A stretch of DNA of 64,000 bases, taken from UHGV virus genome UHGV-1550212, one strand, 5' to 3'. The notes beneath the pieces were generated by a model. It searched no databases. It was not told where the DNA came from and saw only the letters and a list, made by a program, of their open reading frames with translations. The translations under genes were made by a program, and so were the position numbers. Origin of the DNA: a virus. This document shows, in pieces, positions 1 to 64,000 of the stretch. Within the stretch, counting starts at the first letter, position 1. Every line of letters begins with the position of its first letter.

Positions 1-98
1 TTTCTTGTTTGTACAGCCATAGTATGAAATTGTTTGAAGTTTGTCTGTTATTTGTATTGCAGACAAGCTCGAACAATTTCATCATTCAAGTATGTCTG

Positions 99-506
99 CT
101 ATTTGTAGAAAGCGCGATTAATTAACACCCAACGAGTTGTGTTGCCTGCAATAAGAATTGCATATGACATTGCGCCAGTTGCATTTGCTGATACATCTGA
201 GTAGCCTGCTGCATAGTACAATGGCCCATTATTAAATGCAAATGTTGTTGTCGCATTGCAAACTGTTGCATTGCCTACTCGATTAATAACACATGATTCG
301 CCATATGTTAAGTTTGACAATGCGCATGTTATTGCTGACGATGTCGTTATATTATGCACTGTGTTTGCGACTGCATTAAATGACGCAGATTCAAGCGTCG
401 CATTCGCCATCAACGCACTATCAATGAGGTCGCCAAATTGTGCCGAGGTGGGTTTATCTCCGGTTTCAAAATACGTTTTGAGTACCGAACGTGTTTGAAC
501 TGCCAT
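99..506 (-). CDS. putative tail-fibre-like virion protein
   Basis: 135-aa ORF, ATG confirmed (cat at 504-506 on + strand). N-terminus KTYFETGDKPTSAQFGDLIDS resembles N-termini of phage tail-fibre/structural proteins (recalled, not searched). Confidence 0.4.
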   Translation of the reverse strand: MAVQTRSVLKTYFETGDKPTSAQFGDLIDSALMANATLESASFNAVANTVHNITTSSAITCALSNLTYGESCVINRVGNATVCNATTTFAFNNGPLYYAAGYSDVSANATGAMSYAILIAGNTTRWVLINRAFYK

Positions 507-615
507 ATGTTTCGATGTTTTAAGTTATGCAATGTGACATGAAAGCAACACTGCAAACTTTCCATCGAATGCAATGTCGCCTACGTTATAACAAGAGATT
601 GAGCCAGATATGTGA

Positions 616-629
616 CCCCCCCCCCAGTT
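616..629. repeat. C10 homopolymer, left arm of inverted repeat
   Basis: CCCCCCCCCCAGTT (616-629) is the reverse complement of AACTGGGGGGGGG (920-932); the arms enclose the tandem-repeat cassette. Confidence 0.7.
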
Positions 630-727
630 CAATTTGAATGTCATAAAGCTTATGAGTTTTTCAAAAATTAAATTGTTTGTTTTATATATTTTGACTGCTC
701 ATATGTACATATCAAAACTCAAAAGAT

Positions 728-875
728 TTGCATCTTGCATCAAAACTCAAAAGTTTTGCATTTTGCATCAAAACAACATCTTAGTTGTTTTGCATCTTGC
801 ATCAAAACAACATCTTAGTTGTTTTGCATCTTGCATCAAAACAACATCTTAGTTGTTTTGCATCTTGCATCAAAA
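728..875 (+). repeat. tandem 34-bp direct repeats (about 4 copies) with TTGCAT(C/T)TTGCATC core
   Basis: TTTGCATCTTGCATCAAAACAACATCTTAGTTGT at 789-822 and 823-856, a partial copy at 857-875 and degenerate copies at 728-788; each unit carries the inverted repeat GTTGTTTTG / CAAAACAAC. Confidence 0.7.
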
Positions 876-904
876 ACTCAACTCACTTCAAAAACTCAAT
901 TCAT

Positions 905-1261
905 ATGCAAATCCCTCGTAACTGGGGGGGGGCACAACAAGCCCTCCAACAAAGAAAGCTGTTAAAGCAGTTCACCGTACATATTTATACTCGGTACACT
1001 ATACCAATTAGACTGACATTTCTTGATAGAGAATTGCCACAAGAAGTTGGTCCTATTAAAACAGTGACGCCAATGTTGTATGATAATAGTACAGCTATCA
1101 CAATTTACAAAGGCACGCAAGTGTTCTATGATTTGTACTATGATGAAGTTAAGTTTGCTACGCATATCATAGCAACACAAGGCAACACAAACTATGGTGA
1201 AATTGAATTTGACGCTGATGATATCAAAGCATCAGAATATGCAATATACATTGGTATTTGA
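905..1261 (+). CDS. hypothetical small protein; G9 homopolymer in codons 7-10
   Basis: ATG at 905-907 directly downstream of the tandem repeats; reading frame runs through the G9 tract (924-932) to the stop at 1261. The track's longer 785..1261 ORF starts inside the repeats (MFCILHQNN is repeat translation). Alternative start ATG 1075. Confidence 0.3.
   Translation: MQIPRNWGGAQQALQQRKLLKQFTVHIYTRYTIPIRLTFLDRELPQEVGPIKTVTPMLYDNSTAITIYKGTQVFYDLYYDEVKFATHIIATQGNTNYGEIEFDADDIKASEYAIYIGI
920..932. repeat. G9 homopolymer, right arm of inverted repeat; lies in codons 7-10 of ORF 905..1261
   Basis: AACTGGGGGGGGG; in frame the tract reads tgg ggg ggg gca (W G G A). Confidence 0.7.
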
Positions 1262-1330
1262 TAAGTAAATTTGTAAACATTTCAGACTATATTACACTTA
1301 GACTGTATCAATTAAGCGCGTCACAGTGCA

Positions 1331-1365
1331 CAAAAAAGACTCAGCAATATTGCTGAGTCTTTTTA
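1331..1365. terminator. bidirectional hairpin terminator
   Basis: A-run, stem AAGACTCAGCAA / TTGCTGAGTCTT (1336-1361), T-run; lies between convergent ORFs 905..1261 (+) and 1381..2136 (-). Confidence 0.55.
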
Positions 1366-1380
1366 TGCATTTGCAGTTCA

Positions 1381-2136
1381 TTACAGCATATTCCAGTTTG
1401 TCATGTCATACATGTTGAAGTTGAACGCTGATGTAATATGTTCAAGAGCAGTCAAGATGTCATTACCAACTACTGGGTCATTTGCAATAAGCAAAATACA
1501 GTCAGTGACAGACGTATCGACCATGTTGCCTGCTTGAAAATCATTGAGCATTAGCCATTCAGCAAAGCAGTTGTCATAGTACGCAGGCTTGCCTGCAAAC
1601 ACTTTATCATCTCCAAATGATTCAAATGGGTGCGACAATGTCGATGCAAGCAGTTGAATGTCTTCATCTGTGCAATGAGATTCAATTCCCTCAAGCACAA
1701 TTGCTACACGCCACTCATTTGTCTCTGAATCGCCTCTATGAATTTCGTGAATCCAGGGTAAGCATGCAAGTGTATCACCACATGTCAAATTGACATTATC
1801 AAGTGTCTCACCTTGACCTGCGTAGCAATATAAAGTGGAGCCAGTGCCATAACGTAGACAGTCATTTACACTGACATTATCAAGATACACTGAACAAATT
1901 GACAATGCACCTGCACCAAGCCTGTTTGCGGGAATTGTCAACTTATATGTTGGCACGCCATTTGGCTGCACTGTGATAGGTGAGCCTGCTAAGAATTCAC
2001 CAGTGTCAGCATCATAGCATTCGACTTCTTGCATAGTCGCATATGCAGCTTCAAGCAGTGAACCATCTGCTTTATTGATAGCGCCGCTGATAATAGTGTC
2101 ACGAAGAGCCCCCCGCGATTGACTGCTGGCGTTCAA
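1381..2136 (-). CDS. hypothetical virion protein
   Basis: 251-aa ORF; start codon at 2134-2136 is TTG (no in-frame ATG upstream before a stop); first internal ATG is codon 35. Confidence 0.45.
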   Translation of the reverse strand: MNASSQSRGALRDTIISGAINKADGSLLEAAYATMQEVECYDADTGEFLAGSPITVQPNGVPTYKLTIPANRLGAGALSICSVYLDNVSVNDCLRYGTGSTLYCYAGQGETLDNVNLTCGDTLACLPWIHEIHRGDSETNEWRVAIVLEGIESHCTDEDIQLLASTLSHPFESFGDDKVFAGKPAYYDNCFAEWLMLNDFQAGNMVDTSVTDCILLIANDPVVGNDILTALEHITSAFNFNMYDMTNWNML

Positions 2137-2220
2137 ACCAGAGTTGAGTAGTTTTCATAAGCGAAAAGACTTTTGTATGTGAAATTTATTGACATATTAT
2201 ATATCATGCTGCACTACGCA

Positions 2221-2256
2221 CAAAAAGAAGAGCATCGGTTGATAACCGATGCTCTT
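2221..2256 (-). terminator. rho-independent terminator
   Basis: Perfect 13-bp stem AAGAGCATCGGTT / AACCGATGCTCTT with 3-nt loop, followed on the minus strand by a T-run; 50 nt downstream of the stop of 2305..2919. Confidence 0.5.
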
Positions 2257-2304
2257 TCAAGTTCTGCTGTAAACTGTTCAATAGTGTAATCTCGTTGTAC
2301 TCGA

Positions 2305-2919
2305 TTACGATACAGTCCACGGGCAGTTTGCAGTAACCGTAACCGTAACTGCAGGAGTACCGGCCTGAGGAATCTTGATTTCCTGCTTGTCGAGCACCAG
2401 CGTCGGGTCACCAGCAGCCTGAACGATTGCAATCTGAGCAGTCTGGGCACCGTTGGCAGTTACCAAAATCGATGTCGTACGCTCATCAATCGTCAAGTTG
2501 GCGGGAATGTCAAGCTCAATGCTGAACGCAAACTCAGCGCTAGCACCAGGGTCACCAGTGATTGCCACACCGTTGTTGGTTTCTACACCAGCAACCGCGT
2601 ACTTTTCAGGCAGTTCGATAACGAACTCGCCGCCCTCAACGACGCTGAACGTCAGCTTCAATGAGTTAGATACACCGGTTACGGTAAGAGTACCGCCAGC
2701 CTTAGGAGCTGACATCTCTGAACCGTTGTCAAATGACACGAATTCAGCCTTTGCAGTCTGCTGCACATTGTACGTCGAAGGCGTCGAAATACCGGCACCC
2801 TGAACGGTTACGACACCAGTACGTGCAATACGACCAGTGTGGGCGTCAGCAGAGTTGGAAATTGAACCATTACCCGAACCAGATGTCGGGCTAAGTTTCA
2901 ACCATGCGGGTTTAGCCAT
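2305..2919 (-). CDS. BACON-like N-terminal-domain protein (tail/fibre associated)
   Basis: 204 aa, ATG confirmed. N-terminus MAKPAWLKLSPTSGSGNGSISNSADAHTGRIARTGVVTV fits the BACON pattern (W..SP.sGsGN.....a..HTGR..R.G..tv); paralogous N-terminus with 2976..3575 and 3647..7975. Confidence 0.55.
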   Translation of the reverse strand: MAKPAWLKLSPTSGSGNGSISNSADAHTGRIARTGVVTVQGAGISTPSTYNVQQTAKAEFVSFDNGSEMSAPKAGGTLTVTGVSNSLKLTFSVVEGGEFVIELPEKYAVAGVETNNGVAITGDPGASAEFAFSIELDIPANLTIDERTTSILVTANGAQTAQIAIVQAAGDPTLVLDKQEIKIPQAGTPAVTVTVTANCPWTVS

Positions 2920-2975
2920 TGTTCAAAATTGTTATAAAGTGAGTGTATATGTGTACAAAATTCGATGATTGCTCA

Positions 2976-3575
2976 TCAAAGAATTTTCCAAGAAGCATTT
3001 GATGTCAAGTTCATTGTGATTGTTGTGCCGTCATCATCGACTGTCACAGACTCTGTGCTCAATACAAGAGTTGCTGCCGCAGCTGCTTGAGTAATACTAA
3101 CATTCAATGACTTGCCACCAGGTGTCGTCACTGTCAATACAAATGATTTCTGTTCAATTGTCAAATTTTGCGGTATTGTAACTTCAATTGACCAAGCAAA
3201 CTTTGCAATATATCCAGGGTCATTTGCAATTGCTGTGTCATTTGTTGCAGCGGCGCCATTTGCTGTGTACGCAGTCGGAATGCTAAGATTCGGATTTGTA
3301 GTTGCAAACTTAAGTTTTGCTGCGTTAGACTCACCAGAAACGACAATTTTTGTGGCAGCAGCAATCACATTATATGATGCTGTGCCTGACACAAATTCTG
3401 CAAGAGCAGCTTGGTTAATCGTCGTTTGCTTTGTAACTGTAGGTGTAGTCTTCGTTTGCACAGTCGCAATTGTGCTACGAATGCCTCTACCTGTATGAGC
3501 TCCTGCAGTAAATGCCAGGATATCATTGCCTTCACCAGACATTGGTGAACACTGCGCCCATATAGCTTTTGCCAT
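2976..3575 (-). CDS. BACON-like N-terminal-domain protein (tail/fibre associated)
   Basis: 199 aa, ATG confirmed; N-terminus MAKAIWAQCSPMSGEGNDILAFTAGAHTGRGIRSTIATV paralogous to the two neighbours. Confidence 0.55.
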   Translation of the reverse strand: MAKAIWAQCSPMSGEGNDILAFTAGAHTGRGIRSTIATVQTKTTPTVTKQTTINQAALAEFVSGTASYNVIAAATKIVVSGESNAAKLKFATTNPNLSIPTAYTANGAAATNDTAIANDPGYIAKFAWSIEVTIPQNLTIEQKSFVLTVTTPGGKSLNVSITQAAAAATLVLSTESVTVDDDGTTITMNLTSNASWKIL

Positions 3576-3646
3576 TGTTACTGTGCAATTTTTAATTGTT
3601 TGACATGATATTTATATGCATTGCTTAAGCAATGTTGAATTGACAT

Positions 3647-6600
3647 TTATCGAACAAGGAATGACGTACCAACAACCATATTCGGGATTGCCAAGCCATT
3701 GCCAGACTGGCTTACTGCAACTGTGCCACTTGTGTAACCTGACAATGCTGCAGTAATTGTTGCCGACCTGCTGTTATCTGAACCCCAGTTATTTGCAGCG
3801 GACAATGTCGAACCTCTGATTGTGAATGCGCCATTGTTCGATGAGTACGTTGGAGTAACCGCAGCATCTGATGTTGTAGACTGACCTGTCGTGTACTTTG
3901 TGACAGTTCGACCTGTCGTAGACAATGTTGCAGTGCCACCAGCAGCCCCAAAGCTTGTAACAGTTGAGCTGACAATCAGAGTCTTCGTAGTCGAAGTCAC
4001 ACTGTTGGCTTCCTGTGTAGCAGTGATTGCTTTTGAGCCAGTTTGACCATTCAACGCAACCGTCATATTGACTGTAGCGGTTCTTGCAGAACCAGCAGTT
4101 GTGCCACGATTTGCAGCAGTCAATGAACCGGTTGTACTACTGTTAAGCGTAAAGCCAGTAGTTGTAGCCATACTGTATGAAATTGTACCGCCAGATGTAA
4201 TAGTAGTTTTTGAACCACTTGTGTACGTTGCTGTCTGCGAGTATGCTGGCGTGCCTGTTGGAGTCTTTGTTGCACCTGCTGCAGCAAATGTTGCATATGA
4301 TGTTGCTGTAGTAACTGTGACTGCACTGTATGATACACTGTTAGTTGCTTGATAGACATCAAGTGCTTTTGTAGCAGTCTTAGACCCTTCACCAGTAGCA
4401 GTTGCAGTCAAAGTGCCAATCTTTGTACGAGCTTTAACTGTAGTGCCAAGCGATGATGCGCTGACTTTTGTGCTATACGCAATGCTAACTGAGCCTGCCC
4501 TTGTGCTGCCAGACGTATATGTAATTGTCTGTGATGCACTGATGCCAGACATTGATGCGACTTCACCACCGCCAGCAGGAATATCTGATACAGAACCACC
4601 AGAGATTGTTACTGCGCCATATGTCGTAATTGCATTTGCAGCTTGGTACACATCGACTGCTTTTGTTCCAGATTTGCCATTGACTGTTACAGTAACAGTA
4701 GATGTTGTAATCTTTGTGCGGGCTTTAGCAGTAGTGCCAAGTGAACTACCAGACACTGCGCCAGTAGACGTTGTTACACCAGTACCAGACCATGATTTGC
4801 TGCCGCCAGACGTAACTGTCTGTGTTGAGCCACTTGACCACGTAACTGATTGACTGAATGACACCGTAGGCGTAACTGAGCCGCCTTTTGCAGGAATATC
4901 ACCATAAGTCATCGAAACTGTTGGCATGCCATATGTAGCAGCATTAGCATTTTGAGATGCAGTAGCAGTCTTTGTTCCACTGATAGTCTTTGTGCCTGCT
5001 GCGTTGTATGATGCAGTTGGCGTCCATGTAGCCTTTACAGTCTTTGTGACTGTTGGCGATGTTGTTGCACCACTTGCAGTAGTGCCTTTTGATGATGCGG
5101 TTATAGCACCAGTAGATGCATTGAGTGCAGTGAACAATCCTGATGCGCCTGGCCAGCTATATGATGTTGTAGTTGACAATGAACCATACGTAGATGCTGG
5201 CGCAGTAGTTGAAGTACTGCCACTACTAAAGTGGTATGTTACTGTGTTTGCACCATTTGACGGTGTAGATGTTCCGCCACCTGCAGCAATTGCAGGATAT
5301 GACATCGAACCAACTGCAATATTGAGTGCAGTCACATAGTTGCCTGCCTGATAAATCGTTGCAGACTTGCTGGCAGATTTGCCATTCATTGTGACTTTAA
5401 CAGTCAGTGTACCTGCAGTAGTCTGGTTAGATATTGTAGTGCCCTTTGATTGCACAGTGACTGTCGATGTGTACTCAATTGTTCCGCCGCTTGTCAGTGT
5501 TTCTGTCGTCTTTTCACCAGTAGCATATGTCGTAGTTTTGACTTGCGAATAAGTTACTGTACCAGATTTTACAGAACCGCCGCTTGCTGCAATGATAGTT
5601 GCAGACGGTGTCAAGTTAACTGTGATATCGCTATATGTAACTGTGCCAGCAGATTGAGCTGCTTGATAAACATCTGCAGCTTTTGATGCAGACTTACCGT
5701 TGAGTGCTACTGTGACAGTTAATGTGCCAATCTTTGTTCGTGGCTTAACTGATGTGCCAAGTGATGATGCAGATATACCTGCTGCTGGGCTATATGAAAT
5801 TGTGCCACCAGTAGTAATGTTCTGAGTTGATGTTGATGTGTATGTAGCAGTCTGCGAATATGACACATTGCCACTCTTAATTGTACCACCAGTTGCAGGA
5901 ATATCTGCTACAGTGAAGCTTGAAATTGTAACTGCGCCATATGACACAGTGTTTGCAGCTTGCTTGACTGTGCAAGAACCAGTTTTTGTAACACCGCCCT
6001 CAGTGTATGAGCCAGAAATTGTAATGCTGCGTTCTGCGCCTACGACTGTTGTGCGATTTGCTGCAGTTACTGTAGTAGTCGACAATGTAAAGCCAGTTGC
6101 TGAACCGCTAAGTGTTGCAGATACTGCAGCAGATGACGTTGAGCCTGATGCATATGTGTATGACGCTGTTGAAGTGATTGTAGTTGAACCGCCACCAGCT
6201 GCCAATGTTGCAGCGCCAGGTGTCAATGTCAAGCCATTCAGCGTCTTTGAGTTTGCAGTTTGTGTTGCAGTAGCAGTTTTTGTAGCAGACTTGCCATTGA
6301 TTGCTACCGTAACTGTGACAGCATTTGAAGCATCAGTAGAGCCTACATATGATGTGCCCATTGACGTTACAGTCAATGCGCCACTTGTCGTATTCAATGT
6401 CCAGCGTGACTTAGCAGTCATTGCATAAGACAATGTAGCACCACTTGTCAATGTGCCACCTGAGCCAGCTACGCCATTCCAAGTCCAGACTTGTGAATAT
6501 GAAACAGTTGGGTTTGATGTACCACCAGCAGGAGCAATGTTTGAATATGAGAACGTTCCAATGACAGGCGTTTCATAGACTTTAGCGCCTGCAGCTTGGT

Positions 6601-7975
6601 TAAACGTGATGTCTTTTGATGCAGACTTACCATTTGCGGTGACTGTCAAGGTAACAACAAATCCATTACGTGCAGCAGTAGAATTGTTGTTTGTCACTGC
6701 GACATTCAAGCCAGATAAGCTATAGCCTGTTACAGCAGTTTTGACCGCAGCAGTCCATGTGCCACCTGATGTGTTGCTGTCAGTTGAACCGCTGCTGTAT
6801 GTCATTGACTGCGTAAATGTTGCAGATGCATTGGCTGCAACAGTTTGACCTGCTACTGCAAGAGCAACTGGTGTTGTCTTTGTAATGACTGGCGTGCCAT
6901 ATGTAATGCTGTTAGCAGCTTGTGTAATCGATACAGTAGCAGTTGCATTGCCATATGACGCTGTGCCACTAAATGACCGAGCATCACCGACAGTCTTGCC
7001 ACGATTTGCAGATGTTACAGAATTTGCAGATATCGTAAATCCTGTTGCAGTGCCAGTAATTGTAGGCTTGACATTTGTTTCAGTAGATGTAACAACACCA
7101 TTCCATGTTACAGTGTAAGTGCCTGTGATTGTTGATGTTCCACCTGCTGCAGTATGACTTGTTGAATATGCGTTCAGAGCAAGTTTGTATACGACTGAGC
7201 CTGCTGCTTGTGAACATTTAACAGTCTTCGATAAGTCATGACCACTTACAGTCAGTGTTGGTGTAACTGCTGCAGTTGATGCATTGTTCGGTGTATTGAC
7301 AGTGATTGTTACAGGGCCTGTGCCAGATGCTTTTGAGACTGACCAACCTGCAGGTACGCCTGAAATTGTCCATGCAAAGTCAGGGTTACAAGAAATTGCG
7401 AATGTTTTCGATTCACCCTTTGCAACAAATGACAGAGTTTCTGGTGATACTGCCAATGTTGCACTTGCACCAGCTTGATTTACAGTAAATGCTGCAGACT
7501 CGCCACCAGGCGTTGACAATGTAAAAGTGAACGCCTTTGCAGCGATTGCAGTATGTGCATCAATCTGCACTCGTACAATCACTTCAAATTCAGCATTGAC
7601 ACCAGGGTCATTGTCAAAGTTTGTGTTGAGCTCGTAGTTTTTGCCTGCAACAGTCACGCCAAGCACTGTGCCGCTTGCAGTACCACCAGTACTGCCAAGC
7701 ACAAGTTTTTGTGCATTTGTGACGCATTTCAATGTTGCAATAGTGCCACCATTTGACGCAATGTTTGTAGATGCAACTGTAGCTCGTATAGTTTCACCAG
7801 GAGACTCTTGCAATACTGCACAGTTTTCAGTTACTACTGGTGAACCTGTAGTTGTTTGCGCAGTAAAGCTGCCAGACCTGTTATTTCGACCAGTATGCAC
7901 AGATGCTTTGACAGACAACTGTGAGTTGCCTGTGCCAACATCAGGTGTAACTGTCAACCAAGTAGGCTTTGCCAT
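3647..7975 (-). CDS. large tail fibre/adhesin-like protein with BACON-like N-terminus and tandem Ig-like repeats
   Basis: 1442 aa, ATG confirmed; BACON-like N-terminus, then very Thr/Ser/Gly/Ala/Val-rich repetitive beta-rich sequence with recurring GGT.SG, LNGKSASK and VYQA motifs typical of Ig-like repeat arrays. Confidence 0.6.
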   Translation of the reverse strand: MAKPTWLTVTPDVGTGNSQLSVKASVHTGRNNRSGSFTAQTTTGSPVVTENCAVLQESPGETIRATVASTNIASNGGTIATLKCVTNAQKLVLGSTGGTASGTVLGVTVAGKNYELNTNFDNDPGVNAEFEVIVRVQIDAHTAIAAKAFTFTLSTPGGESAAFTVNQAGASATLAVSPETLSFVAKGESKTFAISCNPDFAWTISGVPAGWSVSKASGTGPVTITVNTPNNASTAAVTPTLTVSGHDLSKTVKCSQAAGSVVYKLALNAYSTSHTAAGGTSTITGTYTVTWNGVVTSTETNVKPTITGTATGFTISANSVTSANRGKTVGDARSFSGTASYGNATATVSITQAANSITYGTPVITKTTPVALAVAGQTVAANASATFTQSMTYSSGSTDSNTSGGTWTAAVKTAVTGYSLSGLNVAVTNNNSTAARNGFVVTLTVTANGKSASKDITFNQAAGAKVYETPVIGTFSYSNIAPAGGTSNPTVSYSQVWTWNGVAGSGGTLTSGATLSYAMTAKSRWTLNTTSGALTVTSMGTSYVGSTDASNAVTVTVAINGKSATKTATATQTANSKTLNGLTLTPGAATLAAGGGSTTITSTASYTYASGSTSSAAVSATLSGSATGFTLSTTTVTAANRTTVVGAERSITISGSYTEGGVTKTGSCTVKQAANTVSYGAVTISSFTVADIPATGGTIKSGNVSYSQTATYTSTSTQNITTGGTISYSPAAGISASSLGTSVKPRTKIGTLTVTVALNGKSASKAADVYQAAQSAGTVTYSDITVNLTPSATIIAASGGSVKSGTVTYSQVKTTTYATGEKTTETLTSGGTIEYTSTVTVQSKGTTISNQTTAGTLTVKVTMNGKSASKSATIYQAGNYVTALNIAVGSMSYPAIAAGGGTSTPSNGANTVTYHFSSGSTSTTAPASTYGSLSTTTSYSWPGASGLFTALNASTGAITASSKGTTASGATTSPTVTKTVKATWTPTASYNAAGTKTISGTKTATASQNANAATYGMPTVSMTYGDIPAKGGSVTPTVSFSQSVTWSSGSTQTVTSGGSKSWSGTGVTTSTGAVSGSSLGTTAKARTKITTSTVTVTVNGKSGTKAVDVYQAANAITTYGAVTISGGSVSDIPAGGGEVASMSGISASQTITYTSGSTRAGSVSIAYSTKVSASSLGTTVKARTKIGTLTATATGEGSKTATKALDVYQATNSVSYSAVTVTTATSYATFAAAGATKTPTGTPAYSQTATYTSGSKTTITSGGTISYSMATTTGFTLNSSTTGSLTAANRGTTAGSARTATVNMTVALNGQTGSKAITATQEANSVTSTTKTLIVSSTVTSFGAAGGTATLSTTGRTVTKYTTGQSTTSDAAVTPTYSSNNGAFTIRGSTLSAANNWGSDNSRSATITAALSGYTSGTVAVSQSGNGLAIPNMVVGTSFLVR

Positions 7976-8030
7976 TTTATGTCGTTTTGTTATTTTCTGT
8001 GATATTTACACACACAATGTAACTTGCATT

Positions 8031-9959
8031 TTATCGAACATGCCAAAGAGTGTTCGACTTCACATTGACAGAGCTCTTAAAGTTATTATGACTGCACAGC
8101 CAAACATGCGACTTGTCAAGTTCTGCATAAGCATCTGACTTTAAGAATGCTTCAGAAGATTTGCTTGTCTGTTGCTTTGTCATTGACGCATCACCTACAA
8201 GCATTGCAGTCGAACCTTTATACACTTGTTGCGCATCATCTGCAATTAACGTAGCTTCAAATGGCTGTTGTTGCATAAGCAATGCAAGCGTAGACCGACA
8301 TGAATCTTTGTCTACTCTTATATGTGTAATTTTGCCGGCAAAACCATACAGCTGAACAATGTCTGAGTCATTTGACCAGTCATGCAAAATTGATGTAGAC
8401 TTAACAACTTCTGTCAAGATTTGCATGTCATTGACTGTGGTCGATGTTGACAAACTCAGTACAAGTTCAACGTCACCATTGTTAAGATTGCGTTGTCTAA
8501 TGACTACGCCGTTCCAGCTCTTGCAAATCTTATCATCTACGCTTGCTAAGCTTTCGCCAGTTTTGACATCAAGCACATGTAACAAGCCAGATGACACTGC
8601 AAGCATCAATCTGCCAAGTCGCATCAGTTGCCATGATGCTGCTTGAGCTTTTGCATTGTCTTCAAGCATAAACAAGCAACATGCAGACCAATCTGACGTA
8701 TCAAGTGATTTGACATACTCAACTGCAATGTCATTGCCAACTGCATTCATATCATAATATGCAGCAGACACTGGCACATATTTGAACGACAGCGGTGATT
8801 CATTTACACTGACTGCTTTATGAATGAATCTACGATTATTTTCGTACATGCTCAAGTCGACATGCATGTCATTAACAAACATATTGAGAGCAATGTCTTC
8901 GACTTGTTCAGTTGCAACTTTGTCTGCATCAAAAGTATCAAATGTTTTTGTGAGCTCGTCCAAATTAAGTATCTCTTTCACATCATCAGCAACTTGCATT
9001 TTAGACTCGTCACGGTATTCAGGTCGGTGCTCATATGACTTCAATGTCAGCTCATAATATGGCGTTGATAACATAATGCCATCTGGATGTTGCACAGATG
9101 CAACTTCAAGCATTCGATTTGCTATTGGTACATAGCAATAGTCAAATTGCTGTGGCTGCTTGCCAATGCCAAACACTCGTTCGTATTCTGCTTTTGGCAC
9201 ATGAGCCGTTATACCTTGTTCAAAGTCAATGTCAAATGCGTCATATGTGACTTTGTTCGTGCTAAATTCATTGTCAACAACCATCAGCTTCAGCCACTTA
9301 ACTGCACCAGTATGAATCAAGTCATATGCACGTAATGATGCAACACGATGTTCATCTGACACTTCATGACTAAACCAGATAACAACATGACCAAGCTGAC
9401 GATTCACAGCATTTACAATGTTATCTTGCAATACTATAGCATCTTGCATGTGCGTGTATGGATTGTACAGATGATTGTCTGATTCAATGACAATTGATGC
9501 TTGTTTTGCTGGTGCAAGAATCTCATCAGCGTATGTGACATTGTCAACAGATTCTTCGTTGACTTTGATATCTTCGAGTACGTATGAGTCATGACGAACG
9601 TTTGCTGCATCTGTCCATTGCTTGCGCCATGCAACATCAACAATCATAATGAACTTGACATGTACAGGCTCATCTGCAGTTGCATATGCAAGTACAAACT
9701 CATTCAAATGTGTCGCAGCGTCATACACAGAACCAGGCTCAGACCATGTCTTGCCTGCATCTACAGACCATTTGAATTGCACATTGAGCATTGCATAACA
9801 TTGCTCAGCGTTATCAACAAGCTCAATGTTATTCAATGAGCCTTTGATATCTACAGCAAATTCAAGATACAGTGTAGAATCTTGTCTTACGATGATGCAA
9901 TCGTCATCAGCCCTTTGTGACACTGACTGCTTTGTTGATTCGTTTGATGACTTTGCCAT
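8031..9959 (-). CDS. hypothetical structural protein (baseplate/tail module)
   Basis: 642-aa ORF, ATG confirmed; position within the structural gene block; no recognisable catalytic motif. Confidence 0.5.
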   Translation of the reverse strand: MAKSSNESTKQSVSQRADDDCIIVRQDSTLYLEFAVDIKGSLNNIELVDNAEQCYAMLNVQFKWSVDAGKTWSEPGSVYDAATHLNEFVLAYATADEPVHVKFIMIVDVAWRKQWTDAANVRHDSYVLEDIKVNEESVDNVTYADEILAPAKQASIVIESDNHLYNPYTHMQDAIVLQDNIVNAVNRQLGHVVIWFSHEVSDEHRVASLRAYDLIHTGAVKWLKLMVVDNEFSTNKVTYDAFDIDFEQGITAHVPKAEYERVFGIGKQPQQFDYCYVPIANRMLEVASVQHPDGIMLSTPYYELTLKSYEHRPEYRDESKMQVADDVKEILNLDELTKTFDTFDADKVATEQVEDIALNMFVNDMHVDLSMYENNRRFIHKAVSVNESPLSFKYVPVSAAYYDMNAVGNDIAVEYVKSLDTSDWSACCLFMLEDNAKAQAASWQLMRLGRLMLAVSSGLLHVLDVKTGESLASVDDKICKSWNGVVIRQRNLNNGDVELVLSLSTSTTVNDMQILTEVVKSTSILHDWSNDSDIVQLYGFAGKITHIRVDKDSCRSTLALLMQQQPFEATLIADDAQQVYKGSTAMLVGDASMTKQQTSKSSEAFLKSDAYAELDKSHVWLCSHNNFKSSVNVKSNTLWHVR

Positions 9960-11457
9960 TGCGAGGATTTATGATTGCAAGTTCAATATCATAGTCGCCG
10001 ATATGACGAAAATGATGTCTAAAAAGATATTTGTCAGATGTAGCTTCAATGACACCACCAGATATTGCATTACGATATGCGCATGTCCATTTGATGTCAT
10101 GCGGAGCATAAGCATATGACAGCTCATCTGGGAAGCAGCACACTTGACTCCCAACTGTCACAGTTGCGCCATTGTCAATCTTGCAGAACCTTGTGTCATT
10201 TGGTCTACGTTGCACTGCATAGTGATGCTGACATTCAAACATGTCTGATTTGATTAACAGAGTTTGCCAAGGCGATTCAATGAGATATCGAGGCTTTTGA
10301 GACTCTTCACTTACAAGTTTACAATGCAGTCCAAGATTTTCAAGCTCTTCAACAAGTTGAGTATTTGCAATGTGTTGGGTGTAGTGTTTGTCATTTGTGT
10401 GTATTTCCACATCATGCTCAGTAGTGTCAACGACATCTGCAATAATTGTCGCAGGCCAGTTGCCAGTCAGCTCAAAATCATCAAATGCAAAATGCAAGTC
10501 GGTGTTAACATGCAATTGTGCTCTGCTCATAGGCTCTTTGCTGTACGCATACAATGCCCATTGCATTGAATTGTCAAGCATCTGAATTTCTTGCACAGAC
10601 CATGTAAACTTTGCAAATTGTGAATCTGCATGCAATTCACAGTAGTCATTGATTTGCTTAAGCAAGTCTTTAACATCTGCGTATGCAATGTTGACTTCAT
10701 CTGCATCAACTTGAATGCCATTGACATCGACAAACTCAGACATCGACATTGCAAATGTGTCAGCATCTTCAATATCAATTTGCATGTTCAGATATGTTGA
10801 GCCGTACTGCAACAATCGCATGCAATCAGAATCAACAAGTTTGATGTCATTCAAATGGTCAAGCCATAGAACATTTGATTGCGCCTTGTCAAGATTGTAG
10901 AGCCATTTTATGATTGAGTCGTCTTTTTTGACATTTTCTGGGTCAAACACATTTGGGTCTGGGTAGCTCATGAAATCTGGCACACCCAATGCTTTTCGTG
11001 TGCTATAGTACAATGTAGCATTGTTCATGCCTGCAATGTCAATTGACTCATCAGGCTCTTGAAGCTTTGCAGCAATTTGAGACAACGAATTGCCTGCATA
11101 TATCTGCTCAAGTGAATGTCGTTTGTTGTCTGCAATAGCAATGACAAAGTTTGCTTGCAATTCTACGATGTTCAGTGTGCGTTTGAATGCTTGTACTTGA
11201 CCATAACAATCTTTGATAGTCAACACAAGTTCATACACACCTGCAGTTGTTATGCCAAGCTTAAGATGCTGTTGAACATCAAGATACGTTCTGTCAAACA
11301 CAAGCTTGCCAGAATCATCATAGATTTCATACGTAGCTTCTCTACAATTTTGTATGAGCGCAGATAAGTCTGCGTCTTTTGATGACCATGCTGCAATTGA
11401 AATGTCTATAATTGCTACATTGTCTCTGTAAAAAAGCCCTATAGGTTGTGGATTCAT
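9907..11457 (-). CDS. hypothetical structural protein
   Basis: 516-aa ORF, ATG confirmed; 53-nt overlap with the downstream gene. Confidence 0.5.
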   Translation of the reverse strand: MNPQPIGLFYRDNVAIIDISIAAWSSKDADLSALIQNCREATYEIYDDSGKLVFDRTYLDVQQHLKLGITTAGVYELVLTIKDCYGQVQAFKRTLNIVELQANFVIAIADNKRHSLEQIYAGNSLSQIAAKLQEPDESIDIAGMNNATLYYSTRKALGVPDFMSYPDPNVFDPENVKKDDSIIKWLYNLDKAQSNVLWLDHLNDIKLVDSDCMRLLQYGSTYLNMQIDIEDADTFAMSMSEFVDVNGIQVDADEVNIAYADVKDLLKQINDYCELHADSQFAKFTWSVQEIQMLDNSMQWALYAYSKEPMSRAQLHVNTDLHFAFDDFELTGNWPATIIADVVDTTEHDVEIHTNDKHYTQHIANTQLVEELENLGLHCKLVSEESQKPRYLIESPWQTLLIKSDMFECQHHYAVQRRPNDTRFCKIDNGATVTVGSQVCCFPDELSYAYAPHDIKWTCAYRNAISGGVIEATSDKYLFRHHFRHIGDYDIELAIINPRNGKVIKRINKAVSVTKG

Positions 11458-11468
11458 TGTATTGCAGT

Positions 11469-11918
11469 CTATTGATGATTGTTGTTATCGCACTTATTGA
11501 GCAACTGGTCATAATACGTTTGCTCTGTCTTACGTTGCTGCTCTATCAAAATAATAATTTGTTCCATTTGAATTTCAAATGCAGCGTTTTTGCGAACAAG
11601 TGCTTTATGTTGCTCAGTAGTTAATGCTGCGTCAAGAATATCCAACATATCTGCATGATATGCAGCAATAATTTTGTTGTATTGCTGCATAGCAGTTTGC
11701 AAAGACTCAAATGACTGGTCAGATAGTGTTGACAAAATTTGAACATGCATTTTGTCTGTCAAGCCAATTTTTGCTTGCAGCAAATCACGTTCTGCCGAAT
11801 GCTTTCTGTCAATGTTGATGATAAACATCATCAAAATCATCAATACAAAAGCTATAACAGTCTTGTAGTTCTTGTCATCAATGAATCGCAGCAAAAATAT
11901 GTCTAAAAACTTTTCCAT
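11469..11918 (-). CDS. hypothetical membrane-anchored coiled-coil protein
   Basis: 149 aa, ATG confirmed; hydrophobic segment VIAFVLMILMMFIINI near the N-terminus followed by a predicted helical/coiled region. Confidence 0.45.
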   Translation of the reverse strand: MEKFLDIFLLRFIDDKNYKTVIAFVLMILMMFIINIDRKHSAERDLLQAKIGLTDKMHVQILSTLSDQSFESLQTAMQQYNKIIAAYHADMLDILDAALTTEQHKALVRKNAAFEIQMEQIIILIEQQRKTEQTYYDQLLNKCDNNNHQ

Positions 11919-11935
11919 TGCTTATTCTGCATTGT

Positions 11936-13261
11936 TCATTCTGCGATTTCCCAGATTCGTGTTCGTTTATTTGCTATGCTTCGTACTACAGCACTGTCAC
12001 CTATGCGAACATCCCATGCTCGATTTGATGTCAATGTGATGTTCTTTGTGCCACCAGGCTGCTCAAATGATAAGTTTGCTTTGTCAAGTTCAAGCAATGG
12101 GGCCAAGTCCATGCTTTGGTCAATAAGCCAGTCAAAGTACTCAGCGTCAATTTGCGATGTATCAATGTCTGCTTCTGTGACTACAAAAATGTCATTAAGC
12201 TTGTTTGGTCTAACAGTGTCACCAATTGGCTCAAATGCAGTGCTTGGCAGAAGCATTGTATGTGGACGAATGTAAATGATGTCTTCATCTACAAATGCAT
12301 TCATATCTTTAACTATAATTTGCGCTGCTGGCGTGTATGGTTTTGATGTTACAATTTCTGCATTGTCTGAGCCATACAAATATCGAGCCATGTATGATGC
12401 AAAAACATCAATGCTGACATCTGCAAAATGAATGTGCTCTGGCAAAAAGACGTCTTCAAGAATCATGACAAGATACTGCAGCTTCAGCAACAAATCTTGA
12501 TTGTCTGCCATGTTCTTGACAAATTCAGGCATGCCACAATTCAGATATTTGCCAGACGCTTCATTGTATTCATAGGTCAATTGCAGCAAATTTGTGCGTT
12601 TGTACATGCCTGCGTATGGCGAAATGTCATCTTGCAATGGCAGCAATGTTCTGTTGTTGCCATCAAGTGATTTGAGCACTTCATAGATGCGAACAGCTTC
12701 ACTGTAGCCAAGCCAGTCTAATGCAGCATGCAACCCATTGTATGTGCCAAGCTTGCTGTCAATATCATCTCGTCGTATAAGCCACTCTCTTGCTTTGCTA
12801 TTCTGCAATATGAAGTCAACGACATCTTGTCGAATGTCATTCAGCATCAATGCTTTGTTGTAGTACTCAAGATAGTCATGACCCATATTAGACATCATGA
12901 CAAGCAAACGTTCATCAGCATCAACTACTGTAGCAGTCACATTGATATGCAATGCAATGTCATCAACGACAACTTCAATTGCACAAACGTTGTTGCCAAC
13001 ATCGACAGCATTGAATATGATGTTTGCAGTCATGTCGTCATTGACAAGATGCCGAGTAGTCTTATCTACAAGCAGCAATTCATTATTCTCATTAACTGCA
13101 AAGAAACTCAATGCAGACGATAGCAATCTAACTGTGCATTCAACATTGTCTGAAAACAATGATGCAATGTTATATGTGCCCTTTGACACATTGCCAAGCT
13201 CTATGTTAGCGCCGTCATAGATGCGCTTGCCGAATCTGTCAAAAATGTTTATTGCAGCCAT
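11936..13261 (-). CDS. hypothetical structural protein
   Basis: Track ORF 11936..13285 begins with TTG; first ATG is codon 9 (cat at 13259-13261), used here. Confidence 0.5.
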   Translation of the reverse strand: MAAINIFDRFGKRIYDGANIELGNVSKGTYNIASLFSDNVECTVRLLSSALSFFAVNENNELLLVDKTTRHLVNDDMTANIIFNAVDVGNNVCAIEVVVDDIALHINVTATVVDADERLLVMMSNMGHDYLEYYNKALMLNDIRQDVVDFILQNSKAREWLIRRDDIDSKLGTYNGLHAALDWLGYSEAVRIYEVLKSLDGNNRTLLPLQDDISPYAGMYKRTNLLQLTYEYNEASGKYLNCGMPEFVKNMADNQDLLLKLQYLVMILEDVFLPEHIHFADVSIDVFASYMARYLYGSDNAEIVTSKPYTPAAQIIVKDMNAFVDEDIIYIRPHTMLLPSTAFEPIGDTVRPNKLNDIFVVTEADIDTSQIDAEYFDWLIDQSMDLAPLLELDKANLSFEQPGGTKNITLTSNRAWDVRIGDSAVVRSIANKRTRIWEIAE

Positions 13262-13524
13262 GTTACAGTTTCTTATCAATGTCAAAGTTTCTTGTCAATA
13301 TCAAAATATGACGTAAAGCGATTCACAAATTCAACAAACAAAATCGATAGTGCGTCACACATGCCAATGAGAGTTGACACGCCAAAATACGCTGCAACTC
13401 TTGTGCTCTTATTGAACACTACTCTACTATACACACCACTCTGCCATGATGGCTTTGCAGTGACAAGCATTGATTGCTTGATTTTGTCTCTTGTAGTGAA
13501 ATTCGATTGCATATTTGTGAATCA

Positions 13525-15135
13525 TCAACATTCTACATACGAGCCATCAGTGTTTTCAACAAGCACTTTGATACTCAAGCTTACATCTGTGCCTTGTTGA
13601 CTTCTTATCAATGGCACAATGTCTTTTGCTTGCGGTGCAATATTGCCCATATTGTCAATGTGCTTGTCATTGCCAATGAACTGCACATCTACTGATTTGA
13701 TGACATCAAGCTCTTCAAGTTTTGCAATTGCAGCAGAACGACTAACGAATGTCGATGCATTTGACCAGGAGTCTTCTACAAACGCTTTTGCGGCATCAAG
13801 CAGTTGTTGTTTGACGTCTTCTATGTTTTGCAGTACTGCAGTCTTTTTGACAAGAATGAGCATTTGATAAAATTCAAGTTGCACAGTGTCAAATTGCACA
13901 TCAGTTAGCAGCACATAGTCACCAGTGTTTTCGATAGCATTGTTCAGATATTGTCTATCTGTAGAGTCAATCGTAAATTCTGCTATTGGCAATGACCAGT
14001 AGTCATACACTATTGAGCTCGCTTTGACATACTTGTCTGCAATGTTGGGCACCAGTACAACATGAATTGTCTGAGTCTCTGTATTTGACCAGACATCAAG
14101 TATCTTGTACTGACCAAAACGTGACATAAACGCCCTGATTGAATCTGCTGAGTGCAATACAAGCGCCCTGTTAATTGAACCTGCATGTGAACGTATTGAT
14201 TCGATGTCTTCACCATTGTAGCCGCCGACAATATCTGTCAGCTGTTCAATGACTAATACACCCTTTGGGCTTACAGCAGTAGTGTTTGCATCATACATGC
14301 CATTGACCCATTCAAATGTTGCGTCATTGTCAATCAAAATGTTTCCTGCATAGCCCTCACATGCAGTGTATTCTACATTGACAACTGCATTTTGTGCAGG
14401 AATTTGACCAGCAGTGCCATTGCCAAACACAATCTGTAGTTTGCCATCATATGACCAGCGTTCAATATACCCCTTGCTGTATCTGTCCATTTCATCAAAC
14501 CCTGCATAGCGAGTCCACAGCTCATTGCCAACTGTGACAGTCAATGAATCTTCAGATACAATCAAGTTGCGTTCTTCGATAGTGAATGTTGTCATTGACT
14601 CGCCATCAGAAATGTATTGCTGAGACTTGCGTTCACCTTGTCTGACTGCGAATTCATATCGTACACCCGTCAACTCATTGTTGATGTTGAGTTGCGCAAA
14701 GTCTTGATGCATATCGATGTAGTACATCAATGAGTTCTCTTTGCATTTAATTGCTGCATATCGTTTAATGAACACAGTTGGACCAAGCTCTTTGACTGCA
14801 TCATATGAAAAACTCAATGCAATTTTGCCTGATGCTGCAATGCCACCAACACATTTGTAACATGCAAGCTGTGCAAGTCCTCGTACAGATGCGGTCTGTT
14901 CTGCAGTAAGCAAGTTGTTTTCTTTTGTGCCTACTACAATTTGCGTAAAGATGAGTGACGCAAGTTCTCTGAAACTCTGAACAAGAATTCCAAAAATTGT
15001 GTACTTACCATATTGTTTCTTTGTAGAGTTCAGCAAATTCTGCAGCCAAGTATCTATAGACTGTGACACACCTGAATATGACATTTGCATTTTCTGCATC
15101 CACGTCATATTGTCACGAGTGTTATTTGTGCGCAT
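13525..15135 (-). CDS. hypothetical structural protein
   Basis: Track ORF 13525..15237; its first ~34 codons translate the 30-bp tandem repeats, so the start is placed at ATG 15135 (MRTNNTRDNMTWMQ); ATGs at 15108 and 15099 are also possible. Confidence 0.5.
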   Translation of the reverse strand: MRTNNTRDNMTWMQKMQMSYSGVSQSIDTWLQNLLNSTKKQYGKYTIFGILVQSFRELASLIFTQIVVGTKENNLLTAEQTASVRGLAQLACYKCVGGIAASGKIALSFSYDAVKELGPTVFIKRYAAIKCKENSLMYYIDMHQDFAQLNINNELTGVRYEFAVRQGERKSQQYISDGESMTTFTIEERNLIVSEDSLTVTVGNELWTRYAGFDEMDRYSKGYIERWSYDGKLQIVFGNGTAGQIPAQNAVVNVEYTACEGYAGNILIDNDATFEWVNGMYDANTTAVSPKGVLVIEQLTDIVGGYNGEDIESIRSHAGSINRALVLHSADSIRAFMSRFGQYKILDVWSNTETQTIHVVLVPNIADKYVKASSIVYDYWSLPIAEFTIDSTDRQYLNNAIENTGDYVLLTDVQFDTVQLEFYQMLILVKKTAVLQNIEDVKQQLLDAAKAFVEDSWSNASTFVSRSAAIAKLEELDVIKSVDVQFIGNDKHIDNMGNIAPQAKDIVPLIRSQQGTDVSLSIKVLVENTDGSYVEC

Positions 15136-15160
15136 ATCAGTTAATTTGTTTGTATATGTA

Positions 15161-15232
15161 TTCGAATGTGCACACATGAGAATAGGTCTCTTCGAATGTG
15201 CACATATGAGAATAAGTCTCTTCGAATATGTA
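15161..15232 (-). repeat. tandem ~30-bp direct repeats (2.4 copies) with TGTGCACA palindromic core
   Basis: TTCGAATGTGCACACATGAGAATAGGTCTC (15161-15190), TTCGAATGTGCACATATGAGAATAAGTCTC (15191-15220), then a partial copy TTCGAATATGTACACA; sits between a terminator and the gene start. Confidence 0.6.
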
Positions 15233-15266
15233 CACAAAAAGAAGAGCTTGCATATGCAAGCTCTTC
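15233..15266 (-). terminator. rho-independent terminator
   Basis: Perfect palindrome GAAGAGCTTGCATATGCAAGCTCTTC (15241-15266) followed on the minus strand by TTTTTG; 43 nt downstream of the stop of 15309..15692. Confidence 0.55.
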
Positions 15267-15308
15267 CATCACCAAAACCTATCTAATTATGGAAACACCT
15301 CTGAAAGG

Positions 15309-15692
15309 TCAAATGATGAATCGTTTTGTGATTGGTCTAAAGTCTTCTGGTAAATCATAGCGTTTTGTAATTGTCACATCGCAAACAAGCAAATCATTCA
15401 TTTGCGTAGCAGACTTTGTAATGAAGCAATTGACTGTCCATTCAAACAAATGCTGCGTAACACTATAATTTTTGAGTGCTGTGATGATATGCGATTGAAT
15501 TGTTGCTGTTGAAATGCTTCTGTGATAAAGCGCAGCATCAATCTTCTCAACATCAAACATAATGTCAATTTCATTCAAAAAGACACGCAATGAATCTGTT
15601 GTTTGCAATTCGTCGTCTTCTTGAGTTTCTACAAAGTCAATGCCTTGCAGCTCTTGCGACATTTGTGATGTATCGAAACGATTATCTGACAT
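15309..15692 (-). CDS. hypothetical protein
   Basis: 127-aa ORF, ATG confirmed. Confidence 0.45.
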   Translation of the reverse strand: MSDNRFDTSQMSQELQGIDFVETQEDDELQTTDSLRVFLNEIDIMFDVEKIDAALYHRSISTATIQSHIITALKNYSVTQHLFEWTVNCFITKSATQMNDLLVCDVTITKRYDLPEDFRPITKRFII

Positions 15693-15698
15693 GATATG

Positions 15699-17009
15699 CT
15701 ATGCTGTTTGTTGAACATTGACAGTCACAAGTACCTGTTTGCCAGGCTCCTGTGATTTCATTTGACGCGAGACTTCAATGAAAGCATCAAGCAATTGAGC
15801 AGGTGAAACTGTCATGCCTTGCTCCATAAGCTGCTTACGTAATGCTGCGATTTGCTGACTTGCATTTTGGTCATTGCCAATTGACAGCAGCAATGCATCA
15901 AGTCTGCGCTCAAGCTCTGCAACTTTAAGCTGAATTGACTGCAATTGTGATGCTGAATCTGCAAGTTGACTGATGGCTTGCATGTACAAATCAAGCGATA
16001 CGCCATCAATATTCGATACTTCAATGGGCGCAAGCCCAACATTACATGAGCTTACTCGAGTGCAAATGCGAAATGCGATTGCATTTGCAGAGCCGTCATC
16101 AGACATTGCTTTCTTAACAAAGCGTTGCATGCTGTAGCCTCTGCCACCTGATTCTTCATATCGATTGACAAAGAACAATGAGTGCAAGCATCGTGTTTTG
16201 ATAGATGGATTTGACTGCAGCCAAACATCACAATACAATGCAATGCAATTGAATTCAATGTCTTCATTGAATGCTTCATAATCTGAGAACTGCAGCTTCA
16301 ATCTGTCAACTGCACGACTCAGACTGTATCGACTTGCAGGTTCTACAATATCTGCATTGTCATAGATAGCTTTTGTGAATGTTGTGTCGCCATCTTCAAG
16401 ACCCTGAGCATTTTCTTGAAATGCTTCTGGCACATAGCCAACTTCAATGCCTGGATATGTTGCAGCAGACCACTTTGCATTGCATCGCTTTGCATTTGCA
16501 GGTATGTACAGATACTGTTCTGTGTACGACATGCCATTAAGCTCAACTACACCAAAATCTATCGCATTGCCAATGTATGTAACAAGCGGCTGCCAATCTG
16601 AACGTTGCACGAATGCTGCGCCATCTGCAGTAGACTCAAGTTCAAGAGCAGAAGCTTTTTGAAGCATCTTCCACAACGCAGATTCTGCAAATGTTTCATT
16701 AGCAGACTCAAGCAATGAAGTTGCAAGCAATGAGCAGTTGTCAAGGTAATTTTGACACAATGCAGGCACAAGAGCATTTGCGTCTTCAACCATCGTAGTG
16801 TCATTGAACTCTGATGGATGCACAAAGAACTTTTGCCCATTATGCTCAGCGTCGTTGTACCAGTCTGGAATGTTCAAACAAGCAAACACAGACGGCGATA
16901 CGACAATGTCATGATTCAATGTTGCATTTGTCAACAATGTATTTGTGTCAGTGAACACAAGTACAGTGCCTTGTGTTAACTTTAATGGGTCGAAAACGGA
17001 AACTCTCAT
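15699..17009 (-). CDS. hypothetical structural protein with C-terminal coiled coil
   Basis: 436-aa ORF, ATG confirmed; C-terminal heptad-like region LQSIQLKVAELERRLDALLLSIG. Confidence 0.5.
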   Translation of the reverse strand: MRVSVFDPLKLTQGTVLVFTDTNTLLTNATLNHDIVVSPSVFACLNIPDWYNDAEHNGQKFFVHPSEFNDTTMVEDANALVPALCQNYLDNCSLLATSLLESANETFAESALWKMLQKASALELESTADGAAFVQRSDWQPLVTYIGNAIDFGVVELNGMSYTEQYLYIPANAKRCNAKWSAATYPGIEVGYVPEAFQENAQGLEDGDTTFTKAIYDNADIVEPASRYSLSRAVDRLKLQFSDYEAFNEDIEFNCIALYCDVWLQSNPSIKTRCLHSLFFVNRYEESGGRGYSMQRFVKKAMSDDGSANAIAFRICTRVSSCNVGLAPIEVSNIDGVSLDLYMQAISQLADSASQLQSIQLKVAELERRLDALLLSIGNDQNASQQIAALRKQLMEQGMTVSPAQLLDAFIEVSRQMKSQEPGKQVLVTVNVQQTA

Positions 17010-17011
17010 TG

Positions 17012-17446
17012 TTATGAAATTGTCAATCGATGTTCTGCATCAGTTTGCTCACTACTGAATGTCACTGTTACTGAGTGCTCAGTGTCATTGAAACTTGCAA
17101 TGCACTCATGCTCAATGCCGGCGATTCGCAAATGCACATCAGCAAAAGTCTTGTCAATTGTCGATTTGATGACATACACATATTGCGGTGACTGTGATTC
17201 AAGTCGAGTAACAGTCACATACTGATTGTCTACTTGCTCTTCACTATTTACAAGCTCAGTCAATGTTGGCTTTACTACACTGACATGTGCAAACTGCAAT
17301 GCTTTAAGTACTGCTTTGCTTCTTGAATCTACTTGTTGCTGATTTGACACCAGCAGTTTGATTGCAGAGTATGGCGTCTCTACATTAGCATCAATAGTAT
17401 TGAGTGCAATAGGCTTTACAGTAGCCAAAAATTCTGCAAGTGTCAT
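17012..17446 (-). CDS. hypothetical protein
   Basis: 144-aa ORF, ATG confirmed; tightly packed (2-nt gaps) with neighbours. Confidence 0.45.
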   Translation of the reverse strand: MTLAEFLATVKPIALNTIDANVETPYSAIKLLVSNQQQVDSRSKAVLKALQFAHVSVVKPTLTELVNSEEQVDNQYVTVTRLESQSPQYVYVIKSTIDKTFADVHLRIAGIEHECIASFNDTEHSVTVTFSSEQTDAEHRLTIS

Positions 17447-17447
17447 A

Positions 17448-17948
17448 TTATGAAAGCTGAGCTGTAGTGTACCAAGTTAAGTCAGATTCATTGTACGTCA
17501 ATGCAATTGTAAGAGCTTGACCAAGTTGCTGTGACAATTGCTTACATGAATCAATGAATGCTTGCATATCTGCATATGACTTTGTGTAGAACATGCACCA
17601 TTCTGTTGTATTGACTGCGACATTATGAACATCTGCAAGATGACAGACTTCTACAGATGATACATTAAAGTCTGAGCCATCTTCATCAACATGATGCACA
17701 TTGTTTGCGCACCAATACTGATACAAACGAGCTTTGTCTGATGCAGTCATGTCAAACTGCATGCATTGAGCAATTGATTCATCGACATTATCAATGAATT
17801 GCTTTGCTGATTTTGACTCAAGCATCGCATGATGCAGTGTATAATTTGCATGCCAGTCTGGAGTGCCGATTGCTACGCTAAGCTGATTTTCAAACACAAA
17901 CTGCTGTGCTTGAGCTTCTTCGTAGCATTGTGTCCATGTCTTTGTCAT
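17448..17948 (-). CDS. hypothetical protein
   Basis: Track ORF 17448..17978 begins with TTG; first ATG at 17946-17948 (MTKTWTQCYEE) used. Confidence 0.45.
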   Translation of the reverse strand: MTKTWTQCYEEAQAQQFVFENQLSVAIGTPDWHANYTLHHAMLESKSAKQFIDNVDESIAQCMQFDMTASDKARLYQYWCANNVHHVDEDGSDFNVSSVEVCHLADVHNVAVNTTEWCMFYTKSYADMQAFIDSCKQLSQQLGQALTIALTYNESDLTWYTTAQLS

Positions 17949-18006
17949 GTTGTTTATCTTAAGTTTGTATATGTACAAATACTGTTGATGTTGTATTGAA
18001 GCATCG

Positions 18007-18046
18007 CAAAATAAGGCCAGACTACTCGGTTGAGCTTGTCTGGCCT
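18007..18046 (-). terminator. rho-independent terminator
   Basis: Stem AGGCCAGAC / GTCTGGCCT (18014-18046) followed on the minus strand by TTATTTTG; 20 nt downstream of the sigma-factor stop. Confidence 0.5.
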
Positions 18047-18065
18047 TTCAAATGCATTTTGCTTA

Positions 18066-18962
18066 TTACAATGTTCCGCAAAGCAATTCACGTAAATCCA
18101 TGCCAGCTTGTGTACTATACTGAGCAATAAGATTACGTTCTGAATCAGACATGCTCCAATAAATCTTATGCTGAGCTCTACGAATAATAGTATGAATGCC
18201 AGATGTGCTACAATTGAACTTCTTTGCAAGTTCTGCATGAGTTAACAAATCCGCATCGCCAAGGCCATACACATGTGTGAGTACAAGCTTTTCATTTTGA
18301 GTGAGTTGTTCAAATGCTCTTTGCAGAATCTTTGTGTTGCGTTTGTGAGCATCCTCGATTTCAAGAACTTCTTGGCCTGTTTTGAAGTCTGACCTCAAAT
18401 CATTCTGAACTGGTGACCATGCATCACCATCTTTATCAAGTGTAGTGTCATCCTTACTGGTGAATTGTTTGCCTTCAAGAGCTCTTTCATATGCTCCACG
18501 AATACCAGTAGATAATTGTTGACTTGTCAGATTGAGTTCGTCAAGCACATATTTCTTAATCCAAGGATATGCATATGTGCTAAACTTTGCTTCACGAACT
18601 CCTGCAGGCAATACGCCTTCTACGTAATTCTTGGCTGCTATTGACAATCCAAGATTGCCTGCTTGAATGACGTCATCCAATGGAACCGAGCGTTTGCCAG
18701 ATGCGAACCATAAGCTTCGTGCAACTGATATGACCAATCTTAAACAAGATTTGATAAGAGCTTCACGATTTTCTTGAGTCTTCTTGAATCGAGTAACATC
18801 ACAATATCGCTTTGCAGTAGCCAGCGATTTGACTTCTTCAGGAGTAAGCTCATTCTCCATCCTCATTTGCTTGAGCTCCTCCTTTGTGTATAGACGTTCT
18901 CTTGTGATTCTACCTACGTCCTTTACGTAGCCTTGATTGATTTGTGAATTTGAACCTGCCAT
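18066..18962 (-). CDS. sigma-70-family RNA polymerase sigma factor
   Basis: 298 aa, ATG confirmed. DDVIQAGNLGLSIAAKNYV...KFSTYAYPWIKKYVLDEL matches sigma-70 region 2 (DLIQEGNIGLMKAV...RFSTYATWWIRQAI); C-terminal HAELAKKFNCSTSGIHTIIRRAQHKI is a region-4-like helix-turn-helix. Confidence 0.6.
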   Translation of the reverse strand: MAGSNSQINQGYVKDVGRITRERLYTKEELKQMRMENELTPEEVKSLATAKRYCDVTRFKKTQENREALIKSCLRLVISVARSLWFASGKRSVPLDDVIQAGNLGLSIAAKNYVEGVLPAGVREAKFSTYAYPWIKKYVLDELNLTSQQLSTGIRGAYERALEGKQFTSKDDTTLDKDGDAWSPVQNDLRSDFKTGQEVLEIEDAHKRNTKILQRAFEQLTQNEKLVLTHVYGLGDADLLTHAELAKKFNCSTSGIHTIIRRAQHKIYWSMSDSERNLIAQYSTQAGMDLRELLCGTL

Positions 18963-19064
18963 GGTTGTGTAACTTATTTAGTTTTAATTTGTTATATAAA
19001 TTTAATCATTTTTTGTCACATGTGAAACGTTTTGCACATTATTTTCACATAAAGTGTAAAAAAG
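18963..19064 (-). promoter_or_regulatory. AT-rich upstream region of sigma-factor gene with sigma-70-like hexamers
   Basis: On the minus strand GTGACA, 18-nt spacer, TATAAC lies about 30-60 nt upstream of the ATG; hexamer match only. Confidence 0.3.
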
Positions 19065-20123
19065 TTATGAACGTCTTGTTAACAATGCATGACCACAATC
19101 ATAAACTGCAACATAGCCAGTGTTAAGCATCTCTTGCTCATCTTGGCCGGCGTCTACAATATGTTCTTTGCTGTTAAGTTTGACCCAGTGCTTGCAGATT
19201 GTTGATTTATCATCTGACAATTTAGGGTTAATGCAGAAGTCTGTTGAGTTTATTGTGTTGTCGAGATGTTGTTTGATGACATCGACAACTTGCTCTGGTG
19301 TCATCCAATCAAACACTGTTATGCAAGTGTAGCCATATTTGAGAGCAAGTTGAGCTTTGTTGAAGTGATAGTCGAATGGAATTGGATGATTGTGTTTTGA
19401 TTTGCCAATTGCATATGCATAGCCATATGTAGAGTTGTGACTGATTGTTGGGCAAATTTCAATCAGCAAATGCTTATAATGCAGGTCATATGACTGGCGT
19501 TCAATATTGACGTCATCACAGTCAAATGCAAGCCCAAGTTCTTGTAACAGCAAAGTTTGCCATCGTTTGTTTGTAGCTGATATGACATTTTTGTGAGCAT
19601 TGCGACATTTTTGATGCATACAAAAGAATGGGACACCATATTTTTGCTGCATCAATTTAGTGTCAATGCCTGCTGCATTGCCATAACGTTCAAGCTTCGT
19701 TGCTCTAATTTTGTCAGCATCACCCCAAATGTTGCCATATCGTTTGCGCTTTGTGTCTTGAGACTTCTTAATGTTGCCACTGCGGTTGCCATAAATAAGT
19801 TCCTTTGATTGACACGCATGTTCAGCAGCATCTGGCCCATATATGTGACCGTATTTTTGAAGCTTAATTTCATTGATACGTTCTACTGGGCCATTTGGAT
19901 GACCATAGCGTTCTTGTTTGATGCGTTTTGTGTGCTCAATTGTTGACTTTAATGCAAGCTTTGACGTGACGCCAAATTTGCGCAAACAGCCTATTCTAAT
20001 ATTGAAACTACGTTTAATATGTGATGCTTCTATTTTTGTAACAGCCAATTGCAATGCATCATCACGTTCAGTTTCAAGCATGCAAATTTGTTCATCAATT
20101 GTCATAGCATCAAACCATTTCAT
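19065..20123 (-). CDS. homing-endonuclease-like protein, paralogue 1 (tandem R/K-YG repeats plus C-terminal putative nuclease domain)
   Basis: 352 aa, ATG confirmed. Five repeats of the type K.ERYGHPNGP / KLQKYGHIYGP / RKRYGNIWGD / LERYGNAAG / QQKYGVP, then a conserved C-terminal block (YDLHYKHLLIEICPTISHNS ... VYDCGH) shared with 35290..36585 and 48845..49876; free-standing between conserved genes. Confidence 0.4.
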   Translation of the reverse strand: MKWFDAMTIDEQICMLETERDDALQLAVTKIEASHIKRSFNIRIGCLRKFGVTSKLALKSTIEHTKRIKQERYGHPNGPVERINEIKLQKYGHIYGPDAAEHACQSKELIYGNRSGNIKKSQDTKRKRYGNIWGDADKIRATKLERYGNAAGIDTKLMQQKYGVPFFCMHQKCRNAHKNVISATNKRWQTLLLQELGLAFDCDDVNIERQSYDLHYKHLLIEICPTISHNSTYGYAYAIGKSKHNHPIPFDYHFNKAQLALKYGYTCITVFDWMTPEQVVDVIKQHLDNTINSTDFCINPKLSDDKSTICKHWVKLNSKEHIVDAGQDEQEMLNTGYVAVYDCGHALLTRRS

Positions 20124-21693
20124 TCAACTTGTCAACATTCTTTTTGGCATCTGCACTTTGTACAAATGCATAGACGTTGTCATAGACTTTGCTAATTGCT
20201 GCATCTGTATAGTCATAGAAGTTGTGTCGAGTTCTTGAAGTTCTACCACCTTTGATGCCGAGTGATGTTTTGTCAGAATCTGATGGTTTCCAATATGTTC
20301 GCCCAAACCCAGTAGATAAAATCATACTTTCCACACCAGACCTATCTCGAGGCATAGCATGCTTCAAATGGCAAGTTACAATGAAGTCAGTTGGAAAGTC
20401 ATCATAGCCAAGCTCACTTGATGCAGGTTGAATGTCAGTTTTCGTCAAGATAAGATTGCCAATGCATGCAATTGGGCGAAGGGGATTTCCTAATAGCAAG
20501 TGCCATTCGCCGATGGCGTCGCCCTTCAACAAGCTATTCATAACAGGGATTGCTGGTCGACCAATAGTGTTCAAGAATTTTGCAACAGCAAAACGTTGAA
20601 ATGCAAGTTTAGCAATCTGCTGCAATTTTTGTTTTGCTGCTTCTTTTCCACCACCGCTTGCATTCATAATGTTTTGGGCAATACCTTTGAAGAAGTCTGT
20701 GATTGAGTTGAATGAACCATCAAGTGCATCTTGAATAACTGCAGATTCAAGTTCAAGCGCTTTGTTCCAGAATATTGAAGGCTGACCGCCGACCCAATAT
20801 CGGCCCCCACCCCAAAACTTTGCATCATTGTATGTGCATTGCATCACATTGCTCAACAAGTCAAGCATTGCTGTTTTGGGATTGATTCCATCAATCGACT
20901 TCAATGAATAAAAGAATTTGACAGTCAATTCATGTTCGAAGTTCAAACCAACATCACGAATATGAGTCTGCGTAATTGAATCAATCGGGCCATAAACTTT
21001 GTTATGGTCATGTGTAGGGTCTATTGACAGTCGTGCTTTGCCACGCATTTGGTCTTTTGCATACACTGGGTCCATCAATTTTGCCACTCGACCCATCCAG
21101 CCACTAATGCCATAATTACCTCCACTGTCACCACGCATTTCGCCTTGCTCCAATGCAGCAGATAATTCTTTCCAACGCATGCCAAAACTGAAGCTTAGCA
21201 AATCTTCAAGTTTGTTGTTTTCACCATCAAACCACGTAATCATATGGGCGATTTCTGGTGTTTGCTGAACTGTTGTGTTGAAGATGTCATCTTGACATGG
21301 CTCAGCAAATCTACGCAATGTGATGAGTCTGTTGTTCGGGATTTGGCCAAGAAATCTGCAATATGCAAAGTCTTGCCAATCATATGTTGATGCACCAATG
21401 GGGTTGTTGATGATATTTGCTGCAGTAGGCGTCAAGTATTGCAGGCCTTGCAAGTCTTGGTCAAAGTACACAGTTTTGCCATCAGGCAATTGCGGTGCTG
21501 CAAATAGATTCCATGCATTGAACAAAGACTGCACACCTTGTTTTGATGCATCTTCTGCACCACGAGGCATATCAGCATTGAGCTTCTTTTCATAAAAACC
21601 ATGCTCATAATCTGTTTCTTGTGCAAATGCGCCAGTCAGTGTGCTACTATCTGCATTAAGCTTATTGTCTTTTGGCGGAGCTATTGTAGCCAT
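20110..21693 (-). CDS. hypothetical virion protein
   Basis: Track ORF 20110..21723 begins with TTG; first ATG at 21691-21693 (MATIAPPKDNKL) used; 527 aa. Confidence 0.5.
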   Translation of the reverse strand: MATIAPPKDNKLNADSSTLTGAFAQETDYEHGFYEKKLNADMPRGAEDASKQGVQSLFNAWNLFAAPQLPDGKTVYFDQDLQGLQYLTPTAANIINNPIGASTYDWQDFAYCRFLGQIPNNRLITLRRFAEPCQDDIFNTTVQQTPEIAHMITWFDGENNKLEDLLSFSFGMRWKELSAALEQGEMRGDSGGNYGISGWMGRVAKLMDPVYAKDQMRGKARLSIDPTHDHNKVYGPIDSITQTHIRDVGLNFEHELTVKFFYSLKSIDGINPKTAMLDLLSNVMQCTYNDAKFWGGGRYWVGGQPSIFWNKALELESAVIQDALDGSFNSITDFFKGIAQNIMNASGGGKEAAKQKLQQIAKLAFQRFAVAKFLNTIGRPAIPVMNSLLKGDAIGEWHLLLGNPLRPIACIGNLILTKTDIQPASSELGYDDFPTDFIVTCHLKHAMPRDRSGVESMILSTGFGRTYWKPSDSDKTSLGIKGGRTSRTRHNFYDYTDAAISKVYDNVYAFVQSADAKKNVDKLNEMV

Positions 21694-21720
21694 ATCTTCA
21701 AATGTATTTAGGATATGTAC

Positions 21721-21758
21721 CAAACAAACAAAAAGCTTGACTTATTCAGTCAAGCTTT
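21721..21758 (-). terminator. rho-independent terminator
   Basis: Stem AAAGCTTGACT / AGTCAAGCTTT followed on the minus strand by TTTTGTTTGTTTG; overlaps the last codons of 21742..22233. Confidence 0.45.
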
Positions 21759-22233
21759 GTTCAGAAAGTTCAATAATTTGTGTTTCGTATAGTCGTCGTA
21801 GTTCATCAAATCTTACACAGTTTTTGTCATACAGTGTAGCAAGGCCTTGCAATGCTTGTTGTTTGCTTGTCCATATGATGTCAGCAGTCAAATCCCATAG
21901 CCACTTTTGTGCATAATAAAACTTCCAGTCATGCCAAAATGTCTGTGCAGTGATTTGCTGTTCTTTATCATCAATGTAGATAAAGTGATGTGTTGGATTG
22001 CCGCTTTCAAGGTCTATGAATCTGAATGTTTTGTTTGCTACATGCTTAGCAATCCATTCGTCAGACGCAATGACTTCTTGTAACGCACATTGATAATAGT
22101 AGCGTTTTGCAATATCAAAGTGTCGAACTACTACGCCACGAAACAATGTCCATAGCCAGGGCTCTTCTTCTGAACTTCTAATCCAATAAACTTCTTGATT
22201 TACTGGTAGAAAATCGTAGTGAACGAGGTCCAT
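21742..22233 (-). CDS. hypothetical protein
   Basis: 163-aa ORF, ATG confirmed. Confidence 0.45.
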   Translation of the reverse strand: MDLVHYDFLPVNQEVYWIRSSEEEPWLWTLFRGVVVRHFDIAKRYYYQCALQEVIASDEWIAKHVANKTFRFIDLESGNPTHHFIYIDDKEQQITAQTFWHDWKFYYAQKWLWDLTADIIWTSKQQALQGLATLYDKNCVRFDELRRLYETQIIELSEQSLTE

Positions 22234-22236
22234 CGC

Positions 22237-22827
22237 TTACAGATGCACATTTACACTTGTCACAAGGTCGCAATCAATCAATGCTTTGAGCGTGTCAATT
22301 TCATTGTAGCCAAATGCACTTGTAGCAGCAAGCACATGATTGACATCAACTGCAGCAGTAATGTCAACCACAACAGTTTTGTCATCTTCAAGTGGCTGCA
22401 AACGTTTAATGAGTTGATGCAGCATATCATCTGCCGGTATGCTTGGCTGTTGTGCAGATTCAGCAACATAAGTGGTTTTGACTGGCTGTTGCGCAGGATA
22501 TGCAGGCACTGGTGACACTGGTTCAACTGAGCGCTCAGTTTGTAGCGCAGCAACTGGCTGCGTTGGCAAAATTGTCTCTGACACAGTACTGCCATCTGCA
22601 GCAGTTGTAGTTACGCTTGGAATCACAATTGGCTGAGAGAACACGTCGTCTTGAGGACGATTCCAGGTTTCAATTTCAGACAATGCATAAAGACGATTTT
22701 GGTCATCCCATGCCTTATCAGCTTCTTCGTCAATTGCAACAATTGTTCGAATTTCTGCTGTTGCTGGCCTATCGCCATTTTCAAGTTGTTCAATGACTCT
22801 GATAGGCGCTATTGATGTTCGTGACAT
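22237..22827 (-). CDS. hypothetical protein with Pro/Ala/Gln-rich linker
   Basis: Track ORF 22237..22866; the first 13 codons overlap a TTGTACAATATAAAAAAAACC promoter-like motif, so the start is placed at ATG 22825-22827 (MSRTSIAPIR). Confidence 0.45.
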   Translation of the reverse strand: MSRTSIAPIRVIEQLENGDRPATAEIRTIVAIDEEADKAWDDQNRLYALSEIETWNRPQDDVFSQPIVIPSVTTTAADGSTVSETILPTQPVAALQTERSVEPVSPVPAYPAQQPVKTTYVAESAQQPSIPADDMLHQLIKRLQPLEDDKTVVVDITAAVDVNHVLAATSAFGYNEIDTLKALIDCDLVTSVNVHL

Positions 22828-22837
22828 ATTTGGATGG

Positions 22838-22860
22838 TTTTTTTTATATTGTACAACGTA
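22838..22860 (-). promoter_or_regulatory. promoter-like element (CGTTGTACAATATA...)
   Basis: Minus strand reads ACGTTGTACAATATAAAAAAAACC immediately upstream of ATG 22827; same TTGTAC+TATA element as at six other loci. Confidence 0.4.
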
Positions 22861-22956
22861 AAGCATGCATTTGCATCTGTGTACGTTATTTTTATGCTGA
22901 GCACTCTGCGTAAAATAGCAAAATGCTTATTTTACGCAGGGTACTACAAATTAACT

Positions 22957-25900
22957 TTATCGTACGATGAATGGCTTGTTAGAGTCTTCAATAATCATTG
23001 AGCCGATGCCATGCAGCTCTTGAGTAACCTCGACAGATACATCTTGTGCAGTGTTGTATGAGCACTTGAATGCTGCAACTCGACTAAATGCGTCAATGTC
23101 TGAATAACTGAGTTCATCAACTTGTATTGAGATTTCACCAATTGCTGGCGCAGTCTTTGATGGTGTAATTGTGATGTCATGCAGCCAGCCCGGATTGCCA
23201 ACAATGACTGCAGTCAATGATTCACCATCAATTGGATTGACAACTTCATAATTGAAGCTCAAAGTCTTTGATGAGTCATCAGTTGTTGCTGACGCAGGCG
23301 TAATGTTGATTGTTGTTACGCCTTTCGCAGCCTGAACAATTTGTGCAGTAACATCTTGAGCATTGATGTGAGAGAACTTAACTGAGCAGCTACGTTGTTC
23401 TGTCGTTAAGTTGCGGTCACATTCAATAGTCAAGTAGCCTTTGCCTGTGTTATCATCATATTCGAAATTTGTGTCAGTGAATACGCCAGCTCCATTAAGA
23501 ACTTCATATGACAACTGCTGACCTGCAATTGGATTGCCAACAGTGACCTCAAAGACTGCTTGAGTATCTGTTGACTTCAATTGAGCAATAATCGGCTCAA
23601 CAGTTATTGTCGACACGCCTTGAGCTGCTTGTGTAATGTTGACTGTTACGTTGTCAGCAGTCATATATGACAGTCTCAAGTATAAGTTACGAGTAGCTGT
23701 TGCAGTGTTGATGTCAAGCGCAAATTGTATTGTGCCAGCTGACATATTTACTACAGGTTCGCCAACAAAGCCAGAGCCCTCTGCAGCAACTGTCAGTGTT
23801 TCGTCTTCAATAGGATTGGTGATGCTAAAGTTAACTGTAAACGAACCACCATTAGCTGCTGCGTTGATTGTCAGCGGTTCAGCATTGATGACTGTAGCTT
23901 CTTTAGCAGCCTGAGCAAGCGATACTGCTACATTGTCTGCAGTTGGATATTGTAGTACAATGTTTGCTGTACGAGTGCTTGTTTGCAATGTCTTGTCATA
24001 ATCAAATGTAATCTTGCCATCAGCAACTTGAACATTGTGAATCCAGCTTTTTGTTGCATATGCAGTGACTGCAGCACCAGCATAGCCATTACGAATTTGA
24101 TATGTAATTTCAGATGAACCGCCAGCAGCATTAAGTGACATAGAACTTGTGACAATGATTTCAGGCCTTGTTGATGCACTTGTGCTGTATTGAACTACAG
24201 ATGCAATTACACGAGGCTCAAATATGACAGCATTTGCAGAGCCGCCAAATGTCGGTGTTGCAATCACATAGATTGGCCAAACTCCACTTGATGCGACATT
24301 GCGTAAGATTGCTCGATAGTGCAGTTCATTGCATGCATCTTGCAATTCACTCCATGTTTTTGCAGTGTCAATTGTTGTCAAGCATGCAGGCAACACCGCA
24401 CATGTTGATGGCTTATCGGCGTCAATAGGTGTTGCATTGCCACTTGCTATTGGTTTGTAGCTCAAGTCGACTTTGACTGATGCATAACCATTGCCATACA
24501 CAATGAATGGCACAGTGATATCAAGCAAAATATCGACAGTTGCAGGCATGTTCAGATATGCTGGCAGCGGTACAAGCGTTTGCATTGCAGTAGCACCTGG
24601 CACATTGTCATCGAATGATTCAACATACACAGGTGGCGTCAAATCATCTTTGTGAGCATATTCTGCATGAGTGTGGTCTGAATGTGACACTGTGCTTGCA
24701 TAACCAGACCCAGCAAAGTCTTTATTGAATGCAGACTTCTTTGCTTCTTCAGTCAATCTGCCAGAGCCATCATATGCCAGCACAGTATTTGATGCGCCGA
24801 CACCTGCTGCAAGATGATTTGAGCCATCAATGAAGACATGTTTATATTGACGTTCAAACAAATGAGCATCAAAATTGTCAAATATCGAATTGAACAGCTT
24901 TTTGACTGCGGATGCTGTAGGCAGATGCTTGTTTGCATTTGCGCCATCAATGATGATACTTGCCCAATTGTCTGAGCTCTTGAAGATGCCAAGAAGCATA
25001 TCGATGACTTTGCCAGTAGCGTCTGTGCCAAGAACACTTGCACCAGGCAGTTTCATCAATTGTAAGTCGACTGTTGCAGCAAGTTTAAGCAACTGCTTTG
25101 TCAATGTCAGAATGTCTGTGACAACTCCAGCATCTGACAATGCTGCAATGCGATATGACTGATTGATGAGTTGCGCAAACTTATATGCACGAATGAATGA
25201 CTCTCGCTTTGCTTCTGCATCCAAGCCTTTTGCCAAGAACAACTCATCATATTTCAGATTTGCATATGACAATATGTCAAGCTCATTGACTGCAGATGTA
25301 AAATGATTGCGAAGTCTAATGCCCTCATATGATTGCCACAATGCAGCCAAATCAGCAAATGACTTGACATGTGAATCATCTGATGCAAAGCCAAACACAA
25401 GACCGCTGTTAAAGTCGTTTTGCAACAGCATATGTGGAAAAGCATCAATGCCTGGCAACTGATTCTTTTTGTCTGCATCAAGACGATTCAGTGTTCGTTG
25501 TGTGAGGTCGTAATAGTAATATGGATTGCCCAATATCTGCACAACTGGCTTTGCTGCTTTGTTGTTTGCATTGCCAAGACCATCAATTTGTGTATCACTC
25601 GGTGCAAGCAGAATAACTGAGCTGTCAACGTTATTGTATCGAGGCACACTTTCAAGCCCTATTGACAATGCGCCTGTATGCTTGTTTGAGTAGCTGTTGT
25701 CGATTTCTGCACCAGGCTGGCCATCTGCTGCAATGTTGAACATTGCTGCGTATGACTTGATTGTACCGCCGTACTTTGTTTTGATGAGCTCTTCAATGAT
25801 TTGCGTAATGATGACATTCAAGTTATCATTGTCACTTGTCAGCAATTGCAAGCCCGTAAATTGCCACCATTGCGCATCATCTGATGACGCGTCATACCAG

Positions 25901-26295
25901 TACACTTTGCCATCTGGTGCAATGACCCAGTCTGCGTATGACAAAGCATCTGTATGCAAAATGTTGCAAAACGCGGGTTTGTTTGCATCTGAACAGAACT
26001 CATTGAATGCTGCAGCATCGACAACTTTTGCAGTACCTGCGTCATTTTGCGTAGCTGACCAATCACTGCCAAATGTTGCATTGATATCAGCAAGTGATGC
26101 ATACATAATGCGGTTGCCTCGATAGCCATCGAAGCCAGGCAAACCGCGGTCACCAGTTTCACCAATACGACCCTTAAATAGGGGGGAATTCACAATTCTA
26201 CTGAAATTGTAATTCAAAATTTCACACAACTCTGCATAAGATGTGACTTGAAGTTTTTTCAGTACAATTGGCTGTGCTTTATGTTCTGCAGACAT
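22957..26295 (-). CDS. tail fibre/spike-like protein with short collagen-like motif and C-terminal Ig-like repeats
   Basis: 1112 aa, ATG confirmed. N-terminal GRIGETGDRGLPGFDGYRGN is a Gly-X-Y run; the C-terminal third contains repeated Ig-like blocks (VT.TQA..V.TI). Confidence 0.5.
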   Translation of the reverse strand: MSAEHKAQPIVLKKLQVTSYAELCEILNYNFSRIVNSPLFKGRIGETGDRGLPGFDGYRGNRIMYASLADINATFGSDWSATQNDAGTAKVVDAAAFNEFCSDANKPAFCNILHTDALSYADWVIAPDGKVYWYDASSDDAQWWQFTGLQLLTSDNDNLNVIITQIIEELIKTKYGGTIKSYAAMFNIAADGQPGAEIDNSYSNKHTGALSIGLESVPRYNNVDSSVILLAPSDTQIDGLGNANNKAAKPVVQILGNPYYYYDLTQRTLNRLDADKKNQLPGIDAFPHMLLQNDFNSGLVFGFASDDSHVKSFADLAALWQSYEGIRLRNHFTSAVNELDILSYANLKYDELFLAKGLDAEAKRESFIRAYKFAQLINQSYRIAALSDAGVVTDILTLTKQLLKLAATVDLQLMKLPGASVLGTDATGKVIDMLLGIFKSSDNWASIIIDGANANKHLPTASAVKKLFNSIFDNFDAHLFERQYKHVFIDGSNHLAAGVGASNTVLAYDGSGRLTEEAKKSAFNKDFAGSGYASTVSHSDHTHAEYAHKDDLTPPVYVESFDDNVPGATAMQTLVPLPAYLNMPATVDILLDITVPFIVYGNGYASVKVDLSYKPIASGNATPIDADKPSTCAVLPACLTTIDTAKTWSELQDACNELHYRAILRNVASSGVWPIYVIATPTFGGSANAVIFEPRVIASVVQYSTSASTRPEIIVTSSMSLNAAGGSSEITYQIRNGYAGAAVTAYATKSWIHNVQVADGKITFDYDKTLQTSTRTANIVLQYPTADNVAVSLAQAAKEATVINAEPLTINAAANGGSFTVNFSITNPIEDETLTVAAEGSGFVGEPVVNMSAGTIQFALDINTATATRNLYLRLSYMTADNVTVNITQAAQGVSTITVEPIIAQLKSTDTQAVFEVTVGNPIAGQQLSYEVLNGAGVFTDTNFEYDDNTGKGYLTIECDRNLTTEQRSCSVKFSHINAQDVTAQIVQAAKGVTTINITPASATTDDSSKTLSFNYEVVNPIDGESLTAVIVGNPGWLHDITITPSKTAPAIGEISIQVDELSYSDIDAFSRVAAFKCSYNTAQDVSVEVTQELHGIGSMIIEDSNKPFIVR

Positions 26296-26357
26296 ATTGT
26301 TCAGATGTTTTGCTTTGTATATGTATCGAATCTCATTGCATTTGATTATGTATCACT

Positions 26358-26397
26358 GTGTGCATTTTGCATCACGAAGTGCATTTTGCATATCATC
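26358..26397. promoter_or_regulatory. two copies of TGCATTTTGCAT operator-like core
   Basis: GTGCATTTTGCATCAC (26360-26375) and GTGCATTTTGCATATC (26379-26394) in the 100-bp gap upstream of the fibre gene 22957..26295. Confidence 0.4.
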
Positions 26398-29300
26398 ATT
26401 GCCACTCTACAATGCACCTTGCTGCGCCTTGTTGAGCTTCAAATTGCACTGTGACATATGAATTTGAGCTGTCCCTGTTCAATGCAATTGGCATGATGAG
26501 CTGACCTGTAAAGACATCATAGAATGTCAATGTTGGTTGTGGCAGTTTTGCAATCAAGTAATTTGCATATTGCATTGATTTTGCATTGTCGCCAAGCAAT
26601 TTTGCAAGTACTGCTACAAGCGATAAGCGTTGTTCTGCACCAGCAACATCAGGTAATTGCAGTTCTGCTGTTTTTGTTGTTGCAATAGACATAATTGCTG
26701 CGAACATGCAAAGTTCAAACACTGTAGGGCCTGCAATATGCTCAAATGTGCCATCAAGCCAAACTCTTGACAATTGTGTTGACAATGGGCTAATGACTTG
26801 TTCTACTGTAAGAACTTCATTGTCAATCAATGCCCACAAATGAACTGAACTTGACTGAGCAAACGCTACTTTGTGCTGCAAAGACTCATCATCATTTGCA
26901 AGCGCAGACCATTGCGTAACTTGAGTCAATTCAGGCAGACAATATGTGCCATATCGAGTCAAATTGACAAGCAGCTTATTTGTTGGACTTGCATTTGCAG
27001 GGTCTGCATCAATGATTTGCTGCTGCATAAACTTTTGCATTACTGCAATTCCATCAAGAGCATTGATTGCATCACGTTGATTGTAGAATGCTATTGGCGC
27101 GAATCTATGAATCATTGTCTGCATTGTTGGCATAACTTGCATCACAATGCTTGTCATCATTGACTCAAGAATTCGTGGTTTAACAGAGCCCTCGATAAAT
27201 GCATCGACGTCATTGTCAAATGTCACAGCAAGCTCTGTTTGTATCATATGTCGAGGCCAACTGTATGTTTCACCAGACTCGTATTCAATTGATGGAATGA
27301 TGTCTTTGACCCAGATGATTGCTTCTGTGTCATTCAGCAAGTTCACTTCAATTACATCGAACAGTTGTACAACTGCAGTCTTATATGCTACTGCACTTGT
27401 CCAGTTTGTTATGTCAAGTTTGACATTTGTGCCTACAATGAAGATGTCCTTAATTGAGAACAAGTTTTGCAATGCAATAACTTTGATTGCAATGTCAATT
27501 GAGCCGTCATCATTTATGACGATTGGCTTGTCTACTGTAGTGCCTTTGTATGGAAAGCTTGCAACAGTTTTGCTAAGCGGATAACAGTTGAATGCTACAT
27601 CTACTTGTGCAATTTTATTGTCATCAAGAGCAACGATGCTTGAATTGTCATAGTAGATGCTTTTGTCAATTGCAGATGTTTGCAAAACGCCATCAAGATT
27701 GACAAGAGACTGGTCAATAACTTTGAATGGCAATACAACTGTCAATGTTTTGAACTTGTTATTGATGATAAGCTGCGGTTTGCATTCAAATATGCTGTCA
27801 CCATCTACTCTGACTACTGCAAAACGCCAGCCAACATACGATGATGACACACTGTATTCAACACCCTTAAACAATGCAAATGCTGTGATATGGTCTGGCT
27901 TGGCGTAGCAATATGTGTAGCATGGCACTTCAAGAACAGCCTTGTCAGTTACAGCAAATTTATGTGTCAGTTTTGTGTCAAATACATCGATAGTAGTGTC
28001 AGCAAACTCTTTTATGTCAATTGCTTCTGTGGCATATGACTTGCAAAGCAGTTTTGCATGCTGATGCTGCAGCACATAGTCAGGACAACCAGACCCTTCA
28101 ACAAACCAGCTATAGTTAAATGAATCCAGCGCAATTCCTGTCAAGCGCTCATATGGCGCAAAGCCAGTACAGTTGAATGCTATTGAATTATTTGCTCTGT
28201 ATTGCTTGTTCAGCGCATCAGTAGCTTCAATTGCAGCAAAATGACATTGACGAATATTAGGCTTATTGTCCTTGTCATTAACTGCAAGGTCGTCAAATCT
28301 GTCATAGACAGAATCAGAAAATATCAATGCAGAGTCTTTTGACTCAAGAGTCTTAATTGCGTTTGGCTGTGAGTTGCCTTGCAATTGCTTAACATGCTGA
28401 GCTATTGCATCAACATATTGCATACGTTTTGACTTTTCTGCTGTAGCAGTCATGCTAGTAGCCCATGCATCAATATCGAATTCTGTGTTTGCTGTCAGTC
28501 TCAATTCAGACTCATAGAAGCCTGACCAGTCATACACATCATGCAATTTACAAAGTCGAGCTTGCGCAGCTTGAATTTGCAGCATGTCAAATGCAATTTT
28601 GACTGCAATGTCTGGTAGTACATCATCTACAAGTACTACAAGCGAATCAATAGATGTCAATGACTCATCAATTTCTGCAAGAGTCATCAATTGACGAATT
28701 CGTACTTTGATTGCATCGGTGTCATTAAGATGCAGCAACAATGCATTTGCAGTTTGCAAGTATTGTCGCATTGTAGCACTAATGACAAGTGAATTATTGA
28801 CAGTAACTGCTGCATCAAATTGCACTGTTTGACTGCTGTATGTACTTTTCTTGTACATCGACCACGGCAGCAAAACTTCAATGTTGACGTCATTTGAGTT
28901 GCAATTTGTCTCAATTCGCAGTCTTGGATTGCTTTCTGCACTATACTTTGACGATGGCAACACTGTTACAGTATAGTCATATGTAGACTTTGCTGATGCA
29001 TTTTTGAATGCTTCAATGAATCTGTCAATGCTTTCTTGCCAGTTTAGACCAAACAAGAATTGATTGTCATCAACTGTTCGGCCATATTCCCATGCATATA
29101 GACGTTCACCATCGATGCCAGCATCTTTCATTTGGCAAATAACTTGCACATCGACTTTGCCATCTACAATGATTTCGAATTTTTCACCAGGCGTCATTTT
29201 GCCTGTCAATTCCAAATCAAGTGTTCGCTTTCGTGTAAACGTGTTTGGCTTAAGACCATCATTTGCAGAAAATGATGCTACAACAGTTTCTGCGTACAGC

Positions 29301-30199
29301 TTAGATGAATCAAGCAATGCCGGCAATTTGACAGTATCGCCATCAATGTATGTCAGCAAGCCAAGCGCATCACCAGATACATATGCATCAATGAATGGCA
29401 AATGTGACAATGACATCGTTGGTGCCCACTCTGTCATTTGAGCATCTGACACATACAAGCCGACATATCGATGCTCACCTGGAGTGACATCTTCAAATTC
29501 AAATGACAAGTTGACAATTTGCGAGCATATCAGACCATTGTCTCGCCAAGCTTCTGACAACGCAGCATCAAAGTCATATGGCGACAATTCTGCGTCATCA
29601 ATGTTTGGCACACCAAGTGTAGCATCTTTATATTGCGCAGTGACTGCATCAAAGCCCCATACACGACTTTGCTGATTGCTGCTATGCGACACAAAACATG
29701 TTGCTTCAGACATTGATGCTTGATGTTTTGTCAACTCAGCAATGTCTTTCAATCGCCATTGATGCACAAGCACAGCATCTTTAATAAGTTCTTGCCAATT
29801 TGTCGCCATCAAATTATCTGAACGCAATACAACAAAGTATTGTGGCATAGACGTCTTTGACAGCAACAATGGTGCAAAATATCTGAACACATTGAGTCGC
29901 TTCGTATATCTGCAACCACATACATATGTCATGTCAAATTGTTTTGCAAGCTCATTGTTTTGCTGCATACCAACGAGTGTGCTTTGTTGCACATTGCAAA
30001 TCTTTGATATGCCCCACTTAAGACGAGACCACATTGCAGCAGCATTGTCTGCATATGAGCCTGCATTCGAGTCAAACTCAAGTGAACTTGAATTTGTAAG
30101 TGGCGCAAACTTGACTTTGCTATACATGTCTACAATGCATTGTACATCGCCAGACAGCAATGTATTTGTGCGAAACAGTGCTTTTGATTCGTGTATCAT
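26396..30199 (-). CDS. large structural protein (possible baseplate/hub component)
   Basis: 1267-aa ORF, ATG confirmed; immediately follows the tape-measure gene in transcription order; no recognisable enzymatic motif. Confidence 0.5.
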   Translation of the reverse strand: MIHESKALFRTNTLLSGDVQCIVDMYSKVKFAPLTNSSSLEFDSNAGSYADNAAAMWSRLKWGISKICNVQQSTLVGMQQNNELAKQFDMTYVCGCRYTKRLNVFRYFAPLLLSKTSMPQYFVVLRSDNLMATNWQELIKDAVLVHQWRLKDIAELTKHQASMSEATCFVSHSSNQQSRVWGFDAVTAQYKDATLGVPNIDDAELSPYDFDAALSEAWRDNGLICSQIVNLSFEFEDVTPGEHRYVGLYVSDAQMTEWAPTMSLSHLPFIDAYVSGDALGLLTYIDGDTVKLPALLDSSKLYAETVVASFSANDGLKPNTFTRKRTLDLELTGKMTPGEKFEIIVDGKVDVQVICQMKDAGIDGERLYAWEYGRTVDDNQFLFGLNWQESIDRFIEAFKNASAKSTYDYTVTVLPSSKYSAESNPRLRIETNCNSNDVNIEVLLPWSMYKKSTYSSQTVQFDAAVTVNNSLVISATMRQYLQTANALLLHLNDTDAIKVRIRQLMTLAEIDESLTSIDSLVVLVDDVLPDIAVKIAFDMLQIQAAQARLCKLHDVYDWSGFYESELRLTANTEFDIDAWATSMTATAEKSKRMQYVDAIAQHVKQLQGNSQPNAIKTLESKDSALIFSDSVYDRFDDLAVNDKDNKPNIRQCHFAAIEATDALNKQYRANNSIAFNCTGFAPYERLTGIALDSFNYSWFVEGSGCPDYVLQHQHAKLLCKSYATEAIDIKEFADTTIDVFDTKLTHKFAVTDKAVLEVPCYTYCYAKPDHITAFALFKGVEYSVSSSYVGWRFAVVRVDGDSIFECKPQLIINNKFKTLTVVLPFKVIDQSLVNLDGVLQTSAIDKSIYYDNSSIVALDDNKIAQVDVAFNCYPLSKTVASFPYKGTTVDKPIVINDDGSIDIAIKVIALQNLFSIKDIFIVGTNVKLDITNWTSAVAYKTAVVQLFDVIEVNLLNDTEAIIWVKDIIPSIEYESGETYSWPRHMIQTELAVTFDNDVDAFIEGSVKPRILESMMTSIVMQVMPTMQTMIHRFAPIAFYNQRDAINALDGIAVMQKFMQQQIIDADPANASPTNKLLVNLTRYGTYCLPELTQVTQWSALANDDESLQHKVAFAQSSSVHLWALIDNEVLTVEQVISPLSTQLSRVWLDGTFEHIAGPTVFELCMFAAIMSIATTKTAELQLPDVAGAEQRLSLVAVLAKLLGDNAKSMQYANYLIAKLPQPTLTFYDVFTGQLIMPIALNRDSSNSYVTVQFEAQQGAARCIVEWQ

Positions 30200-30204
30200 G
30201 TCTC

Positions 30205-33200
30205 TTATTTGTGTACTTTTATGCCTGCGCCTTCAAGCAATTCGAAGATGTCAATCAATATCGACATTACAGGATTGTCTGGGTCATCTGCAAATTCTGC
30301 ATATTTATCAGCGCCTTCTATAGGATTGTCTGCTGTGCCAAGTTTAAGCATTGGTTGATTTGCAATAGATGGCGTAGGCATTGCATTCATTGAACTGAAC
30401 TCATTCTGTTCATAGTTCTTTTTCAAGAATGTATCAAGAGTATCAAACAGTTTCTTAAGCGACTGCACCAGCGGCCCTTCAATGGTTGCTGCAACTTGTT
30501 TGAGTCCTGCAATCATTTCTTGTGATTGCAATGATTTATATTGAATGTCGAGCTTTGTCAGTTTTTCGAAGTTGAGTGAATTGATTGCAGTTTGAATGTT
30601 CTCAATGTTTGTTGCAGTAGATTGCAGTTCTTTATTGCGCTTGTCAAGGTTGCCATCAGCAAGAACATCAAAGAATGCGTCAAGAGATTTACCAACTGTT
30701 TGCACTCTATATGTGTTAATGCCTTGCATGCCATCAAACATTGATACGATAGCGCCTACTGCAGCTTTTGCTGTTGGTGCAAATGTCTTTTCAATGTAAT
30801 TGACATCAAGTTTTTGTTGCGAGAAGCCTGTTATGAGATTGACAAGTGGGTCAAGTATTGTGCCAATTCCATCAAAGCCAGCTTTTGCTTGTCGCATACG
30901 CTTCTTGAAATCTTCACGTTCAGCTGCGTTTATGCAAGCATTTACAAGAGAATCAATGACTGATTCAAGGCCTACACCAACTTTTGGCAATGCTTCAGAC
31001 AAATCAATTGTGCCGACAACTACGAGTTCACCATTTCGAGCTTCATATTTTGGGAACACAAGAGTCGCCATGCCCTTAATGCCCTCTGACAATTGATATA
31101 TGAGATTGCCAAGACCTGACAGCGCGTTGATTGCTTTCTTAGCGCCCTTTGCTTTGTCTTCAACGCCATCAAGAGCATTGACCATGACCTCAATGAATGT
31201 CGCAAGATTATTGCCAATGCTTACAAGTTCAGCGTCAGTCAAATTAACTTCTGACATTGTTTTGATTGTCTTTGCAAAGCTAAGCATCGACAAGCCAACA
31301 GCGCCAAGTGCTGCAGCGCCAGCAAGCGTAAATGGTAATGTGAATGGGTTGCCTGTCACAGTAGCAACGCCTACAAGAGCTGCAACAGTGCCAGCAATTG
31401 ATGCAACATCAAGGTCTTTGACTGCCTGCATCTTTTCAAGTGCAGCCGCAAAAACATATGTTGCTGCACCAGTAGCAGCCATTGCAGCTGCACCAAGCAA
31501 TGCAAGTGGACCAACCAAGCCAAGCGCAGTTGCTGCAGCAGTTACAGTAACTACAAATGCACCAAGTGCAAGCATTGTAGTGCCATCAACAGATTGAGCT
31601 TTGACAAGAGCGTTTGCATACATTGTAGTGCCGACTGCAGATAATACAAGTGCAGCGCCACCAAGCAATGCAGTCGCGCCCATATTGCCCAGAATTGCGA
31701 TTGCGCCAACATTTGCTGCAATAAACAAGCCCATCATGACAGCAGTCTCACCATCAACAGCATTTGCAATCAACAATGCGCCAGCAAGCAATGCAACGCC
31801 AACTGAGGTAATTATAAGCGCACCAGCAGCCATAAGCGGCGAGCCCTTGCTTGATAGAGCCATCAATGCTGCAAGTGCACCAGTTACAACTGCAAGCGCT
31901 GCACCAGCTTTACCCATGTCTTCCCAATCAAGCAGTTTGTAGGGCAACATTGCAATGCCAAGAATGCCAACTGCTGCAGCCATCACAATAACACCAGTAG
32001 CAATTGATAGCACTTGTTTGCTATCTTTTGCTACTCTTGTCATAACTGCAAATATCGTAGCAAGCACACCAATCCCAAGTGCAGCCTTGCCCATGTCTTC
32101 CCACTCAACAATTCGCCAAGCAAATATGCCAAGTGCAAGTGCACCAACCGCTGCAGCCATAGCAAGCACGCCTACACCAAGCTTTTGCATATCGCCATCT
32201 TTGCCAGCAAGACGATTTGCACCAGCCATTGCCAATGCAAGTGTAGTAATTGTTATTGCAGGCGCAAATGCATATGTGTAATCAGGTATGAGTTCATGCC
32301 AAGCCCAAATTGACAATGCAAGCACCGCTATTGAACCTGCAATCATCATCATTTGAGCACCGATGCCACCCTTAAGATTTGAGCCCTCTGTCTGCATTTT
32401 GCTGAATGCATCAGCATTGCCAGATAGCTTCATACCAAGGCCTGCACCTGCAGATGATATGCCATTTGCAAAGCCGATTGCAAGACCCAATGCAACAATG
32501 ACACCAAAGATTAAGCCAACAGATTCCCAGCTTGCTTCCATCAATTCACCTGCAGCAACCACTGCAAGCACAAACAGAGCAATTGAGCCTGATAGCATCA
32601 GCATTTCTTTGCCCACTGCATTCTGCTGTCCTTTCTTGCCGCCTGAACCAAACAGCGATTCACCAGACAATGCTTTGCCAAGCACCCATATTGCTCCACT
32701 GACAGCAAGCAAAGCAACTGAACCCATAACAACACCACTCCATGATACATTGCTAAATAGCATCATTGACAATGCGACCATGCTAAGCGCGCCTGCAATC
32801 ATCATGACATTCTTTGCACCAGCTGATGCATCTTTGTCAGTGATTTTGCCAATTGCCCAATATGCTGCAATGAATGTCAATGTGCCAAGCGTGAACATTC
32901 CAAGAGCTTCAAATGTCACAAGTTGACCAAATGACCATATTGTAAGACCCACAAGAGCAATTGCTGCAGCAGCTTTCATGACAACCTCTGTCGTTCTATC
33001 AAGAGATGCCACAAGTGATTCAACTTGGCTGACCATGTCAGCCACTGCAGTCATTGACTCTTTATGAGATTTCAGAGTTTCAGCAGCTTTCAAATACGAA
33101 TCGACAAGCTTATTCAAGGCAGCCTCAAATCTTGGAGCAGCCTTTTCAAGCCTGTCGACAATCAAATCGATAGCTTCAAGACCGCTTTCAAGCTGCAATC

Positions 33201-33918
33201 GTTTGACAGGCGACATATTTGTCAAAGAGTCAATGATTGTTGCAAAAGCAGTAGCTATCGTGCCCATTTTTGGGTCAATGTTGGGCGCATTGCTTGCATT
33301 GGCCTTGCTGTTTGCGATTGAGTCTTTTTCTTGACGTTCTGCAATGACGTCTGCAAATGTTGTCAGGTCATCAAGTTTTGATGACATCAATGCAAAGATG
33401 TTGCGTTGATTTTCCTCGATAACTTCAAGATAGACTCTTACAAGGTCACAATGTTGTGTAAATTCAGTATGTTGTGATTCAACATGCTCTGCAATCACAT
33501 CAAGCAAAACAGAAGCATCTGATATGTTTGTTGCAGCAGCTTTGTTTTCAATATGCTCTGCAATGATTTCAAGCAATGCGTTTGTGTCAGACAATAATGC
33601 AGATACTGATGTTGCTGAAGATGATTCGTCTGTTTGCAGTTCAGATATGATTTGAGCAAGACCTGCAAACATATTTGTTTCTGCACTCGAATCTTTTTCT
33701 TTCCATGATTGATACAAAACTGCACCAACAGTTGAGCACAATGACGCAACAATAGTGTCGTTGCCAACAATTGACATGAAAGTGTTTTCAAGCTTTGTCA
33801 GCTCATCATCACTGACATCAGTCGAAGATGCTGACGACGTGTCAGCATCTTCGAACTCTTGCCAGTTTGTTGGCTTGTCGCCTGTAGAATCGTAGACGTT
33901 TGTTTTGTCTTCAGCCAT
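30205..33918 (-). CDS. tail tape-measure protein
   Basis: 1237 aa, ATG confirmed. N-terminal coiled coil, then a long run of Ala/Gly-rich hydrophobic segments with a recurring WEDMGKA motif, then a helical C-terminal part: the usual TMP architecture and position upstream of baseplate/fibre genes. Confidence 0.6.
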   Translation of the reverse strand: MAEDKTNVYDSTGDKPTNWQEFEDADTSSASSTDVSDDELTKLENTFMSIVGNDTIVASLCSTVGAVLYQSWKEKDSSAETNMFAGLAQIISELQTDESSSATSVSALLSDTNALLEIIAEHIENKAAATNISDASVLLDVIAEHVESQHTEFTQHCDLVRVYLEVIEENQRNIFALMSSKLDDLTTFADVIAERQEKDSIANSKANASNAPNIDPKMGTIATAFATIIDSLTNMSPVKRLQLESGLEAIDLIVDRLEKAAPRFEAALNKLVDSYLKAAETLKSHKESMTAVADMVSQVESLVASLDRTTEVVMKAAAAIALVGLTIWSFGQLVTFEALGMFTLGTLTFIAAYWAIGKITDKDASAGAKNVMMIAGALSMVALSMMLFSNVSWSGVVMGSVALLAVSGAIWVLGKALSGESLFGSGGKKGQQNAVGKEMLMLSGSIALFVLAVVAAGELMEASWESVGLIFGVIVALGLAIGFANGISSAGAGLGMKLSGNADAFSKMQTEGSNLKGGIGAQMMMIAGSIAVLALSIWAWHELIPDYTYAFAPAITITTLALAMAGANRLAGKDGDMQKLGVGVLAMAAAVGALALGIFAWRIVEWEDMGKAALGIGVLATIFAVMTRVAKDSKQVLSIATGVIVMAAAVGILGIAMLPYKLLDWEDMGKAGAALAVVTGALAALMALSSKGSPLMAAGALIITSVGVALLAGALLIANAVDGETAVMMGLFIAANVGAIAILGNMGATALLGGAALVLSAVGTTMYANALVKAQSVDGTTMLALGAFVVTVTAAATALGLVGPLALLGAAAMAATGAATYVFAAALEKMQAVKDLDVASIAGTVAALVGVATVTGNPFTLPFTLAGAAALGAVGLSMLSFAKTIKTMSEVNLTDAELVSIGNNLATFIEVMVNALDGVEDKAKGAKKAINALSGLGNLIYQLSEGIKGMATLVFPKYEARNGELVVVGTIDLSEALPKVGVGLESVIDSLVNACINAAEREDFKKRMRQAKAGFDGIGTILDPLVNLITGFSQQKLDVNYIEKTFAPTAKAAVGAIVSMFDGMQGINTYRVQTVGKSLDAFFDVLADGNLDKRNKELQSTATNIENIQTAINSLNFEKLTKLDIQYKSLQSQEMIAGLKQVAATIEGPLVQSLKKLFDTLDTFLKKNYEQNEFSSMNAMPTPSIANQPMLKLGTADNPIEGADKYAEFADDPDNPVMSILIDIFELLEGAGIKVHK

Positions 33919-33927
33919 AGTGTATCA

Positions 33928-34182
33928 TCAGAACTTTGGCAGTTCAAAATTATTGTTGAACTTTGGCATTGGCAGACTTGTCGGCATCATTGACTTTGCT
34001 TTGCGCATATATGCATCTTGTTGAGCCTTGATGCTTTTATGAGTACCGCTTTGTGAATCAGCATCGCCTTTTCGAGCTTCTTCTTCAGTTTTGATAAGCT
34101 CAAGAACATCATCCAGCAGCCATTGATATTCATAGTATGGCAATGCGTCCAATTCAGAAAACTGAAGAGGACATTTTTGCAT
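33928..34182 (-). CDS. hypothetical small protein
   Basis: Track ORF 33928..34326; first 48 codons overlap the upstream gene, so ATG 34180-34182 (MQKCPLQF), 17 nt after the upstream stop, is used; 84 aa. Confidence 0.35.
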   Translation of the reverse strand: MQKCPLQFSELDALPYYEYQWLLDDVLELIKTEEEARKGDADSQSGTHKSIKAQQDAYMRKAKSMMPTSLPMPKFNNNFELPKF

Positions 34183-34198
34183 GATGTATATGCGATTC

Positions 34199-35221
34199 TT
34201 ACAAAAGTTCCGATTCGAGATTTTGAACTGGTTGAAAAATCTGCTTGATTCCCTCTGGAAATCGAAACGGGGCTTCACCCTCCATGTGACACTTCGGGCA
34301 AGTGAACTTGATATTGTTAGATGCAAGAATCATGCACTTAGACAGAATCTTCAGCTTAAGCGGCAATTCTTTGAATGCATCCATTGCTTGGAACGACTGA
34401 CAAATTTGCTCAGCTTTCTTGACATTAAGACCTCGCCAATCAGGTGTAAGCCACTGAGCTGCAAGAATGTATGTCTTTGCGTTCATCAATGTGTCTTTGT
34501 CAAGTGTTCGCATGTACTCTGCAAAAACTTTGCCAACGCCGATTGTCGATGGCTTGAGTACAAGTTCGCCATACGAACGAGTTTGAACTCGATAGCAGCC
34601 GGTTTCAGAATCAATGTATTTGTCCATTGATTCATCGGGCTCATCCCAAGTCATATTGTCAGCAGTTAAGTCAAGCTTAAAATTATGCTTGCAAGTGCCT
34701 GATGAAATTTCCAGCGTAATCGGGTTTGTCAGCTCAGAGTTCTCAGGGAATGTGAGGTCGTGAATCAACATTATCAGGTACCACTTGTCGTGTTCGTATA
34801 TATCATCAACTGACCAATGATTCATGCCAGACTTGCTGACGCATCGAACGCATACCTTAACAATGTCGTTCAAATATGTTGCTGCTTCAGCTGGATTTGC
34901 ATTGTCATCAAGATTCGACCAGTGACGAATTTCACCTGCTCGACATGCTCGATAGATAATTTGCAAATCACTTGGGTACAGTCGACCTTGCTTAGCAAGC
35001 TTCGTCATGTCAACATTGAACCAGCCAGTGTCTGTAACTTCTGATTGACGTGCTCTTTCTGCAATACGCTCTTGAGCTACTTCAGTTGCAGCATCAATTG
35101 CGCTATCATTGACTCTTGTAGCTGCTTCAGCTTCTTCTACTACAGATGCAAGCGGATTGTTTCTACCCGCATTCTCACCGCCATCTGCTGGAATGACGAG
35201 ACGTTTCTTTTCTTGTGGCAT
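34199..35221 (-). CDS. hypothetical protein (tail module, upstream of tape measure)
   Basis: Track ORF 34199..35284; start placed at ATG 35219-35221 (MPQEKKRLVIP); 340 aa. Confidence 0.45.
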   Translation of the reverse strand: MPQEKKRLVIPADGGENAGRNNPLASVVEEAEAATRVNDSAIDAATEVAQERIAERARQSEVTDTGWFNVDMTKLAKQGRLYPSDLQIIYRACRAGEIRHWSNLDDNANPAEAATYLNDIVKVCVRCVSKSGMNHWSVDDIYEHDKWYLIMLIHDLTFPENSELTNPITLEISSGTCKHNFKLDLTADNMTWDEPDESMDKYIDSETGCYRVQTRSYGELVLKPSTIGVGKVFAEYMRTLDKDTLMNAKTYILAAQWLTPDWRGLNVKKAEQICQSFQAMDAFKELPLKLKILSKCMILASNNIKFTCPKCHMEGEAPFRFPEGIKQIFQPVQNLESELL

Positions 35222-35289
35222 ATTGTAATGTATTTGAATGGTTTTGAATATGTATTTGAGATGTGCACACATTGAAAATATCACACAAA

Positions 35290-36585
35290 CTATTGTTTGC
35301 GTTGTAATGTCAGTAGTCCACAGTCATATACAGGTAAAAATCCTGCAGCATTGTAGTCTTCTGCATGTGATATGTCATTGTCTATAAAATGCTCACCAGT
35401 TCGCATATTATGCCAATGACATTGTATAACATTGCTTACTAATTTATAGTCATCTACATATTTTGTAGGGTCTTCTTTTGACAAGTCTATTGTAATAACG
35501 TCGGCAGTTTTCAATTGTTCTGTGTCATCGATGATTGACTTTAGCAATGCGACAATTGTATCAGCGTCATCCCAATCCCAAATTGTGACGCATCGATAGC
35601 CTTGCGACATTGCTTTGCAACATTTGTCTGCATGACTATTTGCATGTCTATGCCAATTTGCTGCAGAGCGGCCTGTCATATACTCAAAGCTATACGCACT
35701 ATTATGCGTAAACGTTGGATTGATTTCAATTGCTATGTTCTCATAGCGTAAGTCATATGTAAATGATTCTATTTGCGGTTGCTCAAACTCAAATTGAACG
35801 TTAAGCGATTCTAACAAGTATCGTTGCCACCATTGATTTTGCTTAGATATGATGTGACCTTGCGCAAGTTTACAATGTGTAGTCATGCAATAATATGGCA
35901 CACCATAACGCATCATATTTGTACGTACAACTGCTTGTGTGCGTCGTTTTAAGTCACCGCCCCACTTGTTGCCATACCGTTCAAGCTTTGTTTGCGTTGC
36001 CAGTTGTATATTCACACATCCATTTGCTTTGCCATATCGTTCAAGTTTGACTTGCGTAATTTTGTCCATAGGCCCAAATGCATTACCAAATTGTGCAATC
36101 TTTGTAGCTTTCATTTTGTCAATATTGCCAACACCTTTGCTGCCAAATCGAACAAGCTTAGTGTCGCCAACTTTGCATTTAACATCATGCAATTGTGATA
36201 TGAATTCTACACCGTATTTGAGCAAGTTATTGATGCGACCATTATAACGCTGTTTAATGATGCCATGCGATGTTTTGCGTGGTGCATAACGAACAAATGG
36301 TGTATTAGCAAGTTCAGCATCTCGCAATTCTTCAAGTTCTTTTATTCGAGCTGCATGTTCAGATGCGTTATCATATTGCAACGCGCCAGCATGACGTTCA
36401 TATGGCAATCTTCCATGCTTACGTATGAAAGCAATTTTGTTTGCATATTGCACACGTATCTTACTATGTGTAGATACTCTTGCGCTTAATTTTGCATATG
36501 GCGTTTCTGCAATCAATTTATCACGTTCAGCTTCAAGTTCTTTTATTCGAGCTTCAAGAGCATCACCAGTTAGTCGTTCAGCCAT
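35290..36585 (-). CDS. homing-endonuclease-like protein, paralogue 2 (with internal N-terminal module duplication)
   Basis: Track ORF 35290..36633; start placed at ATG 36583-36585 (MAERLTGDALEARIKELE). Coiled-coil N-terminal module present twice (nt 36300-36360 and 36500-36560 share CTTCAAGTTCTTTTATTCGAGC), R/K-YG repeats, C-terminal block IEINPTFTHNS ... VYDCG. Divergently adjacent to the terminase start. Confidence 0.4.
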   Translation of the reverse strand: MAERLTGDALEARIKELEAERDKLIAETPYAKLSARVSTHSKIRVQYANKIAFIRKHGRLPYERHAGALQYDNASEHAARIKELEELRDAELANTPFVRYAPRKTSHGIIKQRYNGRINNLLKYGVEFISQLHDVKCKVGDTKLVRFGSKGVGNIDKMKATKIAQFGNAFGPMDKITQVKLERYGKANGCVNIQLATQTKLERYGNKWGGDLKRRTQAVVRTNMMRYGVPYYCMTTHCKLAQGHIISKQNQWWQRYLLESLNVQFEFEQPQIESFTYDLRYENIAIEINPTFTHNSAYSFEYMTGRSAANWHRHANSHADKCCKAMSQGYRCVTIWDWDDADTIVALLKSIIDDTEQLKTADVITIDLSKEDPTKYVDDYKLVSNVIQCHWHNMRTGEHFIDNDISHAEDYNAAGFLPVYDCGLLTLQRKQ

Positions 36586-36652
36586 TGTGCATGAATGTTC
36601 AATATGTAAATTCACTATATGTACATATAACACGAATATTCAAGTTAGATGC

Positions 36653-38644
36653 ATGGCTGAAGTCAAGAATCAAGTGTTTAATCCAGTAGCACAATTCAAA
36701 TCTGCTGAAGAAAAAGAAGCTGCGAAAGTTATATGGTGCAGTGAATCAGTCGCAATGGCATATGATGCAGTTGACCAAGGCTTGCCACTTAGAGCAAATC
36801 CGTGGTTCTTTGGCAATATTGCACTGCGTAAGCCCGGATTGCTATACAGATACACTGACATAGAATTGCGTGAATGGCTTAGATGCAAGTATGACATATT
36901 ATATTTTGCTGACACATGGTGTCAGATTTTAACTCCAGATGGCACAAGAAAGCATTTTAATTTGAGACCATATCAACGCAAAATGCTGCGTGCATATCAA
37001 CGACAAAAGTATACGATAGTTCTTACTGGGCGACAAGTAGGCAAAACGGTCGTTACATCAGTATTTCTCGCTTGGGCAGTCATTTTCAATCGTGAGCTTA
37101 ACATAGCAGTACTTGGCGACCGCTTGGCAACATCAAGTGAAAACCTGAACAAAACAAAAGACATCATAAACAATCTGCCGTTCTTTATGAAGCCTGGTGT
37201 GTTTGTTTGGAATGGCGGAATGGTCGCATTTGACAATGGTTGCAAAATTATCACAGGTACTGCTCAAAAGTCATCACTTGTCGGTAAGACAATTCACATC
37301 TTATATCTTGATGAGCTCGCAATTCCACCTGCTCAGCAATCAAAGACTCTTGTAGATTATGCATTGCCAACAATTGCGTCATTGCCAACTGGCAAAGTTA
37401 TCGTAACATCTACGCCATCTGGTGATAATGTGTTCAAGACTTTGTGGCTTGGTGCAATTAACAAAACAAATGGCTTCTTTCCAATTCAAGTAAACTGGTG
37501 GGATATTCCTGGCCGTGATGAAAAGTGGAAAGCTGAGCAAATCGCAATTCTTGGTGAAGATGCTTTCAATGAGCAATACAACTGCGTGTTCTTGTCAGGT
37601 GCAACGTCAATTTTCAATTCAAGAGCAATTGATGATATTGCAAGACGACAGCAAAAGTATGAATTTGTTGCTGATGAGCGTCTTGAATCACTACTCAGAT
37701 TCTTCATTGCTGATTCAGATGTCGGCACTGAACCCGAGCCGCACTCATTTATGACTTGGCGTGCAGATATTGACCCAGCAACACTCAAAAATGAAACATG
37801 TATCATCAATATTGACATTGCTGAAGGTTTATCTGGCGACTTTTCTGTCATACATGTGCATCGTATAGTTGACATTACAAAAGATGTTGAACTTGAACTT
37901 GATGCAAGCAATCTGTATGATATGTTTGACGATGACAAAAAATCATTGTTTGCAAAAGCAGTTGAAATGCAACGTCAAATGTCAGCAACACAAGCTCAAG
38001 ATGATGACGATGATGACGATGACGACTGGTTTGGCGCAGACGATGATGTCGCTCAAGGCGTTGATGCATATCAAGATTATGCGAATGCTGCAGTAGAAGA
38101 GATTGGCTTATGGCGTTCAAATGTGACATCAATCAAAGTCATGGCTCTGTATTTGCAGTTCTTAATGACGTATGTGTTTGATGCAAACAAAACAAAGATT
38201 ATCTATGAACGCAACAAATATGGTGGAGAGTTTCGTTCATATTGTTTGTCTGAACGTGCACGCAATATTGCAATTGATGAAGAGAGCTTCGTAAGCTTCC
38301 AACGAACTCTTGGTTCAGAACAACTTGCACCAGGCTGTTCAATTACGCCTGGCACCAAACCAGTGTACGTAAGACAGCTCAAAGACCTTATTGAAACTGG
38401 CAAGATTCTTGAAAACAATGCAGATACGCAAAGAGAGCTTACATATTTTGGCGGTGTCAAAGGCAAGAATGGTCACGTGTCATATCAGGCGTCACCTGGC
38501 TTCCATGATGACATTGCAATGACTCTTGTATCTCTTGCAGCATTTATGGACACTCGATGCAATGACTGGCTTGAACTGCTTGATGTGTTCTACAATGGCA
38601 GCAGTCAAACAAGTTCTGATGATGACGATGATGACTGGATTTGA
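36653..38644 (+). CDS. terminase large subunit
   Basis: ATG at 36653 (MAEVKNQV); the track's 36425 start overlaps the neighbouring minus-strand gene. ATPase motifs LTGRQVGKT (Walker A) and ILYLDELA (Walker B), followed by a nuclease-type C-terminal half. Contains an internal D9-W-F tract (38000-38029) and ends DDDDDDWI. Confidence 0.7.
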   Translation: MAEVKNQVFNPVAQFKSAEEKEAAKVIWCSESVAMAYDAVDQGLPLRANPWFFGNIALRKPGLLYRYTDIELREWLRCKYDILYFADTWCQILTPDGTRKHFNLRPYQRKMLRAYQRQKYTIVLTGRQVGKTVVTSVFLAWAVIFNRELNIAVLGDRLATSSENLNKTKDIINNLPFFMKPGVFVWNGGMVAFDNGCKIITGTAQKSSLVGKTIHILYLDELAIPPAQQSKTLVDYALPTIASLPTGKVIVTSTPSGDNVFKTLWLGAINKTNGFFPIQVNWWDIPGRDEKWKAEQIAILGEDAFNEQYNCVFLSGATSIFNSRAIDDIARRQQKYEFVADERLESLLRFFIADSDVGTEPEPHSFMTWRADIDPATLKNETCIINIDIAEGLSGDFSVIHVHRIVDITKDVELELDASNLYDMFDDDKKSLFAKAVEMQRQMSATQAQDDDDDDDDDWFGADDDVAQGVDAYQDYANAAVEEIGLWRSNVTSIKVMALYLQFLMTYVFDANKTKIIYERNKYGGEFRSYCLSERARNIAIDEESFVSFQRTLGSEQLAPGCSITPGTKPVYVRQLKDLIETGKILENNADTQRELTYFGGVKGKNGHVSYQASPGFHDDIAMTLVSLAAFMDTRCNDWLELLDVFYNGSSQTSSDDDDDDWI

Positions 38645-38651
38645 TTTGTGA

Positions 38652-38709
38652 CACATCATCACAAAACAAGCCAGCAGAATTGTCTGCTGGCTTGTTTTGT
38701 GATGATGTG
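38652..38709. terminator. long perfect hairpin between convergent genes (bidirectional terminator)
   Basis: 27-bp arms CACATCATCACAAAACAAGCCAGCAGA / TCTGCTGGCTTGTTTTGTGATGATGTG with a 4-nt loop; between the terminase stop (38644) and the DHFR stop (38713). Confidence 0.6.
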
Positions 38710-38712
38710 CTG

Positions 38713-39216
38713 TCATCGTTTTCGATGGAAGACTTTGAATTTGTATCGTAACGTTCTGTCATTATCTGTGCATGTGTATAGTGCAGACTCAGATTTTTTA
38801 GTCCACATTCGCCAATTGACTGCAGGAAATCGAACGTCGCCTTCAGCATAATTGTCAATCATCGTCAAGTACATTCTGTCTGCATAAATCATTGCTTCTT
38901 CAAACAACTTAGAACCGCCGATGATAAACATGTTAGACGCAAATGCAGACTTGCAATATGCTATTGCATTGGCTAGCGTGCTAAATACGAAATAGTCGCT
39001 TGTTGGCTGCAATGTAGAGCTTATAACAATGTTAATTCTGTCGGGCAAGGGCTTGCAATTCATCGACTCAAAAGTCTTACGACCCATGATGACAATGTGA
39101 TTCTTTGTGAGTTTCTTGAAGTGCTGCAAGTCATGTGGAATATGCCAGGGCAAATCACCATTGCGACCTATGACATTGTTATTTGATACTGCTGCTATGA
39201 TATTGATGTATTGCAT
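38713..39216 (-). CDS. folA: dihydrofolate reductase
   Basis: 167 aa, ATG confirmed. IIAAVSNNNVIGRNGDLPWHIP...IVIMGRKTFESM...FIIGGSKLFEEAM aligns motif-for-motif with bacterial/T4 DHFR (IAALAVDRVIGMENAMPW...VIMGRHTWESIG...MVIGGGRVYEQFL). Confidence 0.8.
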   Translation of the reverse strand: MQYINIIAAVSNNNVIGRNGDLPWHIPHDLQHFKKLTKNHIVIMGRKTFESMNCKPLPDRINIVISSTLQPTSDYFVFSTLANAIAYCKSAFASNMFIIGGSKLFEEAMIYADRMYLTMIDNYAEGDVRFPAVNWRMWTKKSESALYTCTDNDRTLRYKFKVFHRKR

Positions 39217-39231
39217 TGTTGATGAAGTTGT

Positions 39232-39537
39232 TTATAATGAGTCAGACACTACAGATGCATATTGCAAGACCTGTTTGCGAATATCACTGCCAATCAGTCG
39301 TTCATACTGCAGACGCAGTTTTGTAACTGTCATATTATCTGGCAGTTCTTTGATTTTGATGAACACACCAGCTCTATGACCTTTATCGATGTAGCCGCAT
39401 TTTTCACACATATTGCGCAAATTGTCGACGTATGACTCTTTGTCATTGACTGCAGATAGCATTTGCTGTCTGCTAAATGAATCGCCAATTGCAATTGATG
39501 CTATGAATTGTTTGAATGAATCCCAAGCAGTCATCAC
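39232..39537 (-). CDS. hypothetical protein
   Basis: 101-aa ORF abutting the DHFR gene. Confidence 0.4.
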   Translation of the reverse strand: MMTAWDSFKQFIASIAIGDSFSRQQMLSAVNDKESYVDNLRNMCEKCGYIDKGHRAGVFIKIKELPDNMTVTKLRLQYERLIGSDIRKQVLQYASVVSDSL

Positions 39538-39989
39538 ATATTTGACTTATAAGTTTCACAGCGTTTCCAATCTGTTGCAGACTTCAAGCCCTTCAAGTAT
39601 TCTACATACATTGGGTGCTCCCATGCAGGGTCATCAGTCACAGCAACATAGCCTTTGCTATGCTTATCTTTGTCAATAAGCATCTCTGCGTATTTTGGTG
39701 CAAGCAGTCGTTTGTTTGCAGCCCAAGCAAAATGACATTTGACAAAGTGCCGCGTAATTCTTGTGTATGCTGCTTTGACAGACTTTAGCATATCAGGGTC
39801 TGCAATGACATCTGACAAATTCTGTGGTGCTGCAGCAATGAAAACTGCTTCACAGTCTTTGTGCTTTGCCGCAATTTGCTGCAGCAAGTCTTCATGTGAA
39901 TTGAGATGCAGAATCGTCGAACAGATGACCACGATATCTGTTGCAGGTTCGATTCGCTTTGCTTGTTCTTTAAGAGATGGTTGTTCCAT
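39534..39989 (-). CDS. hypothetical protein
   Basis: 151-aa ORF, ATG confirmed. Confidence 0.45.
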   Translation of the reverse strand: MEQPSLKEQAKRIEPATDIVVICSTILHLNSHEDLLQQIAAKHKDCEAVFIAAAPQNLSDVIADPDMLKSVKAAYTRITRHFVKCHFAWAANKRLLAPKYAEMLIDKDKHSKGYVAVTDDPAWEHPMYVEYLKGLKSATDWKRCETYKSNM

Positions 39990-39995
39990 GTTGTG

Positions 39996-40250
39996 TCAGA
40001 TTTTGATATGTCGTAGCAAAATTTTATGCAAATTCAACAATGATTGCGCTGCATATGCTGTATTTGGTTGAAGCTCTTTGCAGTTGTCGCATTTCAATGA
40101 CAGTTCAGTTATTTGAGCATCTGTGTCAATGTCAATTGCAGTTTGGCAAACTACACATTGCCATTTAAGTGTATGTGTATGCAAGTTGTTTACGAACAAC
40201 GTAGAGCCAAACTTGTCTTGCCAGTCTTCTGCGCATTTTGGATGAAACAT
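39996..40250 (-). CDS. small zinc-ribbon-like protein
   Basis: Track start 40256 is TTG; ATG at 40248-40250. Two C-x2-C pairs (CVVCQ ... CDNCK). Confidence 0.4.
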   Translation of the reverse strand: MFHPKCAEDWQDKFGSTLFVNNLHTHTLKWQCVVCQTAIDIDTDAQITELSLKCDNCKELQPNTAYAAQSLLNLHKILLRHIKI

Positions 40251-40252
40251 TG

Positions 40253-41254
40253 TCAATGAGCCCAGTTAAGCCATACGTCATCAATTGATTGCGTAGTATA
40301 TTCACAATCATACAAAAAATCTACAAGAGCATCATAATTGCGTCTGCCCCATAATTTGTGCTTCAGACTGCCGATTTCTTCGTCTTTCTTGTAATTGTTG
40401 TAGATTCGTTCAAGCATTGCTGAAGAACCTGCTTTTGTGTCATATTCTGCCTCAAACAAACAGCCACAACTTGCTTTCTTTACAATTATGCGGTCATACA
40501 TTGACACTACTGCTCTCAAAATGCTCTTTGACTGCAATCGTAGCGTGTCAAGTTTATTGCATTGAGACTCCCATTTTTTGTACAACGTGTTGAATGATGG
40601 ATTGTCAAGTAGCTTGTCTGCAATTGCATACGCAAATGACATTGCATGCCAATCATCTGTTCTGAAGTCCTCTGTGTTATGCTTGTTGTAATAGGCGCCA
40701 GTCGGTGCACAGCCAATAAACGCTTCAAGCTGTCCAGCATCATTTCGCAATATACGCAATGAATGCTTGTTAAAGAATGACACCCATATGCGATTGTGCG
40801 CAACTATCACAGAATACTTGTTTTCGCATTTTGCAGCAGCATCACTTATTGAACGACAATCAATTTGCTTGCAAATTGATGTTATGAATGCTGCAAACTC
40901 TTCATGCTTCTTGAGCTTGTTTTGCGTGACGTCATACAGATGTAGCAGTCCATTGACAACAGAGTCAAGCTTAGCTTCGTCAGATTCAAAACTGCCAAAT
41001 GTTTCAAAGACTCGCATCTCTTTGTCAACAAGTGTTTCTACAATTGCATCAATATCTTTGCTAAGTAGTGTTTTGGGTTCTAACGTTGCATGCATAAATG
41101 TCAATTGAAGCAATGCATTTGCAGTTTGCTCAGACAACACATCATTTGCACGTGCAATGTCGATTGCAGCTTTAAGTTCTGTTCGTTTGACTTCAAAATA
41201 TCGTTGCAGCTGTAGTTTAAGTTGCTGAGAGTAGACGTTATTTGGTCTGAGCAT
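40253..41254 (-). CDS. hypothetical protein
   Basis: 333-aa ORF, ATG confirmed. Confidence 0.45.
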   Translation of the reverse strand: MLRPNNVYSQQLKLQLQRYFEVKRTELKAAIDIARANDVLSEQTANALLQLTFMHATLEPKTLLSKDIDAIVETLVDKEMRVFETFGSFESDEAKLDSVVNGLLHLYDVTQNKLKKHEEFAAFITSICKQIDCRSISDAAAKCENKYSVIVAHNRIWVSFFNKHSLRILRNDAGQLEAFIGCAPTGAYYNKHNTEDFRTDDWHAMSFAYAIADKLLDNPSFNTLYKKWESQCNKLDTLRLQSKSILRAVVSMYDRIIVKKASCGCLFEAEYDTKAGSSAMLERIYNNYKKDEEIGSLKHKLWGRRNYDALVDFLYDCEYTTQSIDDVWLNWAH

Positions 41255-41294
41255 ATTTGGGACGGATTCTTGTCTTTACTTTACTATATGAAAA

Positions 41295-41340
41295 TTGTAC
41301 CACAAGTTGTCAAGTTTTGCTAACTTTGACGACTTGTGGT
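41295..41340 (-). terminator. hairpin downstream of Cys-rich gene (terminator-like)
   Basis: 11-bp arms GTACCACAAGT / ACTTGTGGTAC enclosing a second imperfect inverted repeat; weak T-run on the minus strand. Confidence 0.35.
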
Positions 41341-41363
41341 ACGTCTGTTTTGTACATATGCAG

Positions 41364-41732
41364 TTATTTGATTGCACGTTCAAACATTCTGCAGCACCAG
41401 TCTTTATATGCAGGATTGCCCTTGACATCTGCTCGGAATGCGCAGTTGATAAGAGTCTTCTCCTCATTAACAAAGCATGCATAACGGCAGTTTGCGCAAC
41501 AACGAGCATCTTCTTGTTTTGTGCAAAATGCTGCACATGTCATGTCATCTTCTGTGTTGCGAATTGTTTTTGTTGGCGTGTACTCATAAGTGCACTGACA
41601 AATGCCATTATGCTCACGATGAAAGAAGCAATTTTTGCAAATATGTGCAACTTCTTCAACTGGTGCTGATGCTGCATATGTTTGTTCTTGCTCTACTGCA
41701 GACTGTGCAGCAACTTTAGTCTTTTTTGCCAT
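41364..41732 (-). CDS. cysteine-rich protein (probable metal-binding)
   Basis: Track ORF 41364..41816 starts inside the tandem repeats; start placed at ATG 41730-41732 (MAKKTKVAAQ). 122 aa with 14 Cys including CKNCFF, CQC, CCANCRYAC, CC. Confidence 0.45.
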   Translation of the reverse strand: MAKKTKVAAQSAVEQEQTYAASAPVEEVAHICKNCFFHREHNGICQCTYEYTPTKTIRNTEDDMTCAAFCTKQEDARCCANCRYACFVNEEKTLINCAFRADVKGNPAYKDWCCRMFERAIK

Positions 41733-41757
41733 TGTATCAAATATTTGTATTTGTAAG

Positions 41758-41832
41758 TTGTTTTGATGCAAAATGCAAAACAATATAAAATTGTTTTGAT
41801 GCAAAATGCAAAACAATATAAAATTGTTTTGA
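41758..41832 (-). repeat. tandem 33-bp repeats (2.3 copies) carrying the TGCATTTTGCATC core
   Basis: GTTTTGATGCAAAATGCAAAACAATATAAAATT x2 plus a partial copy; 26 nt upstream of the Cys-rich gene and just downstream of the ligase stop. Reverse complement of the motif in the 728-875 array. Confidence 0.6.
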
Positions 41833-41835
41833 TAT

Positions 41836-43740
41836 CTACAAAGATTTGAACAATTCCTCGTATGTTACAATTTTCTTGCCTTTTGCAAGTGCTGCTTTCA
41901 TTTTGTTCGACAGCTTGTTGACATCATTTGTGACAACATAGTCACATGCATCAATGTTTGCACCGACATCTTCAAGCTTACCATTTGCTGCATCAATAAA
42001 TGCGCCTTTTGTAGCCCAAGTAGGCTTAGGCGAGCCCGTCATGACAACTTTGATTGCTGCATCATTTGTAGACGTCTCTTTATGCATTTCATTAAACATT
42101 ACGAAGCATTGCGGAAAATGCTTGAGCAATCTTTGTATGACATTCAGCTTTATGAGCTTGTCAATTGGCTCCATGCTCAAGCCCTTAAAGTCATACTGAC
42201 AATTGCTGAAGTATGCAGATAACTGATACGCTGCTTTGCTGCCAAGACCAGGAATCTGCATGCATTCAATGAAATGCGATAAGTAAATGCTACTGAAGCG
42301 TTCACGTAAGCCTGCAATGACTGTACGGTCATTTTTGCTGTTTGTGTCAAACTGCAGCAGCTCAAACAGTCGTTCATTGTCAACTTCTTGCACAATGCAG
42401 AACAAGTCTTCAATTGTGGGCGCATCAGAGAATGTCAACATGACATCAAGATTGTCTTGTGCAATAAGCAAAGCCTCGCAAATTTTCGTAGCATAAACCC
42501 AACCAAGCCCATCGATGTTAAGCTTGCAAACGCCTTTGATAAACCTCGTGCATCTTGCAAATTCCTCAGGCATCATCAAGTGAATGCCATCGACATATGC
42601 ATGTACAGGAATGTCAGCTTTGCTGATATCACCAGGTTCAATACATTCTTGAATGTCTGGAATAATGTCGCCGCCCTTTTCAATACGAACAAGAGCGCCA
42701 GGCCAAATGTCATTTGCATGCAAAAAGCCATAGTGAAATGCTGAAGCTGCTTTTACTGTAGTGCCATCAAGCTCAACAGGCTCAAGTTCAACTCTCGGAA
42801 AAAGCTCACCATTGATTCGCTGACGCCAATCAATTCTAGTCACTCGAGTTACAGCAGACATTGCATCAAGCTTCAATGCAACCATGTTTGCGTATTCTGC
42901 TGCATTTGCAAACTGCTGCTCAATCCACAAGTCATCTGCAAAAGGCTTGACTACAATGCCATCAATGCGATATTTGAATTCTGGGCGTTCATTAGCAATT
43001 TTTGTGCAAGTTTCTGCAAACTCATTGTAATCAGTGACTTCAAAGACTTCTGCAATGAATTCTGCAGGCCAGCCAACTTTAGCAAGAGCATCTGCAGGAT
43101 TGGTTTGCTCATATGTTTTGCCATCAAGTGTGTCAGTCAACATGTATGCCATAGGGTCAATGTCTTCCATGCCACACATATCTAATGACTTCACAAATGC
43201 CGCAGCAGTATTACGCTCATTTTTGTATTTAACTGAGCCATCAGAGTTGAAGTGATACTTTTGTGCAAAAATGTCTTTTGCAATGACAGCTTCAAAGCGA
43301 ATCTGATATGGCTGTTCTGCTGCAGCAAGCTGCATCGGCACTTTGCCTGCTACAACAAATTTGCGCGTGACATCATAGCCCGTATAGCCATCACCACGAG
43401 TAACAACTTTTAGCAATCTGCCATCAGTGTCGTAATGTGCTTCACAGCCCATGCCGTCATACTTGTGCATAAGTAACATTTTATAACCAACAATGTTGCA
43501 CACAATATCATGCAATGTGGTTGTAAACTGTGACTTTGTGTGAATTGCAGCAAGACTTAATGCAGGTGTAAGATGCTTAACTTCTTGCTTGTTTGACTCT
43601 TCAAAACGAATCTTATGTTTAATGTCATCATTTGCAAGAAGCTGCTGTTCAAGAGCATCAAATGCATCATCAGACATTATCGGATTGCCCGCATAATATG
43701 CAGCTATAGCGTCATGGTACGTATTGAGCATGTCAGTCAT
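41836..43740 (-). CDS. ligA: NAD-dependent DNA ligase
   Basis: 634 aa, ATG confirmed. Adenylation motif HKYDG (KxDG) and VTRGDGYTGYDVT (LigA motif TRGDGxxGEDVT). Confidence 0.7.
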   Translation of the reverse strand: MTDMLNTYHDAIAAYYAGNPIMSDDAFDALEQQLLANDDIKHKIRFEESNKQEVKHLTPALSLAAIHTKSQFTTTLHDIVCNIVGYKMLLMHKYDGMGCEAHYDTDGRLLKVVTRGDGYTGYDVTRKFVVAGKVPMQLAAAEQPYQIRFEAVIAKDIFAQKYHFNSDGSVKYKNERNTAAAFVKSLDMCGMEDIDPMAYMLTDTLDGKTYEQTNPADALAKVGWPAEFIAEVFEVTDYNEFAETCTKIANERPEFKYRIDGIVVKPFADDLWIEQQFANAAEYANMVALKLDAMSAVTRVTRIDWRQRINGELFPRVELEPVELDGTTVKAASAFHYGFLHANDIWPGALVRIEKGGDIIPDIQECIEPGDISKADIPVHAYVDGIHLMMPEEFARCTRFIKGVCKLNIDGLGWVYATKICEALLIAQDNLDVMLTFSDAPTIEDLFCIVQEVDNERLFELLQFDTNSKNDRTVIAGLRERFSSIYLSHFIECMQIPGLGSKAAYQLSAYFSNCQYDFKGLSMEPIDKLIKLNVIQRLLKHFPQCFVMFNEMHKETSTNDAAIKVVMTGSPKPTWATKGAFIDAANGKLEDVGANIDACDYVVTNDVNKLSNKMKAALAKGKKIVTYEELFKSL

Positions 43741-43972
43741 CGTCTTCTTCTGTTAAATCATTTTCTTCTACCAATGTGTCGGTTGTGTCAATATCTGGAA
43801 ATTCGTAGTTGTTAGGTCGTTTTACGCTAATGTCATGCAAATGCTTCATAAGTTTATCACGAGTCATAAAGAACGTGTTATTATTATCATTTGCATACAT
43901 TAAGGGTTTTGCTGTAGATTCATATGTAGTTGCCGTGCATACATACAACGGCGAGCCATTCAGTGTTGGCAT
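43733..43972 (-). CDS. hypothetical small protein, acidic C-terminus
   Basis: 79-aa ORF, ATG confirmed; ends LTEEDDD; overlaps the ligase start by 8 nt. Confidence 0.35.
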   Translation of the reverse strand: MPTLNGSPLYVCTATTYESTAKPLMYANDNNNTFFMTRDKLMKHLHDISVKRPNNYEFPDIDTTDTLVEENDLTEEDDD

Positions 43973-43973
43973 T

Positions 43974-44417
43974 TCATTGCAATTGTTTTTGATACGCTAT
44001 CAATTCATTAAGCAATTCATCTGCATGACATTGAACAAGCAGTTGCCACGTTTTTGAATCAATGCCCTCAGTTTGCATATACAAGTCTACTACTCGTTTG
44101 TCAAACTTGTTTATTGCATCTACAGTAGCATTACTTGCAGGTTTGTCAACTTTCTTACCGCTGATAAAAGACCATTTTGGCTGTCTTGCATTACCAAGTT
44201 CTCTATGATAAGCATTCATAACTTGTGTCATGTCCATACCGAGTTTGTTGAATGCTTGAGCAATCTGCGGAAAGGCTATGGCAACATTGCGATTTGTCAT
44301 GAATGCATTGTCTGCTTTTTGTTTTGCAGTCAACTTATCATAATCGCTATCACGAACATACAATAGCTCCTTGAATTTGAAGAAGTCTACTTTTTGTGTG
44401 ATGAATTGTTCTGCCAT
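43974..44417 (-). CDS. hypothetical protein
   Basis: 147-aa ORF, ATG confirmed (cat 44415-44417); first gene downstream of promoter-like element 44433-44478. Confidence 0.45.
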   Translation of the reverse strand: MAEQFITQKVDFFKFKELLYVRDSDYDKLTAKQKADNAFMTNRNVAIAFPQIAQAFNKLGMDMTQVMNAYHRELGNARQPKWSFISGKKVDKPASNATVDAINKFDKRVVDLYMQTEGIDSKTWQLLVQCHADELLNELIAYQKQLQ

Positions 44418-44432
44418 TGAAGTTTATTGTTA

Positions 44433-44478
44433 TATAGTGATATAGTACAACAAAAATCTCAAATTTGCACACTATGAT
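44433..44478 (-). promoter_or_regulatory. composite promoter-like element
   Basis: Minus strand: ATCATAGTGTGCAAATTTGAGATTTTTGTTGTACTATATCACTATA, 15-60 nt upstream of ATG 44417; near-identical copies at 59956-60000 and 62388-62428. Confidence 0.5.
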
Positions 44479-44996
44479 GGCTTTTTGTCATCAAATTTGA
44501 AAATGACTGGCATTGCAGAATCAGGCTTTATGTCGCCTTTGCTAACTGCGTCATTTAAGCATTCTACAATCTTTTTGCCAAAGTCTTTTACTTCTGCAGG
44601 AATTTTCTCATATGGCACATTTGATGACAATTGGGGCTCGTTTTGTTGATGCTCATTTTGTTGAAGCTCTGCTGTTTCAGATAGCTGCTTGTCAATTCGA
44701 GTACACATCAATTCATCACGTGCATCAATAAATTCTTGAATTGCTTGCAGCTGCTCAATGCTGCATATGACAACACATTGCAATAAGTTTGATGCATCAT
44801 AGAATGACATGCCAACAATTCGTGTAGTGTCATAATCGAATGCACATGAAGATTGCGCATAATCGATGTCTTTCAATGTATCCATAAACGACATTGATAA
44901 GTCTTCAATACCTGATACATCTGCAATGCTGAACACAAATTGTGTGCTGCCAACGCATTCATGCTTATCTGAAAATATGAGCTTATCTACTGTCAT
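44472..44996 (-). CDS. hypothetical protein
   Basis: 174-aa ORF, ATG confirmed. Confidence 0.45.
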   Translation of the reverse strand: MTVDKLIFSDKHECVGSTQFVFSIADVSGIEDLSMSFMDTLKDIDYAQSSCAFDYDTTRIVGMSFYDASNLLQCVVICSIEQLQAIQEFIDARDELMCTRIDKQLSETAELQQNEHQQNEPQLSSNVPYEKIPAEVKDFGKKIVECLNDAVSKGDIKPDSAMPVIFKFDDKKPS

Positions 44997-45208
44997 TTCG
45001 TAGTTACTTTTGTGATGATGCCCTTTGCAAGCATCTTTTTGTATGTGTCATAGCCGATAATGTCAATTGTTGTGTCGTTTACTCGCCGAACAATCAACTC
45101 TGCTTTATCTGCAGCAGACATGATGTTATCTGCAGCTTCTTTGTTTGCAGTGATAGCAGACCACTTACCATTACCGAGCTTAGTTATGTTTGCTTTGATT
45201 GATGTCAT
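44993..45208 (-). CDS. hypothetical small protein
   Basis: 71-aa ORF, ATG confirmed; 4-nt overlap with the downstream gene. Confidence 0.4.
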   Translation of the reverse strand: MTSIKANITKLGNGKWSAITANKEAADNIMSAADKAELIVRRVNDTTIDIIGYDTYKKMLAKGIITKVTTK

Positions 45209-45213
45209 TGTTG

Positions 45214-46557
45214 TCAGAATTGAAACATGTTGTTGATAAACGTATCGCCAAACTGCGCATCTGCAGCTTTTGACGTTATGTCATACGTTGCTGCATTGAT
45301 GCCGAGTGCAGTTATTGTTGATTGCGCATCTACAAGTTCATACACTTTGCAGCTTGGCTTTGTAATGTCTGTAAACGACATTGTGTACATGAAGTTTTCA
45401 AAGATATGTCTTGGTACTTCACGTGCATTCAAACATGCAAGTTGTCTATTTTCTGCAAATCGCGCCTTGAGCCATTCAAAGTCATCTGCAGGTACTGAGT
45501 CAACATTCATGAATGTCTTATATGCTGCAGTCAAAAACATTGCAATGACTTCGTCATCATACAAATCTTCACCAAGCATATATCGCATGCCAGGTTCCAA
45601 CTGTTTTGCATTGTCAGTTTCAATACCAAGAGACTTCAATGCATCGTAGATTTGGCCTACAGATAAATGCGACCAATTGTTGCCACGTTTCTTGAGCTTG
45701 CCAAACAATTCTGGGATGTTGTCACCAGCATCACCAAGCACAATCTTGTAAAACAAGAAACTTGGCACATGTTCATGAATCTCTGCATCAACATACTCAA
45801 GCAATGCTGCATATGGGTTGTCAAGAATGCGTGTTTTAACTTGAGCACCAGCAAAGCTGTCGAAGATGCTGCCGCCGACATTCTGCGACTTTTCACCAGC
45901 AAGTTCTTTGATGTGTTCAAGCACAAACTTGTCGCCCATCAGTACTCGAGACTTCTGCCACCCATTTGCTTTGCAGCCATTTTTGATGATTGCATATGCT
46001 GAACATGCGCCAGTGTATGTGTCAACACAAACACATTGAGTCAAGTCTTTGTCAGTGCCTTGATACAACACATTGCGGCCTTTTGACGTTGCATATCTGC
46101 TAAGCATGAAGATGACATCATCAGCTTCTGCTTCAGAAAGCTTAATGTGACGAATGCCATGCACTTCTTGCATCAACTTCAACCAGTCAAAGTATACACC
46201 ATAAACTTTGAGCCAGTTGATTGTCTGGTCATATGTTCGAGTGCCTTTGTAACCAGCATCTTCACCTTGTTCAAAGCCCTCTCTTGTCAAGTATTGATGC
46301 TTTGAGCGCCACAAATTCGACTTTTTGTCATCGACCGCAATGATGACATCATCAACAACATCTTCAAGTCTACGAAGCTCATTACAAAGGTCGAGCGTTA
46401 ACTTGGATATCAAAGACAGTCTTGATGCATTCTCATTCTTTTCGAATGACAAGTCTGTGCCTGATTTTGCTAATACTGGCACTCTGCTCTTCAACCACCA
46501 GCTTCCATCAATTACGTAGATGAACTTGTGATTATGAGTATTGTCAAGCTTTGTCAT
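45214..46557 (-). CDS. 5'-3' exonuclease / flap endonuclease (T4 RNase H-like)
   Basis: 447 aa, ATG confirmed. FIYVIDGSWW (N-terminal metal-site I.D motif), VIIAVDDKKS, LSEAEADDVIFML and GTDKDLTQCV match the FEN/T4 rnh acidic motifs. Confidence 0.55.
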   Translation of the reverse strand: MTKLDNTHNHKFIYVIDGSWWLKSRVPVLAKSGTDLSFEKNENASRLSLISKLTLDLCNELRRLEDVVDDVIIAVDDKKSNLWRSKHQYLTREGFEQGEDAGYKGTRTYDQTINWLKVYGVYFDWLKLMQEVHGIRHIKLSEAEADDVIFMLSRYATSKGRNVLYQGTDKDLTQCVCVDTYTGACSAYAIIKNGCKANGWQKSRVLMGDKFVLEHIKELAGEKSQNVGGSIFDSFAGAQVKTRILDNPYAALLEYVDAEIHEHVPSFLFYKIVLGDAGDNIPELFGKLKKRGNNWSHLSVGQIYDALKSLGIETDNAKQLEPGMRYMLGEDLYDDEVIAMFLTAAYKTFMNVDSVPADDFEWLKARFAENRQLACLNAREVPRHIFENFMYTMSFTDITKPSCKVYELVDAQSTITALGINAATYDITSKAADAQFGDTFINNMFQF

Positions 46558-46805
46558 TGTCTGAATGCTTTTGCAATTGCTGATGTTGAGAGCATTGGCA
46601 CACTACCATTTTTGAAGCGAGGCTTTTTGTTTGACAACGACCACTTTTGCTTATGCCACTTTGAGCAGTTTGTGCCACGATTTGTTACATCTGCGCCGGA
46701 CCTTGAGCACTTGAGTCGGAAATCTTGTGCAGATGTGCAGTGCTTCTTTATTGAATGCTGACAATTATAGCAGCATTTATCTTGTGGTGTCACTGGATAT
46801 CTCAT
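46554..46805 (-). CDS. small basic Cys-rich protein (putative)
   Basis: Track ORF 46554..46913 overlaps the upstream gene; an internal ATG at 46805 gives an 83-aa basic protein with CCYNC ... C ... C. Confidence 0.3.
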   Translation of the reverse strand: MRYPVTPQDKCCYNCQHSIKKHCTSAQDFRLKCSRSGADVTNRGTNCSKWHKQKWSLSNKKPRFKNGSVPMLSTSAIAKAFRQ

Positions 46806-46806
46806 G

Positions 46807-47274
46807 TCATTCAATGATAAGCGTATGACCAACTTCTTTCGCAAATGACACAATGCAGCCAAACAATTGCGGGTCACACCAAGGCTTGATGAACTGCTGC
46901 CACCAGTGAACATCAGATGACACCATCATTTCTTTGACAAGGTCTTCCTTTTCCCTGTCAAGATATGCAATATCACCCAATGCAAACATTGACTTCAAGA
47001 TGTTATCATCACTCATGTCAAACTTGCCAAGCCCTTGTTCGTCAACTTTTCGTGCAACTTTTATTGCATCAGGCAGCTTGCATGCCCCATTTGCGCATAA
47101 ACATGCTGCAAGAATTACAAATGCAGGCTTCTTATCCTGTGCAAGTCTGTATGCCCAATTGCGTGTTGCAGGAAAGTTTGGTACCCTGATGTCTACACCT
47201 TGAGGCAGATTTGATTCTTTAACTGCTTTGAGCTTGGCATCACTGCCAACCATGCCCATCTTTATTTGTGTCAT
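46807..47274 (-). CDS. hypothetical protein
   Basis: 155-aa ORF, ATG confirmed. Confidence 0.45.
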   Translation of the reverse strand: MTQIKMGMVGSDAKLKAVKESNLPQGVDIRVPNFPATRNWAYRLAQDKKPAFVILAACLCANGACKLPDAIKVARKVDEQGLGKFDMSDDNILKSMFALGDIAYLDREKEDLVKEMMVSSDVHWWQQFIKPWCDPQLFGCIVSFAKEVGHTLIIE

Positions 47275-47401
47275 ATATCAATCTTGGTCAAGAAATTGTT
47301 CTTCGTCATTTGACTGTTTCTTTGTCGACTCATCGACATTGTCTGCATCAAGCCATTTGTCATCTTGCTTGACTGTTCCAGTATCTGGTGCGTTCATATT
47401 G

Positions 47402-47797
47402 TCATCGGTTCTTTGAAAATGAAACTTGTGTTGATTGCTGTGGTCGTATATCGACAAACACTGAATCTACTGCGTCAAACTTAAGTGTCGCAAGTGAATC
47501 AATTGTCTGTCTTGCTTTTTGCAACTTGCGTGCTTTGATGCCTGATACTGTTGCAGACTTTTCAAGCAGATATGCATCACGAGGCGTCCAGTAACGAGCT
47601 TGCCAACGCATATGCATAGAGTCAACAATCAGATTTTCTGCTGCAGCGTCAATAATTGCCGCAGTTGATTGCTGAGTTGCATCAAGTCGTTGCTGCAACA
47701 CTGCTAATTGTTTTGTGTGCTGTTGCTGATGTTTGAATACTATGCTGATTGCTCCAAATAAGAGAAACCATGCAATAAACTGCAAAAATGACTTCAT
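47402..47797 (-). CDS. hypothetical membrane-anchored protein
   Basis: 131 aa, ATG confirmed; N-terminal hydrophobic segment FLQFIAWFLLFGAISIVF. Confidence 0.4.
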   Translation of the reverse strand: MKSFLQFIAWFLLFGAISIVFKHQQQHTKQLAVLQQRLDATQQSTAAIIDAAAENLIVDSMHMRWQARYWTPRDAYLLEKSATVSGIKARKLQKARQTIDSLATLKFDAVDSVFVDIRPQQSTQVSFSKNR

Positions 47798-48768
47798 GAT
47801 TGCTGCACGAATTTTGAGAGCTCGAATGATAATGCGAGCATTGTTATGAATTGGTCAATTGATTGTTTCGACTCTACACCGTATTTGTGAGCTGCAATGA
47901 CAATGTCTCCAAGTCGTGCAACAAAACCGGGTGTGTTCTTTGAGAGCTTTGCATAGCACCAATTTGCAAAGTCAGTTGAGAGAGCATTGATGACTTCGGT
48001 TTCACGACCTTTGTATTGTGACAGTGTTTTGTAAAATTCACGTGGGTCTTTGCATGCAACAATGAAATCATACAGTTCTTCAAACTTTGCTGACATGCCC
48101 TTTGTGACATGCTCAAGCGTTATATGACGCTCGCCTTGATTGAAGACAAAGTAGCAAATGTTCAGAATTTTGCGGAAGTCTGGGTAGTTATCTTGAATTA
48201 GCTTGATGAGCGCTTCTTTTTCAATTGTGCATTCATTTTCCTTCAAGATATTGTAGACGCGAACCATGCATTTCTTCATCAACTGTTCTGCGACATCATC
48301 AGAAAAGTCGAATGATAGCATTTTGAGACGAGATTGAGCAATTGATGCATCAATGCGGTCTGGATAGTTGCAAGTTGCAATGAAAAACGCGATGCCTGCA
48401 AACTCTTCAATGGTGCCTCTTAAAGCCATCTGACTTTGCACAGATAAAAAATCCATTTCATCAAGCAGCACAACCTTTACGCCACTTGACGACAATGACA
48501 TATGCTGACAGAATTCTGAAATTGTGTTGCGAACTGTGTCAATGCCAGAATTCTTTGAGCAGTTAATTTGCAAAATTGAACGCCTATCAGTCCACTTCAA
48601 TGCCAATGCTCTTGCTGCGGTTGTTTTTCCACTTCCTGGTGCTCCTGCGAACAAATAATTTTGCGGCTGACCATTAAATGCTGCAGCATAATCATCAGGC
48701 ACAATTAACTCTTCGACTTTTGTTGGCCTGTAGCGTTCTAACCAAGTTTTATCTTTAAGGGATGCCAT
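47794..48768 (-). CDS. sliding-clamp loader ATPase (T4 gp44-like AAA+)
   Basis: Track start 48801 is TTG; ATG at 48766-48768 used. WLERYRPTKVEELIVP, FAGAPGSGKTT (Walker A), VVLLDEMD (Walker B) and NYPDFRKIL parallel T4 gp44 (KYRPSTIDECILP, SPGTGKTT, VIVIDEFD, NFPDFRKTI). Confidence 0.75.
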   Translation of the reverse strand: MASLKDKTWLERYRPTKVEELIVPDDYAAAFNGQPQNYLFAGAPGSGKTTAARALALKWTDRRSILQINCSKNSGIDTVRNTISEFCQHMSLSSSGVKVVLLDEMDFLSVQSQMALRGTIEEFAGIAFFIATCNYPDRIDASIAQSRLKMLSFDFSDDVAEQLMKKCMVRVYNILKENECTIEKEALIKLIQDNYPDFRKILNICYFVFNQGERHITLEHVTKGMSAKFEELYDFIVACKDPREFYKTLSQYKGRETEVINALSTDFANWCYAKLSKNTPGFVARLGDIVIAAHKYGVESKQSIDQFITMLALSFELSKFVQQS

Positions 48769-48775
48769 TTGTTGT

Positions 48776-48844
48776 TTGTTGTGATATGTGATATGATGCA
48801 AAATGCATATTCATATTGTATATGAATATGATACAACAAACGTG
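48776..48844 (-). promoter_or_regulatory. promoter-like region upstream of clamp loader
   Basis: Minus strand: CGTTTGTTGTATCATATTCATATACAATATGAATATGCATTTTGCATCATATCAC; combines the TTGTA+ATAT element with one TGCATTTTGCATC core. Confidence 0.45.
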
Positions 48845-49876
48845 TCAATTTTGCACAGCATGACCGCAATCGTACACAGGCAAAAAGCCTGCGTCAAGCA
48901 TCTCTTGTGTATCTTGTCCACAATCTTTAACATATTGTCGTGTTTTGAAATTATGCCAATGCTTATGAATTGTTGACTTGTCATCTGACAGCTGTGGATT
49001 GAGCGCGAAGTCAGTCGAGTCTACTGGTTCACCTGCAAGATGCTTTCTAATGGCATCAATGACTTCATTGTCATCCATCCATTCGAATATTGTAATGCAA
49101 GTGTAGCCATGCTTGAGAGCAAGCTGAGTTTTGTTGAAGTGATAGTCGAATGCAAGTGGATGATTATGCGTTGATTTGCCCATTGCATATGCAAATCCAT
49201 ATGCTGCATTGTGTGAAAACGTTGGGTTAATTTCAATGAGCAATTTGCAATGTTCATTGCTGTAGTTCAAATCAAATGAAAATCTATGCAATGAAATTTC
49301 ATCATAGCCACAATTGATGCAAAGTTCTTGCTGCAGTTTATCATGCCAATATTTGTTTATCGCTGAAATTGGGCGACCATTTGCATCTCTGCATCTCTTT
49401 GTCATGCAAAACCATGGCACACCATATCGTTGCAGCGTTGTTGCATTGATTTTTTGTTTAGGCCCAAATGCATTGCCATACAAGCGTTGTTTTGTTTCAA
49501 GCATTTTGTTAATGTTGCTTAGAGAGTCACCCCACTTTGCTCGTTTTGTTTCAATTGATTTTGCGACGTTGCCCCATGCATTGCCGTAGCGCTCTAAATT
49601 TGTTTGTCGTTGTTTAGCGACATTGCCCATGCCATTGCCATATTTTGCACGTTTTGATGCAACCATTTTCGCAGCAACATCTTTGCATTGATTGCTATGT
49701 TCTACACCATATTTGTGCAAACATGCTATTTTTCGATTGTACTTTGTTTTAATTGCGCCATGCGATGTTTTACGTGGCGCATATCTCACAAATGGCGTTT
49801 CTGCAAGCAATTTGTCTCTTTCCTCTTCAAGTTCTTTTATGCGAGCTTCAAGAGCTTCTCCTGTCAATTTTTCCAT
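48845..49876 (-). CDS. homing-endonuclease-like protein, paralogue 3
   Basis: 343 aa, ATG confirmed. N-terminus MEKLTGEALEARIKELEEERDKLLAETPFVRYAPRKTSHG nearly identical to paralogue 2; R/K-YG repeats; C-terminal IEINPTFSHNAAYGFAYAMGKS ... VYDCGH. Sits between the helicase terminator and the clamp-loader promoter. Confidence 0.4.
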   Translation of the reverse strand: MEKLTGEALEARIKELEEERDKLLAETPFVRYAPRKTSHGAIKTKYNRKIACLHKYGVEHSNQCKDVAAKMVASKRAKYGNGMGNVAKQRQTNLERYGNAWGNVAKSIETKRAKWGDSLSNINKMLETKQRLYGNAFGPKQKINATTLQRYGVPWFCMTKRCRDANGRPISAINKYWHDKLQQELCINCGYDEISLHRFSFDLNYSNEHCKLLIEINPTFSHNAAYGFAYAMGKSTHNHPLAFDYHFNKTQLALKHGYTCITIFEWMDDNEVIDAIRKHLAGEPVDSTDFALNPQLSDDKSTIHKHWHNFKTRQYVKDCGQDTQEMLDAGFLPVYDCGHAVQN

Positions 49877-49898
49877 ATGTCATTTGTGTAAATGTCAA

Positions 49899-49942
49899 CA
49901 AAAATAGCGCAGCAGTGTAATCTCACGACTAACTGCTGCGCT
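49899..49942 (-). terminator. rho-independent terminator
   Basis: Stem AGCGCAGCAG / CTGCTGCGCT with a 17-nt loop, followed on the minus strand by TATTTTTGTTG; downstream of the helicase gene. Confidence 0.5.
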
Positions 49943-50110
49943 TGAACATTGTGCTATGAAAGAATGACCATCCCAAACACCCAAACAAGCACAAATGTTC
50001 CGACACAAGAAAACGGAAGAACCCGAAAGAAGCGAGGAGCACGCTTTGTTTGTGACTGGATTGTTATCAATGTATGTACTTATAGGGTGTTTGTTCGTGG
50101 GTTCTTGTCA

Positions 50111-53100
50111 TCAAAAGCTTCGATTCATCAGTTCATCAGCAAGTCGTTCAAGTTCAGTAGCAGCTTTTTGTCGCTTGGCTTCTCTTTCTGCTTCAACATC
50201 TGCTTTGCTTACTGGCGATTCCAAGTCTTTTGCAGGTGCATCTTCAATAACAGTCAAATTGCTGTCATCAAACTTGTTGTCAATGTCAACTCGTTTGAAT
50301 GATATGATGCCTGATGACACCTGAGCTTCTGCTTGTTGTTTGTCAAATACAAGGCTGCTAATTGTTGATTGCAGTTTTGTAGATGCCAGCAATCGTTCTG
50401 TGTTATCTGCAAAAATGTCATCAGTAAACAATACATGCAGCATTTGAGCAATCGAATCACGACTTCTGCTGCAGCCACTGTCAAATGCAGGCAACTGCTT
50501 AATTGCATAGATGTCGCCATCATGTACAGTAATTGCATTGAACATGCGTCTTGCAATTGATGCCACCGAATCAAGTACATCTGGTGATTGCGGCGTGTAG
50601 CCTCGTGAATCGAAGTATATGAGTGCAGAGTTCTTAACAATTTGGTCGACTACTTCTGATGCAATTGAGACTGCATCTTTGCTGTTATTGAAGACATCAT
50701 TTAGCATATATGACACAATCTTGATGTTCGACTCATGCATTGTGCCACTTGAACCCGCATCAAATATTGACACTGCATCTTTGATTGATTTGAGTCTTGC
50801 AAGTCGATACATGTCTTTGTTGTCAATGACATACATATCGATAGTCTTCATGATGGTGTCAAACAAGTAATGATGCGATAGTGTTCGCAATGCATGTCGC
50901 CAATCATCAAACACTCGTCTGTCTTCTACAAGATATGTAAGCTTGCCATTTTTCTTGACAAGTTCAAATCTGTCTGATTCTTGAACTTGCTCTGCTGGCA
51001 AATTCATGATAACTTCGAATGTAGCCTGATTGACAAATGATGCAAACATTTTGCCAATCTTGCTGTTCTTTTCTTGACGGTACTCTGCTCGAGCTTCTTT
51101 TGCAGCATTGAGAACTTGAGCAATCATCATGTCATCTGCAACAACATCTTGCACGACTTTGCATTCATAGCCATACGATGACAATGTGTTCTGAATGATG
51201 ACAAGCTGAGTAGCCCATTGTCGCCATTTCTGCTCAAACATATTGAGCTTATACGCAGTCAAGTGAATCTTGATTTCACCTGTGTACGGGTCACGATAAA
51301 AGTACGGTGCATTGAATGCCCATTCAAAGAAATCAAAGAGACTTCTTGAGTCATTGCGCTTTGTCTGCATTTGCAAAATGTCCCAGAATGACAGCTTTTC
51401 AACATTTGTTAATGTCAAGTCAAGCTCGTCATATGCAGTAATGTTTCGTGGGTCGCCATTTGATTTTGTCATACTGAAATACACATATGACTGAATGGAT
51501 ATTTTGCGAAGCCGTGAGTTAAATTGTTCGATTTCTTGACCTGTAAATGCCTCGTCATAAATGACATCAAATTCATAGCTGTCATTGATATCAATGCCAA
51601 CTGACAAGTAATTTGTGCAGAACAGCAGTTCAATATCACCAATTGTGCCAGATTCATTGATTGATTGAACAAAGTCATGCATTGCATTGTCACGCTTGTA
51701 GTACTTGACTTTTGGATTTCTGCCAAGCATCATTCGAACTGCGCCTACAATTGCATGAGTAAATGCGTCGCCTTTGTTTGTTGGGAACAGAATTCGTTTG
51801 CCTGCTTTAATTGCTGTTGAGATATGTGATGCAAGTTTTGTAATCTTGTCGCCGTCATGTTTGCAGCAGACAAATCTGACACCTTTGTTGTAATTAAGCG
51901 GCTTGTCGCAGAATATGACAGTGTCAAAATGACAGAACATGTGTTCAGCTACAGGTGTGCCTGTCATCAAAATGACTTTTGTCTGCAACTTTGTTAAGTT
52001 GTCAATCACATTTGCAGGTACAACATCACGATATGCAGACATTGTCAACAAGTGCGATTCGTCGACGACAACATAGTCATATAAAATTGACACTTCCTCT
52101 GGGTCAGCTAATGTAAATTTATCGAATGTCAAAGCTACATTGACATGCTTAGACAATTCAAGACCTCGTTGACCAAATGAGCAATACATGCCAAGGTCTG
52201 ACATCTCAATCTTTGATTGCAAGATTGATGTGTATGGTTCAATCAGCATGACTCGTTTTCCATCACGAGTAAGCTGCTTGATAAATTCTGTCTTGCCTGA
52301 GCCTGGCCGTGCAATCAAGTAATTGATGCCAGTTACAAATACTTCTTCAAGTTCATGCTTGTATGTTGACAAGTACTCATTTTCTGCAAGTTTGAAGACA
52401 TGCGTATGTCGAAGTTCAAAGTCTTTTTGCTGTGCAACTTTCGACATAATGTACTGACTGATTGCATCTTCTGTATTGTGTTCAGCAATCAGTTCATTGA
52501 CAGTTACAGATGACTTGTTAGCAAACTTGAATTTGAAGCCGTGCTTTTCACGAAGTTCTTTGACAGATGACCATACGCACGGACAAGTGCCTGCTGCATT
52601 ACGTTCAACTGCAGACCTGAATGAGTTTGCCCAGCTGTTATGCTCTGCATTGAACTTTGGATTACCCGAACACATTTGCAAGAACATTTGCAACACATGT
52701 TCATATTGACCACCTGTAGTTGACTTCAAATCATATAGCCATGCAAGTGTATAGGCCAAGCGATATCTACCAGTGTTGTCGTAGTTTTGTGGAGTGATTG
52801 TGAGCATTGTGCCCTCTTCAATCATTGTGATGTCATCACGTTGAGTGAAGACTTGCTCGCCGTCAGTCATTGCAGTCATATGAGACTTCGGCGCATAATC
52901 AAAACGACCTCGAAGTCTATCAAACATTGTCTTCAGTTTGTCGATGCAAAATTTTGCATCAACTGAAGCATAGATGCTAACATCAAACTCTGGTTGCTCA
53001 ATGAATTGCGCGTTTTGATTGATGATGACATCTTTATCACGTGCAACAAACAACGGCTGACTAATTTTGCAAACAGATGCATCAACTACTCGAGATTCAG

Positions 53101-53710
53101 ACATTTGACCTGACTTTTCAAGTCGTCTTGACAATGTATTGTTGACAGGATGCACTTCTCGAGCCATGTCATGATTGCCCTCTGATTCAAGCTGGTCACT
53201 CAGCAACACAAGGCATTTCCAAATGACATACAATTTTGCCTCATATGCATCAAGATATGCTTTCTTTGCTGCAGAAGCATTTTCAGATGACACAAATACA
53301 GCATCTTCAGTTTGAATTGACAGAGGCTTTGAGATTGTGTAGACGTGCAAGCCTGAACCAGAAGTCGACTTAAGCACAGCAACACACCACGGATATTTGC
53401 AAAGCATTGCAGCCAAACGTGGTTTGATGACTTCTACAAGTTCTTTTGAGTGAAAGTCCAAATCGACTGGCTGCAGACCTGACCAAGTCAAGTAGTCATG
53501 AACTTGTTGTTTTGGTCGAGCAAACATTGTCGATTGCGACACAAAGGGACGATGTGCTTTATCTACTGTGTCAAGTGACTCATCATTTGCAACTTTCATG
53601 ATGAGGTCATACAATGAAATTTGTTGCTTATTGACAGTGTCTTCTGTTTTACGAACACTGTCGCCCATCATGAACTTTATGCCACTGAGCAAATCTTTGA
53701 CGTTTGACAT
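50111..53710 (-). CDS. superfamily-2 DNA helicase (large replication/recombination helicase)
   Basis: 1199 aa, ATG confirmed. Walker A ARPGSGKTEF, DExH box VVVDESHLL, motif III-like LMTGTP; long N- and C-terminal extensions of unknown function. Confidence 0.6.
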   Translation of the reverse strand: MSNVKDLLSGIKFMMGDSVRKTEDTVNKQQISLYDLIMKVANDESLDTVDKAHRPFVSQSTMFARPKQQVHDYLTWSGLQPVDLDFHSKELVEVIKPRLAAMLCKYPWCVAVLKSTSGSGLHVYTISKPLSIQTEDAVFVSSENASAAKKAYLDAYEAKLYVIWKCLVLLSDQLESEGNHDMAREVHPVNNTLSRRLEKSGQMSESRVVDASVCKISQPLFVARDKDVIINQNAQFIEQPEFDVSIYASVDAKFCIDKLKTMFDRLRGRFDYAPKSHMTAMTDGEQVFTQRDDITMIEEGTMLTITPQNYDNTGRYRLAYTLAWLYDLKSTTGGQYEHVLQMFLQMCSGNPKFNAEHNSWANSFRSAVERNAAGTCPCVWSSVKELREKHGFKFKFANKSSVTVNELIAEHNTEDAISQYIMSKVAQQKDFELRHTHVFKLAENEYLSTYKHELEEVFVTGINYLIARPGSGKTEFIKQLTRDGKRVMLIEPYTSILQSKIEMSDLGMYCSFGQRGLELSKHVNVALTFDKFTLADPEEVSILYDYVVVDESHLLTMSAYRDVVPANVIDNLTKLQTKVILMTGTPVAEHMFCHFDTVIFCDKPLNYNKGVRFVCCKHDGDKITKLASHISTAIKAGKRILFPTNKGDAFTHAIVGAVRMMLGRNPKVKYYKRDNAMHDFVQSINESGTIGDIELLFCTNYLSVGIDINDSYEFDVIYDEAFTGQEIEQFNSRLRKISIQSYVYFSMTKSNGDPRNITAYDELDLTLTNVEKLSFWDILQMQTKRNDSRSLFDFFEWAFNAPYFYRDPYTGEIKIHLTAYKLNMFEQKWRQWATQLVIIQNTLSSYGYECKVVQDVVADDMMIAQVLNAAKEARAEYRQEKNSKIGKMFASFVNQATFEVIMNLPAEQVQESDRFELVKKNGKLTYLVEDRRVFDDWRHALRTLSHHYLFDTIMKTIDMYVIDNKDMYRLARLKSIKDAVSIFDAGSSGTMHESNIKIVSYMLNDVFNNSKDAVSIASEVVDQIVKNSALIYFDSRGYTPQSPDVLDSVASIARRMFNAITVHDGDIYAIKQLPAFDSGCSRSRDSIAQMLHVLFTDDIFADNTERLLASTKLQSTISSLVFDKQQAEAQVSSGIISFKRVDIDNKFDDSNLTVIEDAPAKDLESPVSKADVEAEREAKRQKAATELERLADELMNRSF

Positions 53711-53740
53711 ATTTTGTTGATGCTTTTTGTTTGGTCAAAA

Positions 53741-53767
53741 TTATATTGAATATGATACAACACTTGT
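53741..53767 (-). promoter_or_regulatory. promoter-like element upstream of helicase gene
   Basis: Minus strand: GTGTTGTATCATATTCAATATAA, 30-55 nt upstream of ATG 53710. Confidence 0.45.
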
Positions 53768-53778
53768 GACATTTTTGC

Positions 53779-54420
53779 TTAGAATGCGACACCGACATGT
53801 GCGCCAATCATAGCAGCTTTTGAGTCAACTTTCTTCATGCAGCCTGCATCAAGACCTATACGCCATTGTAAACTACTCTTACCAAATTGACGAGTGTATG
53901 ATAGCCAATACATGTCAATTGATTGCTTGTTAAATGTGCCAAATGCATAGTGAAAGTCTACATTATTTCGTGGTGCATCATGGTCAATGACTTTGATTGT
54001 CGTAGTTTGCACTTCACGAATAACTGTGTCTGCTTTGAACATCAAAACGTCCCAATCACGTTGCTTGATTGTGTTTTGCGTAATGTAGTCTTTTATTGCT
54101 ATTTGCAGTTTGTCTGACTTCAATGTGTCTGCATACTCATACTGTGCAAAGTAGTCATTAACATACTGCATAAGCTTTGTAGTGTCTATGTCAACTACAA
54201 GAGTCGTGTCACGATACACTGGCACTGGTATTGTCTTGCCAGGCATATGAACTGTGTCGTGTTTAATAACAGTGTCAGCTTTGACAATTGGCTCTGCATT
54301 TATAGCATCTTGATATGTTTGCCAGTCTTTTGGGCTGACAAAATGCCAATCTTTGAAAATCATGACAGCAGTCAATACAATGACTGCTGTCATGACTATG
54401 ATTTTGAGTGTCTTCAACAT
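53779..54420 (-). CDS. hypothetical membrane-anchored protein
   Basis: Track start 54426 is GTG; ATG at 54418-54420. N-terminal transmembrane segment LKIIVMTAVIVLTAVMIF. Confidence 0.45.
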   Translation of the reverse strand: MLKTLKIIVMTAVIVLTAVMIFKDWHFVSPKDWQTYQDAINAEPIVKADTVIKHDTVHMPGKTIPVPVYRDTTLVVDIDTTKLMQYVNDYFAQYEYADTLKSDKLQIAIKDYITQNTIKQRDWDVLMFKADTVIREVQTTTIKVIDHDAPRNNVDFHYAFGTFNKQSIDMYWLSYTRQFGKSSLQWRIGLDAGCMKKVDSKAAMIGAHVGVAF

Positions 54421-54426
54421 ATTCAC

Positions 54427-56022
54427 TTATGCTTTTGCAGTTACAGATGATAAGACAATTCGTTGCAGGAAATTGCCTGCAGTGTCCATAATGTCCCAAG
54501 TAGTACTTGAGCCCTCATTGTTTGACAATGTAAATCTGATGTAATTCGATGTTCTTGTCAATTCATCGCGAATGATATTGTTGCCTGAACGTGCAATGTA
54601 ACTGCCAAATTTTTGCAATGCTATCTGAGCATTGTCTGTGTCAAGCAATGCAATTGATATGTCTACAGAAGAGCCCTTTGGGCAGTTGATTGTCTTGACA
54701 ACGAACAATGATTGAGCATCATCATTTATCACAAGCTTGCTGATAAGCGTAGGCACAGGTCTGTCAATCTGCAAGACTCTATCTACGCCCGCTTTTGCAT
54801 TGCCAATGACTGTCTTTTGATTGATGACTTTATGCACAATGTCATATGATTCAAATTTGACTTGAGGTTTACGATGCCAGCAAAGCATTGCAATGTCATC
54901 TTCAGACAGAATCAATTGCATTGAACGACTTATGCGTACTTGTCCAAGAGTTGACACGTAATCAAGCACAGCAGTAACATACACAAGAGCCATTTTTGGC
55001 TTGTTATCTGGATTGTCATCGTCTACAATGATAGGCGACCATTCAACTGCTTGTGTCGCGTTGTCAACATTTGCAAATTGCATATGTCGTATGCTTGAAT
55101 CTATGAGAACGCCTTCTGCATTGTATGCTTGCAAGATGACGTCATACGTGACATTCGCATCATCAATCAACTCAAGTCTTGAAATCCAATCTGACAGTTG
55201 CATTGTACGATGCTTCATCTGCATTTCAATGCATGCAGGCGCAAATTCGGATTCTTGTCGCAGTACTACATCTGCATACAAAGTCTCATCTTCATTGCCG
55301 GTCAACAGCAATGCTTGTTTGATTTCTCGAAGAGCAAACTGAGTAAATGTTCTGACTGCCCCAGATACAAGTGACTGCTCAAATGAGTAAACTTTGTCAT
55401 CATACACAAGTCCAATCTCAACATTGATATTTGATTGCAATGCTCGTCTTGTAGATGTGCCAAACACGAACTCACGAACTTTAGACATTTCATCACTGTT
55501 CATTGAACACAAGAAGTCAATATCGACAATCTTGAATTCAATTTCAGTAGTGAACTGCTCATTGTCAATGACGACAATCTTGTTTTTGACAGGTGTAAAC
55601 AATGAACGTGCTTTGATGTCAAGCAATGACATCAAACTGTATTTGACATCATCAATGTCAATTGACAGTCTAAGCCAAACGCCAATGACATTTGATGCAT
55701 AACGAAATCCACTGACTGCGTATAATCTGCATGTCAGATATTGCAGTTTGTCAAGCGATGTCGTCTTATATGCCGAATCTGCAAAATTTGCGACAATTGT
55801 GTCTGTGTATGAGTCTGGTGTCAGATATGTCGGCACCTGATATGTAGTGTTTTGTGCAACTGAACTGTATTCACGAACATTGTGTGTTTCTGCACCATCG
55901 GCATTCAATAGATGCACAACACCGCCACTTGCAATCTTATGCAAGGGCACGTCTGTCATGTCGTAGACACTTGAATCACCAATCTCAAGTGCAAAGTCTT
56001 CAGTCAGTCTCAGTCGTTGCAT
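54427..56022 (-). CDS. hypothetical protein
   Basis: 531-aa ORF, ATG confirmed. Confidence 0.5.
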   Translation of the reverse strand: MQRLRLTEDFALEIGDSSVYDMTDVPLHKIASGGVVHLLNADGAETHNVREYSSVAQNTTYQVPTYLTPDSYTDTIVANFADSAYKTTSLDKLQYLTCRLYAVSGFRYASNVIGVWLRLSIDIDDVKYSLMSLLDIKARSLFTPVKNKIVVIDNEQFTTEIEFKIVDIDFLCSMNSDEMSKVREFVFGTSTRRALQSNINVEIGLVYDDKVYSFEQSLVSGAVRTFTQFALREIKQALLLTGNEDETLYADVVLRQESEFAPACIEMQMKHRTMQLSDWISRLELIDDANVTYDVILQAYNAEGVLIDSSIRHMQFANVDNATQAVEWSPIIVDDDNPDNKPKMALVYVTAVLDYVSTLGQVRISRSMQLILSEDDIAMLCWHRKPQVKFESYDIVHKVINQKTVIGNAKAGVDRVLQIDRPVPTLISKLVINDDAQSLFVVKTINCPKGSSVDISIALLDTDNAQIALQKFGSYIARSGNNIIRDELTRTSNYIRFTLSNNEGSSTTWDIMDTAGNFLQRIVLSSVTAKA

Positions 56023-56089
56023 ATTGTCGAAATCTTGTTTGTGTTATATGTACACAAAACTGCACCAGCAATTTTGCTGGTGCAGCTGG

Positions 56090-56347
56090 TTAATTGTTGA
56101 GATACTGCTGAAGCTCAACTTCTGTTGCAAGTCTACATTGCTTAATATTGAACACTGTCATAATATGACAACTCTTGCATTTATGCCAAATTTCAGCAAC
56201 AGCAGTTTGTGTGTTCTTTGGCAATGAGCGTCTGTACTTGACAATGTCTGTAGTGCCGCAGCATTTACATGTGCCAAGCACTACATACAATTTTGAGTTA
56301 GTCGCGCTCAATTGTGACATGTCTAACTTCTGCTTCTTCATAGCCAT
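56090..56347 (-). CDS. small zinc-ribbon protein
   Basis: 85 aa, ATG confirmed; CKCCG ... CKSCH. Confidence 0.4.
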   Translation of the reverse strand: MAMKKQKLDMSQLSATNSKLYVVLGTCKCCGTTDIVKYRRSLPKNTQTAVAEIWHKCKSCHIMTVFNIKQCRLATEVELQQYLNN

Positions 56348-57719
56348 GCTCTCTTAGCTTTTCAATGAGTGCTTCAACATCTGCTCGATAAGTGTCACGA
56401 TTGTCAGAACGTTCAACTACTTTGTACTCTTTCTTAAGTTCTACAATCTTTGCTTTTAGTTTTTTCTGCTCATCTTGAGTCAATCTGCTGACTGCAATTT
56501 CAAGAACTTTGTGATTGATTGAATGCTCATCAAGAATAGACTTGACTTGTTTAGTAGTCATCTTATGCAGTACAATGACTTCGTCAAGCACAAGTTGAAT
56601 GAACTTCATGATGTCTTCATACCACTGAATTGTAGTACGAATGTCTTCAAGTCGTTTTTGCTTGCGAATTTCATAGAATTGCAAACGCCACTCGACAAAT
56701 CGCATAATGAGTGAACCGACTGTTTTGTATCGACGAATCTTGTCATCGAAGTCAATGACAGTCAAGTTGTCACGTTCAATTCTGCAGAACATTGCAAGAG
56801 TCCAGTACAATGAGTCTTTTGCAAGCAACTCAACAAGTTTTGCTTTCGTAAACTTTATCTCATACAGAATCTTGTCTTTGTGAGAGTAATTTGTCCATGC
56901 TTCAATAATGTCACGGTCAAGCAGCATATTGAGATGGTTTTCATAGCCATCGAATGTGTTATTGTATGGGATTGCAGTTACATTGACTGTAGTGTCATCA
57001 ACAACTTCCATTCGACCATGATGCTCATATACACCATTGACAAGTCGCCATTCTCCTTGCAAGCCTTTGACATACGGCGTAATTTTGCGTTCAGAAATAT
57101 CTTCGCCATCAAGAGCATCAATAACAGCATTGCAAACTTCAATTGGATTACGATTGATAATTGTGCTTGAATAGCCAACCGCGATGCCCATAATTGAGTT
57201 TAGCAAAATTGTGGGCACAATTGGCAGATAAAATTGCGGCTCAACTTCAATGCCCTCTTGCCAACGATTTGTCAGCAACTCATTGTCTTTCATGAGCAAC
57301 TCAAATGCATCTGACAATCGAACAAAGATGTATCGAGGCGCACCTGCATATGGGCTGTAGAATGTACCAAACTGACCCTCACCAATGAAGTATGGAATGT
57401 TCTGCTTAAAGTCCTGAGACATGATTGTGATATTGCCCTCAAGACTTGTCTGGCCGTGTTCGTAACCACCCTCTGCTTTTACATAGCCCGCAAATGCACC
57501 TACAGTTTGCTTAACACCACCTTTAAGACGCTTGAGCGCAACATACATGATTTTTCGTGCAGTAGGCTTAAAGCCATCACGAACATCAGGTATTGCACGT
57601 TCAAATGCAGTGTGTAACGCATACTCTTTATATCGAGTATTCAAAAATTCCGCAATGGAAATTTGAATATCTTGTTCTGTCAATGGTTCTGTGTAAACTT
57701 CTTGTTTTCGTCGTGCCAT
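56298..57719 (-). CDS. DNA topoisomerase II subunit (T4 gp52-like, GyrA N-terminal homologue)
   Basis: Track start 57758 is TTG; ATG at 57719 (MARRKQEVYT) used. ERAIPDVRDGFKPTARKIMYVAL, GQFGTFYSPYAGAPRYIFVRLS and PQFYLPIVPTILLNSIMGIAVGYSS match the GyrA/gp52 breakage-reunion motifs. Confidence 0.8.
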   Translation of the reverse strand: MARRKQEVYTEPLTEQDIQISIAEFLNTRYKEYALHTAFERAIPDVRDGFKPTARKIMYVALKRLKGGVKQTVGAFAGYVKAEGGYEHGQTSLEGNITIMSQDFKQNIPYFIGEGQFGTFYSPYAGAPRYIFVRLSDAFELLMKDNELLTNRWQEGIEVEPQFYLPIVPTILLNSIMGIAVGYSSTIINRNPIEVCNAVIDALDGEDISERKITPYVKGLQGEWRLVNGVYEHHGRMEVVDDTTVNVTAIPYNNTFDGYENHLNMLLDRDIIEAWTNYSHKDKILYEIKFTKAKLVELLAKDSLYWTLAMFCRIERDNLTVIDFDDKIRRYKTVGSLIMRFVEWRLQFYEIRKQKRLEDIRTTIQWYEDIMKFIQLVLDEVIVLHKMTTKQVKSILDEHSINHKVLEIAVSRLTQDEQKKLKAKIVELKKEYKVVERSDNRDTYRADVEALIEKLREHGYEEAEVRHVTIERD

Positions 57720-57740
57720 TGTAGCTAATTTGATTTTATT

Positions 57741-57760
57741 TCCTATATTATTGTACAACG
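57741..57760 (-). promoter_or_regulatory. promoter-like element upstream of topoisomerase gene
   Basis: Minus strand: CGTTGTACAATAATATAGGA; contains the palindromic TTGTACAA core. Confidence 0.4.
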
Positions 57761-57766
57761 ATGTTG

Positions 57767-57940
57767 TTAGATTTGCATCATTTGAATATCTTCAAATCTG
57801 CAAAGCTGCGCAGTAGACTGAATACGGAATACTAAGAATACACCAGAATCAGTGACGCATTTAACAAGTGCATCTTCATTTGTGGGCGTGTACAATACGA
57901 CATCCCAAGGTTCAAGTTGTTTTGCTTCTTCTGCTGTCAT
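57767..57940 (-). CDS. hypothetical small protein (57 aa, not in ORF track)
   Basis: ATG at 57938-57940 (MTAEEAKQLEPWDVVLYTPTNEDALVKCVTDSGVF...), stop at 57767-57769; fills an otherwise uncoded gap. Confidence 0.25.
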   Translation of the reverse strand: MTAEEAKQLEPWDVVLYTPTNEDALVKCVTDSGVFLVFRIQSTAQLCRFEDIQMMQI

Positions 57941-57951
57941 ATGCGTAGTGT

Positions 57952-58920
57952 TTAATCAAGCCAATGCAACATATTCTCATCATCAAAACGAGATTCAAGC
58001 TCTGCTGTCGTAATGAATGCAAGTTTGTTCAGCATATACTGCTGCAATTCACGTTTGCGAATTGATTCAAATCTGACAAATGTTTCAGGCACTTCAAGTT
58101 CACCATCAGCATCATATGTTGCAACAGACGTGTCAACATTGATGTTATGAATCTTTTCACATGACACTCTGTACTTTGTCAAGTCAAAGCCTGGCATGCC
58201 ATCATTACGAGGCAGCAAACTCCACATAGCAAAGTTTTCTACAGCTTCAGCAACAAATGCAAGAGCTTCATGCATGTCAACACTATAGTCTTCTATAAGA
58301 TTTGCATACAATGTAGCTACAATGTTTTGGTGTGTTGCAAGGTCAAGCTTATTACTAATTGCATGCTCAAAAATGTCTTTGAAGTTCTCATACATAGTAA
58401 AGTTCTTCAAGACAAGTCGCTGTAATGCTGTGCGATCTTCAAGAGCTGCAAATGCTGCGTCATCATGCATTGCAGAAGCTGCTGCTTGCTGAGCATTCAG
58501 TACAACTGACACATCATGAATGACAAATTTTGAGTCAATCAATACTGACACTGCAATAAATGGTGCAACAGACTTTGAGTCTTTTTGAGCAAAGTCAATC
58601 TTAATGTGAAATGAATTGCCTTGTCGTGATTGCACTGAATGATAAATGTCGTAGTCGTTGACATACAGCTTAAAGTGCTGCTTGATTGCATCATTGACTG
58701 CATTGATGCCCGCATCATAAATGTTGCCAATCACTTCAAGTGCACGAGTGTTAAGCGTATGTGCAAGAAATGCTACGTTTTGATAGTTGACGAGTTTGTG
58801 AGACAAGTCAGTCGTGCTGTTAAGTTGTCTCATCAAATCATGCAGTGCATCGTATGACAATTTGATGTCATCTAATGTGTTGCACTCATGTATTGCGTTA
58901 ATTTGCTGTGCCAGAGTCAT
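57952..58920 (-). CDS. hypothetical protein
   Basis: 322-aa ORF, ATG confirmed. Confidence 0.5.
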   Translation of the reverse strand: MTLAQQINAIHECNTLDDIKLSYDALHDLMRQLNSTTDLSHKLVNYQNVAFLAHTLNTRALEVIGNIYDAGINAVNDAIKQHFKLYVNDYDIYHSVQSRQGNSFHIKIDFAQKDSKSVAPFIAVSVLIDSKFVIHDVSVVLNAQQAAASAMHDDAAFAALEDRTALQRLVLKNFTMYENFKDIFEHAISNKLDLATHQNIVATLYANLIEDYSVDMHEALAFVAEAVENFAMWSLLPRNDGMPGFDLTKYRVSCEKIHNINVDTSVATYDADGELEVPETFVRFESIRKRELQQYMLNKLAFITTAELESRFDDENMLHWLD

Positions 58921-59164
58921 TTTGTGTATGTTCTTGATTTGCTTGTTCTGCTAAGTTGTTTATGAATGCTTTGAGCAATGTAATGATTGTTGTTAGCAAC
59001 TGAATTTGAAACAATACAATGCTAAACACGACAATTGCTACAACGCAAAATGAAATGAAGAGCATATTGATGTCAAATTTGTTTGCTATCAATGTTTGCA
59101 GCCAAGTTATGACTGCAAACATTGAAATCAGTATGAATGCTTTGTGCTGTGATAACGATTTCAT
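58898..59164 (-). CDS. small two-transmembrane-segment protein (holin-like topology)
   Basis: 88 aa, ATG confirmed; two hydrophobic segments (FILISMFAVITWL and FISFCVVAIVVFSIVLF) and a polar C-terminus. Confidence 0.35.
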   Translation of the reverse strand: MKSLSQHKAFILISMFAVITWLQTLIANKFDINMLFISFCVVAIVVFSIVLFQIQLLTTIITLLKAFINNLAEQANQEHTQNDSGTAN

Positions 59165-59880
59165 TTGAAATGTGTGGATGTTGGATTAGTGTCGGTCATT
59201 CTAACATGCCAATCATAAATGAACCATCTTGCGAGGTCATCATTTTTGATGTTATGAGTTTTGACATACTGTTCAGGACCTAATGCCTCACCAGTTTCAG
59301 GATTGACTGCGAAATGAGATTCATCTACATTAGTAGACTTGTTTTTGATGTTTGAGATTCGGAGCTTTGTATGCAGTTCAGTGCCATCAGATTGCAGTGT
59401 TTTGACATAGAATGCAGTTTTTGTCGTTGCTTCATTGTCAAGCCATACTCCAAACTTAACTCCGTGCGATTTCCAGTATGCATTGTCAGCATCCCTGATT
59501 GCTTTGAAGTTCGGGTCATCCAACCAAGGTTTGAAGACGTATACAGCATGTTGTTCTTTTCGAGTGATTTCGCCTTTGCCTTCACAAACTGTATGATACA
59601 GCCGCATTGCAGTTTCTTCATCAAAATAGTAAGTCAGATTGCCTGGCTTATCAAATGTGCCAAGCTGTTGACCATCGATTACAAGAATGAATGTGTACCG
59701 CGAATCCTTAAAGAATTCTACTTGTACAGGCTGTTTGTGCTGTTTGCTGTTAAGCAGTCTGTCAATTGTAATGACTGCCCAGTTGGTGCCTGTCTTTGTT
59801 TTGTTGCCGTGAAACAGTTCAGGATATGAAACTGTGTAAGGCAATGCTTTGTACTTCCAATGTTCATTAAAGCTTTTCAT
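59161..59880 (-). CDS. hypothetical protein
   Basis: 239-aa ORF, ATG confirmed. Confidence 0.5.
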   Translation of the reverse strand: MKSFNEHWKYKALPYTVSYPELFHGNKTKTGTNWAVITIDRLLNSKQHKQPVQVEFFKDSRYTFILVIDGQQLGTFDKPGNLTYYFDEETAMRLYHTVCEGKGEITRKEQHAVYVFKPWLDDPNFKAIRDADNAYWKSHGVKFGVWLDNEATTKTAFYVKTLQSDGTELHTKLRISNIKNKSTNVDESHFAVNPETGEALGPEQYVKTHNIKNDDLARWFIYDWHVRMTDTNPTSTHFK

Positions 59881-59955
59881 ATGTAGAGATTTTTGTAGTT
59901 TGTATCAATTGCATTCTATATCAATTGTATCTTGTATCAAATACATTATATTGAT

Positions 59956-60000
59956 ATATGATAATTGTACTACAAAAATCCCAAATTTGCACACTTTGAT
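59956..60000 (-). promoter_or_regulatory. composite promoter-like element
   Basis: Minus strand: ATCAAAGTGTGCAAATTTGGGATTTTTGTAGTACAATTATCATAT, about 75-120 nt upstream of ATG 59880. Confidence 0.5.
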
Positions 60001-60039
60001 AATCAAAAGTGCAAACAAAATTCAAAGTTATATTGTACA

Positions 60040-60069
60040 TCACAAAGTGCAAATTTGCACTTTGTGATG
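60040..60069. promoter_or_regulatory. perfect 30-bp palindrome (candidate operator)
   Basis: ATCACAAAGTGCAAATTTGCACTTTGTGAT is its own reverse complement; core GTGCAAATTTGCAC is shared with the composite promoter-like elements. Confidence 0.55.
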
Positions 60070-60215
60070 TTAAAATGCCCCATTGTACAATATTTTGTGC
60101 TATTTTGCACAAAGCAGCATGTTAAAATGTAACCATTTATAACGCTGCAAAATGTCTGCATAAAATAAGCAGCTTAGCAATCTAAGCTGCTGTCATTGTA
60201 TGCATGCAGTCACTG

Positions 60216-60701
60216 TCATTTGTAGTGCTCAGTTATGTATGCTGAGCATAGCAATACAACTGATATGCAAATGACAATGTATGTTGGTGTAATCAGTGTC
60301 ACATTAAATAGCAATGCAGTCAATGCGCATACTGTTACTGATATAAGTGTTGAAATGAATACTGCATATGTACTAAACTTGCTTTTGAATAGACGCTCAA
60401 TGATGTACGTTGTTACAATAGATAGCAAGACTATGCATACAAATAACAGCAACCAAGTTGAGTTTGACGTTGTCGGCTCTTCAATAAATTGCAATGTTGC
60501 AGATGATACTTCAATGTTGTTTGGCGCTTGTAAAGTGCCACTTGCTGCATCTGCGTACATCACAGTTAAGTAGTGTCGTTGAATTTCTGCTGCGTCTACT
60601 TTATAGATTCTATGCCATGCAACATCTGATATGATGTATGTTGCAGCCATAAATGCAGCAATGCATAGCATATAAGAGCCAAACTTTGCAATCGGTTTCA
60701 T
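60216..60701 (-). CDS. integral membrane protein (about 4 transmembrane segments)
   Basis: Track start 60749 is TTG; ATG at 60699-60701 (MKPIAKFGSYM); multiple long hydrophobic stretches. Confidence 0.45.
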   Translation of the reverse strand: MKPIAKFGSYMLCIAAFMAATYIISDVAWHRIYKVDAAEIQRHYLTVMYADAASGTLQAPNNIEVSSATLQFIEEPTTSNSTWLLLFVCIVLLSIVTTYIIERLFKSKFSTYAVFISTLISVTVCALTALLFNVTLITPTYIVICISVVLLCSAYITEHYK

Positions 60702-61079
60702 GCAAATATATTTTTGTTTGTATATGTACATAAAAGAGCAAGTTCTCAATGTGGAGAACTTGCTCAGCTGACCTGTTGCCAGGTGAAAGCGTGGTGCAGC
60801 ACCTTGTGCTGCAATGGCTATGCTGCCATCGCCATAACGGGCTGAGCATTGCCCAGCATCATTACACGACCAGCTGCATTAAGCGTACGCTTTGCTTTGT
60901 TGAAAAATTTGCCAGTTATCTGGTATCTGCACATCTATTCAAGCGACCTACTATGCAATCAAATGCCTGTCGAGCCCAATGTTTGAGCAGTTGTTTGTCA
61001 GATGCTCAGCTGACTGCAGTCTTTCTGAGTGTATCAAGTTCAGCGATTCTGCATCTTTGCTAAATGGCAATAGTTCAGG

Positions 61080-61155
61080 TGGACTCGCCGAGAATCGAAC
61101 TCGGGTCTTACATAGCGCATCCTTGACTTGGTCCTGTAAACAGGGTTGTCAACAT
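61080..61155 (-). pseudogene. tRNA-like 3' fragment (T-arm plus acceptor 3' strand only)
   Basis: Minus strand: CCGAG-TTCGATT-CTCGG followed by CGAGTCC-A, but no matching 5' acceptor strand, D-arm or anticodon arm within 80 nt upstream. Confidence 0.3.
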
Positions 61156-61160
61156 GCATT

Positions 61161-61231
61161 GCAATACGACAGGACTCGAACCTGCGACCTCGGATTGGAC
61201 GTCCGCGCTCTTACCGCTGAGCTACGTATTC
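61161..61231 (-). tRNA. tRNA, probably tRNA-Gly (anticodon TCC); Trp (CCA) not excluded
   Basis: Minus strand: GAATACG-TA-GCTC-AGCGGTAA-GAGC-GCGGA-CGTCCAA-TCCGA-GGTC-GCAGG-TTCGAGT-CCTGT-CGTATTG-C. Canonical D- and T-arms; anticodon stem has a G-A pair and position 33 is G, so the register is uncertain. Hand fold. Confidence 0.5.
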
Positions 61232-61321
61232 TTATCAATTGACTGCACTGCAATGCAATCAATCGTGCCAATGATATTTGACGCATAATTGCAGTTATGC
61301 GTAACAATTCAAATGTCATTG

Positions 61322-61394
61322 AGCCAACTGCAGGAGTCGAACCTGTAACCTGCTGATTACAAATCAGCTGCTCTGCCAATTGAGCTAAGTTGGC
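61322..61394 (-). tRNA. tRNA-Thr (anticodon TGT)
   Basis: Minus strand: GCCAACT-TA-GCTC-AATTGGCA-GAGC-A-GCTGA-TTTGTAA-TCAGC-AGGTT-ACAGG-TTCGACT-CCTGC-AGTTGGC-T; perfect 7-bp acceptor and 5-bp anticodon stem. Confidence 0.8.
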
Positions 61395-61476
61395 ATAAAG
61401 TCGTTGGGCCATTGCAACCCAAACCTATCATCTTTGTCTAACCAAAGATGCAAGTGTTCTCTTACACCACGACTTG

Positions 61477-61548
61477 TAGCCGAACTTGGAGTCGAACCAA
61501 GCTTTCGAGAATGAAAATCTCGCGTCCTAACCGATAGACGAAACGGCC
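61477..61548 (-). tRNA. tRNA-Glu (anticodon TTC), acceptor stem imperfect
   Basis: Minus strand: GGCCGTT-TC-GTCT-ATCGGTTA-GGAC-G-CGAGA-TTTTCAT-TCTCG-AAAG-CTTGG-TTCGACT-CCAAG-TTCGGCT-A; D-arm identical in form to E. coli tRNA-Glu, but acceptor pairs 6-67 and 7-66 are T-T. Confidence 0.5.
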
Positions 61549-61635
61549 AAGAGCAGTTCAAGTCTGCAGCATTGAACTGCGGAAACAATGCCTGTACGGG
61601 CAGCAAATTGTGCAGATACAGCGACATTGCAAAAT

Positions 61636-61728
61636 CACACCGAACCAAGTTTGTGGCTCTTCTGTCTCATAAAAACAAGTAATCATTACACTTGGCACCA
61701 ATGATTCTGATGTAAAAATCGGTGTGTT
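61636..61728. ncRNA. structured RNA-like element with 8-bp terminal inverted repeat (not a canonical tRNA)
   Basis: CACACCGA (61636-61643) pairs with TCGGTGTG (61721-61728); internal hairpin CAAGT-AATCATTAC-ACTTG; no T-loop consensus. Lies between tRNA-Glu and tRNA-Ser. Confidence 0.25.
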
Positions 61729-61731
61729 ATG

Positions 61732-61816
61732 CGGAGAGTAAGGGATTCGAACCCCTGGTACGTTGCCGTACAGTGGTTTTCAAGACCACCGCCATCGACC
61801 GCTCGGCCAACTCTCC
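61732..61816 (-). tRNA. tRNA-Ser (anticodon TGA), long variable arm
   Basis: Minus strand: GGAGAGT-TG-GCCG-AGCGGTCGAT-GGC-G-GTGGT-CTTGAAA-ACCAC-TGTACGGCAACGTACC-AGGGG-TTCGAAT-CCCTT-ACTCTCC-G. Confidence 0.8.
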
Positions 61817-62010
61817 ATAAAACATTGCATAAGCATTCTTATCTCTTGATGAGACCAAGTAGCTAATTTGGCAAGTTTGTTATATCTATCGTGACTGTTG
61901 CAGTTTGTTTGTCACTCAATACACAAAACTTTCGAACATTCATTGACAGCACTGCAATATCGCTTTTTAAGCTTAGCCATCAATGTATTTATGCAATGTA
62001 TAACAATTCG

Positions 62011-62092
62011 TAGCCAAACCGGGACTTGAACCCAGACTCCTAATGGAACAACATTTTGAGTGTTGCGTGTCTACCAATTCCACCATTTGGCC
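62011..62092 (-). tRNA. tRNA-Leu (anticodon CAA), long variable arm
   Basis: Minus strand: GGCCAAA-TG-GTG-GAATTGGTAGA-CAC-G-CAACA-CTCAAAA-TGTTG-TTCCATTAGGAGTC-TGGGT-TCAAGTC-CCGG-TTTGGCT-A. Confidence 0.75.
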
Positions 62093-62182
62093 ATTTACAA
62101 ATGCAATCTATTTCACAACTGTTTGCATTTGCATTGTTTAACACTAAAAATATGATTCATCTAATCAAAAACCAGAGAATTG

Positions 62183-62256
62183 TAGGGTAGACAGGACTCA
62201 AACCTGCGACCACGTGGTCCCAAACCACGCATTCTAATCAACTGAACTACTACCCT
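62183..62256 (-). tRNA. tRNA-Pro (anticodon TGG)
   Basis: Minus strand: AGGGTAG-TA-GTTC-AGTTGATTA-GAAT-G-CGTGG-TTTGGGA-CCACG-TGGTC-GCAGG-TTTGAGT-CCTGT-CTACCCT-A; all stems pair. Confidence 0.8.
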
Positions 62257-62262
62257 AAGTAG

Positions 62263-62334
62263 TTGAACCGTCTGGACTCGAACCAGAAATGGCTGAACCA
62301 AAATCAGCTGTGTTACCGATTACACCACGATTCA
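62263..62334 (-). tRNA. tRNA-Gln (anticodon TTG)
   Basis: Minus strand: TGAATCG-TG-GTG-TAATCGGTAA-CAC-A-GCTGA-TTTTGGT-TCAGC-CATT-TCTGG-TTCGAGT-CCAGA-CGGTTCA-A; U1-A72 as in bacterial tRNA-Gln. Confidence 0.75.
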
Positions 62335-62387
62335 ATCAAATGCAAATCTTTGTAAGGCGTTTGCAATCCTGTAATTTGTTTATGTAT

Positions 62388-62428
62388 TTTATAGTGATAT
62401 AATACTACAAACATTTATGATTTGCACC
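62388..62428 (-). promoter_or_regulatory. composite promoter-like element upstream of the tRNA cluster
   Basis: Minus strand: GGTGCAAATCATAAATGTTTGTAGTATTATATCACTATAAAATAC, about 55-95 nt upstream of tRNA-Gln (first tRNA in transcription order). Confidence 0.45.
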
Positions 62429-62450
62429 ATATACTGTAACTTTGTATCAC

Positions 62451-62813
62451 TTAATTGTACAATATGACTCTGTCTTTAAGTTTGTGCATGTGTAGCACGC
62501 TTGTAATATCTACTGGCAACTTATATGACCCATCAGATATTGCAAATGCAGCAAGTTGCATAATCAAATCTGCATTGTCTGTAAGAACTTCTGCAAATTT
62601 ACTGGCATCACAACATGCATAATACTTGCGAATTGTTGTTGCTTGTTTTTGTATGATGACGCGCACGTAAACAGTTTGAGCAATGATTGCGCGTCGTAAA
62701 TCAACTTTGACAATACACATAGTGTCATCGTGGTCATTTATGACATGTCGCCATACACCGTCATTGCAAATGCCGTGCTGTGCTATAAGTATTTTCGTGA
62801 TATCAGACATCAT
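62451..62813 (-). CDS. hypothetical protein
   Basis: 120-aa ORF, ATG confirmed. Confidence 0.45.
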   Translation of the reverse strand: MMSDITKILIAQHGICNDGVWRHVINDHDDTMCIVKVDLRRAIIAQTVYVRVIIQKQATTIRKYYACCDASKFAEVLTDNADLIMQLAAFAISDGSYKLPVDITSVLHMHKLKDRVILYN

Positions 62814-62858
62814 CTCTGTTCAAATATAATTTTTTGATAATAAAATTCCATACAAATA

Positions 62859-63356
62859 TCATTCGATGTTACCAGATAATATCCGAATGGCATCCAATGC
62901 ATTTTCTCGTATTAAGCCAAACTTACCTATAACTTGAACAAAATGTTTGTCATTTTCAAATGTTGAGTCGTCAAGAATGACATATTGTTTGATGTTATGT
63001 TTATCAACAAGCGCAGGCACTGCAGCAAATCTGTCATAAAAGCCCTCAGCATAAATTGATGGCAACAAATAGCCCGGCATATTGCGCTTAAGCCACATTG
63101 TCTTGCAGTCATCAAGAATAGCCCAACTACTTATCAAGCAAATTGCGCCAACATCTGACATCTGACAAATGTATCTCAACCAGCCAACACAACGTTCGTC
63201 AAATAATTGACCAAACTCATCTCTCGACTGCACATCCATGTTTGCACGATGTTTTGACATGTGCAACATATTGAGATTATCTTGGCTATTCAAAACGCCA
63301 TCAATATCCAAGAAAATTACTTTGTCAGGCCAAATCACTTTGCTTGCTGCGTTCAT
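62859..63356 (-). CDS. HAD-superfamily phosphatase-like protein
   Basis: 165 aa, ATG confirmed; N-terminal KVIFLDIDGVLNS matches HAD motif I (DxDG[T/V]); later VILDDS is a candidate motif IV. Confidence 0.45.
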   Translation of the reverse strand: MNAASKVIWPDKVIFLDIDGVLNSQDNLNMLHMSKHRANMDVQSRDEFGQLFDERCVGWLRYICQMSDVGAICLISSWAILDDCKTMWLKRNMPGYLLPSIYAEGFYDRFAAVPALVDKHNIKQYVILDDSTFENDKHFVQVIGKFGLIRENALDAIRILSGNIE

Positions 63357-63951
63357 AACGATGCTTTATTATGTCTTCTATTGTTAGATTGAGCGCAGGC
63401 CACGTGTCAAACACTTTTTGTAATTGCTCATCTGACTTATTAAGAAGCTTCTTATATGTTGTGCTCAATGATTGATAATGAGCGTCAAGAGCTTTGCTGA
63501 TGTGCGCAAGTGGTATTTGCAAATGCACAATACAATGCAGCACAAATGCTTGTTTGCGAAGTCTTTGAACGCCACCATCCAAACGCCAAATTTGCAGCAT
63601 ATTGCATTTTAACGCATCTTCATACAATGACTGCACAACTTGTATGTTATGCTCTGCTGTAGTACGTCTGCTATCGCGTTTTGTTGCTGCAAGCGACCTG
63701 CGTGAATCTGGGCGTTGTCTTGTGTGCTTAATAGTCTGTGCTGTGACATCATTGATATGAATATGAGTTTTCTCAATGTCAATGAATTCAGTACGATGTT
63801 CTTTTGCTGCAGTTTTTCGTCTGCCAAGTACACGTTTGTCATATACTTGTTCTTGCAGTCGTTCAGACAACTCTGCTTGCAAATCTGCGACTTGTTTGCG
63901 CAATATTGCATTTTGCGCAGATTGTTGTGCTGCAATATCTGCAACAGACAT
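63325..63951 (-). CDS. hypothetical protein with N-terminal coiled coil
   Basis: 208-aa ORF, ATG confirmed. Confidence 0.45.
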   Translation of the reverse strand: MSVADIAAQQSAQNAILRKQVADLQAELSERLQEQVYDKRVLGRRKTAAKEHRTEFIDIEKTHIHINDVTAQTIKHTRQRPDSRRSLAATKRDSRRTTAEHNIQVVQSLYEDALKCNMLQIWRLDGGVQRLRKQAFVLHCIVHLQIPLAHISKALDAHYQSLSTTYKKLLNKSDEQLQKVFDTWPALNLTIEDIIKHRYERSKQSDLA

Positions 63952-64000
63952 AATGTCAAAGACTGTGTTGAGCTGCAGCCATACATTATATGCGCATTCT

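Follow-up and report, generated by a model that had tools for sequence, protein, structure and literature searches.

The late promoter of phage T4, TATAAATA, is read by gp55 together with gp33 and the gp45 sliding clamp. The T4-like (group 2) jumbo phages carry RpoD-like, 'complete' sigma factors and do not encode an RNA polymerase (Iyer et al. 2021, PMC7824862). Phage sigma factors with both region 2 and region 4 include gp36 of phiEco32, which uses single-element promoters with no -35 box; gp36 and gp47 of Salmonella phage 7-11 bind the host core enzyme and drive middle or late genes (PMC8948821). Here we describe a phage gene comparable to these, its conserved surroundings and two classes of promoter-like element found near it.

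The gene lies in a 64,000-nucleotide stretch of the virus genome UHGV-1550212 (hereafter the window), the features of which are collected in Table 1. Nearly all genes of the window are on the minus strand. They include genes for a baseplate wedge protein, a tape measure protein, a large terminase, a clamp loader and topoisomerase II, together with NAD-ligase, an exonuclease, DHFR and seven tRNAs; the first five of these neighbours and the ligase establish that the phage context of the sigma gene is correct. Two further candidates in the window were set aside: a permuted tmRNA called by ARAGORN (60727-61169) is without Rfam support, and recoding of a stop codon was rejected (usage TGA 25, TAA 22, TAG 5).

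Table 1 Positions of the sigma factor gene, its domains and the predicted regulatory elements in the window
Feature	Position	Strand	Remarks
Sigma-70-family factor gene	18066..18962	-	298 aa; ATG start, TAA stop
Domain sigma-2, regions 2.1-2.4 (aa ~65-143)	18534..18770	-	Pfam, alignments, AF2 pLDDT 78-89
Short linker replacing domain sigma-3 (aa ~144-211)	18330..18533	-	hhalign; low-confidence model
Domain sigma-4 with helix-turn-helix (aa ~212-267)	18162..18329	-	Pfam, alignments, model
Conserved C-terminal tail (aa 268-298), past region 4.2	18069..18161	-	Family alignment, model
Promoter-like region of the sigma gene	18991..19020	-	TGTGAC, 16 nt, TATATA; spacer contains TGATTAAATTT
Intrinsic-terminator-like hairpin AAGGCCAGAC...GTCTGGCCTT, then T-run	18008..18047	-	Directly after the sigma stop codon
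Type B TACATATACAAA	17964..17975	-	19 nt before ATG of 17448..17948; heads the virion run after sigma
Type B TACATATACAAA	15149..15160	-	17 nt before ATG at 15135, baseplate-wedge gene
Type B variant TACATATCCTAA	21708..21719	-	After terminator hairpin; 18 nt before ATG at 21693, 527-aa gene
Type B TACATATACAAA	26314..26325	-	22 nt before 1112-aa gene
Type B TACATATAACAC	56041..56052	-	After strong terminator hairpin; 22 nt before 531-aa gene
Type B TACATATACAAA	60717..60728	-	After terminator hairpin; 19 nt before ATG at 60701
Type B-like TACATATAGTGA within palindromic TATATGTACATATA	36612..36623	-	Divergent region between gene 35290..36585 and the terminase gene
Three tandem type A elements (GTGCAAA-N15-GTACAAT)	59964..60110	-	Upstream of gene 59161..59880
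Further type A copies	44442-44470, 48828-48856, 57750-57778, 62399-62427		Last one before the tRNA array

The product is very probably a functional sigma-70-family factor, as its sequence indicates. The Pfam families Sigma70_r2 (aa 69-143; 33.2 bits, curated cut-off 24) and Sigma70_r4 (aa 216-267; 26.2 bits, curated cut-off 24.1) both match, in the correct order, with the helix-turn-helix (HTH) of region 4 standing C-terminal to region 2. TIGR02937, whose cut-off is 42.9, reaches 67.3 bits. PHROG_351, 'RNA polymerase sigma factor', is matched at 5e-25, and all significant PHROG matches are generic families of that name. A profile of the family aligns to Escherichia coli RpoD at 5.5e-14 across residues ~321-439 (regions 1.2-2.4), with region 4 also aligning, and hhalign against cellular sigmas containing region 3 gives a probability of 99.7% over aa 37-266. 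The original prediction of a sigma-70-family member with regions 2 and 4 is thereby upheld by Pfam, TIGR02937, PHROG, the RpoD profile and hhalign. Every Foldseek match to the AlphaFold model is a sigma-A/70/S chain; the TM-scores are low (~0.2) because the domain arrangement of the free model differs from that of holoenzyme-bound sigma, and only the identity of the matches was used. Could the protein be some other HTH regulator, its region 2 match being fortuitous? Matches to HTH_10, Mor and MarR_2 exist, all weak, sub-threshold and confined to the HTH part; against them stand the two sigma domains above curated cut-offs, the RpoD and hhalign alignments and the uniformly sigma fold matches, and we regard such a placement outside the sigma factors as scarcely credible.

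Judged by its sequence, the protein is closer to RpoD than to extracytoplasmic function (ECF) sigmas or to gp55. RpoD, SigA and RpoS rank first in PDB sequence searches with either the single sequence or the profile. The best 60 of 68 PDB profile matches are RpoD, SigA, SigB, RpoS, HrdB and RpoH chains, and none among these 60 is named as an ECF sigma; RpoD, RpoS and RpoH are likewise the best NCBIfam subfamily and PDB matches. The ECF-type region 4 family, Sigma70_r4_2, reaches 16.3 bits and stays below its cut-off of 25.7. The contrast that the original prediction drew with the minimal T4 gp55 was also sound, judged by the described domain content: a gp55-type factor is a single sigma-2-like domain of ~185 aa, whereas this protein has 298 aa and a region 4.

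The AlphaFold model, made from 10 sequences, has a mean pLDDT of 67.7 and is confident in sigma-2 and in sigma-4 with the tail, the linker being disordered. Region 1.1 is absent, and the first 60 aa align to the stretch of RpoD before region 2.1. Sigma-2 carries the core-binding motif DVIQAGNLG, and gap-free alignments to RpoD, together with the family alignment, show that the core-binding residues D403, Q406 and N409 of sigma-70 are retained as D97, Q100 and N103. F427, Y430 and W434 are retained as well, the first two as F127 and Y130. By contrast with sigma-70, Y425 is replaced by A, W433 by P (P133), Q437 by K (K137), T440 by L (L140) and R441 by D, and region 2 has two small insertions compared with cellular sigmas. 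Hardly any variation is seen in the block KFSTYAYPWIKKYVLDELNLTSQQL (aa 126-150), with 18 of its 25 positions identical in all 10 members and 5 more conserved in at least 90%, against an overall protein identity of only 44-78% in the family.

The sigma-3 domain (regions 3.0-3.1) has no Sigma70_r3 match in the Pfam scan. In the hhalign alignments ~35-40 template columns of the sigma-3 body are without counterpart, and only ~68 aa separate regions 2.4 and 4.1. The linker retains an acidic segment, SPVQNDLRSDF, that resembles the region 3.2 finger. The helices of region 4 are predicted with pLDDT 74-86 and align without gaps to region 4.2 of RpoD. The recognition helix reads S-T-S-G-I-H-T, where sigma-70 has T-R-E-R-I-R-Q; the -35 contacts R584, E585, R588 and Q589 of sigma-70 correspond to T253, S254, H257 and T258, and positions 257-258 vary between lineages. 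The residues that canonically read the -10 element (W433, Q437 and T440) and those that read the -35 element (the four just named) are all replaced. Past region 4.2, the tail of ~30 aa is predicted to form two short helices; E275, R276, G287, D289, R291 and C295 are invariant, and its extreme C-terminal part follows the pattern G-h-D-h-R-x-h-h-C (h, hydrophobic; aa ~287-295). Family membership and domain composition are direct observations.

The clade to which the protein belongs is narrow, separate and, in the collections searched, seen in metagenomes only. Ten full-length homologues (43-99% identity) share a common start and architecture, and the close ones are all metagenomic. When 1.84 billion representatives were searched exhaustively with the profile, full-length matches below 1e-60 fell into only four clusters at 50% identity, beyond which come generic members of the sigma-70 superfamily. 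A near-DNA search of deposited phages gave no match, and the best sigma matches in isolated phages are 28-31% identical across 64-90% of the length. Scanning IMG/VR with the family profile, we found no relative above 31% identity over most of the protein, the higher percentages being those of short region-2 segments only; the same scan contained at least 455 loci of other viral sigmas. Among 185,579 species-representative genomes there were only short region-2 matches to cellular sigmas, and hence neither a prophage nor a clue to the host. The largest contigs of the clade are 153-178 kb long. Phage-borne sigma-70 genes are common as a kind, as the viral loci in IMG/VR show, and this, with the account given by Iyer et al., places the protein in an established category, that of RpoD-like sigmas from large T4-like phages. 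The gene itself is therefore of an ordinary kind; a clade of RpoD-like phage sigmas without sigma-3 is new.

The sigma gene has a fixed position among virion genes in all lineages whose flanking sequence is long enough. It is preceded by a giant ORF and by genes of ~207, ~160 and ~530 aa, and followed by genes of ~170, ~170, ~436 and ~135 aa and the baseplate wedge gene. Within this order the gene is a monocistronic unit, as read from its flanks, with a bipartite, housekeeping-like predicted promoter. In the window, TGTGAC is at 19020-19015 and TATATA at 18998-18993; an alternative parse is GTGACA, 17 nt, TATAAC. The upstream block was found in seven lineages, in the aligned form TGTGAA, 16 nt (T-rich, with GATTAA), TATATA. 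On the 3' side, seven of the eight lineages have a hairpin with a T-run, the stems being unrelated in sequence; its folding z-scores range from -2.7 to -6.9 in six lineages, and in L093, the seventh, it was recognized by visual inspection. Seven lineages thus keep the synteny, the upstream block and the downstream terminator, with sigmas that are 55-61% identical to that of the window (99% in L009), and in seven lineages a type B element (below) lies 3' of the sigma terminator. This conserved unit is a direct observation and is new here, together with a well-defined candidate late promoter. Since the relatives have no terminator between the sigma gene and the virion gene on its 5' side, read-through, and with it late synthesis, is also possible. 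The place of the gene in a virion module without an upstream terminator also allows a variant, to which we give little weight, in which the sigma factor may be packaged, injected and active at the start of infection.

The original prediction also held that promoter-like elements recur in the window, and two enriched classes, type A and type B, bear this out. Type B was found by unbiased k-mer enrichment across 76 upstream regions, drawn from the window and from its relatives. Here TACATAT is the top 7-mer by count (21 regions, 2.4 expected) and GTACATAT is the 8-mer with the highest enrichment ratio, 9.4. The consensus is TACATATA[A/C]AAA, located 17-30 nt 5' of start codons; for these positions, mechanical TTG starts of ORFs were shifted to the internal ATGs at 15135, 21693 and 60701. 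With one mismatch or none allowed, TACATATAMAAA has 9 matches where 1.2 are expected, 8 of them on the coding strand; a count of 9 was attained in 0 of 100 shuffles. Four of the eight type B sites of the window come after strong terminators, and the genes behind the sites include the baseplate wedge gene and others of the virion module. Some TACATATA sites (56052, 60728) stand before genes without an assigned role in the window's replication-side half. The most divergent member of the family, L092, carries ATATATAAA variants instead of the type B form. For both classes, the existence, enrichment, position and conservation of the motif are all read directly from the DNA.

An information profile of 18 non-redundant type B sites shows one block, TACATATA followed by AAA, and no -35 partner 5' of TACATATA, the upstream positions of these sites carrying no more than 0.45 bits each. 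It had been suggested that region 4 might let the protein read both -10 and -35 elements. For type B this idea finds no support, because the element is a single block and because the base-contact positions of region 4.2 are non-canonical and vary between lineages.

Type A elements are bipartite, with the form GTGCAAA-N15/16-GTAYWAT: a -35-like GTGCAA, ~17 bp and TAYWAT. The window contains 8 matches where 0.25 would be expected; all 8 lie on the coding strand, and they precede the clamp-loader gene, the topoisomerase gene, other replication-side genes and the tRNA array. The class is kept in the replication modules of two relatives, L090 and L091, where the spacing varies by one base. Its -10 parts, TACAAT, TACTAT and TATAAT, are of the canonical TAnnnT form at ~17 bp spacing. 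The conservation of regions 2.3 and 2.4 in the sigma factor is a feature that fits type A and type B equally well.

Which of the two classes does the phage sigma factor read? It may be that it reads type A through region 4, and that an unseen factor, for example one like gp55, reads TACATATA. Type A is real and kept in relatives, its -35-like box differs from TTGACA, and the HTH of sigma-4 is intact. Precedents exist for both halves of the idea, since gp47 of phage 7-11 is a phage sigma with a bipartite promoter (PMC8948821) and gp55 serves -10-only late promoters in T4-like phages (PMC7824862). Moreover, the genome is at least ~178 kb long and two thirds of it lie outside the 64-kb window, so a gp55/gp33-type system elsewhere could be the true TACATATA reader. 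However, the window lineage and the L001/L090 lineage (a single contig) have the identical GTGCAAA (GTACAAA in one case), although the sigma recognition helices of the two, STSGIHT and SASAVRM, differ in their base-contact residues; this constancy points to another reader of type A. TAnnnT at ~17 bp is what a housekeeping holoenzyme reads, and the tandem copies before tRNA and replication genes look early and would have to fire before any phage protein exists. Homologues of gp55, gp33 and the sliding clamp, and RNA polymerase subunits, were also absent among the scanned ORFs of the window; an 'RNAP beta' match for 11469-11918 (0.0093) had no passing stretch and was disregarded. We consider this assignment of the phage sigma to type A unlikely, although it is the one most deserving of attention beside our own.

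We favour pairing the phage sigma with type B, because type A has a canonical -10 part, canonical spacing and the placement of early promoters. In the full scheme, to which we give a probability of about 0.5, a host-transcribed sigma factor redirects the host RNA polymerase to the type B late class. The host holoenzyme would read the type A promoters as well as the promoter of the sigma gene, which resembles them (TGTGAC-16-TATATA). The phage sigma would then displace the host sigma on the host core RNA polymerase, contacting it through the conserved region 2.2 surface and sigma-4; the host core enzyme is the likely partner, given that no RNA-polymerase-like protein is present among the window ORFs scanned, and Iyer et al. 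(PMC7824862) set out a scheme of this sort for T4-like jumbo phages. The new holoenzyme would initiate at TACATATA[A/C]AAA before the first genes of virion runs. The near-invariant region 2.3/2.4 would read the type B block, whereas sigma-4 would mainly serve as an anchor on the beta flap rather than read a -35 element. The sigma factor would thus act as a switch to late transcription. We infer core binding, timing and the pairing with the TACATATA class from the features described above.

Two further points are consistent with this pairing of the phage sigma with type B. Alternative sigmas that are without a melting residue require near-consensus promoters. The phage protein has P133 in place of W433, one of the two melting tryptophans, which fits such a requirement. 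In addition, phiEco32 gp36, with regions 2 and 4 and single-element promoters, offers a precedent for a two-domain phage sigma paired with a promoter of one block.

The main targets of the sigma factor might instead lie outside both classes, in host genes, in the block before its own gene (autoregulation) or in competition with the host sigma. Some phage sigmas act on host programmes, as is generally known. Despite its high conservation, the block upstream of the sigma gene, TTGATTAAWTTTAnATA, has one copy in the window and no further ones there beyond chance, and in L092 (43% identity) ATATATAAA-type elements stand on both sides of the sigma gene. On the other hand, the fixed place in the virion module and the near-invariant melting and -10 region are most simply explained by a conserved phage element, and pure competition would need no conserved regions 2.3 and 2.4. 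We therefore hold targets of this sort to be distinctly improbable.

The conserved tail invites a more speculative extension of the type B pairing. One chain might unite the roles that T4 divides between gp55, as the sigma-2-like part, and gp33, as the sigma-4-like part that binds the flap, with the extreme C-terminal part of the tail docking onto the phage sliding clamp or another activator, taking the place of -35 reading and coupling TACATATA transcription to replication. We put little weight on this idea.

As for the host, Bacteroidota are suggested by three features: a Shine-Dalgarno core in 0 of 53 genes, weak BACON matches, and sigma relatives in phages of Chryseobacterium and Tenacibaculum. 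The Bacteroidota promoter pattern, however, is not enriched and this assignment was not adopted: TTTG/TAnnTTTG was found 4 times in the window against 3.06 expected. The E. coli-type consensus is not enriched either, with 41 occurrences against 36.7 expected. The NAD-ligase gave no host hint either, all its relatives being metagenomic phage contigs.

What the locus adds is a testable scheme for an uncultivated clade of large phages, one not represented among the isolates, the IMG/VR entries and the reference genomes searched: a host-type bipartite class serving the replication genes and the sigma gene, a sigma switch and a one-block late promoter. It would be another example in which a sigma with region 4 need not go with a -35 box, and the compact pair of sigma factor and promoter could serve as an orthogonal expression part. 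Our understanding of how phage sigma factors work is unchanged.

Compared with cellular RpoD/SigA and RpoS, the phage protein aligns in the segment before region 2.1, in regions 2.1-2.4, in the 3.2-like linker and in regions 4.1-4.2. It differs from cellular group 1 and group 2 sigmas in having no region 1.1, no sigma-3 body and an extra tail. With ECF sigmas it shares the two domains sigma-2 and sigma-4, the short linker and the TIGR02937 match, but Sigma70_r4_2 remains below cut-off and the N-terminal 60 aa are RpoD-like. The phages phiEco32 and 7-11 are small enterobacterial podoviruses with other promoter sequences, and no close sequence kinship with their sigmas came up in the searches made here. 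The resemblance to T4 late transcription lies in a single A/T-rich block of the -10 type before virion genes and in T4-type replication genes; unlike T4 gp55, which is a minimal sigma without region 4 (PMC7824862), the window protein holds both domains in one chain.

The closest described systems are the group 2 phages of Iyer et al. (2021), whose sigmas provide the closest matches in isolated phages, for example Sphingomonas phage PAU gp1 and the sigmas of Chryseobacterium phages MA9V-1 and MA9V-2. The window phage has in common with them T4-type replication genes and an RpoD-like sigma with regions 2 and 4. As in that group, a clamp loader, topoisomerase II, a ligase and an exonuclease are present and no RNA-polymerase-like ORF is found, here within 64 kb. 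Unlike the group 2 sigmas, to which it is 28-31% identical, the protein described here belongs to a separate clade, with a C-terminal tail of its own and a fixed position in the virion module.

The gene encoding the sigma-70-family factor is preceded by an ORF with repeated 'YG..G' motifs, the coordinates of which are listed below with those of the other features. At the equivalent position, L009, a near-identical lineage, has a 434-aa ORF (85% identity), whereas no counterpart is found at that position in L001, L003, L005 or L007. Because the window ORF also has no match in Pfam or PHROG, it looks like a lineage-specific insertion. Downstream of the sigma gene, L092, which at 43% identity diverges most within the family, appears to have another gene in place of the usual virion gene. 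By eye, the gene 3′ of sigma in L092 (931-1082) opens like a typical IS605 OrfB/TnpB N-terminus.

The terminase neighbourhood appears to attract mobile genes, since a homing-endonuclease-like ORF lies there in the window and a TnsA-like ORF adjoins the terminase in L091.

Coordinates of the features described in this section
Feature	Window position	Strand	Remarks
30-bp tandem repeat, GAGACTTATTCTCATGTGTGCACATTCGAA	15161-15236	-	2.5 copies
352-aa ORF	19065-20123	-	immediately upstream of sigma gene
ORF similar to homing endonuclease (phrog_3339)	35290-36633	-	divergent from large terminase gene
Palindromic TATATGTACATATA	36616-36629		between large terminase gene and divergent ORF
Large terminase gene	36425-38644	+	sole long plus-strand gene
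Perfect palindrome GTGCAAATTTGCAC	60047-60060	-	contains one type A -35-like box
Permuted tmRNA call	60727-61169	-	ARAGORN; adjoins tRNA cluster
Cluster of seven tRNAs	61161-62334		Rfam, gathering threshold
Tandem arrays	711-875, 41758-41833, 26361-26391		periods 28, 34, 33 bp

The tmRNA call is probably a false positive, because it overlaps the start region of an ORF (60216-60701) and, at its low-coordinate edge, a site of the candidate late promoter TACATATA. Rfam reported no tmRNA at the gathering threshold, although it recovered all seven tRNAs. Among the bipartite, type A promoter-like elements, one -35-like box forms part of a perfect palindrome, and similar sequences, GTGCAAA(A/T)(C/T)TTGCAC, occur in L091. 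A dimeric regulator could therefore also use the 'box' as a half-site.

None of the 53 called gene starts in the window has a GGAG, GAGG or AGGA core 4-20 nt upstream, and the leaders are A-rich. Together with weak, sub-threshold BACON-domain matches in the 1442-aa and 1112-aa proteins, these features hint at a Bacteroidota-type host. However, the Bacteroidota promoter pattern (TTTG/TAnnTTTG) is not enriched in the window.

On either side of the 30-bp repeat are a terminator (15240-15267) and the baseplate-wedge gene's TACATATA element, and a second GTACATAT (15226-15233) lies at the repeat's upstream edge. The three tandem arrays have GATGCAA(A/G)ATGCA (TGCA-AAA-TGCA) as their core. Two more copies precede the TACATATA site at 26325, and a single copy is found immediately past the sigma stop codon (18053-18062). 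These arrays resemble iterons and could serve for regulator binding or as origin-type repeats.

Follow-up and report, generated by a model that had tools for sequence, protein, structure and literature searches.

A composite element with the anatomy of a sigma-70-family promoter in a large T4-related phage, most likely read by a phage-encoded sigma factor

The window, meaning the whole 64,000-nucleotide (64-kb) stretch of DNA analyzed, comes from an uncultured large phage of ~175 kb that is related to T4 and most likely has its host among the Bacteroidota. The phage backbone resembles that of T4 (Gp44-type clamp loader, baseplate wedge, terminase), and the window carries a sigma-70-family gene, a host-like promoter, and two classes of promoter-like motif (Table 1). 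Genes behind the composite element (class 2) include topoisomerase II subunits, the clamp loader, NAD-ligase and DHFR operons, and tRNAs; beyond the window the element precedes the RNR large subunit and SSB. The host assignment draws on two observations. A Shine-Dalgarno sequence is found in 0 of 58 phage genes, whose leaders are rich in A and carry A at -3. By both clamp loader and sigma factor, the nearest cultured relatives are phages from Tenacibaculum, Chryseobacterium, and a 'Sphingomonas' strain that has since been moved to Sphingobacterium.

Table 1. Sigma factor gene, host-like promoter, and motif copies in the window
Feature	Coordinates	Strand	Description
Phage sigma-70-family factor	18066..18962	-	298 aa; regions 2 and 4; region 3 mostly absent
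Host-like promoter	18997..19022	-	CACATGTGA-N13-TAAATTTA; directly upstream of sigma gene; 7/8 match to TAnnTTTG
Class 2	62390..62427	-	GTGCAA-17-TATTAT-atcact-ATA; upstream of 7-tRNA cluster; predicted +1 ~62392, giving 58-nt leader to tRNA-Gln
Class 2, weak copy	60073..60110	-	GTGCAA-17-TACAAT; lacks TGTWG and CATATA; distal of three tandem copies upstream of 59161..59880
Class 2, middle tandem copy	60023..60060	-	GTGCAA-17-TACAAT; -35 inside palindrome GTGCAAATTTGCAC; additionally fits host-type pattern TTTG-N19-TAACTTTG
Class 2, strong copy	59955..59992	-	GTGCAA-17-TACAAT-tatcat-ATA; upstream of 59161..59880; 77-nt leader with direct repeats inside
Class 2	57741..57778	-	ATGCAA-17-TACAAT; upstream of topoisomerase II subunit gene (ATG at 57719)
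Class 2	53743..53780	-	AAGCAA-17-TATCAT; upstream of 1199-aa gene 50111..53710; -35 overlaps upstream gene's stop codon; orthologous sites in L126, L127, L129
Class 2	48819..48856	-	GTGCAA-17-TATCAT-attcat-ATA; upstream of clamp loader (ATG at 48768); orthologous sites in L126, L127, L129
Class 2	44433..44470	-	GTGCAA-17-TACTAT-atcact-ATA; fills 54-nt gap before 43974..44417 (147 aa), first gene of operon with NAD-ligase 41836..43740; 18-nt leader
Class 2, new in this analysis	41285..41322	-	TAGCAA-17-TACAAT-tttcat-ATA; upstream of 40253..41254; operon ends with DHFR 38713..39216
Class 2, weak copy	22839..22876	-	ATGCAA-17-TACAAT; upstream of 22237..22827; L153 ortholog is full GTGCAA-17-TATAAT
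Class 1 GTACATATA	60721..60729	-	Right after terminator hairpin; 28 nt before ATG of ORF 60216..~60700
Class 1	56045..56053	-	After terminator; 31 nt before ATG of 54427..56022; kept at orthologous place in L127
Class 1 palindromic pair TATATGTACATATA	36616..36629	.	Divergent region, 35290..36633 (-) / terminase large subunit gene (+)
Class 1 variant ATACATATAC	26317..26326	-	31 nt before ATG of 1112-aa gene 22957..26295
Class 1 GGTACATAT	21712..21720	-	After 11-pair terminator; 27 nt before ATG of gene ending at 20110
Class 1	17968..17976	-	28 nt before ATG of 17448..~17950
Class 1	15225..15233	-	After 12-pair terminator; upstream of baseplate-wedge gene 13525..~15180
Class 1 variant GTACACATATAC	2945..2956	-	Upstream of 2305..2919
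Class 1 palindromic pair	700..713	.	Between divergent genes 99..506 (-) and 785..1261 (+)

The initial annotation had described seven copies of a promoter-like element at gene starts. All seven were recovered at the positions given there, running 5' to 3' on the minus strand as their genes do, and the description as promoter-like is borne out. Four copies that had been taken for shorter versions (48820-48842, 53741-53767, 57741-57760, and 22838-22860) are in fact full-length, each with TAYNAT preceded at exactly 17 nt by an (N)TGCAA box. The palindromic core that had been proposed is not general, as TTGTACAA is present in 2 sites and the consensus TGTWGTAY has no dyad symmetry, and the associated idea of a transcription factor site did not hold up. 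Three further copies were found (41322-41285, 60060-60023, and 60110-60073), so that, counting these, the gene at 59161..59880 is preceded by three in tandem.

Enrichment of the motif was checked within the window by shuffles and motif searches. The pattern GCAA-N17-TAYNAT has 12 matches, compared with 3.0+-1.8 (maximum 8) in 200 dinucleotide shuffles; 10 of the 12 fall within non-coding DNA, which makes up 6.9% of the window, and all 10 of those lie on the coding strand. The longer pattern GCAA-N12-TGTNG-TAYNAT occurs 6 times against 0.01 expected. Unsupervised EM on the non-coding DNA returned TTTGTTGTACAATATTCAAA as its best 20-mer, and a profile HMM built from six sites placed the remaining sites, which are intergenic and read on the minus strand, at the top of its extra matches, with one coding-strand match, 51871+ (E=0.023), also ranking among them.

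A profile of 22 non-redundant sites (25 sites before de-duplication), drawn from six or more diverged genomes, reads T-34 GCAAA-29, a 17-nt spacer, T-17 G T W G-13, and T-12 A-11 Y N A-8 T-7, followed by C-3 A T A+1 T A (CATATA) in the start region. The spacer is 17 nt in 22/22 sites (25/25 before de-duplication), and G-33 C-32 A-31 A-30, T-17 G-16, G-13 T-12 A-11, and A-8 T-7 are invariant, while positions -24 to -18 hold little information. Counted from the closest promoter, the leaders of genes and tRNAs measure 14-77 nt. The three blocks are most readily taken as a -35, an extended -10 plus -10, and a start-site region, which is the anatomy of a sigma-70-family promoter; that the element would act as a promoter is well supported.

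The resemblance to sigma-70 promoters, earlier called only loose, is therefore close, with two blocks at a fixed 17-nt spacing and invariant T-12, A-11, A-8, and T-7. Also like canonical sigma-70/sigma-A promoters (TTGACA-17-TATAAT; in Firmicutes with an upstream -16 region) are the TG-containing extension upstream of the -10 and a predicted start ~7 nt downstream. The -35 hexamer, (G/T)TGCAA(A), is the sole part of the architecture whose sequence departs from the canonical one, matching TTGACA at 3-4 of 6 positions, and a generic sigma-70 scan picked up 1 of 7 covered sites with no enrichment. In detail, however, G-13 is invariant here, TGT stands at -17 to -15 rather than TG at -15/-14, the CATATA start region is conserved, and the presumed host phylum lacks this promoter type.

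In Bacteroidota housekeeping promoters (-33 TTTG / -7 TAnnTTTG, B. fragilis-type sigma-A), T-12, A-11, T-8, T-7, T-6, and G-5 are nearly invariant (PMC6847099). The composite element has T-12, A-11, T-7, an AT-rich context, and the presumed host in common with this type, but reads A-8, W-6, and T-5, so that T-8, T-6, and G-5 of TAHHTTTG are missing, and its TTTG stretch stands at -28 to -25 instead of ~19-21 nt upstream of the TA. The mismatch to the Bacteroidota consensus noted earlier thus stands: judged by its letters, the element is unlike the host type and fits TTGACA poorly. One separate host-like element, TAAATTTA, lies before the sigma gene and is the window's sole match to the host-like pattern of the MA9V-1 type; the same promoter type precedes the sigma genes of MA9V-1 and L151-L153.

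The sigma-70-family assignment of that gene was confirmed by Pfam regions 2 and 4 above cut-off and by phrog_351 at 5e-25. Its DNA-reading motifs are diverged (FSTYAYPWIKKYV versus cellular FSTYATWWIRQAI; STSGIHTI versus TRERIRQI), and the region 4.2 and 2.4 residues are unlike those that read TTGACA/TATAAT in cellular sigmas, so the protein itself yields no positive prediction of class 2 specificity.

The blocks of the composite element persist in front of the orthologs of the clamp-loader, 1200-aa, and 147-aa genes in L126, L127, and L129, relatives whose clamp loaders are 85%, 58%, and 60% identical to that of the window, whereas the flanking intergenic sequence has diverged. A twin of ~95% identity likewise differs in the spacer but not in the blocks. 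An exact scan for TGCAAA-N11-TGTWGTAYNAT-N5-TATA found only 18 stretches among 2.9 million IMG/VR contigs, with six matches each in the 174.6-kb contig of the phage itself and in that of its twin and four more in two related contigs; within IMG/VR the strict pattern is all but restricted to these. The TGCAAA box was not found in the examined regions of the distant relatives MA9V-1 and PTm1, though sigma homologs are present. Among bacteria, the strict pattern occurs in at least 120 genomes, almost all Clostridia, each match lying upstream of a Shine-Dalgarno sequence plus ATG. Since it thus forms housekeeping promoters in many Clostridia, the element is not intrinsically phage-specific, and were the host wrongly assigned, a host sigma-A could be its reader.

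A second motif class (class 1), missed by the initial annotation, has the form G-TACATATA, no -35, and often a terminator before it, and stands 26-36 nt ahead of the ATG in structural and packaging genes. The analogy to T4 middle or late promoters that had been offered for the composite element fits in its middle half, given the replication, nucleotide metabolism, and tRNA genes downstream, but the late half belongs to G-TACATATA, which had not been separated. As in T4, one class precedes replication genes and a single-element class precedes structural genes, and TACATATA matches the T4 late box of gp55, TATAAATA, at 6/8 positions. Both classes have G-13 T-12 A-11 C-10 in common, so one sigma may read both, or the classes may split otherwise than we propose.

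On balance, we lean toward a reading in which class 2 elements are sigma-70-family promoters for middle genes, used by the phage sigma within a cascade running from host-type early to middle to late. Host sigma-A, acting at the host-type early promoter, would lead to production of the phage sigma, which on host core polymerase would switch on the composite middle promoters; region 4 would read T-34 GCAAA-29, region 2 would read the extended -10 (T-17 G T W G-13) and then T-12 A-11 Y N A-8 T-7, and initiation would occur at the conserved A of C-A-T-A(+1)-T-A. Structural and packaging genes would be served by the separate, T4-late-like G-TACATATA class. The product of 18066..18962 is most likely the reader of class 2, as the element lacks TAnnTTTG, the diverged sigma has regions 2 and 4, and the only host-like promoter of the window stands before its gene. 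Start site, timing, and the pairing of each class with a sigma are inferred.

Several other arrangements could produce parts of this pattern. Under a T4-middle-style model, TAYNAT would be the -10 for the host or phage sigma, and TGCAAA(ttt) would be bound by a phage-encoded activator replacing the -35 contact. The late class has the G-TAC -10 but no box, so the box would act as a separable module; a TGCAAA(T)TTTGCA inverted repeat includes the box in ~6/22 sites, and TGCAAA-like repeats lie at variable distance from some late motifs (26330-26395 and 507-700). However, the 17-nt spacing to the -10 in all sites is the one that best fits the geometry of sigma regions 4 and 2, whereas the T4 MotA box lies at -30, ~12 nt from the -10. 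The second palindrome half is also unconserved (C-24 in 2/22 sites, A-23 in 6/22), the -10 is not host-like, although sigma appropriation would lead one to expect a host-like one, and among the proteins of the 64-kb window (of a ~175-kb genome) there is no match to MotA or AsiA, nor to gp55 or gp33. We consider such an activator unlikely. Slightly less probable is that one phage sigma serves both classes, the composite being strong (with -35) and G-TACATATA weak (-10 only), with timing set by strength or a late co-factor. The shared G-13 T-12 A-11 C-10 and upstream T/G-rich stretch, hybrid sites such as L127 12102 (ATGCAA-17-TACATA), and the single sigma found in the 64-kb window all agree with this. 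Against it are T-8 A-7 in the late motif versus the invariant A-8 T-7 of the composite, the late motif's match to the T4 late box, the clean partition between replication and structural genes, and the minimal gp55-like sigma and gp33 reported for phages of this group (PMC7824862).

The composite elements might instead be ordinary early promoters for an unmodified host housekeeping sigma, if the host were outside the Bacteroidota or its sigma-A tolerant, which we rate marginally lower again. T4 early promoters have comparable element density and extended conservation, the Bacteroidota -7 element likewise has T-12, A-11, and T-7, and the matches in Clostridia indicate that the strict pattern makes a good canonical sigma-A promoter. 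The Clostridial matches all show a Shine-Dalgarno sequence, though, while the phage genes have none; Tenacibaculum, Chryseobacterium, and the 'Sphingomonas' strain yielded the nearest cultured relatives; T-8, T-6, and G-5 are missing; a host-like promoter of another kind, TAAwTTTA, stands right in front of the sigma gene; and E. coli-type promoters are non-functional in Bacteroidota (PMC6847099, PMC2483708). It is very improbable that the element is no promoter at all but a repeated repressor operator, or a recombination or shuffling cassette that is intergenic by chance. Copies 44470-44433 and 59992-59955 are near-identical even in the spacer, beyond what a promoter needs, and T4-type phages are known to have cassettes that contain promoters and bring about gene shuffling. 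Yet there is no dyad symmetry, orientation strictly follows the genes, leaders measure 14-77 nt, A-11 and T-7 are invariant in a profile of two blocks around an uninformative spacer, and orthologous positions in diverged genomes keep the blocks and not the spacers.

Reading by the phage sigma would place this phage beside others, such as SPO1 with gp28, that encode sigma factors with their own promoters. In these systems a phage protein of the sigma-70 family steers the host core polymerase to a consensus particular to the phage, as we propose here. The element differs from the T4 middle type in having its box at a true -35 position, and the sigma, RpoD-like with region 4, differs from gp55. 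Phage 7-11 pairs a bipartite promoter (gp47, GTAAtg-16-aCTA) with a sigma whose C-terminus resembles region 4, while phiEco32 pairs a single-element promoter (gp36, tAATGTAtA) with a sigma lacking region 4 (PMC8948821). The present phage resembles such systems in its region-4-containing sigma alongside a bipartite promoter and in the host-type promoter of its sigma gene; it differs from 7-11, phiEco32, and SPO1 in consensus, lineage (T4-related, ~175 kb), and presumed host phylum. The promoters of 7-11 are late, whereas class 2 here would drive replication (middle) genes.

The composite element is made up of a TGCAAA box, a 17-nt spacer, the block TGTWG-TAYNAT and a final CATATA. All seven promoter-like elements listed in the initial annotation were found in the window, read on the minus strand, which carries nearly all of the genes there. 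Some had been taken for shorter versions; alignment shows instead that none lacks the (N)TGCAA box, which always stands exactly 17 nt 5' of TAYNAT. Across the window the pattern GCAA-N17-TAYNAT has 12 matches, where 200 dinucleotide shuffles give 3.0 ± 1.8; non-coding DNA makes up 6.9% of the window and takes in 10 of these 12. These ten intergenic sites, comprising the seven known elements and three new copies (see table), all lie on the coding strand and upstream of genes. A stricter pattern, GCAA-N12-TGTNG-TAYNAT, is found 6 times where 0.01 is expected. Unsupervised EM on the non-coding DNA of the window returned the composite motif as its top 20-mer, and the next-best matches of a profile HMM built from six sites were the remaining sites, intergenic and on the minus strand, with one coding-strand match also ranking among them. 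Whole-window k-mer over-representation was discarded as a motif finder because codon usage dominates it. The copy nearest each gene or tRNA leaves a leader of 14-77 nt, while two distal tandem copies leave 145 and 195 nt.

Base counts were taken over 22 non-redundant sites and spacing over 25. In the upstream block, G-33, C-32, A-31 and A-30 are each present in 22/22 sites and T-34 and A-29 in 20/22, followed on the 3' side by a weak TTT(G/T). The spacer is exactly 17 nt in 25/25 sites and carries little information (below 0.4 bit at -24, -23 and -21 to -19; 0.43-0.62 bit at -22 and -18). An extended -10 follows, with T-17, G-16, W-14 and G-13 in all 22 sites and T-15 in 21, and then a -10 hexamer in which T-12, A-11, A-8 and T-7 are invariant around Y-10 and N-9. 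The bases C-3 A-2 T-1 A+1 T+2 A+3 are each found in 13-20 of the 22 sites. Such an information profile is that of a promoter of the sigma-70 family: a -35 comes first, an extended -10 and a -10 bearing the A-11/T-7 signature follow, and the start lies about 7 nt downstream. The blocks originally noted as GTGCAAATTTG, TTGTWGTA and TATAT are accordingly its -35, its extended -10 together with the -10, and its start region; the A of CATATA is the predicted transcription start from its position and conservation. We regard it as very probable that the composite elements are promoters. The palindromic core proposed earlier did not hold up: TTGTACAA is present in only 2 sites, the palindrome TGCAAATTTGCA is occasional, with a second half that varies between sites, and the consensus has no symmetry. 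Since dyad symmetry is missing, a dimeric operator is unlikely, which tells against the suggestion that these are sites for a transcription factor.

The Bacteroidota consensus has nearly invariant T-12, A-11, T-8, T-7, T-6 and G-5 and a TTTG near -33 (PMC6847099, PMC2483708). The composite element reads A-8, T-7, W-6, T-5 where TAnnTTTG would require T-8, T-7, T-6, G-5, in agreement with the mismatch noted in the initial annotation, and its TTTG lies at -28 to -25 rather than about 19-21 nt 5' of the -7 element; full matches to TTTG-N17-21-TAnnTTTG number only 2 in the intergenic DNA of the window. The likeness to sigma-70 promoters, earlier described as loose, is close in architecture, 17-nt spacing and -10, but poor in the -35, where GTGCAA matches TTGACA at 3 of 6 positions, below the threshold of 4. 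Because of this -35, generic scans miss the element: a generic sigma-70 scan flagged one of the seven sites that it covered and showed no enrichment (63 against 54.5 ± 6.9; 28 against 28.4 ± 5.0). A generic terminator scan of the window likewise showed none. T4 middle promoters have a MotA box (TGCTTtA) centred near -30, in contrast to TGCAAA at -34 to -29 with 17-nt geometry, and T4 late promoters consist of a single TATAAATA without a -35, read by a gp55-type sigma, which the composite element does not fit. A PHROGs search of all window proteins for MotA, AsiA, gp55 and gp33 found none.

IMG/VR contig 3300045988_152288 (IMGVR_UViG_3300045988_152288; 174,628 bp) starts with the 64 kb of the window, and a twin contig of roughly 95% identity is present in the same sample. 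The products of the window include a clamp loader (Gp44-lid type), two topoisomerase II pieces, NAD-ligase, DHFR and an exonuclease, together with a terminase large subunit, a baseplate wedge, a tape-measure-like protein, seven tRNAs and a sigma-70-family protein. By clamp loader and sigma, the closest cultured relatives (28-36% protein identity) are Tenacibaculum phages PTm1/PTm5, Chryseobacterium phages MA9V-1/MA9V-2 and PAU, all large T4-related Bacteroidota phages; the "Sphingomonas" host of PAU was later moved to Sphingobacterium. Megablast of 20 kb of the window against INPHARED gave no matches, and the DHFR, possibly host-derived, had no relatives in GTDB genomes that could identify a host. 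None of 58 window genes has a Shine-Dalgarno 4-mer, and their leaders are A-rich with A at -3. This agrees with published accounts of Bacteroidota (PMC6847099).

The pattern TGCAAA-N11-TGTWGTAYNAT-N5-TATA matches only 18 stretches in 2.9 million IMG/VR contigs. The window's own contig has six matches, two of them past the end of the window; its twin also has six, and contigs 3300030471_000046 and _000050 have four between them. The other four stretches are single matches, of three distinct sequences, in unrelated phages whose genes have Shine-Dalgarno sites. A scan with the loose core TGTWGTAYNATATNNNTATA was swamped by chance matches. In three metagenomic relatives, L126, L127 and L129, whose clamp loaders are 85%, 58% and 60% identical to that of the window, the orthologues of the clamp-loader, ~1200-aa and ~147-aa genes have the element upstream, while the remaining intergenic sequence has diverged. 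Outside the blocks the upstream regions of the clamp-loader and 1200-aa genes are too diverged for MAFFT, so sites were placed by profile. Beyond the window, the element precedes the RNR large subunit, the other topoisomerase II subunit and an SSB-like gene.

A sigma factor had been assigned to 18066..18962, and this is borne out, as Pfam regions 2 and 4 both exceed their cut-offs. The protein aligns to primary sigmas in the PDB and lacks most of region 3; it has FSTYAYPWIKKYV in place of the cellular FSTYATWWIRQAI and STSGIHTI in place of TRERIRQI, and its family is restricted to about 12 metagenomic clusters. Directly upstream of its gene, at 19022-18997 (-), is CACATGTGA-N13-TAAATTTA, the only window match to the host-like pattern of MA9V-1. 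There the sigma gene is preceded by the same arrangement, CATATGTC-N14-TATATTTG, as are many other MA9V-1 genes, and a TAAwTTTA box stands 5' of the sigma genes in L151-L153, relatives whose sigma is 55-58% identical. In phages 7-11 and phiEco32, a bipartite promoter goes with a sigma having a region-4-like C-terminus and a single-element promoter with a sigma lacking region 4 (PMC8948821), and a jumbo-phage survey reports RpoD-like and minimal gp55-like sigmas, plus gp33, in this phage group (PMC7824862).

The host sigma itself might instead read the composite element, an explanation that we keep alive because the element resembles canonical promoters in Clostridia and is a fully adequate canonical-style promoter. 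The strict pattern occurs in at least 120 bacterial genomes (loci L154-L273), almost all of them Clostridia (Oscillospiraceae, Ruminococcus and others), once per genome and each time before the Shine-Dalgarno and ATG of unrelated genes; the Clostridial form, cTTGCAAA-N11-TGTWGTATAAT, is a housekeeping-type promoter. L199, the sole Bacteroidales MAG with the pattern, was read as a chance match since it has no proteins in common with the window. A Clostridial host is disfavoured because the phage is wholly without Shine-Dalgarno sites and its relatives have other hosts. On balance we lean slightly towards the full statement that the composite elements are promoters read by the phage sigma.

The initial annotation did not separate a second class, G-TACATATA(C/A), which has no -35 box. 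The window has 12 copies of GTACATAT, where shuffles give 1.9 ± 1.5; with over-extended ORF calls corrected, 10 of the 12 are intergenic. In five genes, mechanical calls begin at the promoter's own TTG (TTGTACA or TTGGTACA), with the true ATG 27-60 nt downstream (see table). Copies lie 27-39 nt 5' of the ATG (mostly 26-36), the exception being that at 15233 (56 nt), and several, including the two best in 13-23 kb, are directly 3' of strong terminator hairpins. In addition to two palindromic pairs, the motif is present at nine further window sites, and the genes downstream include terminase, a baseplate wedge gene and large structural genes. The motif agrees with the T4 late box TATAAATA in architecture and in 6 of 8 bases. 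An exact TATAAATA occurs at 3609-3616 (-), within GCATATAAATATC, 38 nt 5' of the ATG of 2976..3575; this 13-mer also precedes the baseplate-wedge ortholog in L153. The class is kept in L127, L129 and L151-L153. As the motif is too short for nhmmer significance in relatives with a 9-site profile, copies there were counted by regex and set against gene calls. Six related loci (110 kb, ~6% non-coding) contain 28 coding-strand [GA]TACATAT matches, of which 17 are intergenic; 12 of these 17 have a start codon 26-36 nt further on, and several occupy orthologous positions. Both classes contain a similar CATATA block; aligning that of the late-type motif with the composite start region was rejected as the main reading because no -10 containing A-11 then remains upstream.

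New promoter motif copies and corrected gene starts in the window
Feature	Position	Strand or region	Basis	Corrected start
New composite copy	41322-41285	minus	GCAA-N17-TAYNAT match	
New tandem composite copy	60060-60023	minus	GCAA-N17-TAYNAT match	
New tandem composite copy	60110-60073	minus	GCAA-N17-TAYNAT match	
Late-type palindromic pair	700-713 (~705)	divergent region	motif match	
Late-type palindromic pair	36616-36629 (~36620)	divergent region	motif match	
Corrected start	13525-15237		ATG	~15180
Corrected start	17448-17978		ATG	~17950
Corrected start	20110-21723		ATG	~21690
Corrected start	47794-48801		ATG	48768
Corrected start	56298-57758		ATG	57719

These classes can be arranged in a model in which sigma assignments, timing and start sites are all putative. 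Host sigma-A would transcribe the phage sigma gene from its host-like promoter; the phage sigma, with host core polymerase, would then read the composite promoters and turn on replication and nucleotide-metabolism genes and tRNAs; and the single-element G-TACATATA class would drive late genes, its reader being a gp55-like factor whose gene lies elsewhere or else the phage sigma with a co-factor. Sigma cascades and promoter classes peculiar to a phage are familiar from SPO1, T4, phiEco32 and 7-11, and the mechanism is not new; the composite consensus, from an uncultured clade, has not been described before, and we found no promoter description in the literature for large T4-related Bacteroidota phages (relatives of PAU, PTm1 and MA9V). 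A canonical-looking -35/-10 promoter within a phylum of non-canonical promoters suggests a naturally orthogonal sigma/promoter pair. In its widest form this is a tentative proposal that we stop just short of favouring: in a clade of gut, oral and animal-associated Bacteroidota phages, an RpoD-derived sigma that has lost region 3 and has rewritten 2.4/4.2 would read TGCAAA-17-TGTWG-TAYNAT, which would be invisible to host sigma-A (-33/-7). If so, phage middle transcription would be insulated from the host by a natural, fully orthogonal pair that could be transferred as an expression switch to Bacteroides or Prevotella; for those who engineer gut Bacteroidota, such a pair would be of practical interest, as it would be orthogonal to the unusual transcription system of the phylum. 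The three-tier map drawn from sequence alone (host-like for the sigma gene, composite for replication and tRNA, single-element for structural genes) also improves annotation of operons and start codons.

Several other features were observed. At the end of the tRNA cluster, 60727-61169 (-) is a possible two-piece (permuted) phage tmRNA: ARAGORN calls a permuted tmRNA with tag end ...GNAQPVMAMAA*, and its match to the full Rfam model tmRNA_permuted (RF04321) reaches 30.8 bits where the gathering score is 47 (E=2e-4, from a search of 701 nt). The tmRNA candidate is followed by a terminator hairpin at ~60765-60735. Three to four tandem ~34-nt repeats (gttttgatgcaagatgcaaaacaactaagatgtt) at 507-904, with a G10 run at ~620, adjoin a divergent late-type pair; they may form an array of iteron-like or regulatory type. 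Intergenic leaders and upstream regions also contain short direct repeats, which may be regulator binding sites, at 41733-41835 (2 x ~40 nt with internal inverted repeats), 15160-15226 (2 x ~30 nt TTCGAAGAGACYTATTCTCATRTGTGCACA), 26330-26395 (2 x GATGCAAAATGCAC) and 59881-59960 (caattgata(t/c)a, differing in copy number in the twin). The leader motif AACCTCTAC lies 2-4 nt 5' of the ATG of several small composite-driven genes in L136, L140, L142, L145 and L146, which belong to the same genome or its twin beyond the window; the window version, aaatctctacatATG, is at 59881-59895 before 59161..59880, and the motif may be a shared translational operator. Finally, a ~110-nt segment at 2096-2204 is 97-99% identical in at least 3 places in the genome (L145 8882-8991, L146 4196-4263) and forms the 5' region of genes in a paralogous family, represented in the window by 1381..2136. 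Its homopolymer has 6 C in the window and 7 in L145, and in L146 it is interrupted. An upstream ATG shares the frame of the long ORF when there are 7 bases but not when there are 6, and this variation could reflect phase variation, frameshifting or assembly error.

Follow-up and report, generated by a model that had tools for sequence, protein, structure and literature searches.

We propose that, in the window (the whole 64-kb stretch of viral genome UHGV-1550212, from a large uncultured phage, analysed here), the gene for the large terminase subunit (TerL) is an inherited, reversed single-gene unit with a motif-type promoter and a hairpin terminator, that a homing-endonuclease-like gene has been inserted beside it in this lineage, and that its 5' end has been recombined. 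We regard this combined reading as likely. The arrangement is of a known kind, documented here in a poorly studied group of jumbo phages, and the results do not overturn current understanding. They do tell apart the inherited and the recent parts of a locus that, at first sight, seems to have been rearranged. The reversed, self-contained TerL unit appears to be a conserved hallmark of this under-studied group, and the locus adds a clean natural case in which a nuclease gene stands at a recombination boundary beside a terminase. Further results for the group are a candidate promoter motif, TACATATA, and predicted terminators that can be tested.

The large terminase gene

The TerL gene (36653-38644, plus strand) encodes a protein of 663 aa with a T4-type ATPase N-domain and a putative RNase-H-like nuclease C-domain. 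It matches Pfam Terminase_6N (PF03237; 8e-22, 78.3 bits, cutoff 22) and the PHROG terminase large subunit families phrog_5989 (3.7e-51) and phrog_2 (across residues 100-631). The Walker A (GRQVGKT, 126-132), Walker B (LYLDE, 217-221) and coupling (TSTPSG, 252-257) motifs are intact. No match to Pfam Terminase_6C was found in TerL; the C-terminal part is matched by phrog_24361 ('terminase', residues 501-637, 7.5e-5). The protein also carries the acidic motifs NIDIAEG and FHDDIA and a poly-Asp insertion at residues 450-458. It is 40-47% identical to the terminase of the Chryseobacterium phages MA9V-1 and MA9V-2 and 31-33% identical to gp87 of Sphingomonas phage PAU. Megablast of the locus against GenBank phages gave zero matches, and its GenBank relatives are recognised at the protein level only.

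TerL is a unit of one gene, and both of its flanks lie on the other strand. With this one exception, all family-supported ORFs and all long ORFs of the window lie on the minus strand, in agreement with an earlier, sequence-only reading that had called TerL the only substantial plus-strand gene. The other plausible plus-strand gene is a 118-aa ORF (905-1261), which is followed by its own symmetric hairpin (1333-1364) and for which no homologues were found. The same reading correctly placed 67 bp between the TerL ATG and the divergent start of the nuclease gene; its start coordinate, 36586, is the first base of this spacer and lies outside TerL. It was also right that no small terminase subunit (TerS) or portal gene is recognisable beside TerL: the neighbours gave no match to either family in Pfam or PHROGs, and PHROG scans of 30 window proteins identified neither. 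The small ORF found upstream of TerL in the MA9V phages was rejected as a guide to TerS. It has no homologue in the window and therefore does not identify TerS.

The divergent spacer and its candidate promoter motif

The spacer between the nuclease-gene ATG and the TerL ATG (36586-36652, 67 nt, read from the sequence) is kept in the related lineages L004, L028 and L029, and its TerL-proximal half is kept in L016. It contains a 14-nt palindrome, TATATGTACATATA (36616-36629), in which the promoter-like motif TACATATA stands twice, back to back; one copy points to TerL (23 nt before the ATG) and the other to the nuclease gene (30 nt before the ATG). This motif occurs nine times in the window against 1.38 expected (0/100 shuffles reach nine), and seven of the nine copies lie 17-30 nt upstream of start codons in the sense orientation. 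It precedes at least five other window genes (six with the nuclease gene) and is retained upstream of TerL in L016 and L022. A conserved 340-aa gene of the structural module (see below) has its own copy with one mismatch, TACATATT, at 35254 on the minus strand. By itself, ATGTACAT is not enriched in the window (3 against 2.9 expected), and a generic sigma-70 promoter scan remained at chance level (34 against 32.4 expected).

We consider TACATATA to be a candidate phage promoter motif, probably read with the phage's own sigma factor; a sigma-70-family gene is located at 18066-18962. Transcription of TerL would start at the copy upstream of its ATG. As the two copies stand back to back in a palindrome, a single compact element would suffice for TerL and for the leftward genes.

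Probable ancestry of the reversed orientation

The succession of structural module, reversed TerL and replication module is found in PAU, in MA9V-1 and MA9V-2 and in eight metagenomic lineages, and the nuclease gene is missing from most of these relatives. Among the metagenomic lineages, a lone opposite-strand TerL is present in L022, L023/24, L025/26, L027, L020/21 and L032. Here the structural and replication genes share one strand and TerL occupies the other, and the flanks are homologous to those of the window: on the structural side the gene at 34199-35221 and a tape-measure-like gene, and on the replication side the ligase gene, those at 43974-44417 and 45214-46557, and the clamp loader gene. 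No DUF7487-type nuclease was found beside TerL in PAU, MA9V-1/-2 or any of these six groups; in L020/21 an unrelated TnsA-like gene (PF08722, 1.6e-8) lies there. Reversed TerL is common to relatives at 74%, 54-55%, 39-47% and 31-33% TerL identity.

As in the window, TerL of PAU and of MA9V-1/-2 is the lone or nearly lone opposite-strand gene between a structural block (tail sheath, homologue of 34199-35221, tape-measure-like gene) and a replication block (homologues of 43974-44417 and 45214-46557, clamp loader). These phages differ from the window in several details. They lack the DUF7487 nuclease gene, a small, overlapping ORF precedes TerL in the MA9V phages, and the sheath gene directly adjoins TerL, unlike that of the window, which lies elsewhere. 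Their post-TerL hairpins are not homologous to that of the window, and the intergenic space in MA9V is almost nil. In the relatives at 54-60% the tail sheath gene is on the nuclease-gene side of TerL.

The 340-aa structural-module gene (34199-35221, minus strand; phrog_36717, 6e-23) has homologues adjoining or near TerL in L022, L023, L025, L027, MA9V-2, PAU (gp93) and L018, and appears to be the ancestral divergent neighbour of TerL. On the other side, the convergent dihydrofolate reductase (DHFR) gene (38713-39216, minus strand; PF00186, 1.2e-50) is the final gene of a minus-strand replication and nucleotide-metabolism block and is kept in L004, L016, L028 and L029.

The synteny comparison therefore gives relatives with the same layout and orientation and no homing-endonuclease-like gene, which the sequence-only reading had itself named as the sign of an ancestral layout rather than a rearrangement. 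That reading had suggested insertion or inversion at the locus. Insertion stands, for the nuclease slot is empty in L022 and variable at about 95% identity; inversion does not, because reversed TerL with homologous flanks is seen in the relatives and appears inherited. TerL would thus lie opposite to its neighbours because its ancestors already had it reversed. We place the origin of this state in the common ancestor of the jumbo myovirus group of PAU and MA9V-1/-2, as judged on the TerL tree; in mosaic phages such a tree and that of the whole genome may disagree.

The nuclease gene and its paralogues

The gene that diverges from TerL (paralogue 2; 35290-36585, minus strand) encodes a free-standing homing-endonuclease-like protein of 431 aa beginning MAERL. 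It comprises N-terminal helical 'K..T..ERYG' repeats (DUF7487), a Vsr-fold core (approximately 245-350) and a C-terminal beta domain. The Pfam DUF7487 match (29.5 bits, cutoff 27) covers the repeat region at 173-239 only. PF24308 is found on most of the 409 homologues and an N-terminal HTH_28 on some, and the window protein itself matches neither a NUMOD nor an HTH domain, nor an HNH motif or family. Searches of the PDB (single sequence and profile), of NCBIfam, and of Pfam with the isolated C-terminal half gave nothing useful; GenBank phages gave one weak match, and no literature on DUF7487 was found. Fold comparison and hhalign were the only informative approaches. The former indicates a Vsr-like nuclease fold, with the homing endonuclease I-Bth0305I as top structural match. 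Within YD..IEINPTFTHN, D278 and E287 are conserved, H294 is invariant and N295 nearly so.

I-Bth0305I and the 'EDxHD' family of homing endonucleases have been described by Taylor et al. (2011, PMC3239194). The window protein departs from this family in having no sequence-level PDB match and in lacking the EDxHD catalytic motif, its own motif carrying Asn at the expected aspartates (a correspondence judged from the sequence pattern). Its N-terminal repeats match DUF7487 and not NUMOD/HTH, it has an extra C-terminal beta domain, and its gene lies outside any intron or intein.

Two paralogues are present in the window. Paralogue 1 (19065-20123, minus strand; 352 aa, 32% identical to paralogue 2) is an intergenic cassette, and its ORF is cleanly missing from IMGVR_UViG_3300045988_149023 (approximately 95% identical), which has 8 nt instead of about 1.0 kb. 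Paralogue 3 (48845-49876, minus strand; 343 aa, 40% identical to paralogue 2) adjoins the clamp-loader gene; in the IMG/VR genome its central 780 nt or so are swapped for about 1.1 kb of non-aligning sequence. At the TerL locus, the slot is empty in L022 (TerL 74% identical), where the start of the 340-aa gene is about 125 nt from TerL. L028 (96%) and L029 (88%) share the window allele; in L016/17, genomes otherwise 93-99% identical, a 35%-identical allele fills the same slot. The IMG/VR contig starts and ends inside the nuclease gene without terminal overlap, and a DUF6242-like gene may interrupt the nuclease gene there. A 204-aa nuclease ORF in L004 was dropped as a deletion allele, since the IMG/VR contig ends fall inside that gene.

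The gene is thus intergenic and subject to presence/absence or allele replacement, as free-standing homing endonucleases are by operational definition. These comparisons show a lineage-specific insertion at the TerL locus that behaves as a mobile cassette. It entered the ancestral spacer between the 340-aa gene and TerL in the window's lineage only; in close relatives its slot is empty, is otherwise filled or is interrupted, and the paralogues are likewise present or absent. For the DUF7487 family, a role as a Vsr-fold, I-Bth0305I-like mobile nuclease cassette is supported, with cleavage putative.

Similar cassettes are the T4 seg/mob and ICP1 T5orf172 genes: intergenic nuclease ORFs beside a conserved essential gene, in which a repetitive DNA-binding-type N-terminus is joined to a nuclease domain, and which have several diverged paralogues in each genome. 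They also share presence/absence, allele replacement in close relatives and sharp mosaicism in the adjoining gene. Unlike them, the candidate family combines a Vsr-like fold with DUF7487 repeats and is not of the GIY-YIG, HNH or T5orf172 type. A homing endonuclease 'hot spot upstream of terminase' has been described by Barth et al. (2023, PMC10448857).

The mosaic 5' part of TerL

Codons 1-150 of TerL (36653-37102, plus strand), which include the Walker A codons, are hypervariable and occur as three alleles in genomes that are nearly identical elsewhere. Between the window, L016 and L028, nucleotide identity over this segment is 67-79% (70-86% for amino acids), and from codon 151 it is mostly 93-100% (98-100% for amino acids). 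The breakpoint falls inside a conserved peptide, WAVIFNRELNIAVLGDR. The N-terminal 150 aa are 76-83% identical among the alleles against 81% to L022, and the rest of the protein is 98% identical among the alleles against 73% to L022. TerL and nuclease alleles assort independently (L028, for example, shares its nuclease allele with the window but not its TerL 5' allele), and no mosaic signal is seen beside paralogue 1.

The pattern points to repeated exchange of the first 150 codons by recombination, as would be expected beside a homing endonuclease, its probable cause. Another hypervariable island, at 39232-39534, has no nuclease gene beside it, and the TerL mosaic therefore need not be endonuclease-driven. 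Diversifying selection (escape from host defences able to sense terminase, or co-evolution with some partner), rather than endonuclease-associated gene conversion, might have shaped this segment: the divergence is non-synonymous as well as synonymous (hence the low amino-acid identity), the 5' alleles are independent of the nuclease allele, and the island provides a nuclease-free counterpart. We nevertheless judge this unlikely. The mosaic boundary is abrupt and lies within a perfectly conserved stretch, and the alleles are mutually as distant as they are from L022; this argues for import of whole segments by recombination and not for accumulation of point mutations.

In addition, the Walker A codons of distant relatives are the insertion site of a split intein with an endonuclease ORF. 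In L009/L010/L012, TerL is split at these codons (GK|C ... SHN|T), with the intein halves around an ORF of 372-380 aa. The core of this ORF aligns with the window nuclease family (hhalign 76%, E 2e-5), and there is a weak match to DUF559/MTES_1575. The HMM of the window nuclease family missed the ORFs of L009 and L012, although hhalign aligned them. Such 'fractured' genes, which combine a split intein with an endonuclease ORF, were reportedly described by Dassa and co-workers in 2009. TerL of the window, in contrast, is uninterrupted, with the nuclease gene outside it on the opposite strand, 67 nt upstream. The endonuclease family of the 'fractured' genes is described in PMC3239194.

Changes of TerL orientation within the clade

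TerL is co-directional with both flanks in L018/L030/L031 and in L019, and in the more distant L005/L009/L012 it is co-directional with the structural genes. In the TerL tree, monophyly of the co-directional lineages was recovered in 0/200 bootstraps and P0008 joined the reversed P0007 group in 200/200. The co-directional lineages are not sisters, and at least two TerL flips are therefore required in the clade. Flips of TerL only have thus occurred in the clade but not, it appears, in the lineage of the window. A search for inverted repeats on both sides of TerL gave nothing significant in the window and five relatives, and neither Pfam nor PHROG revealed a recombinase near it. An invertible DNA switch was rejected with both of these features missing.

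These flips could also be read as the work of a flip-prone TerL cassette with palindromic borders (the 14-nt palindrome of the spacer and the terminator discussed below). Breakage at the palindromes, or endonuclease cuts in the 5' region of TerL, would have inverted the gene repeatedly as PAU-like jumbo phages evolved, and the DUF7487 Vsr-fold proteins would be homing endonucleases of an uncharacterised family with the Walker-A region of TerL as their target. We think this distinctly unlikely. If true, such targeting would drive exchange of the 450-nt allele and provide a link to the split-intein 'fractured' TerL of related phages.

The hairpin between TerL and DHFR

Between the stop codons of TerL (38642-38644) and DHFR (38713-38715) lies a perfect hairpin (38652-38709) with arms at 38652-38678 and 38683-38709 (27/27 complementary) and the loop ATTG. 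It is the longest perfect inverted repeat of the 64 kb, so that the sequence-only reading was justified in calling it unusually long. The arms contain a GC-rich core, GCCAGCAGA / TCTGCTGGC (38670-38678 / 38683-38691), bordered by an A-tract, CACAAAACAA (38660-38669), and a T-tract, TTGTTTTGTG (38692-38701). The predicted RNA has a minimum free energy of -54.4 kcal/mol, compared with -23.5 +/- 2.6 for shuffled sequences (z = -12; 0/200 shuffles as good).

With the stem trimmed to its core, a T-rich tail of the CTTGTTTT type follows on both strands. This gives the architecture of a bidirectional terminator, namely a GC-rich stem-loop and a U-rich tract on each strand between convergent genes, and it is these symmetric tails that favour the earlier suggestion of such a role. 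Bidirectional intrinsic terminators occur between convergent bacterial or phage genes. Like them, the window hairpin has a GC-rich stem between an A-tract and a T-tract, presents a hairpin and U-tract on each strand and stands exactly between two convergent stop codons. It differs in that the A- and T-tracts pair perfectly, giving an unusually long 27-bp stem, and in that termination is predicted. The hairpin was missed by a generic terminator scan, since the full 27-bp stem has no T run after it, and Rfam gave no known structured RNA at this position.

Symmetric hairpins are present at both convergent junctions of the window (1333-1364 and 38652-38709). At the co-directional junctions 2228, 56060, 60168 and 60736 the T-tails are confined to the transcribed strand; the hairpin of a further co-directional junction, 21732-21758, is symmetric like those of the convergent ones. 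In relatives (L004, L016/17 and L028) a core of 14-22 bp is kept together with the A/T tracts, and the outer stem is degraded in L016/17 and L028. Relatives carry the loop in either orientation (ATTG or CAAT, flipped in L004), which points to hairpin or cruciform dynamics at the DNA level. L029 lacks the hairpin through an exact deletion of 51 nt between TTTGTGA direct repeats; unless this assembly is wrong, at least one natural variant can do without it. L023, L020 and PAU have hairpins of this architecture after TerL that are not homologous to that of the window.

We infer a bidirectional intrinsic terminator for TerL and DHFR. Transcription of both genes would end here, since the symmetric hairpin would offer a stem and U-tract to polymerases arriving from either, and the 27-bp length may be due merely to pairing of the A- and T-tracts. 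A very unlikely alternative is that the hairpin serves primarily as a cruciform site (a packaging or replication signal, or a recombination hotspot) or as an mRNA-stability or RNase III element. It is certainly far longer and more stable than termination needs, it abuts the gene of a packaging enzyme and its loop has been inverted. The conservation of the core and A/T tracts only, with a decaying outer stem and the L029 deletion, argues otherwise, as do the non-homologous terminator-type hairpins at the same position in other lineages and the missing Rfam match.

Unlikely alternatives: a packaging role or a recent inversion

It is highly improbable that the nuclease is a non-selfish packaging accessory (compare the HNH protein of HK97-like cos phages) substituting for the missing small terminase. 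The gene is missing from L022, PAU, MA9V and all relatives at 54-60%, 35%-identical alleles occupy one slot of near-identical genomes, and it is interrupted at the IMG/VR contig ends. Its two paralogues lie beside unrelated genes, one of them being dispensable, and an HNH motif or family match was not found in the protein. The idea draws on the direct adjacency of the gene to TerL with a compact promoter region in common, on the lack of a recognisable TerS and on nuclease-type genes just upstream of TerL elsewhere (for example, the TnsA-like gene of L020/21). The small ORF upstream of TerL in MA9V-2 also has a sub-threshold match to a ParB-like nuclease, and selfish and packaging roles are not necessarily mutually exclusive (PMC10448857). 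A terminase-associated HNH endonuclease of the HK97 type was rejected, with no HNH match and the gene missing from most relatives.

A recent inversion or insertion of TerL, in which the breakpoints of the rearrangement would be marked by the nuclease gene or the hairpin, has only a slim chance of being correct and is already largely refuted for the lineage of the window: TerL-only flips are real elsewhere (at least two, in L018/L030/L031 and L019), palindromes stand at both TerL borders and the terminator palindrome is unstable (loop flipped in L004, deletion in L029), but flanking inverted repeats were not found in any genome examined, and the reversed state in relatives from 74% to 31-33% that lack the nuclease gene and have unrelated hairpins would therefore place the reversal before both features in this lineage.

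TerL and its immediate neighbours

The sequence-only reading had singled out the gene of the large terminase subunit (TerL) for its isolated orientation and suggested insertion or inversion at this locus. The observation is real and is now largely explained: every component of the locus is a known kind of thing. We view it as a probable composite of an inherited, reversed TerL unit, a recent nuclease cassette with an adjoining mosaic, and a hairpin built like a bidirectional terminator; the roles in promotion, termination and homing are deduced from sequence and comparison. What is new is the assignment of DUF7487 to a Vsr-fold homing-endonuclease-like cassette role, a candidate promoter motif (TACATATA) and evidence for repeated flips of TerL alone within the clade.

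As described, the window is almost wholly minus-strand coding, with TerL its single large plus-strand gene (36653-38644; 663 aa; Pfam Terminase_6N 8e-22; PHROG terminase large subunit 4e-51). Its Walker A, Walker B and coupling motifs are all intact. A 67-nt spacer (36586-36652) separates it from the divergent start of the nuclease gene, and a hairpin (38652-38709) lies between its stop and that of the convergent DHFR gene (38713-39216; PF00186 1e-50). The Pfam and PHROG matches of the neighbours include neither a small terminase nor a portal, as had been remarked. A small ORF at 905-1261 (plus strand, 118 aa, without homologues) may be a real gene since a symmetric hairpin comes after it; this would be a minor qualifier to TerL's strand isolation.

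TerL carries a run of nine Asp at residues 450-458 (38000-38026), inside a variable insertion of its C-terminal half; alignments to the TerL of Sphingomonas phage PAU break in this region (~410-478). Its C-terminus is DDDDDDWI (poly-Asp 656-661, 38618-38635).

Orientation of TerL in related genomes

GenBank phages gave no DNA-level match to the locus. The nearest cultured relatives at the protein level are Chryseobacterium phages MA9V-1/-2 (40-47%) and phage PAU (31-33%), jumbo myoviruses of ~213-219 kb. Each of these phages has TerL as its sole opposite-strand gene, with a structural block on one side and a replication block on the other, except that in the MA9V phages one small upstream ORF accompanies it on its strand. 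The flanks are homologous by tblastn: 34199-35221 (minus strand), encoding a 340-aa structural-module protein, matches MA9V2_059 and PAU gp93; the 1237-aa tape-measure-like protein matches MA9V2_061; and 43974-44417, 45214-46557 and 47794-48768 match PAU gp86, gp83 and gp76 (clamp loader), respectively.

A graded series of TerL relatives was obtained from a search of 5.8 billion proteins and their contigs (L-numbers) were fetched. TerL is reversed in L016/L017 (93% TerL identity), L028 and L029 (~92-95% DNA identity), L022 (74%), L023/24 and L025/26 (both 55%), L027 and L020/21 (both 54%) and L032 (39%). It is co-directional with both flanks in L018/L030/L031 (59-60%) and L019 (56%), where gene order is unchanged and TerL alone is flipped. 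In the more distant L005/L009/L012 it lies on the strand of the structural genes. A neighbour-joining tree nests the two co-directional lineages among reversed ones as non-sisters (P0008 with the reversed P0007 group, 200/200 bootstraps; co-directional monophyly, 0/200). Parsimony makes the reversed state ancestral to the entire PAU/MA9V/window clade, with at least two TerL-only flips elsewhere in it. An inversion at this locus is thus not supported as the source of TerL's isolation, as relatives share the orientation without the nuclease gene, which is the outcome that the sequence-only reading had named as speaking against a rearrangement. Nor is orientation a programmed switch, since TerL lacks flanking inverted repeats in all genomes examined.

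The nuclease gene as a recent arrival

Insertion, the other proposal, is borne out for the nuclease gene (35290-36585, minus strand; 431 aa; DUF7487 29.5 bits; phrog_3339 'homing endonuclease' 2.5e-7). It is paralogue 2 of three (paralogues 1 and 3 at 19065-20123 and 48845-49876; 32-43% identical) and occupies a slot between TerL and the 340-aa gene, its ancestral divergent neighbour. The slot is empty in L022, where just ~125 nt separate TerL from the start of the 340-aa gene; in the 54-60% relatives this side of TerL holds the tail sheath gene together with one of 191 aa. The slot is polymorphic among genomes with 92-99% identity to the window. L028 (96%) and L029 (88%) have the window allele, L016/17 an allele 35% identical to it and nearer paralogue 3, and IMGVR_UViG_3300045988_149023, an IMG/VR genome, a paralogue-3-like gene divided between both contig ends. 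That genome also cleanly lacks paralogue 1 (8 nt instead of ~1.0 kb), and non-aligning sequence stands in for paralogue 3. The nuclease gene is thus a recently inserted, polymorphic, homing-endonuclease-like cassette; its homing function is putative.

The IMG/VR contig (175,564 bp) ends inside the slot on both sides (L004:1-1188 and L036:1-850), with the N-part of the nuclease gene on one end and the C-part on the other. Between the halves lies a 327-aa plus-strand gene (sub-threshold DUF6242 match) missing from the window. The spacing of the genes points to a complete genome in circularly permuted form. The contig has no terminal overlap, and insertion and misassembly at the slot therefore look alike.

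Other lineages also carry nuclease-type genes just upstream of TerL, on its strand: a 389-aa TnsA-like endonuclease-domain protein overlapping the TerL start (L020:6844-8013 / L021:3089-4258; PF08722 1.6e-8) and, in MA9V-2 (L002:7544-8008), a 154-aa ORF with a sub-threshold ParB-like nuclease match.

A mosaic at the 5' end of TerL

Sliding-window identity of the window to four close relatives was calculated across 33-42 kb. The background is ~93-99% over most of this region and falls to 67-81% in the first ~450 nt of TerL (L016, L028). There are three 5' alleles (window/L004/L029; L016; L028). Among them, nucleotide identity over codons 1-150 is 67-79% and amino-acid identity 70-86%; over codons 151-663 the values are mostly 93-100% and 98-100%. 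The N-terminal 150 residues are 76-83% identical between alleles and 81% to the L022 lineage; beyond residue 150 the alleles are 98% alike, yet 73% to L022. The breakpoint falls inside the invariant peptide WAVIFNRELNIAVLGDR. This pattern has the apparent signature of whole-segment import by recombination.

The nuclease gene may be linked to this mosaic. Which 5' allele a genome carries is independent of its nuclease allele, and another hypervariable island with sharp borders, a 100-aa gene at 39232-39534 (minus strand; ~80% nucleotide identity to L004, L016 and L028 versus ~95% in its surroundings), has no adjoining nuclease gene.

A supporting analogy may be drawn from 33%-identical relatives (L009:2394-5856, L010:5962-9424, L012:10001-12895), whose TerL is broken precisely at the codons of Walker A (GK/C...SHN/T). 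The order is an N-extein end ...SRQ(V/I)GK, an intein-like Cys start, an endonuclease ORF (372-380 aa; weak DUF559/MTES_1575 matches), an intein C-part ...SHN, then T and the remaining TerL. The arrangement resembles a split intein with a homing endonuclease gene. The nuclease core of the enclosed ORF aligns with the window nuclease family (hhalign 76%, E 2e-5).

Family of the nuclease

Members of the EDxHD family, some of them free-standing in phages, are defined by NUMOD modules at the N-terminus, a Vsr-like domain at the C-terminus and the EDxHD residues (I-Bth0305I paper, PMC3239194). The window family has the same fold and domain order, but its conserved core is YD278..IE287-I-N-P-T-F-T-H294-N and its N-terminal repeats are DUF7487 instead of NUMOD. 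Because of these two differences we describe it as I-Bth0305I-like in fold and do not file it under EDxHD. It has 409 detectable homologues, nearly all metagenomic, some with an N-terminal HTH domain, and is nearly absent from GenBank phages and the literature searched.

A candidate promoter motif

The TerL/nuclease spacer contains a 14-nt palindrome, TATATGTACATATA (36616-36629). Its half, TACATATA, has nine exact copies in the window versus 1.38 expected (0/100 shuffles), seven of them in sense orientation 17-30 nt before start codons: 23 nt before TerL, 30 nt before the nuclease gene, and upstream of genes with starts near 15135, 17948, 26295, 56022 and 60702. The motif recurs as TACATATA(C/A)A(A/C)A at 36616-36629 and, in minus-strand sense, before these last five genes (15153-15160, 17968-17975, 26318-26325, 56045-56052, 60721-60728). 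The 340-aa gene retains a one-mismatch copy, and L016 and L022 retain the motif before TerL. Transcripts starting from it would have very short leaders, with no obvious Shine-Dalgarno sequence. Among the phage's own genes is one for a sigma-70-family RNA polymerase sigma factor (18066-18962, minus strand; phrog_351 5e-25; TIGR02937 67 bits). We therefore propose TACATATA as a candidate phage promoter; it would be a phage-specific element, present in the spacer as two back-to-back copies.

The sigma-factor gene follows immediately after nuclease paralogue 1, and a TACATATA site lies a short way downstream of it. A tandem array of 30 nt x 2.5 (15161-15236) is found just upstream of the site at 15160.

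The hairpin behind TerL

The hairpin has perfect 27-bp arms and a 4-nt loop (MFE -54.4 kcal/mol; z = -12 vs shuffles) and is the longest perfect inverted repeat of the window. Its GC-rich core, GCCAGCAGA/TCTGCTGGC, is bracketed by CACAAAACAA and TTGTTTTGTG, so that both strands read a stem followed by a T-rich tail. Such symmetric elements occur at both convergent junctions (1333-1364, 38652-38709); four co-directional junctions (2228, 56060, 60168, 60736) have a T-tail on the transcribed strand only, and another co-directional junction (21732-21758) has a symmetric hairpin. The hairpin behind TerL has the architecture of a bidirectional terminator, the role predicted for it. A generic terminator scan did not call the hairpin because the full stem was scored.

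L023, L020 and PAU have non-homologous hairpins of like design after TerL. Close relatives keep only the core, and the 27-bp perfection is therefore incidental to the terminator-type element. L028 has one mismatch and one G-U pair; L004:3867-3919 (IMG/VR genome) has 22 bp and an inverted loop (ATTG to CAAT); L016/17 has 14 bp and a bulge; and L029 (892-910 vs window 38644-38713) has a precise 51-nt deletion between TTTGTGA direct repeats. The element is somewhat unstable in nature. The DHFR call in L028 (3501-3875) is 124 aa versus 167-171 aa elsewhere, possibly owing to a frameshift or to use of another start.

Other features

Two further non-coding tandem arrays, at 711-875 (28/34-nt units, 3.6 copies, 98% match) and 41758-41833 (33-nt units), have a small palindrome, CAAAACAA....TTGTTTTG, in each unit. 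The first is flanked by inverted C9 (~617-625) and G9 (~925-933) runs. Together with 15161-15236, these arrays may be regulatory or origin-like. A ~200-aa N-terminal domain (28-36% identical) is common to three adjacent minus-strand genes, at 2305-2919, 2976-3575 and 3647-7975; a weak BACON-domain match of their L018/L030 homologues hints at a Bacteroidota host. A cluster of seven Rfam-confirmed tRNAs (61161-62334, minus strand) comprises Gly-TCC, Thr-TGT, Glu-TTC, Ser-TGA, Leu-CAA, Pro-TGG and Gln-TTG; a permuted tmRNA (60727-61169) is called by ARAGORN without Rfam support. A perfect 34-nt palindrome, ACATCACAAAGTGCAAATTTGCACTTTGTGATGT (60037-60070), in the intergenic region 59880-60216, ranks second in length among the window's perfect inverted repeats.
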